From an uncultured Microthrixaceae bacterium (GTDB lineage: Bacteria; Actinomycetota; Acidimicrobiia; Acidimicrobiales; DATDAH01), in assembly GCA_963777805.1 (NCBI GenBank), contig CAVZRY010000012.1, positions 112,704 to 176,703 on the forward strand: a DNA stretch of 64,000 bases, given 5' to 3'. Positions 1 through 64,000 of this stretch are shown here, in pieces. The stretch's first letter is position 1; each line of letters opens with the position of its first letter. Under the pieces are notes generated by a model. That model ran no database searches and had not been told where the DNA came from. It worked only from the letters and a program-made list of their open reading frames with translations. The position numbers and the translations under genes were made by a program.

Positions 1-517
1 CGCCGGCGATCTCGATCTCGCGGACGACATCGGCGTTCTCCTCGGCGAAAGCGAAGCCGACCCAGCCCAGCGAGTCGTCCGAGCCGGAGATGCCCTCGAT
101 GATCACGTTGTCGTTGGGCGAGGAGGTGTAGTCGGGGCGGGTGACCCACTCCTCTTCGGGGAGGCCCTGCTCCTCGGCGATGCCCTCGATCACGAATTCG
201 ACGTAGGTGTCGTAGGTACCGGACTCCTCACCGGGGCCGGTGATGGTCAGGGGGGCGTCGGGCAGGTCCGCGGCGTAGGCGGAACCGACCGTCGTGGCCA
301 GGTCCGTGGCGTCGGACCAGTTGGCGAAGCCGGTGGACTCCGGCCCGGTCAGGGCGTAGAGCGCCGGGATGTCCAGGCAGGCGGGGACGGCCGATTCGCC
401 GCCGCCGTCGTCGGTACCGCCGTCGCTGGACTCACTGTCGTCACCACACGCCGCGGCGAGCAGCGACAGCGCGGCCAGCAGGCCAAGAAGCCACCGAAGG
501 CGGCTGTTGCGCAACAT
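1..517 (-). CDS. pstS: PstS-family phosphate ABC transporter substrate-binding lipoprotein (runs off the window edge)
   Basis: Manual translation MLRNSRLRWLLGLLAALSLLAAAC (lipobox)...GPGEESGTYDTY...NDNVIIEGI...LGWVGFAFAEEN; AGGAGGA Shine-Dalgarno upstream; PHO box upstream. Confidence 0.75.
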   Translation of the reverse strand, partial: MLRNSRLRWLLGLLAALSLLAAACGDDSESSDGGTDDGGGESAVPACLDIPALYALTGPESTGFANWSDATDLATTVGSAYAADLPDAPLTITGPGEESGTYDTYVEFVIEGIAEEQGLPEEEWVTRPDYTSSPNDNVIIEGISGSDDSLGWVGFAFAEENADVVREIEIAG

Positions 518-609
518 GGAATACGTGTCCTCCTGAGGAAGGGCGCGGTGCCCTCGGTCTCTGTCGGAGGTGAAGGTAGAGAGGCCTCTTGACCGGCGCC
601 CGGCGGGTG

Positions 610-627
610 GGTGAACGAGAGGTGAAC
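610..627 (-). promoter_or_regulatory. PHO box (two GTTCACC direct repeats, 11-nt period) upstream of pstS
   Basis: Plus strand GGTGAAC at 610-616 and 621-627 reads GTTCACC-N4-GTTCACC on the pstS strand, matching the actinobacterial PhoP repeat unit. Confidence 0.8.
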
Positions 628-653
628 GACGCCCGAAGACGTGGGGCGGACCC

Positions 654-1541
654 TCAGCCCGGCGTCCGGTCGACCGCCGAGTCGGTCAAGGCCGCCGCAG
701 CGGGAGACAGGACCCCGTCGCGATGCACGAGCCCAACCGTGCGGGACACCGAGGGGCGCAACGGGAGGACCTGGACCCAGCGCGACGCCGTGGCCTCGGC
801 GACGGCCCGGGGGAGCACGGCGGCGCCGGCGCCGGCCTGCACGAGCGGGACGATGGTGTCCCGGTGGTCGGTCTCGATGACCGGGTCCAGGCGCTCGCCG
901 ATGGCCGCCAGGGCGACGGCGAGCTGCTCGTGGGTCGAAGCGCCCGCCGGGGCGGTGATGAGCGGCAGTTCGGCCAGCCGCGCCAGGGGTACCGCCCCCC
1001 GGCGGGCGAGCGATGAGGCGTGGCCGGGCGACAGCACCGCCAGGAGCTCCTGCTCCTCGAGGGGGTGCGCGACCAGACCGTCCCCCGTGGGCGGCAGGGC
1101 ACAGAACCCGATCTCGCTGCGGCCCTGCCGCACGAGGTCCTCGACCGTCGTGCCCTCGTCGGGCTCACGGAGGCGGACGGTGATGGCCGGGTGCCGGCGC
1201 CGGAACGCCCCCACGATCGGTGCCGCGATGTCCGCTGCGAGGCTGGGGATGCAGGCGATGTCGAGGTGCCCGGCGTCGAGGCCGACCACCGACCTCACGG
1301 CCGCCCGTGCCGCCTCCCGATCGTGGAGCGCCTGGCGGGCAGGACCGAGGAAGGCCTCACCCGCACTGGTCACCAGCACCCCCGTAGCCCGTCGATCGAA
1401 CAGCTGGACGCCGAGCTCCCGCTCCACCCCTCGCACCGCCTGGGACACGGCGGGTTGGGAGTGTCCGAGGACCTCGGCGGCCGCGGTGAAGCTGCCGGCG
1501 TCGGCGACCGCGACCACCGCGGCGAGCTGTCCGAACTCCAT
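654..1541 (-). CDS. LysR-family transcriptional regulator
   Basis: N-terminal HTH GSFTAAAEVLGHSQPAVSQAVRGVERELGVQLFDR; 295 aa; divergent from tauE. Confidence 0.95.
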   Translation of the reverse strand: MEFGQLAAVVAVADAGSFTAAAEVLGHSQPAVSQAVRGVERELGVQLFDRRATGVLVTSAGEAFLGPARQALHDREAARAAVRSVVGLDAGHLDIACIPSLAADIAAPIVGAFRRRHPAITVRLREPDEGTTVEDLVRQGRSEIGFCALPPTGDGLVAHPLEEQELLAVLSPGHASSLARRGAVPLARLAELPLITAPAGASTHEQLAVALAAIGERLDPVIETDHRDTIVPLVQAGAGAAVLPRAVAEATASRWVQVLPLRPSVSRTVGLVHRDGVLSPAAAALTDSAVDRTPG

Positions 1542-1581
1542 AGGTTCAGCTTATGACTTCTAGAAGTACTACCCCGCTCCG

Positions 1582-2376
1582 ATGATGCCGAGCGGTGGCG
1601 AGGATGGGTTCGTGCCCGACCCGCAGGAGATCGCCATCGTGGGTCTCGCCGTCGGCGTCGTCTACGGCCTGTTCGGCGTGGGCTCGGCGTTCGCCACACC
1701 TCTGCTCGCCGCGATCGGGGTGCCGGGCCTCGCCGCGGTCGTCGCTCCCCTCCCCGCCCTCCTGCCCGGCTCAGCCGCGGGCGCCTGGACCTACGCCCGC
1801 AAGGGCCGCGTCGACACCGCAATGGCCCGACGAGCCGTCGCCGGTGGCGCACCGGCTGCCGTCGTCGGCTCCCTGCTCAGTCCACACATCGGCGGGACGG
1901 CCCTCGTCCTGGCCTCGGGCCTGGTCCTGCTGGTCGTGGGGGCGCGGATCCTCCGCCCCCGTGCCGTCGGTGACGACCATGCCCTCCGACGCGCAGGTAG
2001 ACGACACAACGCCGGGCTGGTCATCGGCGTCGCCGCGGCTGTCGGGTTCACCGCCGGCCTGCTGGCCAACGGGGGCGGTTTCCTCCTCGTGCCGTTGTTC
2101 ATCGTCTTCTTCGGTCTGGCGGTGCCGGAGGCGACCGGGACCAGCCTGGCGGTCGCTCTCGCCCTGACGCTGCCCACCTTCGTCACCCACCTGGCCATGG
2201 GTGACGTCGCCTGGTCCGTCACCTTGCCGTTCGGTGTCGGCATGGTCCCCGGCACCGTCGCCGGCTCCCGTCTGGCCACCCGCCTGCCCGCCGACCGGCT
2301 CCGAGCACCCCTCGGGCTCCTCCTCGTGGCCTTCGCAGCCTGGTTCCTGACCCGGGAGCTCGGCCTGGTCGGCTGA
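1582..2376 (+). CDS. TauE/SafE-family (sulfite exporter-like) membrane protein
   Basis: About 8 TM segments; GLFGVGSAF and GLLANGGGFLLVP repeat motifs; ATGTSL. Confidence 0.85.
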   Translation: MMPSGGEDGFVPDPQEIAIVGLAVGVVYGLFGVGSAFATPLLAAIGVPGLAAVVAPLPALLPGSAAGAWTYARKGRVDTAMARRAVAGGAPAAVVGSLLSPHIGGTALVLASGLVLLVVGARILRPRAVGDDHALRRAGRRHNAGLVIGVAAAVGFTAGLLANGGGFLLVPLFIVFFGLAVPEATGTSLAVALALTLPTFVTHLAMGDVAWSVTLPFGVGMVPGTVAGSRLATRLPADRLRAPLGLLLVAFAAWFLTRELGLVG

Positions 2377-2382
2377 CGATCG

Positions 2383-3030
2383 TCAGACCGACACGCCGAG
2401 CTCGGCCAGGAGGCCCCGCACCCGCTGCTCGATCTCGTCCCGGATGGGGCGGACGGCCTCGACGCCCAGCCCGTTCGGGTCCTCGAGAGCCCAGTCCTCG
2501 TAGCGCTTGCCGGGGAAGATCGGGCAGGCGTCGCCACAGCCCATCGTCACGACGACATCGGCGGCTTGGACGATCTCGTCAGTCCAGGGCTTGGAGTACT
2601 CCTTGGCGATGTCGATGCCGACCTCGGCCATCGCCGCCACCGCCGCCGGGTTGATCTCGCCGACGGGCTCGGAGCCGCCGCTCCAGGCGAGGGCCCGGTC
2701 CCCGGCCAGGTGGTTGAACCAGCCGAGCGCGATCTGGGAGCGGCCGGCGTTGTGCACGCAGAGGAACAACACGACCGGAACCCCGTCGGTTGCCTTGCCC
2801 TCGACCTTGGCCAGGGCGTGCAGGCGCTGCCGGGCGAAGCGCTCCGCCAACAGGGGCAGGAAGTTCGGGAAGTTCGCCCGGTTGGCGAACTGGTCGTAGC
2901 TCGTGGCCAGGAAGAGCTCGATGGTCTCCTCGCCGAACACCCCGTCGAACTCGTCACGGAGGTGACGGGCCGCCGTCTTCATGGCCAGGGTCTGGTCGGT
3001 GGTCAGGGTGGGCGTGGTCTGATCGGTCAC
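2383..3030 (-). CDS. arsC: Arsenate reductase (LMW-PTP fold) with N-terminal helical extension
   Basis: P-loop CVHNAGRS, TMGCGDACP, DWALEDP; start taken at GTG 3030. Confidence 0.9.
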   Translation of the reverse strand: MTDQTTPTLTTDQTLAMKTAARHLRDEFDGVFGEETIELFLATSYDQFANRANFPNFLPLLAERFARQRLHALAKVEGKATDGVPVVLFLCVHNAGRSQIALGWFNHLAGDRALAWSGGSEPVGEINPAAVAAMAEVGIDIAKEYSKPWTDEIVQAADVVVTMGCGDACPIFPGKRYEDWALEDPNGLGVEAVRPIRDEIEQRVRGLLAELGVSV

Positions 3031-3046
3031 GGCTCGTGCTCCTGGT

Positions 3047-3100
3047 ACATTCGCGAATGTCGATTGATCCACCCTCGCGAATGTATCGACGGGTGTCAAT
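3047..3100. promoter_or_regulatory. Putative ArsR operator region between divergent arsC and arsR
   Basis: Perfect palindrome ACATTCGCGAATGT at 3047-3060; inverted repeat ATCGAC-N4-GTCAAT at 3085-3100. Confidence 0.65.
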
Positions 3101-3119
3101 AGACGGACAGGAGCACGAG

Positions 3120-3461
3120 ATGGCCACCCCACAGGTCCCGGTCCTCGACCTCGGCGAGTGCTGCCCGACGGTCATGGGCGCTCCCCTCGAGGAGGACGAG
3201 GCCCAACTGCTGGCCCACGCGTTCGCCGCGCTGGCCGATCCCGTGCGCCTCCGCCTGCTGAGCATGATCGCGGGCGCCGACGAGGTCTGCTCCTGTGACC
3301 TACAGGAGCCCTTGGGCAAGTCCCAGCCCACGGTGAGCCACCACACCAAGACCCTGGCCGAAGCCGGCCTGATCGTGGGCGAGAAGCGGGGCCGGTGGGT
3401 CTACTGGCGGATCGTGCCCGAGCGCCTCGCCGACCTCCGGTCCGCCCTCGCCCCGAGTTGA
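3120..3461 (+). CDS. arsR: ArsR/SmtB-family As(III)-responsive repressor
   Basis: ALADPVRLRLL...EVCSCDL...SQPTVSHH; N-terminal ECC pair; AGGAG Shine-Dalgarno. Confidence 0.92.
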   Translation: MATPQVPVLDLGECCPTVMGAPLEEDEAQLLAHAFAALADPVRLRLLSMIAGADEVCSCDLQEPLGKSQPTVSHHTKTLAEAGLIVGEKRGRWVYWRIVPERLADLRSALAPS

Positions 3462-3482
3462 CCCGCCCACCCGAAGAAACAC

Positions 3483-3536
3483 ATTGACAATCGTCGATCG
3501 ATTGGTAGAGTGACCTACCAATCGATGACCATCGAT
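3483..3536 (+). promoter_or_regulatory. Promoter and ArsR operators upstream of arsI-acr3
   Basis: TTGACA -35 at 3484-3489 and TAGAGT -10; ATTGAC-N4-GTCGAT (3483-3498) and ATCGAT-N4-ATCGAT (3521-3536), same spacing as the 3085-3100 site. Confidence 0.75.
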
Positions 3537-3559
3537 TGATCACCGACAGGGAGGAACCC

Positions 3560-4012
3560 ATGTCCCGACTCCAGCTCGCCCTCAACGTCAGCGACCTCGA
3601 CCAGGCCGTCGACTTCTACTCGAAGCTGTTCGGCACCGAGCCGGCCAAGCGCAAGCCCGGCTACGCCAACTTCGCCATCGCCGACCCGCCGCTCAAGCTC
3701 GTCCTCTTCGAGGGCCCCGAGGGCGGCACCCTCAACCACCTCGGCGTCGAGACCGAGTCCGCCGGTGAGGTCGAGGCCGCCGAGGCCCGCCTGAGCGACA
3801 CGGGCCTCGAGACCACCGGGATCGACGACACCATCTGCTGCTACGCCACCAAGGTCGAGACCTGGCTGACCGACCCCGACGGCGCCCGCTGGGAGTGGTA
3901 CGTGAAGACCGGCGACTCCGACCAGCTCACCAACGAGATCGTCGGTGAGGGCGAGACGGCCGTGTGCTGTGCCGCCGACACGCCTGAGCCCGTCGCCCTC
4001 GCAGACCGCTGA
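3560..4012 (+). CDS. arsI: ArsI/CadI-family VOC (glyoxalase-fold) protein, probable organoarsenical C-As lyase
   Basis: MSRLQLALNVSDLDQAVDFYSKLFG...LNHLG...TICCYA..KVETWLTDPDG..WEWY; vicinal Cys pair; ars context. Confidence 0.85.
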   Translation: MSRLQLALNVSDLDQAVDFYSKLFGTEPAKRKPGYANFAIADPPLKLVLFEGPEGGTLNHLGVETESAGEVEAAEARLSDTGLETTGIDDTICCYATKVETWLTDPDGARWEWYVKTGDSDQLTNEIVGEGETAVCCAADTPEPVALADR

Positions 4013-5116
4013 CCACCACCCCACCGGCCGCCGAGACCGATTCGGTCACGGCCAAGCTCTCGACGCTGGACCGGTACCTGCCGGTGTGGATCGGCTTGGC
4101 CATGGCCGGCGGGCTGCTGCTCGGCCGGCTGATCCCGGACCTGAACGACACCCTCGAGCGGATCAAGGTCGACACCGTCTCGCTGCCGATCGCCCTCGGG
4201 CTGCTGGCGATGATGTACCCGGTCCTGGCCAAGGTCCGCTACACGCACCTCGGCGACGAGCTCGCCGACCGACGCACCCTGGTCCTGTCACTGGTCTTGA
4301 ACTGGGTGGTCGGGCCGCTGCTCATGTTCACCCTGGCCTGGGTGTTCCTGGCCGACCTGCCCGAGCTGCGGACCGGGCTGATCATCGTCGGCCTCGCCCG
4401 CTGCATCGCCATGGTCCTCATCTGGAACGACCTGGCCTGCGGCAGCCGGGAGCTGGCCGCCGGTCCTGGTGGCGATCAACTCCCTGTTCCAGATCGTCAT
4501 GTACTCGGTGCTCGGCTGGTTCTACCTGACCGTGCTCCCCGACTGGCTCGGCCTCGACACCGCCGACCTCGACGTGTCGATGTGGGAGATCGCCAAGTCG
4601 GTGCTCATCTTCCTGGGCATCCCGCTCGCTGGCCGGGTTCCTCACCCGCACCATCGGCGAGGCCCGCAAGGGCACCGAGTGGTACGAGAACACCTTCCTG
4701 CCCCGGATCGGCCCGGTCGCCCTCTACGGGCTGCTGTTCACCATCGTCGTGCTCTTCGCCCTCCAGGGCGAGCAGATCACCGACAACCCCCTCGACGTCG
4801 CCCGCGTCGCCGTCCCGCTGCTCGTCTACTTCGCGCTCATGTGGGGCGGCGTCGTTCGTGACCGGCTACCGGCTCGGCTTCCCCTACGACCGCAACGCCT
4901 CGGTGGCGTTCACCGCGGCCGGGCAACAACTTCGAGCTGGCCATCGCCGTGTCCATCGCCGTGTTCGGCGTCACCTCGGGCCAGGCCCTCGCCGGCACCA
5001 TCGGGCCGCTCATCGAGGTCCCCGCCCTCGTCGCCCTCGTCTACGTGTCGCTCTGGGCGAAGCGCCGCTTCTACCCCACCGGGCCGACATCGCCCGAGCC
5101 GTCGACCTGGACCTGA
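4009..5116 (+). CDS. acr3: Acr3 arsenite efflux transporter (frameshifted in this assembly)
   Basis: [55 protein letters not shown] found across shifting frames. Confidence 0.9.
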
Positions 5117-5135
5117 CCGCTAGGAGCACCACCGC

Positions 5136-6330
5136 ATGTCCTCACCCATCGTCATCCTCGCCGGCGCCCGCACCCCGATCGGCAAGCTCTCGGGCTCGCT
5201 CGTCGTCGTTCTCGGCCACCGAGCTCGGCGGGTTCGCCATCGCACGCCGCCCTCGAGCGCGCCGGGCTGACCGGCGACGCAGATCGACTACGACGTACAT
5301 GGGCCACGTGCTCCAGGCCGGCGCCGGGCAGATCACCGCCCGCCAGGCCGCGGTCAACGGCGGCATCCCGATGACGTGCCGGCCACGACGGTCAACAAGG
5401 TGTGCCTGTCGGGCATGGACGCCATCTACCAGGCCGACCGACGCATCCGGCGCGGCGACGCCGAGATCGTGGTCGCCGGCGGCATGGAGTCCATGACCAA
5501 CGCCCCCCACCTGCTCCCCGGCGCCCGGGCCGGCTACCGCATCGGCGACGGCGCGCATCGTCGACTCGATGATGTACGACGGCCTCTACTGCGCGTTCGA
5601 CCAGTGCGCCATGGGCGAGGGCACCGAGAAGTACGCCCAGGCCCACGGCCTCGAACGCGAGCACATGGACGCCATGGCCGCCGAGTCCCACCGCCGCGCC
5701 GACGCCGCGCAACAGAGCCGGCGTGTTCGACGACGAGATCGTCGCCGGTGACCGTCCCCCAGCGCCGGGGCGACGCCCTCGTCGTCGCCCACGACGAAGG
5801 CGTCCGCGGCGAGACCACCATCGAGTCGCTCGCCGGACTGCGACCCGCGTTCGACAAGGCCGGCCACATCACCGCCGGCAACGCCAGCCAGATCAGCGAC
5901 GGCGCCTCGGCCACGGTCATCACCACCGCCGAGGTCGCCGAGCGCCTCGGCGTCACGCCCGCTCGCCGAGATCATCGGCTACGGCCAGGTCGCCGGCCCC
6001 GACGCCTCCCTGCTCCACCAGCCGTCCCGCGCCATCAAGGCCGCGCTCGACCGCGCCGGCCTGACCGTCGGCGACGTCGACCTGTTCGAGATCAACGAGG
6101 CCTTCGCCGCGGTCGGCGTCGCCTCCGCCGACGACCTGGGCGTCTCCATGGACATCGTCAACGTCAACGGCGGCGCCATCGCCATCGGCCACCCCCTCGG
6201 CATGTCCGGCAACCGCATCACCCTCCACCTCGCCCTCGAGCTCGCCCGCCGCGGCGGCGGCACCGGCGCCGCCGCCCTGTGCGGCGGCGGCGGCCAGGGC
6301 GACGCCATCGTCATCCGCACCCTGACCTGA
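5136..6330 (+). CDS. Acetyl-CoA C-acyltransferase (thiolase), frameshifted
   Basis: [55 protein letters not shown]. Confidence 0.92.
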
Positions 6331-6337
6331 GCGACCG

Positions 6338-7558
6338 TCAGGGGCTGACCGACACGCCTCTGCTGGCGGCCCAGGCCGAGGTCAGCGCCATGCGCTCGGC
6401 GGCCGGCGGGTGGCTGGCCTGGAGGCGCTTCACCAGCCCTGGCTCGAGGTCGGCCAGGTTCTTGGTGTGCAGGCCCCGCTGCATGTCCAGCATGGTCTGG
6501 GGCTGCTCCAGGAGGTCGAGGGCCTCGATGTCGGCCTGCCGCTCGAAGGCCCGCGACACCCACGCGGTGAGCAGGCCGAGCAGGCCGAAGCCGATCTGCG
6601 CGGCCAGGACCAGCAGGGGCAGGGCCGTGGGCTGGCCCACGTACGGGATGTCGCCCGACGGTCGTGACCCCGGCCTGCTCGAAGATCCAGGTCCACTCGC
6701 TGAACAGCTTCAGGCCCCCGAACAGGGCGAGGAGCAGCAGGGCGATGACCGGCAGCTGCTTGCGGAGGTGCTTGAGGCGCCAGTGGCCGATCTCGTGGGC
6801 CACCACCTGCTCGACCACCTCGGGCGGGTGTTCGAGCAGCGTGTCGAAGAGGACCACCCGACGGGTCGCCCCCAGCCCGGCGACGTAGGCGTTGTCCCGT
6901 CGGGAGCGCTTGCTCTCGTCGGCGACGTAGGTCCCGGAGATCTGCACGCCCGCGATGTCGGCGATCTTGTCGATGCGCCCGTTCATGTCCTCGTCCTCGA
7001 GGGGGGTGAACGTGTTGAAGATCGGGGCGATGACGCACCGGGTAGAGGAAGCCCAGGCCGATGGTGAAGGTGACCATCACCAGCCAACCCCAGAGCCACC
7101 ACGTCGGCGTCGTCCGGATCACCGCGATACAGCGGGAGCAGGAGCACGACGTTGACGATCAGGCCCAGCACCAGGCCCTTGGCCAGGTCGCTGACGAAGC
7201 CCCGCTCGGTCTGGGTGGACAGCTCCCACTCCCGGTCGTGCCGCAGCTCGAGCCAGGCGTCGAACGGGGTCGAGATCACCGCGCTGACCAGCTCGAGGAA
7301 CAGCACGATCACGATCAGCTGCAGCACCCAGTTGGTGATGTCGAGGGCGTCGACCAGCTTCGGGGCGACCTCGGCGAAGACGATGACCAGCAGGGCGACG
7401 GTCGAGATGGCCATCCGCACGAGCCGGGCCCGGCCCACCGGCTTGCGGTAGCGACGGGCCCGGTCCAGCTCGTCGGGCGAGAACCAGTCGTCGGGCGTGT
7501 TGGGGACGCGCCACCACAGGGACGGCAGGCGTGGGCTCGGGGTGGAGGAGGAGGTCAC
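6338..7558 (-). CDS. M48 (Ste24/HtpX-type) membrane zinc metallopeptidase, frameshifted
   Basis: NAYVAGLGATRRVVLFDTLL, AHEIGH, SRAFERQAD, SHPPAAER. Confidence 0.9.
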
Positions 7559-7565
7559 GGTCGGC

Positions 7566-7975
7566 TCAGCTTGGCTCAGGTGCTCGTCGAGGGCGCGGAT
7601 CACCTCGGCGTCGGACGGGCGGGTGACCCGACGCCGGGCCGCCTCGGGCGACAGCCACACCACCTCGTCCACCTCGTCGTTGGCCACGAACTCGCCCTGC
7701 GGTTCGGCCATCTCGAACCACCTGACCTCCTTGGCCCGGTCCTTGCGGTCGACGTAGGTGGTCGTCGCCAGCCGGGGACCGAGCGCGCCGGTGCACCCGG
7801 TCTCCTCCTCGACCTCCCGTACGGCACCGTCCTCCCAGGACTCACCCGGATCCAACTTGCCCTTGGGCAGCGACCAGTCGTCATAGCGCGGGCGGTGCAC
7901 CAGGAGCACCTCGATGCCGTCAGCGGCGGCCCGCCAGACGGCGCAACCGGCGGCCCGGACCTGCGGATCCGTCAC
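7566..7975 (-). CDS. NUDIX hydrolase (MutT1-like N-terminal domain)
   Basis: VHRPRYDDWSLPKGKLDPGESWEDGAVREVEEETG Nudix box; start overlaps the ppk1 stop; 3' end uncertain. Confidence 0.88.
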
Positions 7976-10030
7976 GAACGGGCGCGGTGCAGTTCTTGGA
8001 GGCGGAGGTGGGTGTCCACCCGGCCGGTGCCGGGCGGCGGGGACCACTCCCCCTCCGGGCCGAGGGTCCACGCCAGCGTGTCGTCGGCCAGGTTGACCTG
8101 CAGGACCTCCATCAGGCGCTGCTGCAGGGACGGGGTGTCGATGGGCGCCAGCGCCTCGACGCGACGGTCGAGGTTGCGGGGCATCCAGTCCGCCGGAGCC
8201 GATGTACCAGGCCGCTTCGCCGGGGCCGTGCCCGTTGGCGAAGCAGAAGATGCGGGAGTGCTCGAGGTAGCGCCCCACGATCGACCGCACCCGGATGCGC
8301 TCGGACAGCCCGGCGACGCCGGGGCGCAGGCAGCAGATGCCCCGGATGACCAGGTCGATCTCGACGCCGGCCGCCGACGCCTCGTAGAGGTCCTCGATGA
8401 TCGCCGGGTCCACCAGGGAGTTCATCTTGGCCAGGATCCGGCCCCGGCCCGGGCCGGCCTCGATCTCCTGGCGGATCAGGCGGCGGATGCCGCTGCGCAG
8501 CGAGTCGGGGGCCACCAGCATCCGCTGGTAGTTGATGTCCCGGGCGTAGCCGGTCAGGTAGTTGAACAGGTGGGTGAGGTCGGCGCCGATCTCGGGATCG
8601 GCGGTCAGCAGCCCGCAGTCCTCGTAGATGCGGGCGGTGCGGCTGTTGTAGTTGCCCGTCCCGACGTGGCAGTAGCGGACCATCCCGCCGTTCTCCTCGC
8701 GGACCACGAGGGTGGTCTTGGTGTGGACCTTCAAGCCGAGCAGCCCGTAGGCGACGTGCACCCCGGCCTTCTCCAGGCGTCGGGCCCAGCCCACGTTGGC
8801 CTGCTCGTCGAAGCGGGCCTTCAGCTCCACCAGCGCCGCCACCTGCTTCCCGGACTCCGCCGCCCGGATGAGCGAGTCGACGATGGGGCTGTCGCCGTCG
8901 GTGCGGTAGAGCGTGAGCTTGATGGCCCGCACCTTGGGATCGTCGGCCGCTTGGCCGATGAACTCCTCGACGGTGCTGGCAAAGGAGTCGTACGGGTGGT
9001 GCAGGAGCAGGTCGCCTTGGCGCAGGACCCGGAACATGCGCACCGGACCGTCGTCGCTGGCGAGGCGGGGCGGCACCACACCCGACCAGGCCTCGTCCTT
9101 GAGGTCGGGCCGGTCGAGGCTCATCAGTGACCACAGGCCGCTCAGGTCCAGTGGACCGGTGACCACGTAGACGTCCTCGTCGTCGAGGTCGAGCTCCCGC
9201 TGGAGGAGCTCGCGGACCTCGTCGGTCACCGTCGTCTCCAGCTCGAGGCGCACGGCCTTGCCGAACCGGCGGCGGCGCAGCTCGACCTCGACCGCGGCGA
9301 GGAGGTCGTCGGCCTCCTCGTCCTCGAGGGTCAGGTCGGCGTTGCGGGTGACCCGGAACGGATGGTGCTCGACCACCTCCATGCCCGGGAAGAGCGTGTC
9401 CAGGTGGGCGGCGATGACCTGCTCGAGCGGCACGAAGCGCTCACCGTCGGGCATGACCACGAAGCGGGGCAGCAGGGGCGGGACCTTGACCCGGGCGAAG
9501 CGGCGCAGACCCGACTCGGGGTCGTGGACCACGACGGCGAGGTTGAGCGAGAGGTCCGAGATGTAGGGGAAGGGGTGCCCGGGGTCCACCGCGAGCGGGG
9601 TGAGGACCGGGAAGATCCGTTCGTCGAACTGGGTCCCCAGGTACTCGAGATCGTCATCGTCGAGCTCGGCCCAGGAGGAGAAGCGGATCCCGGCGTCGGC
9701 GAGGGTCGGCACGATGTCGTCGAGGAAGACCTGCTCGGCCCGGGTCAGGAGCTTGCCGACGCGATCGCGGATCTCGTCGAGCTGCTGACCTGGGGTGCGC
9801 CCGTCCGGGGTGCGCTTGGTGACCGAGCCCGCCACCTGGTCCTTCAGGCCGGCCACCCGGACCTGGAAGAACTCGTCCAGGTTCTGGGAGAAGATGGCGA
9901 GGAACTTCGACCGCTCCAGGAGCGGGACCGCAGCGTCCTCGGCCATGTGCAGGACGCGGGTGTCGAAGTCGATCCAGGAGAGCTCCCGGTTCAGGAAGCG
10001 ATCAGCGCCGTTCTCCTCCACGCCCGCCAT
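7972..10030 (-). CDS. ppk1: Polyphosphate kinase 1 (one frameshift near 8190)
   Basis: FLNRELSWIDF, NLDEFFQVRVAG, HPFPYIS, HHPYDSF, ELKARFDE, KVHTK, GRYLEHSR, MPRNLDRRVE. Confidence 0.97.
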
Positions 10031-10056
10031 GGTACGGGTGGGTCAAGTCGGCAGGA

Positions 10057-10358
10057 CTAGGAGGGCCGGGCTCCGAGGTCGTTGTCCTCGTCCTCGTCGT
10101 AGCCGAGGTCCCAGTCGATCAGCAGGAGCTCGCGCTCCGCGTCGCGGTTGACCCGCTCCCGGTTGCGGCGGAACTGCGGGTCGTGCGGGGGCAGGAGCAC
10201 CAGGCGGGCGTTGACCCGGTCCCGGAAGGCGTCGATGACGGCCCGGTCGCCGAAGTCCGAGCGGATCTCCCAGTGGGGCGCGACAGGCCCGAGGTAGACG
10301 ATCTTGACCGCGCCCGGGGCGGCTCGGTCTCGAGGGAGGGTTCCACGACGTTCGACAT
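10057..10358 (-). CDS. Small hypothetical protein (one frameshift)
   Basis: Reconstructed ...VKIVYLGPVAPHWEIRSDFGDRAVIDAFRDRVNARLVLLPPHDPQFRRNRERVNRDAERELLLIDWDLG; strong GC3 bias. Confidence 0.65.
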
Positions 10359-10412
10359 CGGTGGCGAGGGTACCGGCACCGACCGGATTTCTTCAGAAAA
10401 CCCCGGGAACCC

Positions 10413-10439
10413 GGGAACCGAACGGGTTCCCCCGCCGTA
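10413..10439 (+). promoter_or_regulatory. Putative ECF sigma promoter for whiB (GGGAAC-N17-CGTA)
   Basis: Same -35 and spacer as the promoter in front of the neighbouring ECF sigma gene. Confidence 0.55.
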
Positions 10440-10470
10440 GTAGTGGTGGAACGGAGGTCCCCCCAGCGAC

Positions 10471-10743
10471 ATGAGCAAGCCCGACGAGACCGAGACCGAC
10501 TGGATGGCTGACGGCCATTGCGCCCATCAGCCTCCCTCGCTGTTCTTCCCCAGCGACGGCGTCGGCGTCGAGGTCGCCCGCCGCGTGTGTGCGGACTGCC
10601 CGGTGAAGGAGCTGTGCCTCGAGTACGCCCTCACCCACCGCATCGACCACGGCGTCTGGGGAGGCTGCTCGGAACGGGAGCGCCGACGGATCCTGAAGCG
10701 CCGCCGCGAGGCCGTCGAGACCGAGGTCGCCACCCGGGCCTGA
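10471..10743 (+). CDS. whiB: WhiB-family Fe-S transcriptional regulator
   Basis: C...LFFP...CADCPVKELC...GVWGGCSERERR. Confidence 0.93.
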   Translation: MSKPDETETDWMADGHCAHQPPSLFFPSDGVGVEVARRVCADCPVKELCLEYALTHRIDHGVWGGCSERERRRILKRRREAVETEVATRA

Positions 10744-10786
10744 GGGTCCCGCCGTCGCGTTCGCCGGGCGCTCCTCGCGGCGACGG

Positions 10787-11489
10787 TCAGCTCAGCCCGA
10801 AGGCGTTCACCAGGTCGTCCATGGCGTCACCGATCCGTCGGGACAGGCCCATCGGACGGGCATCGGGCAGGTCGACCACGACCGCCTGGACATCGGCGGG
10901 ATCCAGGTCCCCCACGATCACGTAGACCACGTCGCTGCGCCGGACCACCAGCGCCCCGTCCTCGGCCCACCAGGCGTCGACGCCCTCCACCCCCGCCGGC
11001 GTGAGCTCGATGGCGAGGGCATCGGGATCGAGGTCGCCCACCTGCTCGAACACCGAGACGTAGTGGCCGTCGGCGGCGTAGACGAGCTGGACGATGTCGT
11101 CGGTGTGCCACACCGCCATGCCCCGCTGCAGCTCGCCCACCTGCTCGGGGGCCTGGTAGGGCGCCGGGACCTCATCGGCGGGCATCTCCCCGCGGATGGC
11201 GGACGCCGGCACCGTCATGACCTCCTCGTGGCGCTCGGCCAGGTCACCCATCGCGGGGTCCACGTCGCCGTAGATGCCGGTGGCCTGGGCCACGACGATG
11301 GCCCCGACCATGCCGGCCGCGCCCAGGCCCGCCAGCAGCGATGGCGCGGGCCCGTCGCCGGCGGCTGCGGATCAGGTCGTCGAAGAAGCCCTCGGGCGGC
11401 GCCACCTCGGGCAGCCCCCGCAGGAGCCGACGGACCGCGTCGTCGTCCTCCGGCTGCGGGCCGCCGGTCGGCTCGATGGGGTCGCTCAC
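10787..11489 (-). CDS. Probable membrane-anchored anti-sigma factor (frameshift near 11330)
   Basis: Overlaps the sigma gene stop; VRRLLRGLPEVAPPEGF, then a TM helix and an extracytoplasmic domain (YAADGHYVSVFEQ). Confidence 0.7.
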
Positions 11490-12022
11490 GGCATCGCCTC
11501 GACCGCAGACCGGAGTCGGGCACGGCCTCGGTGGATCCGGGAGCGGACGGTGCCCACCGGGATGTCGAGGGCCTCGGCGATCTCCTCGTAGCTGAAGTCC
11601 AGGACGTCGCAGAGGACCACGGCGGTCCGGTAGTCCTCGGGCAGGTCCCGCAGGGCAGCCTGCAGGTGCTCGGGCAGGACGGCGGCGTCGAGGGCGTCGG
11701 CGGCGGACACGGCGGTGGGCAGGACCCGCTCGGGGTTCTCCTCGGGCAGGGGGTCCTGGGGGCGGCGCTTCTGGCGGCGGACCCCGTCGAGGAACGCGTT
11801 GGTGGTGATGCGCGACAACCAGGCCTCCATGGAACCCGGCTGGTAGGTCGCCAGCCCTCGTTGCACCCGTAGCAGCACGTCCTGCACCAGATCCTGCGCG
11901 TCGTCGTGGTTCATCGTGAGCCGGTAGGCCACCGTGTAGAGGAAGCGCCCGTGGTCATGGGCGACCTCCTCCCAACTCGGCACCCGCTCGGGGCGCGTCG
12001 GTGGTGGCGAAGGACTCGTCAT
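11486..12022 (-). CDS. sigE: ECF RNA polymerase sigma factor (SigE-like)
   Basis: PSWEEVA..HGRFLYTVAYRLT..DAQDLVQD..AWLSRITTNAFLD..SYEEIA..GTVRSRIHRGR. Confidence 0.9.
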   Translation of the reverse strand: MTSPSPPPTRPERVPSWEEVAHDHGRFLYTVAYRLTMNHDDAQDLVQDVLLRVQRGLATYQPGSMEAWLSRITTNAFLDGVRRQKRRPQDPLPEENPERVLPTAVSAADALDAAVLPEHLQAALRDLPEDYRTAVVLCDVLDFSYEEIAEALDIPVGTVRSRIHRGRARLRSAVEAMP

Positions 12023-12026
12023 GGCC

Positions 12027-12053
12027 AACGACACCGGGGCGCGCCCGGTTCCC
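12027..12053 (-). promoter_or_regulatory. Autoregulatory ECF promoter GGGAAC-N17-CGTT, 4 nt before the sigE ATG
   Basis: Minus strand GGGAAC cgggcgcgccccggtgt CGTT ggcc ATG; matches the mycobacterial SigE/SigH-type consensus. Confidence 0.75.
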
Positions 12054-12104
12054 GTTCGGGCCTAGCGATCGGTCAGCGGCGGTCTGACGACTCGGACGAG
12101 TCGG

Positions 12105-12281
12105 TCAGGCCGGGGGTGACGAATCGCCGGTGCCGGTCGTCGTCGCATCCTCTTCGGAGCCCTTCTTGAACTCCGACTGGGCCTTGCCCAGCGAACGGGC
12201 CAGCTGCGGGAGCTTGGACCCGCCGAAGATCAGCAGGATGATGAGGAGCACGATGATCAGTTCGGGTGCACCGAGGTTCAC
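12105..12281 (-). CDS. tatA: Twin-arginine translocase TatA
   Basis: VNLGAPELIIVLLIILLIFGGSKLPQLARSLGKAQSEFKKG. Confidence 0.93.
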   Translation of the reverse strand: MNLGAPELIIVLLIILLIFGGSKLPQLARSLGKAQSEFKKGSEEDATTTGTGDSSPPA

Positions 12282-12342
12282 AGGAGCGAGCGTACCGGTG
12301 GCGGGTGACCGCCCGTGGTCACTTCGCCGGGGAGGTCGCTGA

Positions 12343-13131
12343 GTGCTGGAGTGCATCCTGAACGTGAGCGAGGGGCGGGACCCCGTGGTCCTCGACGCGC
12401 TGCGGGAGGCGGGCGGTGGGGACCTGCTGGACCGCCACGTGGATCCCCACCATCACCGCACCGTGTTGACCACCGTCGGCGAGGACGCGGCCCGGCGCAT
12501 CGCCCGGGTCGCCGTCGAGCGGATCGACCTGCGGACCCACGACGGGGTCCACCCTCGCCTCGGTGCGGTCGACGTCGTCCCCTTCGTCGCCCTGGACGGC
12601 TCGACGGTGGCGGATGCCGCGGCCGCCCGTGACCGGTTCACGACCTGGATCGGTGCGACCCTCGGTGTCCCCGCGTTCTGCTACGGGGAGGACGGTGAGC
12701 TGCCGACCCTGCCCGAGGTGCGACGGCGGGCCTTCGTCGATCTCGCCCCCGACGCGGGACCCGAGGCGCCGCACCCCACTGCCGGTGCGGTGGCCGTGGG
12801 CTGTCGTCCGCCGCTGGTCGCCTACAACCTCTGGCTGGTCGAGCCGGACCTCGACCGGGCCCGGGCCGTGGCCTCGGCGGTGCGGGGGGACGGCATCCGG
12901 GCCCTGGGCCTGGCCGTCGGGGACCGGGTGCAGGTGTCGATGAACCTGGTGGACCCGTTCCGGGTGGGCCCGGCGGAGGCCTACGACCGGGTCGCCGCCG
13001 AGGTGGCCGTGGCCGGCGCCGAACTGGTGGGCCTGGTGCCCCGGCGGGTGCTGGAGGCGATCGCCCCCGAGCGGTGGACGGCCCTGGACCTGGCCGAGGA
13101 CCGGACCGTGGAGGCCCGCCTCGGCCGCTGA
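12343..13131 (+). CDS. Glutamate formiminotransferase-like protein (FTCD formiminotransferase domain)
   Basis: MLECILNVSEGRD, DPHHHRTVLT, HDGVHPRLGAVDVVPFV, LVAYN, VQVSMNL, ELVGLVP. Confidence 0.88.
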   Translation: MLECILNVSEGRDPVVLDALREAGGGDLLDRHVDPHHHRTVLTTVGEDAARRIARVAVERIDLRTHDGVHPRLGAVDVVPFVALDGSTVADAAAARDRFTTWIGATLGVPAFCYGEDGELPTLPEVRRRAFVDLAPDAGPEAPHPTAGAVAVGCRPPLVAYNLWLVEPDLDRARAVASAVRGDGIRALGLAVGDRVQVSMNLVDPFRVGPAEAYDRVAAEVAVAGAELVGLVPRRVLEAIAPERWTALDLAEDRTVEARLGR

Positions 13132-13144
13132 GGACGGACGGGGC

Positions 13145-13435
13145 TCAGGCGGTGTGGACGCTGACCGCGACGGCGGCGGCCTCACGGGCGATGGCCCGCT
13201 GGCGACGGATGCGGCGACGCTCACGCTCGCTCATGCCGCCCCAGATGCCGAACTTCTCACCGTTGGTGAGGGCGTACTCGAGGCAGTCGTCACGCACGAC
13301 ACAGCCCCGGCAGACCTCCTTGGCCTCCCGCGTGGAGGCCCCCCGCTCGGGGAAGAAGAGGTCCGGGTCGACACCCAGGCAGTTGGCGTACTCCTGCCAG
13401 GTCAGGTCCTCGGTGTCATCGAAGATCGATCTCAT
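13145..13435 (-). CDS. whiB: WhiB (WhiB2/WhmD-type) transcriptional regulator
   Basis: WQEYANCLGVDPDLFFPERGASTREAKEVCRGC..CLEYAL..FGIWGGMSERERRR; AAGGAGG Shine-Dalgarno. Confidence 0.95.
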   Translation of the reverse strand: MRSIFDDTEDLTWQEYANCLGVDPDLFFPERGASTREAKEVCRGCVVRDDCLEYALTNGEKFGIWGGMSERERRRIRRQRAIAREAAAVAVSVHTA

Positions 13436-13642
13436 TGGTGTGCCTCCTTGTTGGCGCACCGCCCGTTGCTTCCCCAAGCGACTGGTGCCCTTCGCGGTGG
13501 GGAGATCCACCCGTCCGGGACACCGGTGTAATTACACTGCTGTCATCATTCCACCGGTTACCCCCCGGGCGCAAGGGCGCGACGGGGAAACCCTTGGTTT
13601 TCACACTGGTTCCACGCGTCGGCGGGTGACCCGCCGGACCGC

Positions 13643-15688
13643 TCAGGCCGAGCGCCGACCGCCGGTGCGGCCCCGGACCATGGCCCGCTTCTGTTCGATG
13701 AAGTCGACCAGGACGTAGTCGCCCAGGGTCTCGGGGGTGGTGAAGAACGCCCGCCCCTGGTTGAACTTGGTCAGGCGCTCCACGAAGTCCTTCAGGTGCC
13801 CGTTGGGGTCGAGCATGAAGGTGTTGATGCGGATGTTCTCCTTGGTGCAGCGGGCCACCTCGCGCATGGTGGCCTCGACGGTCTCCCGCACCGGCGGGTA
13901 GTTGAAGTACACCTCGCCGTTGGGCAGGTTGTGGGCCGTCGGCTCGCCGTCGGTGATCATGATGATCTGCTTGGTGCCCGACTGGCGAGCCAGCATCCGG
14001 CGGCTGAGCTGGAACCCGTGCTGCATGTTGGTGCCGTACTCGTAGTCCCAGGAGACCTCGGGGAGCTGGTCGGGGGTGAGGGCCCGGGCCACGCTGCTGA
14101 AGCCGACGATGCCGAGGAAGTCCCGGGGGAACCGGCTGGAGATGAGCGAGTGCAGCGCCATCGCCACCTTCTTGGCCGGCAGGAAGTTGTCCCGCATCGG
14201 CATCGACAGGGACAGGTCCAGCATCAGGACGGTGCTGGAACGGACCAGGTGCTCGGTGCGCTCGACCTCGAAGTCCTCCGGGCTGAGCCGCACCGGGGTG
14301 CCCTGGCCCTGACGGCTGACCGCGTTGCGCAGCGTGCGCTCGATGTGCAGGTTGAACGGATCACCGAACTCGTAGGGCTTGGTGTCATAGGCCCGCTCGT
14401 GGCCGGTGCCCACCACCTCGACCTGGTGGCCGCCCATCTTGTCCACCGCCAGCCGCTTGAACAGCTCGGCCAGCGCGTTCTGGCCGATGCGGCGCATGCC
14501 CTTGGCCGTCAGCTCGAACCGGCCCTCCTTGTTCTCGATGAGGCCGGCGTCCTCGAGCAGTCGAGCCAGCTCGGCCAGCTTCTCGAGGCTCTCGGCGGAG
14601 TCCTCGCCGAGGTGCTCCTTGACCTTGTCGAGGTCGACCTCGGCCAGCGCACCGGGTGAGGTGGCGTTGCGCAGCAGGTTCTCGAGCTGGTCGAGGTCGC
14701 CGAGCTGCTCCATCATCGAGGCCGCCTCGCCGAAGCCCAGGGGGTCCTGGCCGGAGAAGTCGTAGCGCCGGTTCCAGTTCATGTCCGGGAACGCGGCCTG
14801 CAGGTTCTGGCCGAGCTGGTCCACCTGCCACTGCAGGTCCATGTCCTCGAGGAGCTGCTCGGACAGGCTCTGCATCTGGGCCCGCTGCTCGGGCGTCATG
14901 GAGTTGAGCATCGCCTGCATGGCGGCCATGCGCTGGGCCATCAGCTCCAGCAGCTCGTCGAGGTTCCGGGGGTTCTCCGGGAAGAAGTCGCCGTGGCGCT
15001 CCATGAAGCCGTCGAAGTCCGGCTCCTCGCCGTTGGCCCGCTGCTCGAGCATCGAGTTGAGCTCGGCCAGCATGTCCTTCATCCGGGCCATGTCCTCGGG
15101 GGTCATGTTCTGCATGGACCCCGAGACCTGGTCGACGAAGCGCTGCATGAGCTGCTCGCGCAGCTGGTCCATCAGCGCCTCGAACTGCTCCCGGGCCTCC
15201 GAGGAGGTGAACTCGTACTCCTGGAGGGCCTTGACCTGGCCGGCCAGGTCGGGCGGCAGGAGGTCCAGGTCCATGTTGCGCTGCTGGACGACCTCCTCGG
15301 TCACCTCCTGGCGGCGCTGGTCACCGGACTCGGCCGCCTCGCTCGCCATCTCGGCCAGGGACGCCCGCTCCTTTTCGACGACGTCGCGCAGGGCATCGGC
15401 GATCTCGTCGTAGACGCCGCCCAGGTCGTGGTTCTCGAGCATCTCCCGACGCCGCTGACGCAGCTTCTCCATGGTCTCCCGCAGGCCGGCCAGGTGCTCG
15501 CCGTCGGGCGTGTCGAAGCCCGACTGCAGCATCCGGCGCAGGGCCGCATTGAGGTCACCGTGGTAGAGCAGGTCGTCGGTGATCTCGGCCATCACCTCGT
15601 CGGCGCCGAGCTCGAAGCCCTTCTGGGTGCCGTCCCAGCGCGAATAGCGGAACTGTGGTCGACCCGCACTACGCCGGAAGAGGGGCAC
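13643..15688 (-). CDS. VWA-domain protein with coiled-coil N-terminus
   Basis: MIDAS DLSLSM, TNMQHG, MITDGEPTAH; N-terminal FRYSRWDGTQ. Confidence 0.88.
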   Translation of the reverse strand: MPLFRRSAGRPQFRYSRWDGTQKGFELGADEVMAEITDDLLYHGDLNAALRRMLQSGFDTPDGEHLAGLRETMEKLRQRRREMLENHDLGGVYDEIADALRDVVEKERASLAEMASEAAESGDQRRQEVTEEVVQQRNMDLDLLPPDLAGQVKALQEYEFTSSEAREQFEALMDQLREQLMQRFVDQVSGSMQNMTPEDMARMKDMLAELNSMLEQRANGEEPDFDGFMERHGDFFPENPRNLDELLELMAQRMAAMQAMLNSMTPEQRAQMQSLSEQLLEDMDLQWQVDQLGQNLQAAFPDMNWNRRYDFSGQDPLGFGEAASMMEQLGDLDQLENLLRNATSPGALAEVDLDKVKEHLGEDSAESLEKLAELARLLEDAGLIENKEGRFELTAKGMRRIGQNALAELFKRLAVDKMGGHQVEVVGTGHERAYDTKPYEFGDPFNLHIERTLRNAVSRQGQGTPVRLSPEDFEVERTEHLVRSSTVLMLDLSLSMPMRDNFLPAKKVAMALHSLISSRFPRDFLGIVGFSSVARALTPDQLPEVSWDYEYGTNMQHGFQLSRRMLARQSGTKQIIMITDGEPTAHNLPNGEVYFNYPPVRETVEATMREVARCTKENIRINTFMLDPNGHLKDFVERLTKFNQGRAFFTTPETLGDYVLVDFIEQKRAMVRGRTGGRRSA

Positions 15689-15693
15689 CGTTG

Positions 15694-17094
15694 CTACCCC
15701 CGGCTCCGGTAGGTGGCGCGGCCGCCGGCGGCCTCTTTGTTCAGGCGCTTGGAGAGGTGAAGGCCCTCGAGGACGAACTCCACGGCGGAGGCGACCGACG
15801 CGGCCGACTCGTCCTCGGTCAACCGGTTCACGGCCTCCCGCAGGGCCGGGATCTCCGCCGCGAGGTCGGCGTAGGCGGCCGAGCCGATGTCCTCACCGGC
15901 GTCCACGGCCCGCTCCTCGAACGCGTCGAGCACCCCGGACAGCTCGCCGAGGTCGAAGGTCTCCCGGAAGCAGGTCAGGATCGCCCCCCGCAGGAACTGG
16001 TCGATGATCTGACCCTCTCGGCCCTCCTCGAGGGTCTCGATCTCGATCTTGCCCGAGGTCGAGGCGGCCAGGGCGTCGAGGTCGGTGATGCGGGGGACGA
16101 CATCGGTCTCCCCGAGGCGCAGCGACCGGCGGGTGGCGTTGGCCACCAGGATCTCCATGTTGGCGACCGTGAGGCGGACCGACACGCCCGAGGCCTGGTT
16201 GACGTGCGGGCTCTCGCGGGCCAGGTGGGTGAGGGTGGCCACGATCTCGGCCATGAACTCCGGGACCTCGACCCGGACGCCCTCGACCACGAACGGCCGG
16301 GCCTCCTGCTTGGCGATGGCCATCTCGGTCTCGACGTCAAGGGGGTAGTGGGTGCGGATCTGGCTGCCGAAGCGGTCCTTCAGCGGGGTGATGATCCGGC
16401 CCCGGTTGGTGTAGTCCTCGGGGTTGGCCGAGGCCACCAGCATCACGTCGAGGGGCAGGCGGATCTTGTAGCCCCGGATCTGGACGTCCCGCTCCTCGAG
16501 CACGTTGAGGAGGCCGACCTGGATGCGCTCGGACAGGTCGGGGAGCTCGTTGATGGCGAAGATGCCGCGGTTGGTGCGGGGCATCAGGCCGTAGTGCATG
16601 GTCAGCTCGTCGGACAGGTAGCGGCCCTCGGCCACCTTGATGGGGTCGACCTCGCCGATGAGGTCGGCGATGGAGGTGTCCGGCGTGGCCAGCTTCTCGC
16701 CGTAGCGGTCGTCGCGGTGGACCCACTCGATGGGCGTGTCCTCACCGTGCTGGACGACCAGGTCCTTGGCGTGACGGGAGACCGGCTCGTAGGGGTCATC
16801 GATGATCTCCGAGCCGGCCACGATCGGCAGCCACTCGTCGAGCAGGTTGGTGAGCGAGCGGATCATCCGGGTCTTGGCCTGACCCCGCTCGCCCAGGAAG
16901 ATCACGTCGTGGCCGGCCAGGACGGCGTTCTCCAGCTGCGGCAGGACCGTCTCCTCGTAGCCGAGGACACCCTCCACGACGGGCTCGCCGGCCAGGATCC
17001 GGGCCACGGCGTTGCGGCGCACCTCCTCCTTGACCGGCACCGACTCCCAGCCGGATTCGCGGAGCTGACCGATCGTTGCGGCACGAGACGACAT
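15694..17094 (-). CDS. AAA+ ATPase (Mg-chelatase/MoxR-related), partner of the VWA protein
   Basis: Variant Walker A GERGQAKT, variant Walker B FAINELPDL, ASANPEDYTNRGRIITPLKDRFG. Confidence 0.88.
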   Translation of the reverse strand: MSSRAATIGQLRESGWESVPVKEEVRRNAVARILAGEPVVEGVLGYEETVLPQLENAVLAGHDVIFLGERGQAKTRMIRSLTNLLDEWLPIVAGSEIIDDPYEPVSRHAKDLVVQHGEDTPIEWVHRDDRYGEKLATPDTSIADLIGEVDPIKVAEGRYLSDELTMHYGLMPRTNRGIFAINELPDLSERIQVGLLNVLEERDVQIRGYKIRLPLDVMLVASANPEDYTNRGRIITPLKDRFGSQIRTHYPLDVETEMAIAKQEARPFVVEGVRVEVPEFMAEIVATLTHLARESPHVNQASGVSVRLTVANMEILVANATRRSLRLGETDVVPRITDLDALAASTSGKIEIETLEEGREGQIIDQFLRGAILTCFRETFDLGELSGVLDAFEERAVDAGEDIGSAAYADLAAEIPALREAVNRLTEDESAASVASAVEFVLEGLHLSKRLNKEAAGGRATYRSRG

Positions 17095-17112
17095 AGCTGG
17101 CAACCTACCCGG

Positions 17113-19272
17113 GTGACACCGTCCGTCAGGCTGCCGGCGGACTGGCGGGTGACCCCGACCGACCCGCTCCTGGAACGGGACTTCGCCCGCCCCGACCTGG
17201 ACGACTCGGCCTGGGAGCCCGTCGCCGTCCCCGGGCACTGGCGCAGCACGCCGGCCTTCGCCGACGCCGACGGCCCGCTGCTCTACCGCGTGCCGTTCAC
17301 CGCCGACCGGCCCGCGGAGGGCGAGCGGGCCTGGTTGGTGTTCGACGGGGTCTTCTACCAGTCCGACGTGTGGCTCGACGGGGGCTACGTCGGCGACACC
17401 GAGGGCTACTTCTTCGGCCACACCTTCGAGGTCACCGACCAGCTCCAGCGACCGCGACGAGCACCTGCTGGCCGTCGCAGGTGGTCTGCTCCCCGCCGGG
17501 CGACCGCACGGCCAAGCGGTACCTGACCGGCGTCTTCCAGCACTGGGACTGCATCGACCCCGACCTGAACCCCGGGGGCATCTGGCGTCCCGTGCGCCTC
17601 GAGCGGACCGGGCCCGTGCGCCTCCGCCGCCTGTCGGTGGTGTGCACCGAGGCCGGCGGCGAGTCGGCCACGCTCGCGCTTCCGGGCCTTCGCCGACACG
17701 CCGCCGCCCGGGCATCGTGAAGATCGCGCACGACGGTCGAGGGCCAGGAGCCGCTACACCGAGGAGCTCAGCCTCGCCGCGGGCGAGAACCAGCTGGAGT
17801 GGACGGTCACGGTGCCCGAGCCCAGCGCTGTGGTGGCCGTGGGCCCTCGGCGACCAGGACCGCTACGACGTCACGGTCGAGGCGATCGCCGAGGACGGCC
17901 GGGTCAGCCACACCGTCGAGCGCACGGTCGGCCTGCGCTCGCTGGTGTTCGACGACTGGCAGCTCTCGGTCAACGGCGAGCGGCTCTTCCTGAAGGGCGC
18001 CAACCTCGGCCCCGACGCGAGGCCCTGCTGGGCGAGGCCACCGACGACGACGTCGCGCCGCGACGTCGACCTGGCCCGCGAGGCCGGCCTCGACCTGGTC
18101 CGGGTCCACGCCCACATCACCACGCCCGCGCTCTACGACCAGGCCGACGAGCGAGGGCATGCTGGTCTGGCAGGACCTGCCGCTGCAGTGGGGCTACGCC
18201 CGGTCGCGTGCGCAAGCAGGCCGTGCGCCAGGCCCGCAAGGCGGTCGAGATCCTCGGCCACCACCCGTCGGTGGCCATCTGGTGCGGCCACAACGAGCCC
18301 TTGGCCCTCGATGAGCCCACCGGCGCGATGGCCGATCCCGCCGTGGCCCGCCGCATGGGGCTCAAGGCCCTGGCGGGCAGGAGCTGCCCACCTGGAACAA
18401 GACGGTGCTCGACCGGTCGATCAAGCGGGCCATCGAGAAGGCCGACGGCTCCCGCCCGGTGATCCCCCACAGCGGCGTGTGGCCCCACCTCCCCCGCCTC
18501 GACGGCACCGACAGCCACCTCTACTTCGGCTGGTACCACGGCGACGAGCGGGACCTGCCCGGCTTCGCCGCCGCCCTCCCCCGCATGGTCCGCTTCGTGT
18601 CCGAGTTCGGGGCCCAGGCCGTGCCCGAGACCGACGCGCTTCCTGCGAGCCCGAGCGCTGGCCGGACCTGGACTGGGAGCGCCTGGAGGGCCACCACAGC
18701 CTGCAGCGGGCGTTCTTCGACCGCCGGGTGCCCGAGGCCGACCACGCCACCTTCGCCGACTGGCGGGCCGCCACCCAGGCGCTACCAGGCCACCGTCGTG
18801 CGCCACCACGTCGAGGAGCTGCGCCGGCTGAAGTACCGGCCCACCGGCGGCTTCCTCCAGTTCCTGCTCGACCGACGCCCAGCCCGCGGTGTCCTGGTCG
18901 CTGCTCGACCACGACCGGGTGCCCAAGGCCGGGCTACGAGGCGCTGCTCGAGGCCTGCCGCCCGGTGATCGTGGTCGCCGACCGCCTGCCCGCGCTCGGT
19001 GCACCCCCGGCGACACCCTCGCCCTCGACGTCCACGTCGTCAGCGACCTGCGCGTCCCGCTGGTGCGGGCCGCCGTCACCGCCGAGCTCACCTGGCCCGG
19101 CGGGCACCGGGCCTGGCACTGGGGCGGCGAGGTCGGCACCGACGCCTGCGTGCGCATCGGCCGGGTCGACGCCGAGGTCCCGCCGGTCCCCGGCGAGCTG
19201 GTGTTGGACCTCACCCTCACCGCCGGCGACGTCACCGCCACCAACCGCTACACCACGGTCATCGAGGGGTGA
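17113..19272 (+). CDS. Glycoside hydrolase family 2 (beta-mannosidase-like), multiply frameshifted
   Basis: FDGVFYQSDVWLDG, GGIWRPVRL, VNGERLFLKGAN, HPSVAIWCGHNEP (acid/base), FVSEFGAQA (nucleophile). Confidence 0.8.
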
Positions 19273-19318
19273 TCCGGCGACTTCGCCGGGTACAACGAGG
19301 CGTGCGAGGATCACGGTC

Positions 19319-21079
19319 GTGAACGTCCACCATCACAGCTATGACGCGGTGATCGTCGGCGCGGGCGGCGCCGGCCTGCGGGCGGCCATCGAGGTCGCCG
19401 GCCAGTGCCGGGTCGCGGTCCTGACCAAGCTCTACCCCACCCGCTCCCACACCGGCGCCGCCCAGGGCGGCATGTGCGCCGCCCTCGCCAACGTGGAGGA
19501 GGACTCCTGGGAGTGGCACGCCTTCGACACGGTCAAGGGCGGCGACTACCTGGGCGACCAGCCGGCCATCGAGATCATGTGCAAGGAGGCCATCGACACC
19601 GTCGTCGAGCTGGAGCACTTCGGCCTGCCGTTCAACCGCACCCCCGAGGGCAAGATCGACCAGCGCCGCTTCGGCGGCCACACCCGCAACCACGGCGAGG
19701 CCGCCGTGCGCCGGGCCTGCTACTCGGCCGACCGCACCGGCCACATGATCCTGCAGACCCTGTACCAGCAGTGCGTGAAGCGGGACGTCACCTTCTTCAA
19801 CGAGTTCCAGGTCCTGGACATGGTCTTCGCCGACGACCCGAGCATCCCGGCCGGTCGCCGGGTGGCGGCGTCATCGCCTACGAGATGGCCACCGGCGACC
19901 TCCACGTCTTCACCACGAAGGCCGTGCTCTTCGCCACCGGCGGCTTCGGGCGCATGTTCAAGATCTCCTCCAACGCCGTCAGCCTCACCGGCGACGGCCC
20001 CGGCCTGCTCTACCGCCGGGGCATCCCGCTGGAGGACATGGAGTTCTTCCAGTTCCACCCGACCGGCATCTACAAGCTGGGCATCCTGCTCTCCGAGGCC
20101 GCCCGCGGCGAGGGCGGCATCCTGCGCAACGACGACGGCGAGCGCTTCATGGAGCGCTACGCCCCCACGGTGAAGGACCTGGCCCCCCGCGACATGGTCT
20201 CCCGCTCGATCATGACCGAGATCCGCGAGGGTCGGGGCATCGGGGCGGACAAGGACTGCGTCTACCTCGACCTCACCCACCTGCCGCCGGAGCAGATCGA
20301 CGAGAAGCTGCCCGACATCACCGACTTCGTGCGGACCTACCTGGGCATCGAGCCCAAGAAGGACCCCATCCCGATCCAGCCCACGGCCCACTACGCCATG
20401 GGCGGCATCCCCACCAACGTCGACGGCCAGGTGGTGATCGACGCCGACAACACGGTGCTGCCGGGCCTCTACGCCGCCGGCGAGTGCGCCTGCGTCTCGG
20501 TCCACGGCGCCAACCGGCTGGGGACCAACTCGCTGCTCGACATCGTCGTGTTCGGGCGCCGGGGCGGCAAGGACATGGCCCGCTTCGTCGCCGACGCCGA
20601 CCAGCCCGAGCTGCCCGAGGCCCCCGAGGCCGAGGTCCAGGCCCGCATCGAGAAGATGAAGGCCGGAAGCGGCACGGCCAACACCGCCGACCTGCGCACC
20701 CGCCTCCAGGACGAGATGACCGACAACGCCATGGTCTTCCGCACCGAGGAGAGCCTGGCGCCATGCCACCGGGGTCATCGACGAGCTGACCGAGGAGTAC
20801 GAGCAGGTCGCCATCGACGACAAGGGCCACGTCTTCAACTACGACCTGATCGAGGCCCTCGAGCTGGGCTACCTCATCGAGCTGGCCAAGGTCACCGTGG
20901 CCAGCGCCCTGGCCCGGACCGAGAGCCGGGGCGCCCACTTCCGGGACGACCACCCCCTGCGGGACGACGAGCACTGGCTGAAGCACACCCTGGCCACCCG
21001 CGAGGACGACGGCGGGGTCCGCCTCGACTACAAGCCGGTCATCGGCGGCAACTACGAGCCCATGGAGCGCAAGTACTGA
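19319..21079 (+). CDS. sdhA: Succinate dehydrogenase flavoprotein subunit (frameshifted)
   Basis: GAGGAGLRAA, RSHTGAAQGG, FQFHPTG, DLAPRD, HYAMGG, HGANRLGTNSL, ESRGAHFR. Confidence 0.96.
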
Positions 21080-21779
21080 TGCAGGTCGAACTCCAGATCA
21101 AGCGCTACAACCCCGAGACCGACACCAAGCCCCACTGGGAGACCTACACGGTCGAGATGGAGCCCACCGACCGGGTGCTGGACGCCCTCCACGAGGTGAA
21201 GTACCACCAGGACGGGACCCTGGCCCTCCGCCGCTCCTGCGCCCACGGGGTCTGCGGCTCCGACGCCATGATCATCAACGGCGTCAACCGGCCTGGCCTG
21301 CACGCTGCTGATCAAGGACGTGGGCGACAAGATCACCGTCGAGCCCATCCGCGGCCTCCCGGTCATCAAGGACCTGGTCGTGGACATGGAGCCGTTCTTC
21401 GCCCAGTACCGCTCGGTGCTGCCCTACCTGGTCACCACCGACGAGCCCGGCTACCGGGAGCGCACCCAGTCCAGCCGAGGACCGCGAGCGCTTCGACGAC
21501 ACCACCAAGTGCATCCTCTGCGCCGCCTGCACCACCTCGTGCCCGGTCTTCTGGGGCAACTCGGGCTACGTCGGCCCCGCCGCCATCGTCAACGCCCACC
21601 GCTTCATCTTCGACAGCCGCGACGAGGCCGGGACCGAGCGCCTGGACATCCTCAACGACCGCACCGGCGTCTGGCGCTGCCGCACCGTCTTCAACTGCAC
21701 CGACGCCTGCCCCCGCGGCATCAAGGTCACCCAGGCCATCGAAGAGGTCAAGCGGGAGATCCTGTTCTCCCGGGTGTGA
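21079..21779 (+). CDS. sdhB: Succinate dehydrogenase iron-sulfur subunit (frameshifted)
   Basis: RRSCAHGVCGSD, KCILCAACTTSCP, WRCRTVFNCTDACP; TGATG coupling to sdhA. Confidence 0.95.
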
Positions 21780-21794
21780 CCCCGGCCCTCGGGC

Positions 21795-22436
21795 TCAGAC
21801 GGCGAAGCTGATCGGGAAGGTGGCGATCCACGCCACCGTCCCGAGGAACATCACCCAGCCGACCACCAGCAGGGTGGCCCGCAGCCGGTCGCTGACCAGC
21901 TTGGTGCTGATGCCGGCGAAGAACAGGGCCACGGCGAAGAGCACGACGGCCAGCACGTAGTTGGTCGCCCGCTGGATGTCGCGTGCGCACCGTCGCCGCC
22001 GACACCTCGGCCTGCCGGTCGTACTCGTCGGCCTGGTCCCGGGCTTCGACCTGGTACTCCGGCAGGGCGAACGGCGACGGCGGCGCGTCCGGGTTCTCGA
22101 ACGGGTCGGTGGCCAGCCAGGCGTCGAAGGCGGGCTGGAACTCGTCCCGGAAGCGACTGGCGTAGAAGTCGGCCAGCTCCTCCTCGTCGTGGGCGTCGGC
22201 GTCGACCCACTGGATGAACAGGGCCAGGTCGACCTCGGTCTCGGCCTGGGCCTCGCCCTGGGCCCGGGCGGCGTCGATGCGGATGGCGTTGGTCTGGCTG
22301 GCCGCCTTGGCCTGCTCGCCGTTCCAACGGGTGGCCTGGTAGCTGCTCCACGCGGTGGCCACCGCGGCCACGGCGAGCAGGACGGTGGCCGCCAGCTCGA
22401 GGTGCTTGGCCCGCTGGGGCGGCTCGGCTCAGCCAT
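21795..22436 (-). CDS. Hypothetical membrane protein (frameshifted)
   Basis: ATAWSSYQATRWNGEQ...FRDEFQPAFDAW...PPSPF...YVLAVVLFAVALFFAGIS; coupled to the upstream gene. Confidence 0.7.
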   Translation of the reverse strand: MAEPSRPSGPSTSSWRPPSCSPWPRWPPRGAATRPPVGTASRPRRPARPTPSASTPPGPRARPRPRPRSTWPCSSSGSTPTPTTRRSWPTSTPVASGTSSSPPSTPGWPPTRSRTRTRRRRRSPCRSTRSKPGTRPTSTTGRPRCRRRRCARDIQRATNYVLAVVLFAVALFFAGISTKLVSDRLRATLLVVGWVMFLGTVAWIATFPISFAV

Positions 22437-23269
22437 CGACGAGCGCCGCCCACGTTCGTCACACGGCGGGGTGATCTCGATCCCGGTGGCGTCCGGCGAT
22501 CTCGTCGATGATGCGCAGGACCCGCTCCATCGAGTCCGGCCGCAGCCCGCCGACGTCGTCCTGGAACGGCTGGTTGAAGAACACCGAGCAGGAGCAGGAG
22601 CGTGGTGATGACCGACACCACCGAGCCCATCAGCAGGGCCTGGGTCGTGGCCCGCTCGGCGCTGTCGGCGAAGAACAGCATGTAACAGGAAGATCACGCC
22701 GGAGACGAACAGCAGGACGATCCAGAGCGGGCTCGGGATGACCCCGGAGACGGCGTGCACCCGGTCGTTGCGGGCCTGCTCCCGGGCGTTGGTCTGGTCC
22801 AGCCAGCGGTCGTAGGCGGACTGTTCGGCGTTCGACTCGGGCTCCACGTCGACGCATGGTCTCGAACATGACCGAGCCCCAGGGGTTGATCTCGTCGCCG
22901 AGGGTCCCGGCCTCCAGGCGGTCCCACTCCTCGCCGACCACCGAGCGGCCGTAGCAGACCAGCTCGCCCGTCAGCTCGGCGGCGAGGTCGTCGGCGAAGA
23001 ACTGCGCGGTCTCGAACTGCTGGGCGACGATCGACCGCCTCCTCCTCGGCGCCCGAGCGCGAGGCGTCGTAGGTCGTGAACGACAGGAAGACGATGAAGC
23101 CGAGCAGCACCGAGAAGCCCGTGGCCAGGACGCCGAAGACGCCGGAGGCCCGGTCGCCGTCGGAGAAGTAGCTGCCCTCCGGCGCACCCCTCCGGCGCCA
23201 GAGCATGGCCACGATGGCTGAGTGCCGGTGACGACGGCCACCACGACCGCCCCGATCGAGGATGTTCAT
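22429..23269 (-). CDS. DUF4239/bestrophin-like membrane protein (frameshifted)
   Basis: GVFGVLATGFSVLLGFIVFLSF, YGRSVVGEEW, IPSPLWIVL. Confidence 0.65.
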
Positions 23270-23281
23270 CGGCTCAGGGTG

Positions 23282-23976
23282 TCAGCGCTCGGTGTCCACC
23301 GGGACGTCCGCGCCGAGGACCGGCTCGGGCATCGGCGTGGCCACGGCGGCCGCCGACTCGCGCCGGGCCTTGCGGACCTCCAGCAGCACCGGGATGGCCG
23401 ACAGGGCGATGATCACGAAGATGGCCGGCAGGAGGTACTTGTCGATCGAGGGGACCGTCTCGCCCAGGATGTAGCCGAGGGTCGTGATCCCGACGGCCCA
23501 CAGGAAGCCGCCGATCACGTTGTAGAACACGAAGGTCCGGTAGTGCATGCGGCCCACGCCGGCCACGATCGGGGCGAAGGTGCGCACCACGGGCACGAAG
23601 CGGGCCAGGACGATGGTCTTGGAGCCGTGCTCCTCGAAGTAGTTCTGCGCCTTCTCCACGTACTCCTGCTTGAAGATGCGGGAGTCGGGCCGGTTGAACA
23701 GCGACGGGCCGACCCGGCGGCCGAACAGGTACCCGACCTGGTCGCCCACGACGGCGGCGGCGAAGCAGCCCGGCCAGCAGGATCGGTAGCGGCGGCGAGC
23801 TTGTCCTGGGAGGACAGCAGGCCGGCGGTGAAGAGGAGCGAGTCGCCGGGCAGGAAGAAGCCGATCAGCAGGCCCGACTCGGCGAAGATGATCAGGAAGA
23901 GGCCGAGGGCCCCGAAGCTCTTGAGCAGGTTCTCCGGATCCAGGCTGCCGAGAGCAGCGAGCACGACACTGAGCAC
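23282..23976 (-). CDS. DedA/VTT-domain membrane protein
   Basis: FAESGLLIGFFLPGDSLLF, GDQVGY, ARFVPVVRTFAP. Confidence 0.92.
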
Positions 23977-23998
23977 CGGCTGAGGCTACCGGTGGCCC

Positions 23999-24450
23999 TC
24001 ACCGGTGACCCCAGCGCCGCCACCAGCCGACGGCGTCCAGGTCGAGGGCGTCGGCCTCGATCAGGACCTCGCCGTGGACCGAGGCCGGGGTCCGGCCGTC
24101 GAGGTCAGGCCCGGACCGCTCCCACTCCAGGTCGAAGCCGATGGGCACCCGGCGGCCCACGGTGTCCTCGGGATCGTCCACGGCCAGGGCGAAGGCCTCG
24201 AGGCCGATCGTCCACCGCTGCCCCCGTTCCTCCTCGATGGCATCGGCCCACAGCCCCGAGGCCCGGATCTCCCGCGAACCGGCCCGGGGCAGGGGCGCAT
24301 CGGGCTCGTCGCAGGACGACCAGGTCATGGCCCGGGACGGGCCAACGACGCCGTCACCTCCACCCGGTCAGCGAGGAACACCATCCCCAGGTGCCCGGCC
24401 TCGGTCCCGTCCGCCGCCAGCCACACCCACCGCCACCGCTCCTCAGCCAC
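23999..24450 (-). CDS. Hypothetical protein (frameshifted)
   Basis: EIRASGLWAD..WTIGLEAFALAVDDP..RVPIGFDLEWE..VHGEVLI; coding-like bias. Confidence 0.55.
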
Positions 24451-24482
24451 GCCGCCACCGTAGGGAGCCGTAGCGTGGAGAC

Positions 24483-24836
24483 GTGGCGGAACGGTTTTCC
24501 CCCGAGTGGATCACGGCGATGGATGCCGCGGTCCGCGCCCTGCCGGCGACCGACGCCGCCTTCGTCGTGCAGCAGGTGGTCACTGATCGTGACGGCGAGG
24601 ACGCCTGGCACCTCGTGCTGGGGCCCGAGGGCGTTCGGGTGCACCCCGGGCGGGCCGAGGCGCCCGACGTGACCTTCTCCCAGGACCGGGCGACGGCGAA
24701 CGCCATCGCGGACGGCGAGCTGAGTGCCGGCGCGGCGCTGACCGCTGGTCGGCTCACGGTGCGGGGCGCGACGGCCCGGCTGACCGACCACCGGGAGACC
24801 CTGGCCCGGATCGACGAGGCCTTCGCCAATGCCTGA
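24483..24836 (+). CDS. SCP2 sterol/lipid-binding domain protein
   Basis: FSPEWI..VVQQVVT..PDVTF..D.ATA.AIA.GEL..GRLTVRG. Confidence 0.8.
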   Translation: MAERFSPEWITAMDAAVRALPATDAAFVVQQVVTDRDGEDAWHLVLGPEGVRVHPGRAEAPDVTFSQDRATANAIADGELSAGAALTAGRLTVRGATARLTDHRETLARIDEAFANA

Positions 24837-25667
24837 GATCCCCGAGATCCGAGCGCATGCCGAACGCCTGACCGCCGAGTTCGACGGCGCCGTCCTCGAG
24901 ACGTTCGTGCCCATCTCGTTCACGGCGCTGAAGACCTACGCCCCGGCACCGGATGTGGCCTACGGGTCGCCGCTCCTACGGGTGGGTCAGCGGGGCAAGT
25001 ACCTGTCGCTGGTGTTCGAGCCCGCCACCTTCGTCGTCCACCTCATGCAGGGCGGGCGGCTCAAACCCGACGAGAAGCAGTCCCCGAAGCCCCGGGGCGG
25101 CCTGGCCCGCTGGGTGTTCGCCGACGGCCGGGCCCTGCTGCTCAGCGAGGCCGGGACCGAGAAGCGGGCCGGCGTCTGGGTCGTCGAGGAGCTGCGGGAG
25201 GGCGAGGAGCCCATCGCCCACCTCGGGCCCGACGCCGACTCGCTGGACGCCGCCGGCGTCGCCGAACGCATCGGTGACCAGTCCAAGCGCCTGCACGGGG
25301 TCCTGCGGGACCAACACCCGATGGCCGGCATCGGTCGACGCCTGGCCAACGAGATCACCCACAAGGCCAAGCTCGTCACCGTTCGCCAACGCCTCGAAGC
25401 TCTCGCCCGAGGAGGTCGAGCGCCTCCACGCCGCCATCCAGGAGGCGATGGCCGAGAGCCTGGCCTACGAGCGGGGGCGGGACGACATGAGCTCGTCCAA
25501 GGAACGGCCCGGCGTCGGTCCACCACCGCAAGGGCGAGCCCTGCCCCGTCTGCGGCGACACGGTCCGCGAGGTGGCCTACGTGAAGTACACGGTCAACTA
25601 CTGCGCCACCTGCCAGACCGACGGCAAGGTCCTCGCCGACAACACGACGAGCAAGTTCCTGAAGTAG
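24829..25667 (+). CDS. Fpg/Nei-family DNA glycosylase (frameshifted)
   Basis: N-terminal MPEIPE, RGKYL, HLMQGG, AGIGRRLANEI, C-terminal CPVC..YCATCQT zinc finger. Confidence 0.92.
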
Positions 25668-25695
25668 GACGTGACGCTCTGGCGTGGGGCTGGGG

Positions 25696-25960
25696 GAACG
25701 AGACCGAGGCAACCACGGGGGCCTGGCTCTTCCTGCCGTGCTCGTCGGCGCCCGAACGGGTCTTCTCGCCACCCTCCGTGGCGAACCGCGGTCGAATCGG
25801 CCCGTTCGCCGGCCCCGATTCGTTCTGGCACCGGATCCTCCGGCTATGACCCGCAAATCCGGTGCCAGAACGGGAGGTGGCCACGCCGAGTGAGTTCGGC
25901 GGCAGTTCTGCCCCCGACGGCCTCCGGCCCGTCCCCACGCCCCCATCCCTGCCTTCGGTT
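25696..25960. repeat. Composite intergenic element A: arm > REP-like hairpin < arm
   Basis: Arm 25696-25752(+); 16-bp stem CGTTCTGGCACCGGAT/ATCCGGTGCCAGAACG at 25821-25872; arm 25909-25960(-). Confidence 0.75.
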
Positions 25961-25996
25961 GCGGTGTCCGGTGTCGGTGTCGGTCCCCGGTAGGGC

Positions 25997-26983
25997 TCAG
26001 ATGAGGCCGAGGCCGGCGACGGTGTCGCGCTCGTCGGCCAGCTCGCCGTTGCTGGCGTCGATGCGGGTGCGGGAGAAGTCGTCGATCTCGAGGTCCTGGA
26101 CGATGCTCCACTCGCCGTCGGCCGTGGTGCACGGGAACGACGAGAGCAGGCCCTCGGGGGTGCCGTAGGAGCCGTCGGACGGGATCGCCATGGACACCCA
26201 GTCGCCTTCCGGGGTGCCGTCCATCCAGGTGCGGACGTGGTCGATGGCCGCGTTGGCCGCCGAGGCGGCGCTGGAGCTGCCCCGGGCCTCGATGATGGCG
26301 GCTCCTCGCTGCTGGACGGTGGGGATGAACTCGTTCTCGATCCAGGCCTCGTCGCCGATGACCTCGGTGGCGGGGCGCCCGCCGACCTTGGCGTGGAAGA
26401 CGTCCGGGTACTGGGTCGCAGAGTGGTTGCCCCAGATGGTCATGCGGGTCACGTCGGTGACCGGGACGCCGGCCTTGGCCGCCACCTGGGCCAGGGCCCG
26501 GTTGTGGTCGAGGCGGGTCATCGCGGTGAAGTTCTTCTCGGGTAGCCGGTCGCAGTTGTTCATGGCGATGAGGCAGTTGGTGTTGGCCGGGTTGCCGACG
26601 ACGAGGACCTTGCAGTCGTCGCCGGCGGCGGCGGACAGGGCCTTGCCCTGCACGGTGAAGATGGCCCCGTTGGCCTCGAGCAGGTCGGCCCGCTCCATGC
26701 CCTTCGAGCGGGGGCGGGAACCCACCAGGAGGGCCACGTCGGCGCCCTCGAAGGCGGTCTCGGGCTGGTCGCTCATGACCATGCCCGCCAGCAGCGGGAA
26801 AGCGCAGTCGTCCAGCTCCATGGCCACGCCCCGGAGGGCGTCCATGGCCGGCGGGATCTCCAGCATCTGGAGCTGGACCGGCTGGTCCGGGCCGAGGAGA
26901 TCGCCGTTGGCGATGCGGAAGAGGAGGCTGTAGCCGATCTGGCCGGCGGCGCCGGTCACGGCTACTCGAGTGGGGGATGCCAT
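25997..26983 (-). CDS. mdh: Malate dehydrogenase
   Basis: [54 protein letters not shown]. Confidence 0.97.
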
Positions 26984-27027
26984 GCCTCGCACGCTACCGA
27001 CGCGGTCGGCGGCGGGGCGAACCCGGC

Positions 27028-28713
27028 TCAGCCCCCGTCGGGCGTCCGCCGACGGCTCCTCGCCGAAGCCCTCGATCTCGCCGGGCCCGGCGGGCGGGGG
27101 CGGCAGGAGGGAGAGGAACTCGTGGATGAGGGGGGCGGCCACCTCGCCGCCGACGCCGCCGCCCTCGACGACCAGGGCGTAGGCCAGGTCGCCGATGAAG
27201 CCGGCGAACCAGGCGTGGGTCTCGGGCGGGTCCTCCTCGCCGAACTCGGCGGTGCCGGTCTTGCCGCCGATGTCCCGGCCGAGGATGGCGACGGCCTGGC
27301 CGGTGCCGGTCCGCACGACCTCCCGCAGGAACTCGGGCAGGTGCTCCCGGGCCGCCTCGGGCAGCTCATGGCTGCCCTCGGCCGGGGGCTCGCCGCTGAG
27401 GTAGGGCGGGCGCCAGGTGCCGTCGTAGGCCGCGGCGGCCACCGTGGCCATGTGCAGCGGGCGTGACCGAGACCCGACCCTGGCCGATGGACGCCGCCCC
27501 GGTCTCGGTGTCGGACTCCGGCAGGGGGAACGAGCCGAACTCGGTCGGCACCCCGAGGTCGTAGGCCTGGTTGAACCCGAAGTACTCCGCCGTCTCGAGC
27601 AGCCGGGTCGGCCCGAGCTGGTAGCCCAGGTTCACGAAGGTGGTGTTGCAGGACTTGGCGAAGGTGTCGATGAAGGGGAGGTCGCCGTAGTCCTCGCCGA
27701 AGGCGTTGGTGAAGGGGGCCGAGTCGCCCGGACGGGTCTCGTAGGGACAGGGCAGGACCTGGTCGGGCTCGGTGCCCGCCGCGAGGGCGCCGGCGGCGGT
27801 GACGATCTTGAAGGTGGAGCCCGGGGCGTACTCCCCGAGCAGGGCCCGGTCGAAGCCCGACGGGTTGTTGGCCACGGCCCGCACCGCGCCCGGTGCGGCT
27901 GTCGATGGCCACCAGCGCCACCGGCAGGGCGACGTCGGCGATGGCGTCCTCGGCCGCCCGCTGGGTGGCGTAGTCCAGGGTCAGCACCAGGGGCTCGGGG
28001 CGCTCGCCCCCGAACTCGTGGACCACCTCGACCGGCCGACCGGCGACATCGACCACCTCGATGCGCCCGGTGGGGTCCCCGGCCAACTGGTCCTCGTAGC
28101 CGGCCTCCGCCCCGTCGGCGCCCACCAGGTCACCGGCGGCGTACTCGAGTCCGAGCTGGGCCGCCTCCGCCGCGCTCAGCTCCCGGAGCTGGCCGACCAG
28201 GGCCCCGGCCAGTTCGTCCTGACGGGGCCCTTCGCCCGGGCCACCTACGGCCAGGGGCTGGCCGCCATCGGCCACGATCGCGGCGCGCTGGCCCTGGGCC
28301 CGCGTGCGCTGCAGGTGGGTCCCGTCGGTCAGCGCCGGATGCAGCGACGCCGGTGAGAACGCCACCCGCCACTCCCCGTCGACCTTCGTGAGATCGAGGG
28401 CGCCGTCGTAGGCCCAGGGGCCGACGCCCTGGAGGCCGAGCTCGGCCCGGAACGACGCGGTGGCCTGGTCGCCATCGGTCTCGACCTCGACATCGCTGGC
28501 CGCCGCCCGCACGACCTGGAGCCCGGTGCGAAACGCTTGCTGCTGGGTGGCGAAGTCAGCCGGCGGATCGGCGACCAGCGCGCTCATCGCGTCCACGTCG
28601 CCGGCGGCCCATGCGGTCAGGTAGTCCTCGGCTGCCGTCTCGGCGGCCGAGCCGCCGTCACCCCCGTCGCTGAGGACCGAGCACGAGGGCACGACGACGA
28701 GCGCGACGACCAC
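27028..28713 (-). CDS. Penicillin-binding protein (transpeptidase with MecA-like N-terminal domain), frameshifted
   Basis: PGSTFK (SxxK), SCNT (SxN), GKTGTAE (KTG); putative lipoprotein signal. Confidence 0.88.
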
Positions 28714-28776
28714 CGTCGCCGCCCAACGCCACCGTCCCTCGTGTCGCCCCAGCCCGCGCTCCTGATCCGCTCGGGA

Positions 28777-30216
<1,440 letters not shown>

Positions 30217-30485
30217 GGGATCCCCCTGTAGGTCGTCAGTGCAGTTCGTCTGCGCTTCGGGTAGCGGCGCGACGGTACTCGTGCCACTGACGATCGCGTC
30301 AGTCAGCCACCGCCAACGAGCCCGGGCCATGGCCACGACGGCACCGAGGCCCCCATCCGCCGTCACCGCACTGCGCTGACTGTCGGGCCGCTCCTACCCC
30401 GGAACCGGTATCTGCGACCAGGGTCTTCGATCGCCCTCCACGGGGCAGGTAGTCGTCGGGAAGACGACACCCCAGGGGGTTCCCC

Positions 30486-31323
30486 ATGAACGACCGATCC
30501 GAACGACCGACCCGAGTCCACCGCGAGACGGCCCGAGAAGCGGGCTTCGGCACGCTCTCGCCGCTCAGCGTCCTGGCCGGCGTGCTCTGCGCCTACGGGG
30601 CCTTCGCCATCGTGGCCGCCATCGTCGGCGCCGCGCTGGCGGCGGCCGACGTCAACACCGAGTTCCGCAGCAACGACTGGACCGGCAGCGGTGCGGTGGC
30701 CTCGCTGGCCAGCGCCGCCGTCCTCTTCATCGCCTACCTCTTCGGGGGCTATGTCGCCGGACGGATGGCCCGCCGGGCCGGGCTGCTGCACGGCGCCCTG
30801 GTGTTCGTCGTGAGCCTCATCGTCGGCGGCGTCGCCGGTGGCGTGGTCAGTGCGTTGGCCGACAACAACGACGTCGAGAACAACCTGCGCAGCATCGGCG
30901 TGCCCACGAGCATGGACCAGCTCACCGAAGTGGCCGTCGCCGGGGCCATCCTGTCCCTGGTCGCCGTGCTCGTCGGCTCGCTCCTCGGCGGGACGCTGGG
31001 TGAGCGTTGGCACACGAAGCTGGCCCGCCGGGTCGCCGATCCCGAGATCGGGACCACGGCTGACGAGCGGGCCCGCCTCGAGGCCGAGGAAGCCGACCGT
31101 CGGACCCGGCTCGACAACGATGACGCCCTACGGCGCGACGTCGACAGCCGAGGTCACGACCTCCGAGCCGGTGATCGTCGGACGGACGCCGCTCGTCACC
31201 CGTCCGGTCGACACCGACGACGGCGTCGACCGTGACCAGAACGTCGACCTGCGGGACGACGAGCCCCGCCTCACCGAGTCCGAGTGGCGCGAGCGGGAGC
31301 TCAGCCGGACCGACCGCAGCTGA
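30486..31323 (+). CDS. Hypothetical membrane protein (about 4 TM, charged C-terminal tail; frameshift near 31170)
   Basis: AYLFGGYVAGRMARRAG, LGGTLGERWH. Confidence 0.7.
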
Positions 31324-31336
31324 TCGCGGGTCAGCC

Positions 31337-31374
31337 CGAGAACCGTCCCGGCAACGACGCCGGGACGGTTCTCG
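31337..31374. terminator. 16-bp perfect hairpin between convergent genes
   Basis: CGAGAACCGTCCCGGC-aacgac-GCCGGGACGGTTCTCG. Confidence 0.7.
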
Positions 31375-31403
31375 CCGTCTTCTGCGGCCATCGCCGGCGT
31401 GGG

Positions 31404-33320
31404 TCAGTCGGCCAGGTCGGGGAGGTCCCGGTAGTGGTCGAGGGCCTCGGGGTTGGCGAGGGCCTCGACGTTGCGGACGACCTCGCCGTGGATCACGGCC
31501 CGGACGGCGAGCTCGGTGATCTTGCCGCTGCGGGTGCGAGGGATCTCCGGCACGGCCACGACCTTGGCGGGGACGTGGCGGGGGGTCGTGTTCTCCCGGA
31601 TGCGGCGGCGGATGCGGTCCCGGAGGTCGTCGTCGAGGACCTCGCCCTCCCGGAGCACCACGAAGAGGACGATGCGGGTGTCGCCCTGGTGGTCCTGGCC
31701 GACCGCCAGGGCCTCGGCCACCTCGGGGACCTGCTCGACCTGCCGGTAGATCTCGGCGGTGCCGATGCGCACACCGCCGGGGTTGAGGGTGGCGTCGGAC
31801 CGGCCGTGGATGACCAGGCCCCCGTGCTCGGTCCAGGCCGCGAAGTCGCCCTGGTGCCAGGCGCCCGGGATGCGCTCGAAGTAGGCCCCGCGGTACCGGC
31901 TGCCGTCGTCGTCGCCCCAGAACCCGAGGGGCATGGACGGGAACGGGGTGCGGCAGACGAGCTCCCCCTTCTCCCCCGGCGGCAGCGAGCTGCCGGCGTC
32001 GTCGACCACGTCGATGTCCAGGCCGAGGGCGGGGCGCTGGATCTCCCCCCGCCACACCGGGCTGGTCGGATCGCCGGCGACGAGGCAGCCACACAGGTCG
32101 GTGCCGCCGGAGATGGAGGCCAGGTGGACGTCGGCCTTCACGTGGTCGTAGACGTAGTCGAAGCCCTCGGGGACGAGCGGCGAGCCGGTGGAGGTGATGG
32201 TCCGCACCGAGGTGAGATCATGGGTCGCCCTCGGGTCCAGGCCCGACCGGTCGAGAGCGTCGATGAACTTGGCCGAGGTGCCGAACAGGGTCACGCCCTG
32301 CTCGTCGGCCAGGTCGAACAGCGTCGACGGGGGATGGGACGGCGAGCCGTCGTAGAGGACGAGCGTGGCCCCTGACGCCAGGCCCGACGCCAGCCAGTTC
32401 CACATCATCCAGCCCGCGGTCGTGAAGTAGAAGACCCGATCGCCGGGGCGCACGTCGCAATGCAGCTGGTGCTCGACCAGGTGCTTCAGCAGCACCCCAC
32501 CGGTGCGGTGGACGATGGCCTTCGGCTTCCCCGTGGTGCCCGACGAGTAGAGGACGTACCAGGGGTGGTCGAAGGGGTACCGCTCCGGCGTGAGGGCGCC
32601 ACCGACGTGCGCGGCGAGGACGTCGGGCCAGGCGTCGGTCCCCGCCGGGGGCTCGGCGCCGAGATACGGCACGACGATCGTCCGGCGCAGGCTCGGCAGG
32701 CCGGCCCGGATCTCGGCCAGCCGGGGCAGGCAGTCGTTGGCCCTGCCGCCGTAGACATAGCCATCCGCGGCGACGAGGACGGTGGGCTCGACCTGACCGA
32801 AGCGGTCGAGGACACCCGCCGTGCCGAAGTCGGGAGACGTGGAGGAGAAGGTGGCGCCGACCGCCGCCGTGGCCAGCATGGTCACGATCGTCTCGGGGAT
32901 GTTGGGCAGCCAGGCCGCCACCCGGTGGCCCGGTCCCACCCCGGTCTCGGCCAGCGCGGCGGCGAGGGCCGCGACCTGGGACCGGAGCTCGTCCCAGCTC
33001 AGGGTGCGGCGCCGGCCGTCTTCTCCGGCTTCGATCAGCGCCGGACCGCCGCCGGTCGTGGCCAGAAAGGTCTCGACCACGTTGAGCCGGGCGTCCGGGA
33101 AGAAGCGGGCGTCGGGCAGGGTGGCACCGGGCACGAGGGCTGTGGCCCCCCGCTCCCCCACCAGCCCGCAGGCGTCCCAGGCCGCGGACCAGAACGCGCC
33201 CGGGTCGGCGACCGACCAGGCGTGCAGCGCCTCGTAGCCGTCGTGACCCTGGTCCCGGGCGAAGGCGGCGAGCCGACTACCGGCGGCGCGCTCCTCCGAC
33301 GGCGTCCAGATCGCGCTCAC
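31404..33320 (-). CDS. Acetoacetate-CoA ligase (acetoacetyl-CoA synthetase)
   Basis: FFPDARLN, YSSGTTGKPK, GWMMWNW, SISGGTD, GRSDATLNPGGVRIGTAEIY, NVEALANP. Confidence 0.93.
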   Translation of the reverse strand: MSAIWTPSEERAAGSRLAAFARDQGHDGYEALHAWSVADPGAFWSAAWDACGLVGERGATALVPGATLPDARFFPDARLNVVETFLATTGGGPALIEAGEDGRRRTLSWDELRSQVAALAAALAETGVGPGHRVAAWLPNIPETIVTMLATAAVGATFSSTSPDFGTAGVLDRFGQVEPTVLVAADGYVYGGRANDCLPRLAEIRAGLPSLRRTIVVPYLGAEPPAGTDAWPDVLAAHVGGALTPERYPFDHPWYVLYSSGTTGKPKAIVHRTGGVLLKHLVEHQLHCDVRPGDRVFYFTTAGWMMWNWLASGLASGATLVLYDGSPSHPPSTLFDLADEQGVTLFGTSAKFIDALDRSGLDPRATHDLTSVRTITSTGSPLVPEGFDYVYDHVKADVHLASISGGTDLCGCLVAGDPTSPVWRGEIQRPALGLDIDVVDDAGSSLPPGEKGELVCRTPFPSMPLGFWGDDDGSRYRGAYFERIPGAWHQGDFAAWTEHGGLVIHGRSDATLNPGGVRIGTAEIYRQVEQVPEVAEALAVGQDHQGDTRIVLFVVLREGEVLDDDLRDRIRRRIRENTTPRHVPAKVVAVPEIPRTRSGKITELAVRAVIHGEVVRNVEALANPEALDHYRDLPDLAD

Positions 33321-33384
33321 CTCCGCGTTCTTACCCGGATTGTGGTCGTGGGGGCGACCAGGATCCGGGGGAGAACCGGATCAG

Positions 33385-33846
33385 TCAGTCCTCGACCTCG
33401 TCGCGGACGACCAGGACGGGGCAGGGGGCGTGACGGACGAGGTGGTCCGAGACCGAGCCGAGCAGGGCCCGCTTGATGGCCCCGTGGCCCCGGGAGCCGA
33501 CGACCACGACCGTGGCCTCGACCTCCTCGGCGAACAGCATCAACTCGACCCCGGGTTCCCCCAGGAGCACCTGGGTCTCGAGCCCCGGCTGGTCCAGGGC
33601 CGCCACCGCGGCCTGCACGACGGCCTCACCCTCCTCGGAACGGACCTCGTTGAGCTCCTGGAGCTGCTCAGGGGAGAGGGCGCCACCGGCCATGCCCGAC
33701 ACCCCGCTGACGAGGGTCGGGTTGCCGCCCTCCACGACCGTCACCACGATCGTGCGCCCACCCGGGGCCAGTCGGGCGAGACCGGTGGCCGCCGCCCCGA
33801 TCGCATGCTCGGATCCGTCCACGCACAGCAGCACGACCTGGTCCAT
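33385..33846 (-). CDS. Universal stress protein
   Basis: VDGSEHA..VVVGSRGHG..LLGSVSDHLVRHAPCPVLVVR. Confidence 0.93.
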   Translation of the reverse strand: MDQVVLLCVDGSEHAIGAAATGLARLAPGGRTIVVTVVEGGNPTLVSGVSGMAGGALSPEQLQELNEVRSEEGEAVVQAAVAALDQPGLETQVLLGEPGVELMLFAEEVEATVVVVGSRGHGAIKRALLGSVSDHLVRHAPCPVLVVRDEVED

Positions 33847-33873
33847 GGACCGAGTCTGCCCGGTGGGGCGGAG

Positions 33874-35077
<1,204 letters not shown>

Positions 35078-35199
35078 AGGGCCAGGAGGCTACCGGCCGG
35101 GGTTTGCCGTAAGGGACGCTGCGAGCGGAGCGCAGCAGCTTTGCCGATGATGCCGATAGCTGCCGTAGGCAGCGGAGCCGCGGCAGGCGGCGACCATGT

Positions 35200-36057
35200 T
35201 CAGAGGTTCAGCTCGGCGAGGACGGCCAGGGCGGCGTCGGACCGGTTGAGGGTGAAGAGGTGGATGCCGGGGGCGCCGGCGGCGAGGAGGCGCTCGGCGA
35301 CGAGGGTCCCGATCTCCACGGCGACGTCCACGACCGCGGCCTCGTCGTCACCGGCGGCCTCGAGGCGCTCGACGATGTCCTCGCCCGGGAGCTTGGACTG
35401 GTTCATCGCCGACATCCGGGTCAGGCCGCCCAGGTTGCGGAAGAGCATGATCCCGGGCAGGACCGGCGTGTGGCAGCCGAGGTCGGCCAGCTCCTCGACC
35501 ATGAGGAGGTGGTCGTTGGGATCGAAGAAGAAGTTGGTCACGCCGAAGTCGGCCATCATCAGCTTCTCGGCCAGCCGGCGGCGGTCGGACTCGGCGTCGG
35601 GTGACCGGGGGTGCAGCTCGGGCTGGGCGGCCACCCCGATGGAGAAGTCGGCGCCGTGGGCCCGGATGACCTCGACCAGCTCACAGGCGTAGGCGAACTC
35701 GCCGCCGGCCTCGCTGCCGTCGGCGGGCGGGTCGCCACCGAGGGCCAGGATGTTCTCGACGCCGGCCTCGGCGTACTGGTCGAGGAGCTCCTTGACCTGG
35801 TCGTGGGAGTGCCCGATGCAGGTCAGGTGGGCCATGACCGGGAAGTCGTTCTCCCGGTTCATGTCGATGACCAGCTCGGCGGTCAGGTCCCGGGTGCTGC
35901 CCCCGGCCCCGTAGGTGACCGACATGAAGCTGGGATTGCTGGGCGCCAGTTCGGCGACGGCCTGCTTCAGATTGTCGATGCCGACGGGGGTCTTGGGCGG
36001 GAAGAACTCGAAGGAGATCGTCCGGCCCTGCGCCAGGAGGTCAGAGATCTTCGCCAT
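35200..36057 (-). CDS. metF: Methylenetetrahydrofolate reductase
   Basis: SFEFFPPKT, SVTYGAGG, AHLTC, LALGGD, GIHLFTLN. Confidence 0.93.
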   Translation of the reverse strand: MAKISDLLAQGRTISFEFFPPKTPVGIDNLKQAVAELAPSNPSFMSVTYGAGGSTRDLTAELVIDMNRENDFPVMAHLTCIGHSHDQVKELLDQYAEAGVENILALGGDPPADGSEAGGEFAYACELVEVIRAHGADFSIGVAAQPELHPRSPDAESDRRRLAEKLMMADFGVTNFFFDPNDHLLMVEELADLGCHTPVLPGIMLFRNLGGLTRMSAMNQSKLPGEDIVERLEAAGDDEAAVVDVAVEIGTLVAERLLAAGAPGIHLFTLNRSDAALAVLAELNL

Positions 36058-36070
36058 GTTGCCTCGGAGG

Positions 36071-36931
36071 CTACCGACGCGCTCTGCGCTCGGCGGCCTC
36101 GACGGTGTTCACGAAGAGCATGGCCCGGGTCATGGGGCCGACCCCGCCGATGCGGGGCGAGAGCCAGCCGGCCACCTCAGCCACCTCGTCGGCGACGTCG
36201 GAGACCAACTTCTTGCCTGCGAAGCTGACCCCGGCGGCGACGACCGCGGCCCCGGGCTTGACCATGTCGGCGGTGATCATCCCCGGCGCGCCGGCCGCGG
36301 CGACGAGGATGTCGGCCTGCCGGGTCAGGGCCCCGATGTCGGCGACCCCGGTGTGCACCACGGTGACCGCGGCGTTGGCGTCGGGGCGCTTGAGCGAGAG
36401 CAGGTTGGCCAGGGGTCGGCCGATGGTCAGGCCCCGGCCCACGATCACCACGTGCCGGCCGCTGATGGGCACGTCGTAGTGGACCAGGAGGCGCTGGATC
36501 CCGTGGGGCGTGCAGGGCAGCGGGCCGTCGGTGCCCATGACCAGCTTGCCGAGGTTCACCGGGTGCAGGCCGTCGACGTCCTTGGCCGGGTCCACCCGCA
36601 ACAGGTGGGCCTCGTAGTCGAAGCCCTTCGGGAACGGGTACTGGCAGAGGTACGCATCGACGGCTGGGTCCGCGTTCCACCGGTCGATGACGGCGTCGAT
36701 CTCGGCGGGGTCGACGTCGGCCGGGAGGTGCTCGTCGAACGAGGCGATGCCCAGCTCGGCGGCGTCCCGGTGCTTCATGGCCACGTAGTTCGCACTCGGC
36801 CCGTCGTCGCCCACCAGCAGCGTCCCGAGCCCGGGCGTGACGCCCTCGGCCTTCAGGGCGGCGATCCGGGTGGCGAGATCGGCCTTGATCTCCGCCGCGA
36901 CCGCCTCCCCGTCCAGCACGATCGCCGTCAT
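36071..36931 (-). CDS. folD: Methylene-THF dehydrogenase/cyclohydrolase
   Basis: YVAMK, KDVDGLHP, PCTP, VGRGLTIGRP, GGVGPMT; GAGGAG Shine-Dalgarno. Confidence 0.95.
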   Translation of the reverse strand: MTAIVLDGEAVAAEIKADLATRIAALKAEGVTPGLGTLLVGDDGPSANYVAMKHRDAAELGIASFDEHLPADVDPAEIDAVIDRWNADPAVDAYLCQYPFPKGFDYEAHLLRVDPAKDVDGLHPVNLGKLVMGTDGPLPCTPHGIQRLLVHYDVPISGRHVVIVGRGLTIGRPLANLLSLKRPDANAAVTVVHTGVADIGALTRQADILVAAAGAPGMITADMVKPGAAVVAAGVSFAGKKLVSDVADEVAEVAGWLSPRIGGVGPMTRAMLFVNTVEAAERRARR

Positions 36932-36953
36932 GTTCCGCTCCTCGAGCCGGACG

Positions 36954-37207
36954 AACCGAAGCAGGGAAGGGGGCGAATCGCCCCGCGCCGACCTCCGTTC
37001 TGCCCCTCCACCCTCGTTCTGGCGCCTGATCTTCCGGCCATAGGCGGCAAATCGGGCGCCAGAACGAGCTGATTCCGTTCTGGCGCCTGATTTCCCGGCC
37101 ATAGGCGGCAAATCGGGCGCCAGAAGGGCTGGAGCGGGGCGCAGAAAGCGTTCGGGCGCCACCGAGCCGAGGCCCGCCGTGCCGGCCCCCATCTCTGCCA
37201 TCGGGTT
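36954..37207. repeat. Composite intergenic element B: arm > two tandem REP-like hairpins < arm
   Basis: Arm 36954-36975(+); near-identical hairpins at 37013-37068 and 37075-37127 (TTCTGGCGCCTGAT-N20-ATCGGGCGCCAGAA); arm 37185-37207(-). Confidence 0.8.
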
Positions 37208-37224
37208 GCGGTTCGTGGTGGGCA

Positions 37225-38721
<1,497 letters not shown>

Positions 38722-38727
38722 GGTCGG

Positions 38728-39317
38728 TCAGGGTCCTTCGGGTTCGGGGGGTGGCAGGGTGAGGTCGCCGGCGACGACGGCGGCGACGGTGTCCGGGTAG
38801 AGGCGACGCTCGACGGCCTTGATGCGCTCGTGGAGGGAGTCGACGGTGTCGCCCGGGAGGACGCTGACCGCCTCCTGGGCCACGATCGGCCCGGCATCGA
38901 CCTCGAGGGTGGCCACGTGCACCGTGCACCCGGTGACCTTCACGCCGTAGGCCGAGGGCGTCGGCGCACGCCGTGCCAGCCGGGGAACGAGGGCAGCAGG
39001 GCCGGATGGGTGTTGAGGATGCGGCCGGGGAAGGCGTCGAAGACCGGTTCGGCCAGGATCGTCCCGAACCCGGCCATGGCCACCAGGTCGACCTCCGCCT
39101 CGTGCAGGACGTCCACGATCTCCTTGGAGTAGGCGACCCGGTCGAACCCCGGTCCGAAGTCCTCCCGCTCGACGACGACGGCGGTGATCCCCGCTCCAGC
39201 GGCGATGTCGACCGCCCCGCACGGACGATCGACGACGACCACGACGACCGGCAACGAGCGGTCGACCATGGCGTCGAGGATGGTCCCACTCCCCGAGGCC
39301 AGCACGCCGATCCGCAC
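38728..39317 (-). CDS. purN: Phosphoribosylglycinamide formyltransferase (frameshift near 38960)
   Basis: [36 protein letters not shown]. Confidence 0.94.
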
Positions 39318-39433
39318 GCTCGGAACCTACCGCGCGACACCGCGCGCGGCCTGCGGTCGCCGAGGTCGCGCATCGGCGCTCCACGGTGGTCTAGGTTGCG
39401 TTCGCACCTCTACACGTAGCACCGGGAGACAAC

Positions 39434-39937
39434 GTGGATCTCAACAAGCTCACAACGGGCGACAAGCTGATCGCCGGGTCGACCATCGGCCTGTTCATCT
39501 TCTCGTTCCTGCCGTGGTTCAAGGTCTCGGTGGACGGCGCCGGAGTGTTCGGCGGCTTCGAGGAGAGCATCAGCGGCTGGGACGTCGGCTTCCTCTGGGG
39601 CCGCTTCCCGTTGTTCCTCGCCGTGTTGATGGCGGCGTACGTGGGGATCAAGGCCTTCTCGCCGGACACCAAGCTGCCGACCCTGCCCGTGGCCTGGGGC
39701 CAGGCCCTGCTGGGCGTCGGCTGCCTGTGCGCCTTCCTGGTCATCCTCAAGCTGCTGCTCGGCGAGGACCTCAGCGTCCCCGGCGGCCTCGAGGGCACCG
39801 GGGTCGAGGTGAGCCGTTCCTACGGCCTCTTCCTCTCGGTGATCGCCACCGTCGGCCTCGCCGTGGGTGGCTTCTTCAAGATGCAGGAGGGCGACGACGA
39901 CACCAGCGGCGGCGGCGCTCCCCCGACGACCTTCTGA
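39434..39937 (+). CDS. Hypothetical membrane protein (about 4 TM)
   Basis: 167 aa, FSFLPWF motif, GGAG Shine-Dalgarno, terminator downstream. Confidence 0.8.
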   Translation: MDLNKLTTGDKLIAGSTIGLFIFSFLPWFKVSVDGAGVFGGFEESISGWDVGFLWGRFPLFLAVLMAAYVGIKAFSPDTKLPTLPVAWGQALLGVGCLCAFLVILKLLLGEDLSVPGGLEGTGVEVSRSYGLFLSVIATVGLAVGGFFKMQEGDDDTSGGGAPPTTF

Positions 39938-39953
39938 TCATCACGCTCTGACC

Positions 39954-39985
39954 ACGGCCCCGTCGCCTCCGGGCGGCGGGGCCGT
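39954..39985. terminator. GC-rich hairpin between convergent genes
   Basis: ACGGCCCCGTCGCC-tccg-GGCGGCGGGGCCGT. Confidence 0.7.
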
Positions 39986-39993
39986 TGCGCGCC

Positions 39994-40884
39994 CTACAAG
40001 CTGGCGACGACCTCGGCCATGAGCTCGCCGGCCTCGGTGGGGTTGTTGCCCACCTGGGCACCGGCGCCTGCGCAGGGCCTCCATCTTGGCCGCGGCCGTG
40101 CCCTTGCCGCCGGAGACGATGGCGCCGGCGTGGCCCATCTTCTTGCCCGGCGGGGCGGTGACCCCGGCGATGTAGGCGACGACCGGCTTGGTCATCGGCG
40201 CGGCGATGAACTCGGCCGCCTCTTCCTCGGCCGAGCCGCCGATCTCGCCGATCATCATGACGGCCTTGGTCTCGGGGTCGGCCTCGAAGCGCTCGAGGCA
40301 GTCGATGAACAGGTGCCCGGGCACGGGGTCGCCGCCGATGCCGACGCAGGTGGTCTGGCCGATGCCCTGCTGCGTCAGCTCGTGGAGCGCCTGGTAGGTG
40401 AGGGTGCCGGAGCGGCTCACGATGCCCGACCGGGCCGCCGCCCATGGCGATCTCGCCGGCGGTGATGCCGATGTTGCACTTGCCCGGGGCTGATGATGCC
40501 GGGGCAGTTCGGGCCGAGCAGCTGGACGCTCGGGGTAGTCCCGCTTCAGCACGTTGAAGAACCGGGCCTCGTCCTGGGCGGGGACGCCCTCGGTGATGAC
40601 CACGATCAGCTTCGACGCCGCCCTCGGCCGCCTCGAGCACGGCGTCCGCGACGCCCGGGCGCGGGGATGAAGATGCACGACGCGTTGGCCCCGGTCTCGG
40701 CCACCGCCTCGGCCACGGTGGCGAAGACGGGGATGCCCTCGACGTCGGTGCCGGCCTTCTTCGGGTTGGTCCCGGCCACCACCTGGGTGCCGTACTCCCG
40801 GTTGCGCAGGCCGTAGAAGCGGCCCTGCGAGCCGGTCAGGCCCTGGTACACGACCTTGGTGTTCTCGTCGACGAAGATCGCCAT
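39994..40884 (-). CDS. sucD: Succinyl-CoA synthetase alpha subunit (frameshifted)
   Basis: [45 protein letters not shown]. Confidence 0.95.
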
Positions 40885-40887
40885 CGA

Positions 40888-42034
40888 TCAGGCCCCCTCG
40901 GCGCGAGGGCGACGACGGCGGCGCGGCCTCGAGCATGGTCGGCTGCGGAGATCAGCGTTCTCGGAGGCGTGCTCGGCCAGGATGGCCCGCCCCTCCTCGG
41001 CGTTGGTGCCGTCGAGGCGGATGACGATCGGCGAGCTGATCTCCACCCGACCCAGCGCCTGCACGATGCCGTTGGCCACCTCTTCGCCCCGGGTGATGCC
41101 CCCGAAGATGTTGATGAAGATGGACCGCACCTTCTCGTCGTTGTTGATGACCTCGAGGGCGCCGGCCATCACGTCGGCGTTGGCGCCGCCCCCGATGTCG
41201 AGGAAGTTGGCGGGGCTGCCCCCGACCTGGCTGACGACGTCGACGGTGCTCATGGCCAGGCCGGCGCCGTTGGCGATGATGCCCACGGTGCCGTCGAGGC
41301 CGACGTACTGCAGGCCCTTGTCGTGGGCCGCCTGCTCCCGCTCGTCGCGGACCTGGGTGGCCTCGTACTCGTCCCACTCGTGGCGGAAGGCGGCGTTGTC
41401 GTCCAGGGTCACCTTGGCGTCCAGGGCGTGGACCCGGCCGTCCGGGGTGAGGATCAGCGGGTTGATCTCGCACCAGGTCGGCGTCCCCGTCGGTGAAGGC
41501 GGTGTAGAGCTTGCGGAGGATGTCGACTGCGCCCTCGGTGGCGTCGGGGTTCAGCTTCGCGGCCTCGACCCAGGCCCGGGCATCGGCCTCGCTGAGGCCC
41601 TCGGCCGGGTTCACGTGGATCTTGGCGATGGCGTCGGGGTTCGTGTCGGCCACGTCCTCGATGTCGACCCCGCCCTGGGCGCTGAGCATGCCGAGGTGCT
41701 GCTTGGCCGAGCGGTCGAGGGTGAAGCTGGCGTAGTACTCCTCGGCGATGTCGGAGGCCGCCTCGATCCACACGATCTCGACCGTGTGGCCCTTGATGTC
41801 CATCCCGAGGATGGCGGTGGCGTGCTCCCGGGTCTCCTCGGCGTTGTTGGCCAGCTTGATGCCGCCGGCCTTGCCCCGGCCGCCCACCTGGACCTGGGCC
41901 TTCACCACGACCGGGTAGCCGAGGCGCTCGGACGCGGCCACGGCGTCGTCCACCGTGGTCACGGCTTCACCCGCACTCACCGGTATGGCGAAGGACGCGA
42001 AGAACTGCTTGCCCTGGTATTCGAAGAGATCCAC
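40888..42034 (-). CDS. sucC: Succinyl-CoA synthetase beta subunit (frameshifted)
   Basis: [54 protein letters not shown]. Confidence 0.95.
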
Positions 42035-42097
42035 GGCCGAGCAACCTAGTGAGCGACTCCTGTGTGCCCGAAACCGCCCGGTACGGTCAGGGGCCTC

Positions 42098-42592
42098 ATG
42101 AGCCGGGCAACCCTGTGGATCCTGGGCGGGATCTTCGCCGTCGTGCTGGCCATCTGCGTCGTCGGCGCCGTGCTGATCCTCGCCACCCAGGATTCCGAGG
42201 TCGACGTCAACCTGGGCGACGACGAGTTCGAGATCGAGGAGATCGAGGCCCGGGCCGCCCTGGTGGCCGAGGAGGGGGCCCTGCGCTTCGCCGATCCCAC
42301 CGGCGGCAACCGTCCGATCATCGTGAACCACGTCGGCGACGACCCCGAGACCGGTTGGGTGGCCGTGCTGGCCGTCGCCCCCGGCACCGACGGCTGCATC
42401 GTGGACTGGGACAACGACGACGGCGTCTTCCGGGACTGCGAGGGCACGACCTACCCGCCCGACGGCGAAGGCCTCGACCAGTTCCCCACCCGGGTCGAGG
42501 ACGACACCCTCTACGTCGACCTCGGCCGCGGCCGCGACGACGAGCAGGCCCCCGAACCCGACGACACCATCCCCGTCACCGGCGAGGATTGA
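42098..42592 (+). CDS. Membrane-anchored protein with a degenerate Rieske-like domain
   Basis: N-terminal TM; GCIVDW..GVFRDCEGTTYPPDG..LDQFPTRVEDDTLYVD resembles the Rieske fold but lacks the CxH/CxxH ligands. Confidence 0.65.
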   Translation: MSRATLWILGGIFAVVLAICVVGAVLILATQDSEVDVNLGDDEFEIEEIEARAALVAEEGALRFADPTGGNRPIIVNHVGDDPETGWVAVLAVAPGTDGCIVDWDNDDGVFRDCEGTTYPPDGEGLDQFPTRVEDDTLYVDLGRGRDDEQAPEPDDTIPVTGED

Positions 42593-42954
42593 ACGACACT
42601 GAAACCGAAGCAGGGATGGGGGCGTGGGGTCGGGCCGAGGCTCGTCGGGGGCATGTCGGCCGTCGGGCCGGATGAACGACACCGACGGCAACCACGGCGG
42701 CCGTGGGGTCGCGGCCGAGGGTCGTCGGGGGCGCCATCGACCTGTTCGGTTCCCCGATCTCACGCCCGGTGGTCGACCCGTCGTGCTCGAGGCAATACCT
42801 TGCGGATTTCGCCAGGTATTGCCTCGAGGTCGGCAGTATCCACCCAATGCGGTCCGGAAATGGCGCCCTTGGTCACGGAGGGTGACGAAACAGGCCTCGA
42901 GTGCCCCCGACGACCGGCGGCGCGACACCACGCCCCCGTCCTTGCCTCGGTTTC
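42591..42954. repeat. Composite intergenic element C: arm > arm > hairpin < arm
   Basis: Arms 42591-42653(+), 42674-42732(+) and 42902-42954(-); 15-bp stem CTCGAGGCAATACCT/AGGTATTGCCTCGAG at 42786-42828. Confidence 0.8.
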
Positions 42955-42962
42955 GGTCGGGC

Positions 42963-43965
42963 TCAGCCCGCGGGCGTAGGGGTCCCAGGCCACGGGCGCG
43001 GTCGACAGGTGCCGGGTCAGCCGCTCGAGCACCTGGGCCCGCTCCAGGCCGGACTCGGCGCCGTCGACCAGGCCCAGGCCGGCGCCAGCTCGCCGGGCGG
43101 CTCGGCGAACCAGCGGGCTGAGCCCGGCTCGGCCGCGGTGAGCTCGTCGGCCAAGGGGGCCAGGTCGACGCGGGCCTTGGGTCGGCGGGAGCGGTACTGG
43201 ACCCAGGTCTCATACCGGTAGGTGAAGCGGTAGCGACGGCCCCGCACCACCAGGAGGGCGAAGCGGTCCGTGGCGTTGTTCACCGCCATCGGATGGATGT
43301 CCTCGAAGGCCCGGTGGCTGAACCGGTGGCCGGTCCAGTGCTGATCCGGATCGGCGAAGTCGACGATCGCCAGGTCGACCTCCGGCTGCTCGGAGACCTG
43401 CACGACGCCCGAGGCGATGGCGGCCTCACTGTCGGTCAACGCCCGGTCCTCGTCCTCCCAGAGGTCCTTCACCCGGTCCGGGTTCGCGACCAGCTCGGGG
43501 AGCCGACCGAGCAGCTCCCGGTAGAGGTCGGCGTCGGGATCCTCCGCCAGCGGGGCGACCGGCGACCGCTCCGCGTCGGCGAACGCGTGCACGACCATCG
43601 ACAGGCGGGCGGCCTCGCGGAACCGGTAGGTGCCGAAGTCCCCGGCCGCGGCCAGGTCCTCGAGCAGGGTCCGGTGGGCCAGGGCGTGATCCGGCGCGCT
43701 GAGGGCGTGGACGGCGACCAGACCGTCCTGGTCGAAGTGGTTGTTGGTGACCAGCTCGGCGTCGCCGTGGAGGTCGGCGCCCCGGTCCAGGTAACGAAAG
43801 GCCATCTGGGCCGACAGATCGGCCTCGGTGTCCGCCGGCGCAGTCGATGCCGGGCCAGTGGGTCAGGCTCAGGACGGTGCCGGGGTTGGGGGAACCGTCG
43901 ACGACGACGTTGGGGCGGTCGACGGTGGCCTCATAGGCCTCGAAGCGCAGTGGGGTCGGGGACAT
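42963..43965 (-). CDS. Conserved hypothetical protein (DUF6687-like), frameshifted
   Basis: NVVVDG..LSLTHWPG, VTNNHFDQDG, AAAGDFG, YRYETWVQY. Confidence 0.7.
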
Positions 43966-44012
43966 CGGCCGGACGGTACGACCTCAACCCCACTCGAGGT
44001 CAAGGGCCGCTC

Positions 44013-45518
44013 TCAGTCGAACAGGGCGAGGAGCTCCTGGCGGCGGACCTTCTGGGTCCCGGTCTTCGGCAGGTCGTCCACGATCACGACCCGACGGGGT
44101 GCCTTGTAGTCCGCCAGGCGCTCGGCGACCCACGCAACCAGCTCGTCGCCGGCGACCACCGCGCCGTCGACCAGGCGGACCGCGGCGACCGGGACCTCGC
44201 CCCGGGCCTCGTCGGGAGCACCCACGACACCGGCCTCGGCCACGGCGGGATGCTCCTCGATCGCGGCCTCGACCTCACGGGCGTAGACCGTGTAGCCCCC
44301 GTTGAGGATCACGTCCTTCTTGCGCCCGGCGAACACCGCCGTGCCGAGCGCGCCTCGACGGGCGAGGTCCCCGGTGCGGACCCAGCCGTCCTCGGTGACG
44401 ATGTCGCGGGTGGCCTCAGGTGAGCCCCAGTAGCCCTCGAGCAGGCCCGGTCCCCGGACCCAGAGCTCGCCCTCCTGGCCCGGTCCGACCTGTCGGCCGT
44501 CCTCACCGGTGACCTGGAACCGGTAGCCCGGCAGCGGCAGCCCGAGGGAGTCGCCGAGACCGAGGCCCAGCAACGGCGGGCTGATCTTGGTCGCGACCCC
44601 TCCCCCCAGCTCCACCATGCCGTAGCCCTCCACGAAGGCGGCCTCGCCCACGGGTCCCACGACGGGCAGGGTGACGGTGGCGCCGTAGCCCTTGAAGCGC
44701 CGAGCCAGCTCACCGGGCATGGCGTCGGCCCCCGACACCCATAGCCGCACCGAGGTGAGATCCCGCTCGGCCGCGCCCGCCTCCTCCAGCATCCGGTACA
44801 TGGCGGGCACGCCGACGAACAGCGAGGCCCGCCGCGTCTCGATGGCGTCCAGCACCGCCGGGGCCCGGAACCGGGGCAGGAACCACACCGGGATCCCAGC
44901 CGAGGCCATGCCCAGCAGGGTGATGAAGCCCATGATGTGGGCGATGGGCAGGCTGACCACGGCCTCGTCGTCCCGACCGAGACCCGGCCAGAGCGCCCCG
45001 GCGGTCAGCGAGCCGAGCAGGCCCTTGTGGGAGAGGGCCACGCCCTTGGGCTTCCCCGTGGTGCCCGAGGTGTAGAAGAGCATCGCGGTGGCCGAGGCGT
45101 CGCGGGCCAGCGAGTGACCCAGCGGCGGGGCCGGATCGAGGTCGTCCAGGTCCTCCACGACGACGGTCGCCCCCGAGTCCGCGATGACATGGTCCACCTC
45201 CTCGGGACGCATGTGCGGGTTGATCGGCACCGCGATCCCGCCCGCACGACACACGGCGAGGCATCCGAGGAACTGGTCGTAGGTGTTCTGCGTGGCCACC
45301 ACGACGCGGTCACCGCTGACGACCTGGGGGGCGAGCGACCCGGCCAGGGCGTCCACCCGGGCGGCTCCCTGGGCCTGGCTCAGGGTCGGGCCGTCGTCCT
45401 CGTCGACCAGGCGGTGGTCGTGGCGGACCGCCGCAGACTGCTCGAGGAACGACCCCATCGTTGTGCCCCGGCCCGAGGCCAGGCGGGCGCGGGCGAGTAG
45501 GGAGCCGACGAGGAACAC
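44013..45518 (-). CDS. AMP-binding acyl-CoA synthetase
   Basis: YTSGTTGKPKG, EGYGMVE, GWVRTGD, GRKKDVI, LPKTGTQK. Confidence 0.92.
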   Translation of the reverse strand: MFLVGSLLARARLASGRGTTMGSFLEQSAAVRHDHRLVDEDDGPTLSQAQGAARVDALAGSLAPQVVSGDRVVVATQNTYDQFLGCLAVCRAGGIAVPINPHMRPEEVDHVIADSGATVVVEDLDDLDPAPPLGHSLARDASATAMLFYTSGTTGKPKGVALSHKGLLGSLTAGALWPGLGRDDEAVVSLPIAHIMGFITLLGMASAGIPVWFLPRFRAPAVLDAIETRRASLFVGVPAMYRMLEEAGAAERDLTSVRLWVSGADAMPGELARRFKGYGATVTLPVVGPVGEAAFVEGYGMVELGGGVATKISPPLLGLGLGDSLGLPLPGYRFQVTGEDGRQVGPGQEGELWVRGPGLLEGYWGSPEATRDIVTEDGWVRTGDLARRGALGTAVFAGRKKDVILNGGYTVYAREVEAAIEEHPAVAEAGVVGAPDEARGEVPVAAVRLVDGAVVAGDELVAWVAERLADYKAPRRVVIVDDLPKTGTQKVRRQELLALFD

Positions 45519-45563
45519 ACAGCGACAGTACCCACCGGCCCCCCCGCCGATGCCGGTCGGGGG

Positions 45564-46049
45564 CTACTGGATGAAGCTCCCACCCGATGGATCGGGCGGC
45601 TGGAGGCTGGGATCCCCGAACTTCGGCACCGGGGCCTGCTCGGTCGGCATCGGTGTGGTGTACGGGACCGGGGCCCCGGGAGCCGTCGGGACGCCGGGCT
45701 GGGCCATGAAGGCGGCGCTGGTCGCCCCGAGGTTCGCCGAGGCGCCGAACATCGATCGCATGCCGCCCTCCATGGACTTGAACCAGCGTCCGATCCAGAC
45801 GAACAGCGCGGCCATCGGCAGGAAGGTGATGACGAAGATCCAGGCCGTCAGCTGCACGCCCTCGGAGTCGACGATGGCGTTGACCGCGGCGTCCTGGCCG
45901 AAGGTGTCGTCGGGCACCCCGGAGCGGTCGAGGATCTGTTCGGCGAACCACTCGTCCGCATCGGGGACCACCGCGATGGCCAGCGCCCCCAGCCCGATGA
46001 TCAGGAACAGGACCGCGGAGATGTACATGGACCACTTGCCGATTGCCAT
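45564..46049 (-). CDS. Hypothetical 2-TM protein with Pro-rich tail
   Basis: 161-aa ORF with two hydrophobic segments and GC3 bias. Confidence 0.7.
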   Translation of the reverse strand: MAIGKWSMYISAVLFLIIGLGALAIAVVPDADEWFAEQILDRSGVPDDTFGQDAAVNAIVDSEGVQLTAWIFVITFLPMAALFVWIGRWFKSMEGGMRSMFGASANLGATSAAFMAQPGVPTAPGAPVPYTTPMPTEQAPVPKFGDPSLQPPDPSGGSFIQ

Positions 46050-46115
46050 GGCGCCATGAGACCACGATTCGGGGGGCCGTGACGTGAGTAGCCGCTACTC
46101 AATCCGGCGGTTCGC

Positions 46116-48335
46116 TCAGCCCACCTTGTCGAGCGGGGCCCAGGCCAGCAGCAGGCGCTTCTCGCCGATGTCGGGGAAGCGGACCACGGCTTCGGTCTTG
46201 TCGCCCTGGCCCTCGATGTGGAGGATCACGCCCTCCCCCCACTTGGCGTGGCGGACGTCGTCGCCGATGCGCAGGCCCAGGCTGTCGGCCCCCGACGGCT
46301 GCGGGCCCTGCGGCGCGGTCATGGCCTGCTCCACGATGCGGTCGCGGCCCCGGCCCGGGTCCGACCGGCCCTCCCAGCGGGAGGCGCCGGCCTCCCTGCG
46401 GCTGCCGCGGCGGTTGCCCTCGATGGACTCGACCAGCTCGCCGGGGATCTCGTCGAGGAAGCGGCTGGGCGGGTTGTACTGGGTCGTGCCGTAGAGCATC
46501 CGGCTCCAGGCGTGGGTGAGGTGGAGCCGCTGCTGGGCCCGGGTGAGGCCGACGTACGCCAGCCGGCGCTCCTCCTCCAGCTCCTCGGGCTCGCCCATGG
46601 AGCGCATGTGCGGGAAGACGCCGTCCTCCATGCCCACCACGAAGACCGCCGGGTACTCGAGGCCCTTGGCCGAGTGCAGGGTCATCAGGACGACGGCGGA
46701 GTCCTCGTCGTCGAGCTGGTCGGTGTCAGAGACGAGGCCCACCTGCTCGAGGAACTCGTCGACGGACTCGAAGTCGCGGGCCACGCCCGACCAGCTCGGA
46801 CAGGTTCTCCAGGCGACCCTCGGACTCGATGCTGCGCTCGGCCTCCAGCTCGGCCGCGTAGCCGCTGCGCTCCAGCACGGCCTCGAGCAGCGCCCCGGGG
46901 CCTTGCTGGACGACGTCGGCGAGATCGTCGATGAGCTCGACGAAGGAGGCGATGCCCCGCACCGCCTTGCCGGTGACCCCGGCCTCGTCCTGGCGGCGGA
47001 GGGCGTCGATGAAGGCCAGGCCCTGGGTGTTGGCCCAGGAGTCCAGGCGGCCGATGGTGGCGTCACCGATGCCCCGACGGGGCACGTTCAGGACCCGCTT
47101 CACGCTGACCTCGTCGACGGGGTTCACCACGGCCTTGATGTAGGCCATGGCGTCCTTGACCTCGCGCCGGTCATAGAAGCGGGTGCCGCCGATGACCTGG
47201 TACGGGATGCCGACCCGCATGAGGTGCTCTTCGATCACCCGGCTCTGGGCGTTGGTCCGGTAGAAGACGGCCATGTCGCCCCACCGGTGGTTCTCCTGGT
47301 CGTGGAGGTCCTGGAGCCGGTTGGCCGACCCACTGGGCCTCGTCGGTCTCGTCGTCGGCGTGGTAGCGGAGGATCTTCTCGCCGCTGGCCCTGCTCGGAC
47401 CAGAGGTCCTTGGGCTTGCGCCCGAAGTTGTTGGCGATGACGGCGTTGGCCGCGTCGAGGATGCGCTGGGTCGAGCGGTAGTTCTGGTCGAGGACGACGA
47501 CGGTGGCGTCGGGGAAGGCCTCCTCGAACTCGAGGATGTTGCGGATGTCGGCGCCCCGGAACTTGTAGATCGACTGGTCGGAGTCGCCCACCACGCAGAC
47601 GTTGCGGTGCTCCTTGGCCAGCAGGACGATCGAGCTCGTTCTGGACCCGGTTGGTGTCCTGGTACTCGTCGACCAGGACGTGGCGGAACCGCTGCTGGTA
47701 GTCGGCCAGCACGTCGGGGTTGCGCTGGAACAGCCGCACGGCGTTGACGAGCAGGTCGTCGAAGTCCATGGCCCCGGCCCGCTGCAGGCGGACCTGGTAC
47801 TCCCGGTAGACCTCGGCGATGCGCTTCTCGGGCGGGGTGGTGACCAGGCCGAGGTACTCGTCGGGGCTGATCGAGGTCGTTCTTGGTCGCGCTGATGGCG
47901 CTGTGCACCGAGCGGGGCGTGAAGCGCTTCGGGTCGATGTTCAGGTCCCGCAGCACGTACCCGGTGAGGCGGACGGCGTCGGCCTGGTCGTAGATCGTGA
48001 AGCCGACGGGTAGTCGAGGCGATCGGCGCTCGCGGCGCAGGATGCGCACGCAGGCCGAGTGGAACGTCGATACCCACATCTTCTCGGCCACCGGCCCCAC
48101 GAGGGCCCCGACCCGGGTCTTCATCTCGGCCGCGGCCTTGTTGGTGAAGGTGATGGCCAGGAGGCTCGAAGGGCGAGACGTCCCGCTCCTCGATGAGGTA
48201 GGCGATGCGGTGGGTCAGGACCCGGGTCTTGCCCGAGCCCGCGCCGGCGATGACCAGCAGGGGCCCGTCACCGTGGACCACAGCCTCCCGCTGGGAGGGG
48301 TTCAGCCCCTCCAGGAGCTCTGCGTGCGCCGCCAC
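46116..48335 (-). CDS. pcrA: ATP-dependent DNA helicase PcrA/UvrD (frameshifted)
   Basis: [57 protein letters not shown]-terminal Tudor-like domain. Confidence 0.96.
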
Positions 48336-48373
48336 CCGCTCACCCTACCGACGGGGTGCGACGCCCCACGGAC

Positions 48374-48427
48374 CCCTTCTGGCGCCCGATTCGGTCGTCC
48401 TGGCGACCGAATCGGGCGCCAGAAGGG
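48374..48427. repeat. Stand-alone REP-like hairpin (24-bp perfect stem)
   Basis: CCCTTCTGGCGCCCGATTCGGTCG-tcctgg-CGACCGAATCGGGCGCCAGAAGGG; same ends as the hairpins in elements A and B. Confidence 0.8.
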
Positions 48428-48433
48428 ACGAGC

Positions 48434-49323
48434 ATGCGACGGCCTCACCGAGTGCAGCCGTTAGCGTCGCCGACCGTGGCTGACGGCCGGATCGCTCGCG
48501 TCCGAGCGCGGGTCACCGAAGGCGTGGAATGGGCGGCGACGACGGCGTGGCGGCCGGTCGTGATCGCCCGGGCGGTCTACGAGCGGGACCGGGACATCGG
48601 TGGCGGTCTGCTGGCGGGGGCGCTCGCCTTCCGACTGTTCGTCTGGCTGGCCGCGTTCGTCGTGGTCCTCGTCGCCGTCCTCGGCTTCATCGACGCCGCC
48701 GGGGGCAACGCGGCTGCGGCGTTGAGCGACGGGGGCATCACCGCGATCGCGGCCAGTCAGGTCAGCGAGGCGGCGTCCGACGCTCGTCAGGGACGCTGGA
48801 TCCTGCTGGTCGTCGGTCTGTACGCCCTGTTCTCCACCAGCCGCACGATGGTCCGGGCCCTGTGGACCTCCAGCCAGATCGCCGCCCGTCTGCCCGTGAC
48901 CAAGCCCCCCGTCCTCAAGGGGGTGCTGGCCTACAACGGGATCCTGTTCCTGCTCTTCGGCACCATCGCCGGAGCCGGCCGCCTCCGGGACGCCACGCCG
49001 GGGCCGGGCCTGCTCATCACCATCGCCTCCGTGGCCATCTTCGTCGCTCTGTCCTGGCAGGCGCTGCGCTGGCTCCCCGGCCCCGACCTCGCCCCTCGCG
49101 ACCTCCTGCCCGGCGCCGTCCTGCTGGCGGTCGGCCTGCACCTGATGCACCTGGTGGGCACGCTCTACCTCCCCGGCCGGATCGAGCGGGCGTCGGACAC
49201 CTACGGCACCTTCGGCACGGCCATCGTGCTGCTGCTGTGGCTCTACCTCTTCGGCCGCCTGATGATCGCGGGCGGCATGCTGAACGACACGATGCGCCAG
49301 CTGCGCGAGGACGAGCCGAATGA
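48434..49323 (+). CDS. YihY/virulence factor BrkB-family membrane protein
   Basis: GGLLAGALAFRLF, LLPGAVL, TYGTFGTAIVLLLWLYL. Confidence 0.8.
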
Positions 49324-50262
49324 GCACCGCACCATCCCGTTCCGCTTCGGCGTCCAAGCGTCGGGGCCGACGACCGCCGGCGAGTGGGCGGAGCTGGCCC
49401 GCAAGGTCGAGGGCCTCGGCTACTCGACCCTCACCTGCGCCGACCACCTCGACGAGCAGTTCGCCCCGATCCCGGCATTGACGGCCGCCGCGTCGGCCAC
49501 GACCACCCTCCGGGTCGGCGCCATGGTCCTGGCCAACGACTACCGCCACCCCGTGCTCGCGGCCAAGGAGGCGGCGACCCTGGATGTGCTGAGTGAGGGT
49601 CGCTTCGAGTTCGGGCTCGGCGCCGGGTGGATGACCACCGACTACGAGGCGGCGGGCATCGCCCTCGACCCGCCGGGGCGCCGCATCGACCGGCTCCAGG
49701 AGGCGATCACGATCGTGAAGGGCCTGTTCGCCGACGGGCCGGTCCACTTCGAGGGCGAGCACTACCGAGATCACCGGCCTCGAGGGCACCCCCAAGCCGG
49801 TCCAGCGGCCCCACCCGCCGATCGTCATCGGCGGCGGCGGGCCCCGGGTGCTGGCCTTGGCCGCGCCGCGAGGCCGACATCGTGGGCATCAACGTGAACC
49901 TGGCCGTCGGCGTGATCGACGACCGGGCCGGTCCGAACGCCACCGAGGAGGCCACCCAGGCCAAGGTCGACATCATCCGCGAGGCCGCCGGCGACCGCTT
50001 CGACGATCTCGAGCTCCAGGTCCGGGTCCACGCCGTGGTGGTCACCGACGACCGCCAGGGCATGGCCGAGCTGATGGCGCCGGCCCTCGGCATCTCCCCC
50101 GCCGCCGCCCTGGCCAGCCCCCACGCCCTGGCCGGCTCCCCCGAGGAGATCGCCGCCGACCTCCTGGCCCGGCGGGAGCGCTGGGGCATCAGCTACATCA
50201 CCGTCTCCCTCGACGCCCTCGACGCCATGGCCCCCGTCGTGGCGCGGCTGGCCGGGACGTAG
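49320..50262 (+). CDS. LLM-class, probably F420-dependent, oxidoreductase (frameshifted)
   Basis: PFRFGV, GYSTLTCADH, NDYRHP, LSEGRFEFGLGAGW, RRERWGISY. Confidence 0.88.
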
Positions 50263-50308
50263 TCGACGGGCTGGGGCCGGCGGGACGGTTCGGCTCGTCG
50301 GGCTGAGG

Positions 50309-50430
50309 GAAATGAGGCAAGGAAGGGGGCGTGGGGTCGGGCTACTGCTCGGCGGCGGCACGCCGGTCCTCTCAATCCTGAATTGCGCCGATTCGTAGCG
50401 CCAGGCGCTACAGATCGGCGCCAGATCAGG
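50309..50430. repeat. Partial composite element D: one arm plus a degenerate hairpin
   Basis: GAGGCAAGGAAGGGGGCGTGGGGTCGGG arm at 50309-50360; imperfect hairpin 50377-50430 ending ATCGGCGCCAGA. Confidence 0.65.
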
Positions 50431-51444
50431 CGCTGGTGGCTTCACCGAGCATGGCGGACAGGCGGCTCTCGGCCCGGCCGTACTTCTTGCGGTAGCCGCC
50501 GTGGCGGTAGGACGGGTCGAAGAGCTCGGACACGCCGCAGCCCGGTGGTGAGCACGGTGCGGTCGGCGTCGTAGAGCTCGTCGATGAGGCTGACCAGCAG
50601 CAGGGCGTCGCCCTGGTTGGTGACGGGGTGCAGACCTCGGACGACGACCGTCTCGACGGCCTCGACCAACGGGCCGTACTGGACGGGGTGGACGTCACGG
50701 AGGTGGGCCAGGAGGTCGTCGAAGTCGTCGACGGCGACCGTCGCCGGGTCGGCTCCGGCGACGGCCCGGTCGACCTCGGCGGGCTCGACGGTCTCGCCGG
50801 AGGACGGTCTTGGTGGCCCGGACGTCGGGGCCGTCGATGCGGACCACGTCGAAGTGCTCGGCGATGGCGGCGATCTCCCGGCGGAAGTCCTCGGCGCTGA
50901 ACCGCCCCTCCCCCAGCCGGTCGGGCAGCGAGTTCGATGTGGTCGCCACCCGCAGGGCGCCCGCCGGCCAGGACCCGACGCAGGAAGGTGACCGTCATCA
51001 AGCGTGTTGGCCACGTCGTCCAGCTCGAACTCGTCGAGGCAGATCAGGCGATGGTCGGCGAAGGCGGCGCACGGCGTCGTCCATGCCCTCGAAGCCGATG
51101 AGCGCGGTCAGCTCGGCGAAGGTCAGGTAGGCCGCCGGACCGTCGGTGGCGTGCCACAGGGCGGCGATGAGGTGGGTCTTGCCCACGCCGAAGCCACCGT
51201 CCAGGTAGAGCCCCGGCGGGCCCGAGGGCTCGGCCCGACGACGGCCGAGGAAGCCCCGTCCGCCGCCGTCGGCCGTCGGCCGTCGTGAGGGCCTCGACCC
51301 GGCCCAGGGCCTCGGCCTGGCTCGGGTGGGCCGGGTCCGGGATGAAGGTCGAGAACCGGGCGCCCGGCGAAGCGGCGGGGCGGCACGAAGCGGGCCAGGC
51401 AGCTCGTCGCCGTCGAGGCGGGGATGGAGGTCGACCAGGCGCAC
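50426..51444 (-). CDS. zapE: AFG1/ZapE-family ATPase (frameshifted)
   Basis: GLYLDGGFGVGKTHL, CLDEFELDD, TSNSLP, GEGRFSA, GGYRKKY..SRL. Confidence 0.88.
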
Positions 51445-51496
51445 GGCGCCCGTGACGGTACGGCTCCCCCGCCGGGCCGACCAACCGCCGACACCG

Positions 51497-51516
51497 AATA
51501 CCGCAAAGGCGGTCGG
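51497..51516 (+). promoter_or_regulatory. Putative Rrf2 operator AATACC-N9-GTCGG
   Basis: Lies just before the rrf2 start; matches the site upstream of tauE (53061-53080). Confidence 0.55.
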
Positions 51517-51529
51517 GCATGATGGGTCC

Positions 51530-51994
51530 GTGCAGGTGACCGCCCGGATCGACTACGCCGTGCGGGCCCTCCTCGAGCTGGCCAGCAGCGAGGCGGGCCG
51601 GGTCACCCGCGACGAGCTGGCCGACGCCCAGGACATCCCCCGGCGCTACCTCGAGAGCATCCTGCTCCAGCTCCGCCGGGAGGGCCTCGTCATCGGCCAG
51701 CGGGGCGCCACCGGCGGCTACCGGCTGGGCCGCCCCGCCGAGCAGATCACGATGGCGGACGTCTCCCGGGCCGTGGACGGGCCCCTCGCCCTGGTCCAGG
51801 GCCAGCGCCCGGAGCACATCCAGTACGACGGCACCAGCCGCCACCTCGGGGACCTCTGGATCGGCCTGCGGGCCTCGGTGCGCGCGGTGATGGAGAGCGT
51901 GACCGTGGCCGACCTCCTGGCCGGCGACCTGCCCCCGGCGGTCCAGGCCCTGGTCGACGACCCCGACGCCTGGCGCTCCGGCACCGACCGCTGA
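51530..51994 (+). CDS. Rrf2-family regulator (no Cys; CymR-like)
   Basis: VTARIDYAVRAL..IPRRYLESIL..RGATGGYRL..AVDGPL. Confidence 0.92.
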   Translation: MQVTARIDYAVRALLELASSEAGRVTRDELADAQDIPRRYLESILLQLRREGLVIGQRGATGGYRLGRPAEQITMADVSRAVDGPLALVQGQRPEHIQYDGTSRHLGDLWIGLRASVRAVMESVTVADLLAGDLPPAVQALVDDPDAWRSGTDR

Positions 51995-52002
51995 CCCCCG
52001 GC

Positions 52003-52119
52003 ATTCCGGCGGCTCCCCTGCGCGCCCCAGACGCGCACCTCAGCCGCCAGAACAGAGCGGTCCTCGTTCTGGGGGCGCCAACGAGCGCTCCAGCGCGCAC
52101 CTGAGCCGCCAGAACGAGG
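52003..52119. repeat. Tandem pair of degenerate REP-like hairpins
   Basis: Direct repeat CGCGCACCT(C/G)AGCCGCCAGAAC twice; second unit bounded by CCTCGTTCTGG/CCAGAACGAGG (52062-52119). Confidence 0.7.
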
Positions 52120-52130
52120 GGGCCGCCGGG

Positions 52131-53051
52131 TCAGGGGGTGGCCGGGGTGGCGGCGGCGGTCGTGGCGGCTTGGCGGGCGCGGTACCAGGGGACGAGGCCG
52201 GCGATCAGGCAGACCACGACGACCACGCCGTAGGCGATCCAGCGACCCGGCGCCGATGCCGGCCCAGGTGGCCAGCTCCCGCAGGTTGGTGATCATCAGC
52301 AGGCCGGCGACGGCCACGCCCAGGCCCCGGGGGGGCAGGAAGCGGATGACGTAGGCCGCCAGCGGGGCGGCCAGCACGCCGCCGATGAGCATGGCCAGGA
52401 CGATGCCGATGTCGAGGTCGGAGCCGCCCGATCGAGGCGAGGAGCGACGCCGGAGGCCACCACCGCGACGGCGACCTCGGCGGTGTTGACCGAGCCGATG
52501 GCGAACCGGGGCGGGAGGCCACGGTGCAGGAGGAACGGGGTCACCACCGGGCCCCAGGCGCCGATGAGGCCGTTGGTGACCCCACCGGCGCCGGCGGCGA
52601 CGGCGGTGCCGTGGCTGTTCCACTCGGGGATGGGCTCGGACTGGTGCTGGGCCTCGTCCGCGATCGCCGTGGCCGCGGTCACCGGTAGCGGCCGGCTGAA
52701 CCGCACGAGGATGCGGAGGGCGACCAGGAACAGCAGCGCCGCCAGGATCGGACGGATCTGGTCGGCGGGCACGTTGGTCAGCACCGTCACACCGATCAGC
52801 GCCCCGGCCATGCCGGGGATGGCCAGGCGCAGCACCAGGCCACGGTCGACGTTGCCGAAGCGCCAGTGGGAGAGGGCCGAGGCGAGGCCGGTGACGACCT
52901 TGGCCAGGTTCACGGTGGTGGACGCGGCGGCGGGTGACAGGCCGGAGCCGAGCAGGATGCTCGAGGCCGTGGGTCCGAAGCCCATGCCGAGGGCACCGTC
53001 GACGAGACAGGCGAGGAAGCCGGCCAAGCCGACCAGGAGGAGCTGGCCCAT
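52131..53051 (-). CDS. TauE/SafE-family sulfite exporter (frameshifted)
   Basis: LVDGALGMGFG, SHWRFGNVD, GAWGPVVTP, AIGSVNTAE. Confidence 0.88.
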
Positions 53052-53060
53052 CCCCGAAAA

Positions 53061-53080
53061 CCTACAGGAGTACTGGTATT
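53061..53080 (-). promoter_or_regulatory. Putative Rrf2 operator AATACC-N9-GTAGG
   Basis: AT-rich site about 10 nt upstream of the tauE ATG; same layout as 51497-51516. Confidence 0.6.
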
Positions 53081-53135
53081 AAGGCAACGGCTCCGGCTCG
53101 CCGGTCGGGCCGCTCGCACGGCGCAGGCCACCACG

Positions 53136-54212
53136 TCACCTCCGTCCGCGGTGGAAGAAGCCCGCCTCGCGGAGGTCGGCTCAACGCCGTGTAGGCGACG
53201 GCCACGATCGGCACGGCGATCAGGATCCCGATGAAGCCCCCGAGGGTGGCGCCCGGCGGCGACGGCGAGGATGATCGCCAGCGGGTGCAGGGCGACGAAC
53301 CGGCTCTGGATCACGGGCTGGAGCAGGTTGCTCTCGACCTGCTGGCACGACCACGACGACGGCGAGCATGGCCAGCGCCCGCCCGGGGCCGCCGTCGGCC
53401 AGCGCCAGCAGCACGGCGAACAGCCCGGCGATCACCGCGCCGACGAACGGGACGAAGGACAGGACGAAGGTCAGCAGCCCGATGGCCAGCGCGCTGGGCA
53501 CGCTGAGGATGGCCGCCCCGGCACCGATCAGCACGGCGTCGACGGCGGCGATGGCGGCGGTGCCGTACATGTAGCCCTGGAGCTGTTCCCAGGCGTGGCG
53601 ACCGGCCCGGTCGGCGAAGGTCTGGGTGCGCTCGTCGAACAGAGCCCAGGAACCGGCGCCACATCAGGTCGCCGTCCCGCAGGACGTAGAACAGGGCGAA
53701 GAGCATCAGGAAGGCCCCGGCCACCGCCTCGAAGGCCACCGACGCCACCCGCACCGCGCCCCGCACGCCGGCGTCCTGCAGGCCGTCGGCGGAGTCCTCG
53801 AAGCGGGCTCCGGGCGTCGGCCACGGCGTCCTCGCCGAAGCGGTCGGCGGCCAGGTCCTCGAGGTCGTCGACGCCCTCTTCGACGCGGTCGGCGATCACG
53901 TCGGACTGGTCGGTGATGGCGTAGGTGCCCAGCGCGCTCGAGGCCGGCGAGGGACAGCAGCAGCAGGACCAGGCCGAGACCGGCGGCCACGCCCTTGGGC
54001 ACCCGGTGGGCCCGGAGCCAGAGCACGACCGGACGGAGGTAGGCCGACAGGAGCACGGCCAGGAAGACGGGCAGGACGATCGGCCGCAGCACGACCAGCA
54101 CCGTGACCCCGGCGGCGACGGCCGCGGCCACCACGAGGAGGCGCCAGCTCCAGCCCGCACTCACCACGAGCCAGCGCGGCACCTGGTCCTCGCCGCCCCG
54201 TCGCACCGCCAC
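53136..54212 (-). CDS. AI-2E family transporter (frameshifted)
   Basis: WSWRLL, FYVLRDG, FVPFVGA, ESNLLQP, LHPLAIILAV. Confidence 0.85.
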
Positions 54213-54235
54213 CGGGCGAACCTACCCCTCGGCCG

Positions 54236-55781
54236 TCACTCCCACTCGATGGTGCCCGGCGGCTTGCTGGTGATGTCGTAGGCCACCCGGTTGACGCCGG
54301 CGACCTCGCCGATGATGCGCTGGGAGAAGCGCTCCAGCAGGTCGTACGGCAGCCGGGCCCAGTCCGCGGTCATGGCGTCCTCGCTGGTGACGGCCCGCAC
54401 GATGATCGGGTAGCCGTAGGTGCGCTCGTCGCCCATGACCCCGACCGAACGGATGTCGGGCAGGACGGCGAAGGCCTGCCAGATCTCCCGCTCCAGGCCG
54501 GCGGCCCGGACCTCCTCGCGCACGATGGCGTCGGCGTGCTGGAGGATGGCGACCTTCTCGGCGGTGACCTCGCCGACGATGCGCACGCCCAGGCCCGGGT
54601 CCGGGGAAGGGCTGGCGCCAGACGATCTCGTCGGGCAGGCCCAGCTCGGTGCCGAGGGCCCGGACCTCGTCCTTGAACAGGGCCCGCAGCGGCTCGACCA
54701 GCTCGAAGTCCATGTCCTCGGGCAGGCCCCCCACGTTGTGGTGGCTCTTGATCTTGGCCGCGTCCGCCGTGCCCGACTCGATGACGTCGGGGTACAGCGT
54801 CCCCTGGACCAGGAACTTGGCGTCGCTCAGGCCGCCCGCGGCGTCCTCGAAGATCCGGATGAACAGCTCGCCGATGGTCTTGCGCTTCTCCTCGGGGTCG
54901 ATGACCCCTTCGAGGCGCTCCAGGAAGCGGTCGCCGGCCCGCACGTGGATGAGCTCGATGCCCTGGTGGCGGCGGAAGGTCTCCACCACCTGCTCGCCCT
55001 CGTTCTGGCGCATCAGGCCGGTGTCGACGAAGACGCAGGTCAGCTGGGACCCGACGGCCCGGTGCACGAGCGCGGCGGCGACCGCGGAGTCGACGCCACC
55101 CGACAGGCCACAGACCAGACGGCCGTCGCCGACCTGCTCGCGGATCAGGGCCACCTGGGTCTCGATGATGGAGCTCGGGGTCCAGGTCGGCGGGGCGCCG
55201 ACGGCGTCGTAGAGGAAGTGCTCGAGCACCTCCTGGCCGTAGGCGGTGTGGACGACCTCGGGGTGGAACTGGACCCCGAAGATGCCCCGGTCCGCGTCCT
55301 CGAGGGCGGCGACGGGCACGTCCGCGGTCGTGGCGGTCACGCTGAAGCCCTCGGGGGCGACGGTGATCGAGTCGAAGTGGCTCATCCACACCTGCTGGTG
55401 GGTGGGCTGGGCCGGGCCGAAGAGCAGGCCGTCGCCCTGGACGTCGAGGTCGGTGCGGCCGTACTCGCCGCGGCCGGTGTTGGACACCTCGCCACCGAGT
55501 TGCAGGGCCACCAGTTGGGCGCCGTAGCAGATGCCCAGGATGGGGATGCCGAGGTCGTAGACGCCGGGATCGAGGCGGGGCGCGCCCTCGACGTGGACCG
55601 ACTTGGGCCCGCCGCTGAGGATCAGCCCGGCCGGCGCCCGTTCGGCGACCTCGGCCGCGGTGATCGTGTGGGGGACGATCTCGCTGTAGACGTGGGCTTC
55701 CCGGACCCGGCGGGCGATGAGCTGGGCGTACTGCGCGCCGAAGTCGACGACGAGGACGTCGTGGGTGTCCGCCTCGGGGCG
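54236..55781 (-). CDS. guaA: GMP synthase (glutamine-hydrolysing)
   Basis: [57 protein letters not shown]; start codon unclear. Confidence 0.96.
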
Positions 55782-56945
55782 TCAGTGCCCCATCCCGACG
55801 CCCTGGGCCTTCTGGAGCCCCTTGCCCTCGGTCTGCAGCGCGGGCGCCACCATGACCTCGGCCTTCTGGAACTCCTTCAGGTTGTTGTAGCCACAGGTGG
55901 CCATCGAGGTGCGCAGGCCGCCGAACAGGTTCATGCGGCCGTCGTTCTCGTGGGCGGGGCCGACGAGGATCTCCTCGAGGGTGCCCCGGATCGTGGTCTG
56001 GACCCGGGCGCCGCGGGGCAGCGTCGGGTGGAAGGTGGCCATGCCCCAGTGGTAGCCCCGGCCGGGGGCCTCCTGGGCGGCGGCGAGCGGCGAGCCGATC
56101 ATGACGGCGTCGGCGCCGCAGACGATGGCCTTGGAGATGTCGCCACCGGTGCCCATGCCGCCGTCGGCGATGACGTGCACGTAGACGCCGGTCTCGTCGA
56201 GGTGGCGCATGCGGGCGGCGCGGGCGTCGGCGATGGCCGTGGCCTGGGGGACGCCGATGCCGAGGACGCCGCGGGTGGTGCAGGCGTGGCCGGGGCCGAC
56301 GCCGACCAGCACGCCGGCGGCGCCGGTGCGCATGAGGTGCAGGGCGGCCTGGTAGCTGGCGCAGCCCCCGACGATCACGGGGATGTCGAGCTCGCGCACG
56401 AACTCCTTGAGGTTCAGCGGCTCGACGGTCTTGGAGACGTGCTCGGCGGACACGACCGTGCCCTGGATGACGAGCATGTCGGCCTCGGCCTCGATGACGT
56501 GGGGGGCGAAGGAGGCGGTGCGCTGCGGGGTGACCGACACGCACGAGGTGACGCCGGCGGCGTTGATCTCCCGGATGCGCTCGCCGATCAGCTCGGGCTT
56601 GATCGGCTCCTGGTAGATGTCCTGCATCCGCCGGGTGGCCTTCTCGGTGTCGAGGTCGCTGATCTCCTCGAGCAGGGTGTCGGGGTCCTCGTAGCGGGTC
56701 CAGAGGCCCTCGAGGTTGAGCACGCCCACGCCGCCCAGACGACCGATCTCGATGGCGGTGGCCGGGCTGACCACCCCGTCCATGGCGGAGGCCATCAGCG
56801 GGAGCTCGAAGCGGTAGGCGTCGATCTCCCAGCTGATGTCGACGTCCTCGGGGTCGCGGGTCCGGCGACTCGGCACGATGGCGATGTCGTCGAATCCGTA
56901 GGCCCGACGGCCCGACTTCCCGAGCCCGATCTCGATCTCTGCCAC
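55782..56945 (-). CDS. guaB3: GuaB3-family IMP dehydrogenase-related protein
   Basis: AYGFDDIAIVPSRRTRDP, LNLEGLWTRY, GVGPGHACTTR, IADGG; no CBS domains. Confidence 0.9.
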   Translation of the reverse strand: MAEIEIGLGKSGRRAYGFDDIAIVPSRRTRDPEDVDISWEIDAYRFELPLMASAMDGVVSPATAIEIGRLGGVGVLNLEGLWTRYEDPDTLLEEISDLDTEKATRRMQDIYQEPIKPELIGERIREINAAGVTSCVSVTPQRTASFAPHVIEAEADMLVIQGTVVSAEHVSKTVEPLNLKEFVRELDIPVIVGGCASYQAALHLMRTGAAGVLVGVGPGHACTTRGVLGIGVPQATAIADARAARMRHLDETGVYVHVIADGGMGTGGDISKAIVCGADAVMIGSPLAAAQEAPGRGYHWGMATFHPTLPRGARVQTTIRGTLEEILVGPAHENDGRMNLFGGLRTSMATCGYNNLKEFQKAEVMVAPALQTEGKGLQKAQGVGMGH

Positions 56946-57032
56946 GTCAGCTCCCCAGCTCTTGGTGGTGGTGGGAAACCTCGGAGTCTAGTGGCGCGGC
57001 CAACCCCGTCCGGTGGATCCCTCTCCCCTACC

Positions 57033-57422
57033 TCAACCCCCCGTGAGCTGGCGGAGGATCTGCTTGGCGAGGGTGGCGTTCATCTGGAAGACGGCCTTCT
57101 GGCCGGTGTCCCGGACGTCCTTGACCAGGGTGCCGCCGGACAGCTCCTCGACCCGGGCCAGGCCGTCGATGAGCCGGTCCCGGGTCACGTCGGTGGCCCG
57201 GTAGCCCATGTCGGTGAGCGACTTCACCATCTCGTTCTCGGCCACGGGACGCGGGGCCGCCGCGGCGATGATGCGCAGCGCGTCCTTGTACAGCCCGGCC
57301 CCGTGCTCGATGGCCTCGGCCGCCGACAGGCGGTCCGGCTCCTCGACGGTGGCCAGCCAGGTCTTCACCTGGTCGACGATGTCGGCGTGGGTCTCGCCCT
57401 CGAAGGTGACCGTGACGGTCAT
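57033..57422 (-). CDS. Hypothetical 129-aa protein translationally coupled to the decarboxylase
   Basis: MTVTVTFEGETHADIVDQVKTWL...; ATGA overlap with the upstream stop. Confidence 0.75.
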   Translation of the reverse strand: MTVTVTFEGETHADIVDQVKTWLATVEEPDRLSAAEAIEHGAGLYKDALRIIAAAAPRPVAENEMVKSLTDMGYRATDVTRDRLIDGLARVEELSGGTLVKDVRDTGQKAVFQMNATLAKQILRQLTGG

Positions 57423-58850
57423 GGGTTCACCGTACCGGCGCCCGCCAGCGCCGTGAGGTGATCCCACAGGGCCCGGACGTGACGCGCCTCGGTGTGGGTC
57501 TGGCCGATCGACACCCGGATGACCAGCCGATCGTCCAGGCGGGTGTGGGTGAGGTACTGCTCCCCCGACGCGTTGACGGCGTCCAGCACGGCCTGGGTGG
57601 CCTCGTCGCCGTCGACGTGGCGCAGGCAGACCAGGCCCAGGCGGGGCGGCGCCGCCAGGACGAACCGCTCGTCGGCCTCGACCCACCCGACCAGCTCCCC
57701 CGCGAGCTCGACGTGGCGGCGGACGTGGTGGGCCAGGCCCTCGGCGCCGTAGTGGCGGATGACGAACCAGAGCTTCAGCGCCCGGAACCGCCGCCCGAGG
57801 GGCACCTGCCAGTCCCGGTAGTCGATGACCGCGCCCGACGAACTGGCCTCGTTGCGGAGGTACTCCGGCAGGATCGAGAGGGCGTCGAGCAGCGCGCTCC
57901 GGTCGGCCACCCAGAAGCACGTGCAGTCGAAGTTGGTGAACAGCCACTTGTGGGGGTTGAAGGCGTAGCTGTCGGCCTGGTCGAGGCCGTCGTTCACCCA
58001 GCGCAGCTCGGGGCAGACCGCGGCCGAACCGGCCATGGCCCCGTCGACGTGGAGCCACACCGCCTCCCCGGCCAACACCTCGGCGACGGCGGCCACGGGG
58101 TCGACCGCCAGCGACGACGTGGTCCCGACCGTGGCGCAGCAGAAGAACGGCACCCGGCCGGCCGCCCGGTCGTCGGCCACCGCCACGGCGAGCGCGTCCG
58201 GGCCGCATCGCGTGCTCGTCGTCGACGTCGACCACTCGGACCTGGTCGGCCCGCAGGCCGGCCACCCGCGCCCCCTTCTCCAGGCTGGAGTGGGTGTGGG
58301 CCGACGCGTACGCAACCAGGTCGCCCAACGCGGCGCCGGCCCGCACGGCCCGCTCCCGGGCCGCCAGCAGCGCACAGAGCGTCGCCGAGGAGGCGCTGTC
58401 CTCGAGGACACCGCCGCCCGCCCCGTCGGAGCGGAAGCGCTCGGGCAGGCCCAGCAGTTCGATCATCCAGTCCAGGACGTGGGTCTCCAGCTCGGTGCAG
58501 GCCGGGCTGGTGGCCCACAGCATCCCCTGCACACCGAGGCCGGCCGAGAGCAGCTCACCGAGGACCGACGGCCCCGACGTGTTCGCCGGGAAGTAGGCGA
58601 ACCAGTTCGGTGACTGCCAGTGGGTGATCCCGGGCAGGATCACCCGGTCGATGTCGGCGAGCACCTCGGCCCACGGCTCCGGCCCCTGAGGCGGGTGCGC
58701 CGGCAGTGCGGCCCGCACCTCGCCGGGAGCCAGGGGCGAGCGGACCGGCTGGTCCTCGACGGTCTCCATGTAGCGGGCGATCCACTCGATGACCTCGGCC
58801 CCCTGCCGCCGGAACTCGTCGGGGGTCAGGTGGAACGACGGCGGGCTCAC
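57419..58850 (-). CDS. Group II PLP-dependent decarboxylase (aromatic L-amino-acid decarboxylase-like), one frameshift
   Basis: PGITHWQSPNWFAYFP, WATSPACTELE, HVDGAMAG, FNPHKW (PLP Lys), DYRDWQVPLGRRFRALKLW. Confidence 0.93.
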
Positions 58851-58887
58851 CCCGTCAGCCTGCCCGGTACGGCCCGGACACGGTGGC

Positions 58888-58904
58888 TCACCCTCCCCGG
58901 GGGA
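58888..58904. promoter_or_regulatory. Inverted-repeat box TCACCC-N5-GGGGGA upstream of the SHOCT-DUF2252 genes
   Basis: One mismatch from the perfect copy at 61964-61980. Confidence 0.5.
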
Positions 58905-58978
58905 GGCGGAATCCCCCCCGAGTGCCTAGGGTCAGGGCACCGGGCGATGGCGCCCGGGCAACGAAAGGATCTCCCCAA

Positions 58979-59375
58979 ATGGTTTTGGGCTACGACTACC
59001 CCCTCGGCGGGGTGTTCATGGACGATGTTCGTCCTGTTCATGTGGATCATCTGGTTCTGGCTGCTGATCAGCGTCTTCGGCGACCTGTTCCGGGACAAGG
59101 AGACCTCCGGCGGCATGAAGGCCGTGTGGTGCATCTTCGTGATCATCGCTCCCTTCCTGGGCGTGTTCGTCTACCTGCTGGCCCGCGGCGGCGGCATGGC
59201 CGAGCGCTCGATGGCCCAGCAGCAGGCGGCGCAGGCCCAGTTCGACTCCTACGTCCGCGAGACCGCCGCCAGCAGTGGCTCGGCCGGCGAGATCGCCCAC
59301 GCCAAGAAGCTGCTCGACGAGGGCACGCTCACCCAGGCCGAGTTCGACGCCCTGAAGGCCAAGGCCCTCAGCTGA
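58979..59375 (+). CDS. PLDc_N + SHOCT-domain small membrane protein
   Basis: WFWLLISVFGDLFRD..KAVW..PFLGVFVYLLARG; EIAHAKKLLDEGTLTQAEFDALKAKAL. Confidence 0.85.
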
Positions 59376-59488
59376 GCTCCCGTACCGCCGCCTCCACCTC
59401 CGGGTGGGGGCGGCGGTGCCAGCCTGCTTTGTCACGGTCCCCTCCGGCCGATGGAGACCTGAACACCGCCCCGAGGAGACCCCCGCTC

Positions 59489-60861
59489 ATGCACACCTCC
59501 GTCGCGGAGCGCCAGGCCGACGGCCGGGCGCGCCGCAAGCTCGTCCCCCGCTCCGTCCCACGCCGAGTGGGCCCCCGGCGAGGACCGCCCGGACCCGGTG
59601 GCGGTCGTCCAGGCGGCCAACGTCGGCCGGCTCCAGGCGCTGGTGCCCATCCGCCACGGCCGCATGGCCACCAGTGCGTTCGCCTTCTACCGGGGAACGG
59701 CCGACATCATGGCGGCCGACCTGGCCACCACGCCCACCAGCGGCCTCCGGGCCCAGATCTGCGGTGACGCCCACCTGGCCAACTTCGGCTTCTACCGCTC
59801 GCCGGACCGACGCCTCGTCTTCGACCTCAACGACTTCGACGAGACCCTGCCCGGCCCGTGGGAGTGGGACATCAAGCGCCTGGCCGCCAGCTTCGCCGTG
59901 TGTGCCCGCCACTCGGGCCTCGGGCTGGCCGCCGCGGGCCGGGCCGCCCGCAAGGCCACCGAGGCCTACCGCATCGCCATGCACGAGTTCGCGGAGGCCC
60001 GCACGTTGGACGTCTGGTACGCCCGCCTCGAAGCCGACGACATCGTCGCCCGCCTGCCCGATTCGATGCGCAAGCAGGGAGAACGCCAGGTCCGGTCCTG
60101 GACCGGACGCGACAGCATCCAGGCGTCCAAGAAGCTGACCGAGGAGGTCGACGGCGAGCGCCGCATCCGCAGCGCCCCCCCGGAGCTGGTCCCCTTGCGT
60201 GACATCGACGACACCGACTTCGACGCCACCCGCGACCAGATGTGGGACGTCGTCGGCGACGCCCTCGACGGCTACCGCCGCTCCCTGCCCCACAACCGCC
60301 AGGTGCTCATCGACCGCTTCGACCGACTCGACGTGGCCCTCAAGGTCGTCGGCGTCGGCAGCGTGGGCACCCGTTGTTGGATCGTGCTCTTCCAGGGCCG
60401 CGACGGCGACGACCCCCTCTTCCTGCAGGTCAAGGAGGCCGGCCGGATCCGTCCTGGAGGACCACCAGCCCCGCTCCCGCTTCCGGCACGCCGGGCGACG
60501 GGTCGTGGAGGGCCAGCAGCTGATGCAGGCCAGCCGCGACATCTTCCTCGGCTGGACCACCGGCGTGGCCGGCCGCCACTTCTATGTGCGCCAGCTGCGG
60601 GACGGCAAGGGCTCGATCGACACCGACCACCTGAGCAGCGCCGGCATCGAGGGCTACGCCGACGTCTGCGGGCACACCCTGGCCCGGGCCCACGCCCGGT
60701 CCGGTGACCCCGTGGCCATCGCCGCCTACCTCGGCTCCGGTGACGCCTTCGACCGGGCCATGGCCCAGTTCGGCGAGGCCTACGCCGAACAGGCCGTCCA
60801 GGACCACGCCCGCTTCCTCGACGCCATCGACGCCGGGAAGCTGTCGGCCACCCTCGGCTGA
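59489..60861 (+). CDS. DUF2252 family (kinase-like) protein (frameshifted)
   Basis: LVPIRHGRM..FYRG, CGDAHLANFG, FDLNDFDE, KVVGVGSVG, LQVKEA, FYVRQLRD, LARAHARSGD. Confidence 0.9.
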
Positions 60862-60871
60862 GGACGGGCCA

Positions 60872-61920
60872 TCAGACCAGTTCGGCGTTGCGGGAATACC
60901 GCAGGCAGAGGTAGCCGGGCACCACGGGGAGCCAGTAGGTGACGAGGCGGAACACGATGACCGCGGCGGCCGCTGTCGCGTTGTCGACGCCGGCGCCGGT
61001 CAGCACGGCGATCAGCGCGGCCTCGACGCCGCCGACGCCGCCCGGGGTCGGCACCGCGGCTCCGATGGAGCTGCCGATCAGGTAGAGCAGGCCCAGGTCG
61101 GCGTACCCGATGGTGATGTCGAAGGCCCGGCAGCTGGCGACGAAGCAGGTGATCGTGAAGAGCTTCGAGAGCCCGGCTCCTCCGAACAGCAGCGCCAGCT
61201 TGTCGGGCCGCGCGGCGAGGCCCGTGAACTCCTCACCCAGGCGGGCCCAGCCGATCTTCACCCACCGGGAGGCGAAGCGCCGGGCGCCCGGGACGAGGAC
61301 CACGAGCCCCAGGAACGCGGCGGCCACCACCAGCGACGACCGCCACGATGGACACGTCGGGGAGCTCGAGCGAGGACCGCCACCGCGACGTTCACCGGCA
61401 CGGCGGCGCCGGTGGCCAGTCGGAGGAAGGCCACGAAGGCGACTCCGCCCCACAGGGCCCGGCGCCAGCGCTCAGGAGCGGGGAGGTCGCCGTCACCACC
61501 GCCGCCATCGCCGTGAGGTAGGCCGAGGAGGGGAAGGCCTGACCGTAGACCACGAATCGACGGCCTGGGCCCGCGCCGTGGAGACCGGGGCGACCCGGTC
61601 GAGCCAGTCGGTCAGCAGGCTCATGGAGACCGACGCGGCAACCAGGGCCGTGAGCGTCACGACGAGGGGACGCCACGATCGGCGAAGGAACGCACAGCGC
61701 GAGGCCGATCAGCGGCAGGACCAGGGCGATCAGTTGCAGGACGCCGGCGATGGCGTCGGCCACCGGGACCGGGAGCCGGTCGACGGCTCGGACGAGGTCG
61801 TCGGACACGTTCGTCAGCGCATCGGGCTCCACCGCGGTCAGAACAGGAGGACCAGGAGGAGCAGGGCGCCGCTCCCAGCAGTCGAGCGAGATCGGCGGGA
61901 TGGCGGCGCCACTCGATCGG
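60872..61920 (-). pseudogene. Lysylphosphatidylglycerol-synthase TM (flippase-like) domain protein, apparently internally deleted
   Basis: C-terminal PTPGGVGGVEAAL..FRLVTYWLP; N-terminal FPSSAYL segment; short and frameshifted; start uncertain. Confidence 0.55.
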
Positions 61921-61963
61921 GGGGGTCCCACTCCATGGCGGGAAACTACTCTCATCGGGAGAT

Positions 61964-61980
61964 TCACCCCGACCGGGTGA
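61964..61980. promoter_or_regulatory. Perfect inverted-repeat box TCACCC-N5-GGGTGA between divergent genes
   Basis: Seen directly in the sequence; second copy at 58888. Confidence 0.6.
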
Positions 61981-62040
61981 CGTGACCGGCGGACCCGTCC
62001 GCGACGCTCGTCCGGTCACCGACGAGGGAAGGTCGTTTCC

Positions 62041-62608
62041 GTGTCCGAGAGCACCGAGATACCGCCGCCGCCCCGGCCGGCCGAGTACGAGGGCGTCGAG
62101 CGGTCGACCGGCACCCTGCTCGTGGTCGTCGGCGCCGCGCTCGTCGTCCTGGGCCTGGTCCTGCTGGCCAACCCCTTCGCCGCCATCTGGATCCTCGGGG
62201 TCCTGATCGGGGTGTCGCTCATCGTCGGCGGCCTGGCCGAGATGGCCTCGTCGAAGGGGGCCCCCGGGCCCCGCTGGCCGTCTCTGCTCATCGGCGCGGT
62301 GGTCATCCTCGCCGGCATCGCCGCCGCGGTGCTGGCCCGACGCCACGGTGTGGGTCCTCGCCGTGGTCGCCGGCCTCGGACTGGCGCTCAGCGGGGCGAT
62401 CACCCTGATCGGCGCCGTCGTCGGCGGGCCCGACGGGCGCGGCCTGCGCCTCGCCCTCGGCGGCGTGAGCCTGGTCATCGGCTTCGCCGTCCTGGCCTGG
62501 CCCGACGCCACGCTCCTCGTGCTCGCCCTCCTCATCGGGCTGCGCACGCTCGTCAACGGGGTCGTGAGCATCGGTATCGGTCTCAACATCCGGAGGTACG
62601 CAGCATGA
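62041..62608 (+). CDS. HdeD/DUF308-family membrane protein (frameshift near 62330)
   Basis: Repeated hydrophobic hairpins with NP/WP.AT motifs. Confidence 0.75.
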
Positions 62609-64000
62609 GCGACGCCGACAGCCCGACCGAGATCGACCCCCCCGGGAAGCCCGCACCGGACGTCGCCGCCCTCCAGGCCGAGGTGGACGAACTGCATCAC
62701 GAGGTCGAGGTCCTCCAGACCCGGAAACACCGCAAGGGCCGCGCCCGCGGTGTGCTCGCCGTCATCGGCGTGGTCCTGTCCTGCGTGCTCCTGCTGGCCG
62801 CCTGCCTCGGCGTGTTCGCCCGCCGGAGCTTCCTCAAGACGGACAACTTCAGCAACCGGGCCGGCGAGCTGATCGACGACCCGGGCGTGCAGGCCGCACT
62901 CAGCGCCTACCTCACCGAACAGCTCAACCAGCTCATCGACCCACAGGCGATCCTCCAGGACGCGCTGCCCGATCGCGCCCAGATCCTCGCCATCCCGCTG
63001 TCGGGGGCGATCGAGGGCTTCATCGGCGATCAGGTCACCACCTTCGTGGCGTCCGACACCTTCGCCCAGCTCTGGAAGACCGCGGTCACCACGGCCCACC
63101 GCGAGGTGGTCCGCGTCCTGGAGGGCGACACGCCGCTGCTGGAGGAGAGCAACGACCACATCGTCATCAACCTCCTCCCGGTGATCAACAGCGTGCTGGC
63201 CCAGATCGGCGAGCAGTCACCCGACATCCTCGGGCGCAGCGTCGACCTGCCCACGATCACCGTGGACGACGTGCCCGACGCGGCCCGCGAGGCCATCGGC
63301 GACGCCCTCGGCGTCACCCTGGACGACAACTTCGGCACCTTCACCGTCTACGACGACGGCGCCCTGAGCTCGGCCCAGGAGGCGGTCGGCCTGGCGGACA
63401 AGCTGGTCTGGGTCCTGGTGGTGCTCGCCCCGCTGGCGATCCTCGCCACCCTCGCCGTCTCCCCCCGTCGCCGGCGGACGCTCCTCCAGCTGACCGTCGG
63501 GATCGCGCTGAGCATGGTGCTCCTGCGTCGGCTCGTCTTCCTGTTCCAGAAGGACCTGCTCGACTACGTGCGCATCGAGCGCAACGTCCCGGCGGTGCAG
63601 GCCACGAGCGAGGCGTTCCTCGACCCGCTGACCAGCGCCGCCCTCTGGGTCGGCATCGGGGCCCTGGTGATCGCCGCGATCGCCCTCGTCACCGGGCCCC
63701 TACCCGTGGGCGGTGCGCCTGCGCCGAGGCGTCGTCGACACCGGAAGGACCGTGGGCACCGCGGTGGTCAACGGGTCGCAGGACCCCGCCACCATCGAGT
63801 GGGTCGGAGCCAACGTCGATCGCCTCCGCATCGGCGGCGCCGTGGTCGGCCTGGTCCTGCTCTGGTGGCTGCGACCTGTCGTGGCTCGGGCTTCTCCTGC
63901 TGGCCCTGCTCGTCGGGGCCTACGAGCTGGTGGTCCACCGACTGGCCGAGCAGGCCACCGAGCCCGAGCCCGAGGCCACGGAGCCGAGGCACCGCCCGCC
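62605..64000 (+). CDS. Hypothetical membrane protein (runs to the window edge; frameshifts near the 3' end)
   Basis: ATGA overlap; TM helix, then LIDDPGVQAAL..FAQLWKTAVTTAH extracytoplasmic region and several C-terminal TMs. Confidence 0.75.
   Translation, partial: MSDADSPTEIDPPGKPAPDVAALQAEVDELHHEVEVLQTRKHRKGRARGVLAVIGVVLSCVLLLAACLGVFARRSFLKTDNFSNRAGELIDDPGVQAALSAYLTEQLNQLIDPQAILQDALPDRAQILAIPLSGAIEGFIGDQVTTFVASDTFAQLWKTAVTTAHREVVRVLEGDTPLLEESNDHIVINLLPVINSVLAQIGEQSPDILGRSVDLPTITVDDVPDAAREAIGDALGVTLDDNFGTFTVYDDGALSSAQEAVGLADKLVWVLVVLAPLAILATLAVSPRRRRTLLQLTVGIALSMVLLRRLVFLFQKDLLDYVRIERNVPAVQATSEAFLDPLTSAALWVGIGALVIAAIALVTGPLPVGGAPAPRRRRHRKDRGHRGGQRVAGPRHHRVGRSQRRSPPHRRRRGRPGPALVAATCRGSGFSCWPCSSGPTSWWSTDWPSRPPSPSPRPRSRGTAR

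Follow-up and report, generated by a model that had tools for sequence, protein, structure and literature searches.

The 64,000-nt window analysed here (the whole stretch of DNA, positions 112,704-176,703 of the forward strand of contig CAVZRY010000012.1) comes from assembly GCA_963777805.1 of an uncultured Microthrixaceae bacterium, an assembly with many frameshifts. Four of its intergenic regions, A to D, hold members of a high-copy palindromic repeat family of about 290 nt that belongs to a single uncultured Microthrixaceae genus. The preliminary description had placed eight G-rich arms in these four regions, and all are found where it put them, the two in B being degenerate. The E values below come from a first profile, made from the eight window arms, or from a second, round-2 profile rebuilt from 112 genome-wide matches.

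25668..25996, unstranded: element A, full, filling the entire spacer between two stops
25686..25783, plus strand: A left arm with short CCAC-N5-GTGG hairpin (round-2 profile, E 4.2e-9)
25821..25870, unstranded: A central type-1 REP-like hairpin, CTGGCRCC...GGYGCCAG (window repeat family D15)
25879..25962, minus strand: A right arm (round-2 profile, E 4.9e-14)
36932..37224, unstranded: element B, between purH and folD
36953..37017, plus strand: B left arm, degenerate (first profile only, E 1.4e-5)
37015-37064 and 37076-37125, unstranded: two tandem type-1 REP-like hairpins of B (family D15, 96% alike)
37143..37206, minus strand: B right arm, degenerate (first profile only, E 7.1e-7)
42593..42963, unstranded: element C, between the stops of a 164-aa gene and a DUF6687 gene
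42595..42666, plus strand: C first left arm (round-2 profile, E 1.9e-14)
42657..42746, plus strand: C second left arm (round-2 profile, E 7.9e-8)
42786..42828, unstranded: C central type-2 hairpin, CTCGAGGCAATA... family (sequence and genome census)
42870..42962, minus strand: C right arm with short hairpin (round-2 profile, E 6.4e-21)
48375..48424, unstranded: stand-alone type-1 REP-like hairpin, armless, of the core family of A and B (D15, 68% to reference)
50296..50375, plus strand: D solo arm (round-2 profile, E 1.9e-12)
50385..50422, unstranded: GC-rich hairpin after the D solo arm, right arm absent (sequence)

Element A is flanked by a frameshifted Fpg-like gene (+, stop 25665-25667) and a malate/lactate dehydrogenase gene (-, stop 25997-25999), both named from Pfam. 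The flanks of B, likewise from Pfam, are the stop of purH (-, 37225-37227) and the start of folD (-, ATG ending at 36931), which places B in a tandem context. Element C follows an unnamed 164-aa gene (+, stop 42590-42592) and faces the DUF6687 gene (-), whose stop was placed at 42964-42966 because the sequence is conserved in congeners from there on, and the solo arm of D stands 3' of the stop of another unnamed gene (50260-50262). The left arm of A has lost part of its G-tracts, and the two left arms of C lie in tandem, about 83 nt start to start. A repeat search of the window pairs 42583-42653 with 42902-42972 (71 nt, 77% complementary) and 25897-25952 with 42610-42665 (56 nt, 82%). The inward-facing outer arms first noticed in the window prove to be a genome-wide layout (65 pairs), and the interchangeable cores (one hairpin in A, two in B, an unrelated one in C) and the half copy at D, a solo arm and hairpin lacking a right arm, are likewise as first described; at the D site of congeners G006 and G007, arms stand on both sides.

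The first profile gave 217 matches at E<10 across the whole genome, its recovery of its own eight arms being circular. In the 4.2-Mb draft genome the round-2 profile yielded 205 arm matches at E<1, 189 at E<0.01 and 177 at E<0.001, against none in the reversed genome used as a control, so that the recurrence proposed from the window holds at the scale of the genome. It finds six of the eight window arms and misses the two in B, which pass the first, circular profile only. Inward-facing arm pairs less than 400 nt apart number 65 genome-wide, 49 of them 270-320 nt long, and the 108 loci are laid out as '+-' (55), '+' (25), '-' (14), '++-' (7) and others (7). Since best paralog identity reaches at most 81.5% (median 76%), the copies are old.

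A typical full element is a modular, imperfect palindrome of about 290 nt. From outside to inside it comprises a G-rich arm of about 55 nt, then a short CCAC-N5-GTGG hairpin, then a central REP-like hairpin that can be exchanged, followed by the mirror image. Within the arm lie a GGGGGCGTGGGG block, nearly invariant, and a CGTCGGGGGC block; an outer CGTCGGGC module is present in part of the copies, and a CGTC-headed outer module in only 28 of 189 arms. Arms occur solo and in tandem as well as paired. Type-1 hairpins also stand apart from them, 100 of the 164 in the genome census having no arm within 200 nt, and the type-2 hairpin has 25 genome copies compared with 0 in the control.

The elements are strongly associated with the ends of convergent genes. 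Because gene calls reach just 70% of the genome, contexts were based on a codon-periodicity test, which assigns 65 of the 108 loci to convergent, 18 to tandem and 1 to divergent junctions, with 24 ambiguous. Among loci of clear context, 65 of 84 (77%) are thus convergent versus a 17% baseline (3673 adjacent gene pairs, of which 622 are convergent, 621 divergent and 2430 tandem; binomial p = 8e-34). Followed in its own orientation, nearly every arm is preceded by a stop codon at a distance of 0-60 nt, and the elements usually occupy the whole spacer from stop codon to stop codon. Only about 10% of convergent pairs (65/622) carry arms, and the element is therefore dispensable at most such junctions.

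The family arose inside the genus. Arm counts for 10 congeners from a sequence-only covariance model, with up to 150 candidates scored per genome, are at least 147 in G000, at least 142 in G006, 89 in G003, 73 in G005, 47 in G007, 20 in G008, 11 in G004, 2 in G001 and 0 in both G009 and G002; the same model finds arms in none of eight genomes of the sister genus. A strict arm pattern has no match in 23 genomes from other families of the order, nor has the arm a match in plasmid or phage collections. Of 80 loci among the matches listed for GTDB genomes, 48 belong to four MAGs named 'uncultured Microthrixaceae bacterium' and the remainder are single matches. Full elements occupy site A in G000, G003 (twice), G006, G008 and G007; the site is degraded in G005, reduced to the REP hairpin in G001, and empty in G004, G009 and G002, where 9, 4 and 4 nt separate the same two stops. 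States of these kinds (occupied, degraded, hairpin-only, empty) recur among the congeners at sites B, C and D. In the local tree the occupied A sites form one clade, G007 excepted, and the element has been inherited vertically in this sub-clade. Decayed and internally deleted copies are present in G005 and G003, and one orthologous site holds different cores within retained arms.

Sequence constraint on the arms was measured in 9 ortholog pairs from 6 sites, which are not independent because four share element A. Ortholog identity is 85.8% in family-conserved columns, 53.7% in variable columns and 88.3% in flanking coding sequence. G<->C changes per G/C site amount to 0.049 in conserved columns, 2.5 times fewer than the 0.124 at third codon positions (Fisher p = 3e-6), and to 0.165 in variable columns (p = 7e-12). 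With all mismatches pooled, the rate of 12.1% in conserved columns is only modestly lower than the 15.9% at third codon positions (p = 0.03). Gene conversion among copies could be an alternative source of these rate differences.

The 49 canonical elements fold with a mean minimum free energy of -180 kcal/mol, compared with -146 for shuffled sequences (mean z -7), and both strands behave alike; the values are -178 kcal/mol (z -2.65) for the RNA of A and -165.9 kcal/mol (z -5.14) for the minus strand of B. In 40 of the 49, complementarity between partner arms does not exceed that with the arms of other elements (0.680 vs 0.679; 2221 of 5000 permutations reach the observed value), which gives no support for selection on the long stem. 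The halves of the central hairpin do co-vary, with distal-stem complementarity of 0.753 within and 0.581 between hairpins (0 of 5000 permutations), and the G005 ortholog of C keeps its type-2 hairpin with a distal stem that is altered yet still complementary. Among core-hairpin mismatches in tandem contexts, G·U is not commoner on the transcribed strand (29 vs 27; 23 vs 22), which lends no support to RNA-level selection. No terminator-like site with a T-tail occurs in A, B or C. Transcription of C has weak support from RNA-library contigs of activated sludge, which span the junction of gene and arm (42559-42612) and the inside of the element (42688-42887); such libraries can hold DNA, and the contigs show neither ends nor strand.

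We read A-D as a genus-restricted, REP/BIME-like mosaic repeat with an inferred two-way role at gene 3' ends, at a probability of roughly 0.55. It probably forms a 3'-end structure that works in both directions, with arms that are sequence-specific sites. RNA polymerase arriving from either side would transcribe the G-rich arm and hairpins first and the C-rich arm after them, and the transcript could then form a hairpin of about -180 kcal/mol, lacking a U-tail, that may hinder both read-through and 3' exonucleases. Such hindrance would let the element act as a terminator or insulator in both directions and also stabilise mRNA 3' ends, as proposed for REPs. The arms would serve a putative sequence-specific factor on DNA or RNA; because they are conserved in sequence without partner covariation, factor sites are more likely than mere stem halves.

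A dead, functionless family of MITE- or REPIN-like selfish elements, spread by a since-lost transposase and surviving mainly between convergent genes because it is harmless there, seems unlikely, if well short of far-fetched. It would account for the inverted arms and small size, for a copy number that ranges among congeners from 0 to 140 or more, for orthologous sites both occupied and empty and for the decayed, internally deleted copies; the absence of any copy pair above 81.5% identity and the fact that arms of one element resemble each other no more than those of others are also what independent decay from one master would leave. However, no partner transposase can be recognised. The preliminary description had noted none in the window, and none was found among the 28 window ORFs scanned against Pfam, out of 49 predicted with a length of 240 nt or more. 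The RAYT or HUH nuclease gene flanked by the same arms that it had proposed to look for did not turn up, with RAYT/Y1_Tnp in 0 of 9 congeners and the genome's single Y1 gene flanked by its own, unrelated repeats. TnpB occurs in 0 of 10 genomes, IS110 counts do not track arm counts, and the IS256-family copies, whose ends are unrelated, are nested insertions. The empty sites that the preliminary description had proposed to check for do exist (4-9 nt at A), but no target-site duplication was seen at the four orthologous sites compared (A-D), and no autonomous parent element came to light, inward-facing arms set far apart enclosing housekeeping genes only. Nor does neutral decay predict the 2.5-fold G<->C deficit in conserved columns, and cores swapped inside retained arms, solo arms and tandem arrays fit a single transposing unit poorly.

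It is also conceivable, though improbable, that a sequence-specific chromosomal protein, such as a topoisomerase/gyrase or nucleoid protein, uses the arms as DNA sites where convergent transcription meets, the hairpins being incidental. E. coli BIMEs bind gyrase and IHF, and conservation of the arm's primary sequence without partner covariation or internal structure, constraint on its conserved columns between species, the extreme convergent enrichment (65/84) and the lack of G·U strand bias in the hairpins would all suit such a protein; yet no candidate has emerged, arms mark only about 10% of convergent junctions, and congeners with 0-2 arms manage without them. We give very little credence to a structured non-coding RNA or G-quadruplex (G4) element, in which the arm would fold on itself or form a G4 in the 3' UTR as a regulatory RNA. 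The arms are G-rich in the sense direction of the gene reading into them, some have four G-tracts, and the RNA-library contigs described above include arm sequence. Against this, RNAalifold returns no consensus structure for 112 aligned arms on either strand, a canonical G4 motif with 1-7-nt loops is present in only 39 of the 189 arms and one with 1-12-nt loops in 85, loop letters, CGT for example, show the same conservation as the G-tracts, and solo arms in tandem contexts are antisense as often as sense (4 vs 3). Rfam has no match for the arm, which the preliminary description had not recognised from known families either.

These results refine the BIME/REPIN/MITE-like or structured-RNA label of the preliminary description. 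The mosaic itself stands, as a high-copy, genus-restricted, modular repeat with exchangeable cores. REPIN membership is unsupported (RAYT absent from nine of nine congeners, a lone Y1 gene with unrelated flanking repeats), as is MITE membership (no target-site duplication at four sites, no autonomous parent, no near-identical copies), and a structured RNA element finds no support in inter-arm covariation or single-arm structure. BIME-like is therefore the best of the labels offered.

Correia elements of Neisseria and other MITEs with long inverted ends, together with ERIC/IRU, resemble the repeat in their 130-450 nt size, inverted ends, imperfect palindrome, transcribed intergenic location, internal insertion/deletion variants and occupied and empty sites. 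Here, in contrast, no target-site duplication is seen, no IS shares the ends, arms also stand single or in tandem arrays, and cores are exchanged at orthologous sites. REPINs, the RAYT-mobilised REP doublets, likewise have inverted units around a spacer that together form a long hairpin, in many copies, all intergenic. They differ in their RAYT, absent here as described above, whereas the spacer of the present repeat is about 170 nt and itself modular, its paired units show no shared history, and it has no young copies.

Di Nocera et al. 2013 (PMC3733652) place REPs mostly between unidirectional and convergent ORFs, the convergent ones <20 bp from both ORF ends and with REP ends that can provide a TAG stop, and describe the CGTC-tagged REP super-family as mostly head-to-head dimers near the 3' ends of both convergent ORFs; Actinobacteria are unmentioned in the text of that paper. 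Some arms here similarly open with CGTC or GTAG and then GGGC, and the flanking gene can take its stop codon from that TAG, but the tag occurs in a minority of arms, and the defining 8-9-bp stem (A/T first positions), 4-5-nt loop and CCA tail are absent.

The REP/BIME repeats of Enterobacteria and Pseudomonas are likewise high-copy, extragenic mosaics of GC-rich palindromic units and other conserved motifs. They too lie after gene ends, convergent or tandem and almost never divergent, often abutting stop codons; as here, their units are amplified in tandem, are targets of IS insertion and vary in presence among relatives. A recent preprint (bioRxiv 10.64898/2026.03.23.713779) attributes to a model E. 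coli REP both partly Rho-dependent termination and mRNA stabilisation. The conserved unit here is instead a non-palindromic G-rich arm of about 55 nt, always facing inward, in place of a 20-40-nt palindrome; the convergent bias is much stronger (77%), RAYT and the GTAG/CGTC head with adjacent 8-9-bp stem, as defined, are absent, and the host is an Acidimicrobiia lineage. The repeat family is new and its kind familiar, filling the gaps after gene ends much as REP/BIME does in E. coli.

The four repeat regions of the window read as the preliminary description had laid them out: its eight arms align, each a G-rich, non-palindromic module of about 55 nt, and the outer arms of a full element face inward around a central hairpin. 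The copies and their neighbouring genes are as follows.

25668..25996, + and − arms facing inward: element A, with a type-1 core hairpin, between an Fpg-like gene and a malate/lactate dehydrogenase gene
36932..37224, + and − arms facing inward: element B, with two type-1 hairpins, between purH and folD, which run in the same direction
42593..42963, + and − arms facing inward, the left arm doubled: element C, with an unrelated type-2 hairpin, between an unnamed gene and a DUF6687 gene
50296..50375, solo + arm, with a hairpin after it at 50385..50422: element D, between two unnamed genes

In an independent repeat search of the window, 42583-42653 paired with 42902-42972 over 71 nt (77% complementary), and arms of different regions also paired with one another, for example 25897-25952 with 42610-42665 (56 nt, 82%). 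A profile of the eight arms found 217 places at E<10 in the genome that contains the window (G000; 4.21 Mb in 31 contigs, 72% G+C). A second profile, rebuilt from 112 genome-wide matches, gave 205, 189 and 177 matches at E<1, E<0.01 and E<0.001; the reversed genome gave none. Of the eight window arms this profile finds six; both arms of B are degenerate and pass the first profile alone, which is circular since that profile was built from them. Genome-wide, the inward-facing arrangement is almost the rule, with 65 '+ then −' pairs of arms less than 400 nt apart.

These pairs span 134-446 nt, 49 of the 65 falling between 270 and 320 nt, and alignment of those 49 shows the whole element to be an imperfect palindrome of about 290 nt. 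From the outside in, its modules are an outer module (in a minority of copies), in many cases a series of ACCGAC-like hexamers, the arm proper, a short hairpin (CCAC-N5-GTGG), the central hairpin and then the mirror image. The outer module, headed by CGTC or GTAG plus GGGC, accompanies 48 of the 189 arms, 28 of them with CGTC; searched for as a separate repeat family, the outer CGTCGGGC module gave 174 matches against 81 in the control, mainly in coding sequence, and was rejected as such. Within the arm proper, a nearly invariant GGGGGCGTGGGG block is preceded by a variable pentamer of the GGGAT or ACCAC type and followed by a CGTCGGGGGC block. Across 108 loci we also counted 25 solo '+' arms, 14 solo '−' arms, seven '++−' layouts and a few larger arrays; '+−−' occurs too, and in the minimal copy two arms abut without a core. 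The hexamer runs (ACCGAC/CACCGA-like; window 25960-25990 and many arms) vary in length from copy to copy and among orthologs, a pattern suggestive of slippage. In two congeners, three arms follow one another in tandem at a period of about 73-83 nt (G006:C9:2050515-2050716; G007:C8:536463-536672; and locus L157, site D of G006). Local amplification of the arm unit is therefore possible, and the doubled left arm of C is a case of it.

The central hairpin is itself a separate family of repeats. Type 1 (CTGGCRCC...GGYGCCAG) has 164 extragenic copies in the 4.2 Mb, beside the 189 extragenic arms, against 28 in the reversed control, with an inner length of 28 nt in 146 of 158; type 2, the core of C, has 25 copies against none. 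No arm lies within 200 nt of 100 type-1 copies, 44 are flanked by arms on either side and 20 on a single side, and 75 of the 137 with clear context stand between convergent genes. Type 1 is also present in congeners without the arm family, such as G001. Its halves co-vary: complementarity is 0.753 within a hairpin and 0.581 between hairpins, a value that 0 of 5000 permutations reach. The core had been called interchangeable, correctly so, because the central hairpins are separate repeat families, at least two of which are exchanged inside the arms. Within the window, the hairpins at 25821, 37015 and 37076 group with another at 48375; this one (48375-48424) is a member of the REP-like type-1 family found genome-wide.

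The elements are concentrated between genes that converge. Among the 108 loci, 65 are convergent, 18 tandem and one divergent, the remaining 24 having ambiguous context, compared with 17% convergent, 17% divergent and 66% tandem among 3673 adjacent gene pairs (convergent enrichment among the 84 clear loci, p = 8e-34); the sole divergent locus is an IS-interrupted copy. A stop codon lies 0-60 nt upstream of almost every arm, in the arm's own orientation, and in some copies the TAG belongs to the outer module. Because the assembly holds many frameshifted genes and two ORF-based callers reached just 65% and 70% genome coverage, the first of them running a false ORF through element B, the coding strand of the flanks was called by a frame-independent codon-periodicity test, checked on six window genes. 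Left of A, the Fpg-like gene (24829-25667) has two frame changes in a stretch of about 150 nt, contig C4 carries a CoA-transferase gene broken into two parts, the mdh ORF (25997-27451) is fused to a penicillin-binding-protein fragment, and marker completeness is 71.75% at 4.2 Mb; these observations point to many assembly indel errors rather than real pseudogenes.

The arm is confined to one genus among the genomes compared. A strict pattern of 29 letters with at most two mismatches, whose backwards control gave 0 in all genomes, occurs 78 times in G000 and 1, 0, 39, 4, 27, 65, 20, 3 and 0 times in the nine congeners, and not at all in eight genomes of a sister genus or in 23 that represent the order's other families. 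When the arm was modelled as a sequence-only covariance model, with at most 150 candidates scored per genome, the counts were 147 in G000 and, among the congeners, 142 in G006, 89 in G003, 73 in G005, 47 in G007, 20 in G008, 11 in G004, 2 in G001 and 0 in G009 and G002, and no arm in any of the eight sister-genus genomes. With one genome taken per GTDB species, an exact 20-letter core matched at least 80 loci; among the matches listed, 48 lie in four 'uncultured Microthrixaceae bacterium' MAGs and the other 32 are single matches in scattered high-GC genomes, which we take as chance. Public runs containing window 42000-43400 are labelled as sludge, activated-sludge or wastewater metagenomes.

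Comparison of the same gene junctions across the genus reveals occupied, decayed and empty states.

State of the four orthologous sites in the window's genome (G000) and its congeners
Site A, arms present: G000, G003 (two loci), G006, G008; G007 with a different core
Site A, degraded or partial: G005
Site A, hairpin without arms: G001
Site A, empty (spacer between the two stop codons): G004 (9 nt), G009 (4 nt), G002 (4 nt)
Site B, arms and two hairpins: G000, G006, G003, G005
Site B, hairpins only: G001, G007
Site B, purH and folD nearly abutting: G009
Site C, arms present: G000, G005, G006, G007 (four different cores)
Site C, partial: G003 (interior deletion)
Site C, hairpin without arms: G008, G001
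Site C, empty: none among the congeners compared
Site D, solo arm: G000, G003
Site D, 600-nt array of two left and three right arms: G006
Site D, full element: G007
Site D, arm absent: G008, G004

At site C, the core hairpin of G005 is the same as that of G000, with a distal stem that is altered yet complementary. Two site-A regions stand in G003 (contigs C1 and C13, loci L014 and L023), 90% and 86% identical to G000 and one of them at a contig start, reflecting either a duplication or two strains mixed in the assembly. In a midpoint-rooted tree of the 1.79-kb flanks of site A, a single locus, the occupied G000, G003, G005, G006 and G008 form one clade, G002, G009 and G001, which have no arms there, fall outside it, and the occupied G007 groups with G004, in which the 9-nt spacer looks like the outer module. 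Per-genome arm counts follow the same order as this tree. Such a pattern fits a single old gain, the element then being inherited vertically and decaying, together with one additional gain or loss. The paralogous copies are old: among the 62 of 65 pairs with a best paralog match of at least 150 nt, median identity is 76% and the maximum 81.5%, while element and flanks together match their orthologs in other species at 79-90% identity. The spread of the family is historical.

Terminal inverted repeats and the small size of the pairs are traits that the elements share with MITEs. Of the two marks of insertion named in the preliminary description, empty orthologous sites exist (4-9 nt at A), and no target-site duplication is recognisable where occupied sites were set against empty ones at A, B, C and D, although old copies could have lost one. 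An enzyme gene flanked by the same arms, as had been envisaged, was likewise not found: the single Y1_Tnp gene of G000 has its own unrelated 21-nt inverted repeats, and its domain (PF01797) is found in one of the ten genomes, the nine congeners being 56-96% complete. That gene, a 236-aa RAYT-like Y1 transposase (C3:292438-292767, locus L012), lies near a contig end beside transposase-like ORFs, in a stretch that is apparently low in GC, judged from its predicted proteins, and that may be foreign DNA or a binning contaminant. TnpB was rejected as a partner, its zinc-ribbon family occurring in none of the ten genomes, as was IS110, found in five of ten, missing from the three arm-richest and commonest in the armless G002. 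The sole arm pairs 1.44-1.47 kb apart are two on contig C28, each holding a nested IS256-family copy inserted between the right short hairpin and the right arm; IS256 was rejected as the parent, its ends being unrelated to the arm and a third copy (C28:533272-534651) having no arms. The two nested copies (C28 ~7100-10460, locus L001) are about 85% identical and lie in opposite orientation at the same position in an arm-bounded element, and so represent either a duplicated composite or IS targeting of the element. Inward-facing pairs 3.7-7.6 kb apart (two in G000, one in G006) enclose housekeeping genes (thiolase, CoA-transferase, glyoxalase, ArsR, amidohydrolase, YkuD and the like). Neither class of wide pair (1.4-1.5 kb; 3.7-7.6 kb) contains an autonomous IS with the same ends, and plasmid and phage collections gave no match.

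Folded as single strands, whole elements are stable: their mean energy is −180 kcal/mol, shuffles averaging −146 (mean z −7), both strands alike, with −178 kcal/mol (z −2.65) for A and −165.9 kcal/mol (z −5.14) for B. For an arm taken singly, neither strand shows a consensus fold, and left and right arms do not co-vary (0.680 within and 0.679 between elements, 2221 of 5000 permutations at or above the observed value; 40 of the 49 canonical elements anchorable), the GGGAT and ACCAC variants assorting independently between the two sides. The arms thus act like sequence motifs rather than like halves of a stem that evolve together, and the structured-RNA alternative of the preliminary description is not supported. 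Mismatches of type-1 hairpins in tandem contexts show no G·U bias on the transcribed strand (29 vs 27 and 23 vs 22), and thus lend no support to RNA-level selection. As had been anticipated, no described RNA family accounts for the window: Rfam gave 0 matches at the gathering threshold, with just two chance miRNA matches (E>1) around C. An intrinsic terminator was rejected because a scan of 25000-44000 gave three T-tailed sites, none in A, B or C, and a G-quadruplex was rejected as a defining feature, the canonical motif occurring in 39 of 189 arms only.

Orthologous copies offer a hint of constraint on the motifs themselves. Nine orthologous pairs at six sites were compared, four of them sharing element A and hence not independent, with columns classed as family-conserved when at least 80% of the 49 paralogs agree. 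Since third codon positions in a GC-rich genome are held by composition, G<->C changes, which are composition-neutral, were used for the comparison.

Divergence between orthologous copies by column class (G<->C changes per G/C site)
Family-conserved columns: identity 85.8% (670/781); mismatches 12.1%; G<->C 0.049 (29/587)
Intermediate columns: identity 68.1%; mismatches 28.4%; G<->C 0.152
Variable columns: identity 53.7% (733/1365); mismatches 39.6%; G<->C 0.165
Flanking coding sequence: identity 88.3%
Third codon positions in flanks: mismatches 15.9%; G<->C 0.124 (82/660)
First and second codon positions: mismatches 6.8%; G<->C 0.032

By Fisher's test on G<->C changes, conserved columns differ from third positions at p = 3e-6 and from variable columns at 7e-12, whereas for all mismatches the comparison with third positions reaches only p = 0.03. 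We read this as suggesting sequence-specific constraint on the arm and stem motifs, and gene conversion among copies could give the same picture. Contigs from four RNA-library runs of two studies, compared with 41800-43800, cover the gene-to-arm junction (42559-42612), the two left arms (42605-42711) and the interior of C (42688-42887, five differing letters). They are a weak hint that C is transcribed, as such contigs show no ends, strand or level, coverage gaps are uninformative, libraries can hold DNA and depth over arms is inflated by paralogous copies.

The most likely role of the element is that of a two-way 3'-end structure between genes, with the arms acting as sequence-specific sites. 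We put at roughly 0.2 the probability that the arm is a selected, domesticated recognition site for a putative DNA- or RNA-binding factor that marks, in this genus, the places where transcription converges, rather than a decayed transposon end, with hairpins turning over freely inside it. The putative factor might serve in termination, in avoiding collisions or in topology. If the recognition-site reading is true, the function of this REP-like system would reside in a non-palindromic 55-nt module and not in the palindrome. Because congeners hold from 0 to at least 140 copies, with sites occupied, decayed or empty and no RAYT, the family is a natural test case for the gene-end role and spread of RAYT-less repeats; its value lies in this contrast and in the signs that a non-palindromic module may be under constraint. 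On the practical side, the strong hairpins can break assemblies, yield long false ORFs and seed false 'terminal inverted repeat' calls.

Among known kinds of repeat, the behaviour of the family matches REP/BIME elements. Full-text searches of the literature on Microthrix, Microthrixaceae and Acidimicrobiia found no description of such repeats (Microthrixaceae papers being judged by title and abstract), searches on mosaic elements, convergent genes and REP found only general REP work, and the text of the REP super-family paper (PMC3733652) never mentions Actinobacteria. In REP-rich genomes the repeats lie mainly between unidirectional and convergent ORFs (PMC3733652). A 2026 preprint describes a model E. 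coli REP as at once a partly Rho-dependent terminator and a stabiliser of mRNA, and associates REPs between convergent genes with higher expression of both (bioRxiv 10.64898/2026.03.23.713779). The preliminary reading as BIME/REPIN/MITE-like accordingly stands in its first part. As in REP/BIME, there are more than 100 extragenic copies per genome, a mosaic build with alternating orientation and exchanged core families, and a position downstream of genes that is rare at divergent junctions. Known REP/BIME elements are, in addition, bound by IHF, gyrase or Pol I or influence mRNA. The REPIN part fails on the RAYT flanked by the same repeats that defines it, and the MITE part on the duplication and the parent IS; intrinsic terminators combine a hairpin with a T/U run, and A, B and C have no T-tail. 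REPs carry a GTAG/CGTC head beside the palindrome (PMC3733652, section 6), whereas here that head occurs in a minority of arms and without an adjacent short stem-loop. Because these defining features fail (tagged short palindrome, RAYT, target-site duplication and parent IS), we file the repeats as a new REP/BIME-like family outside the named ones, a well-defined addition from an uncultured activated-sludge genus of Acidimicrobiia. The REP/BIME unit is a short imperfect palindrome of 20-40 bp; this family has palindromic central hairpins of about 44-50 nt, whose halves co-vary, alongside arms that are neither palindromic nor folded to a consensus.
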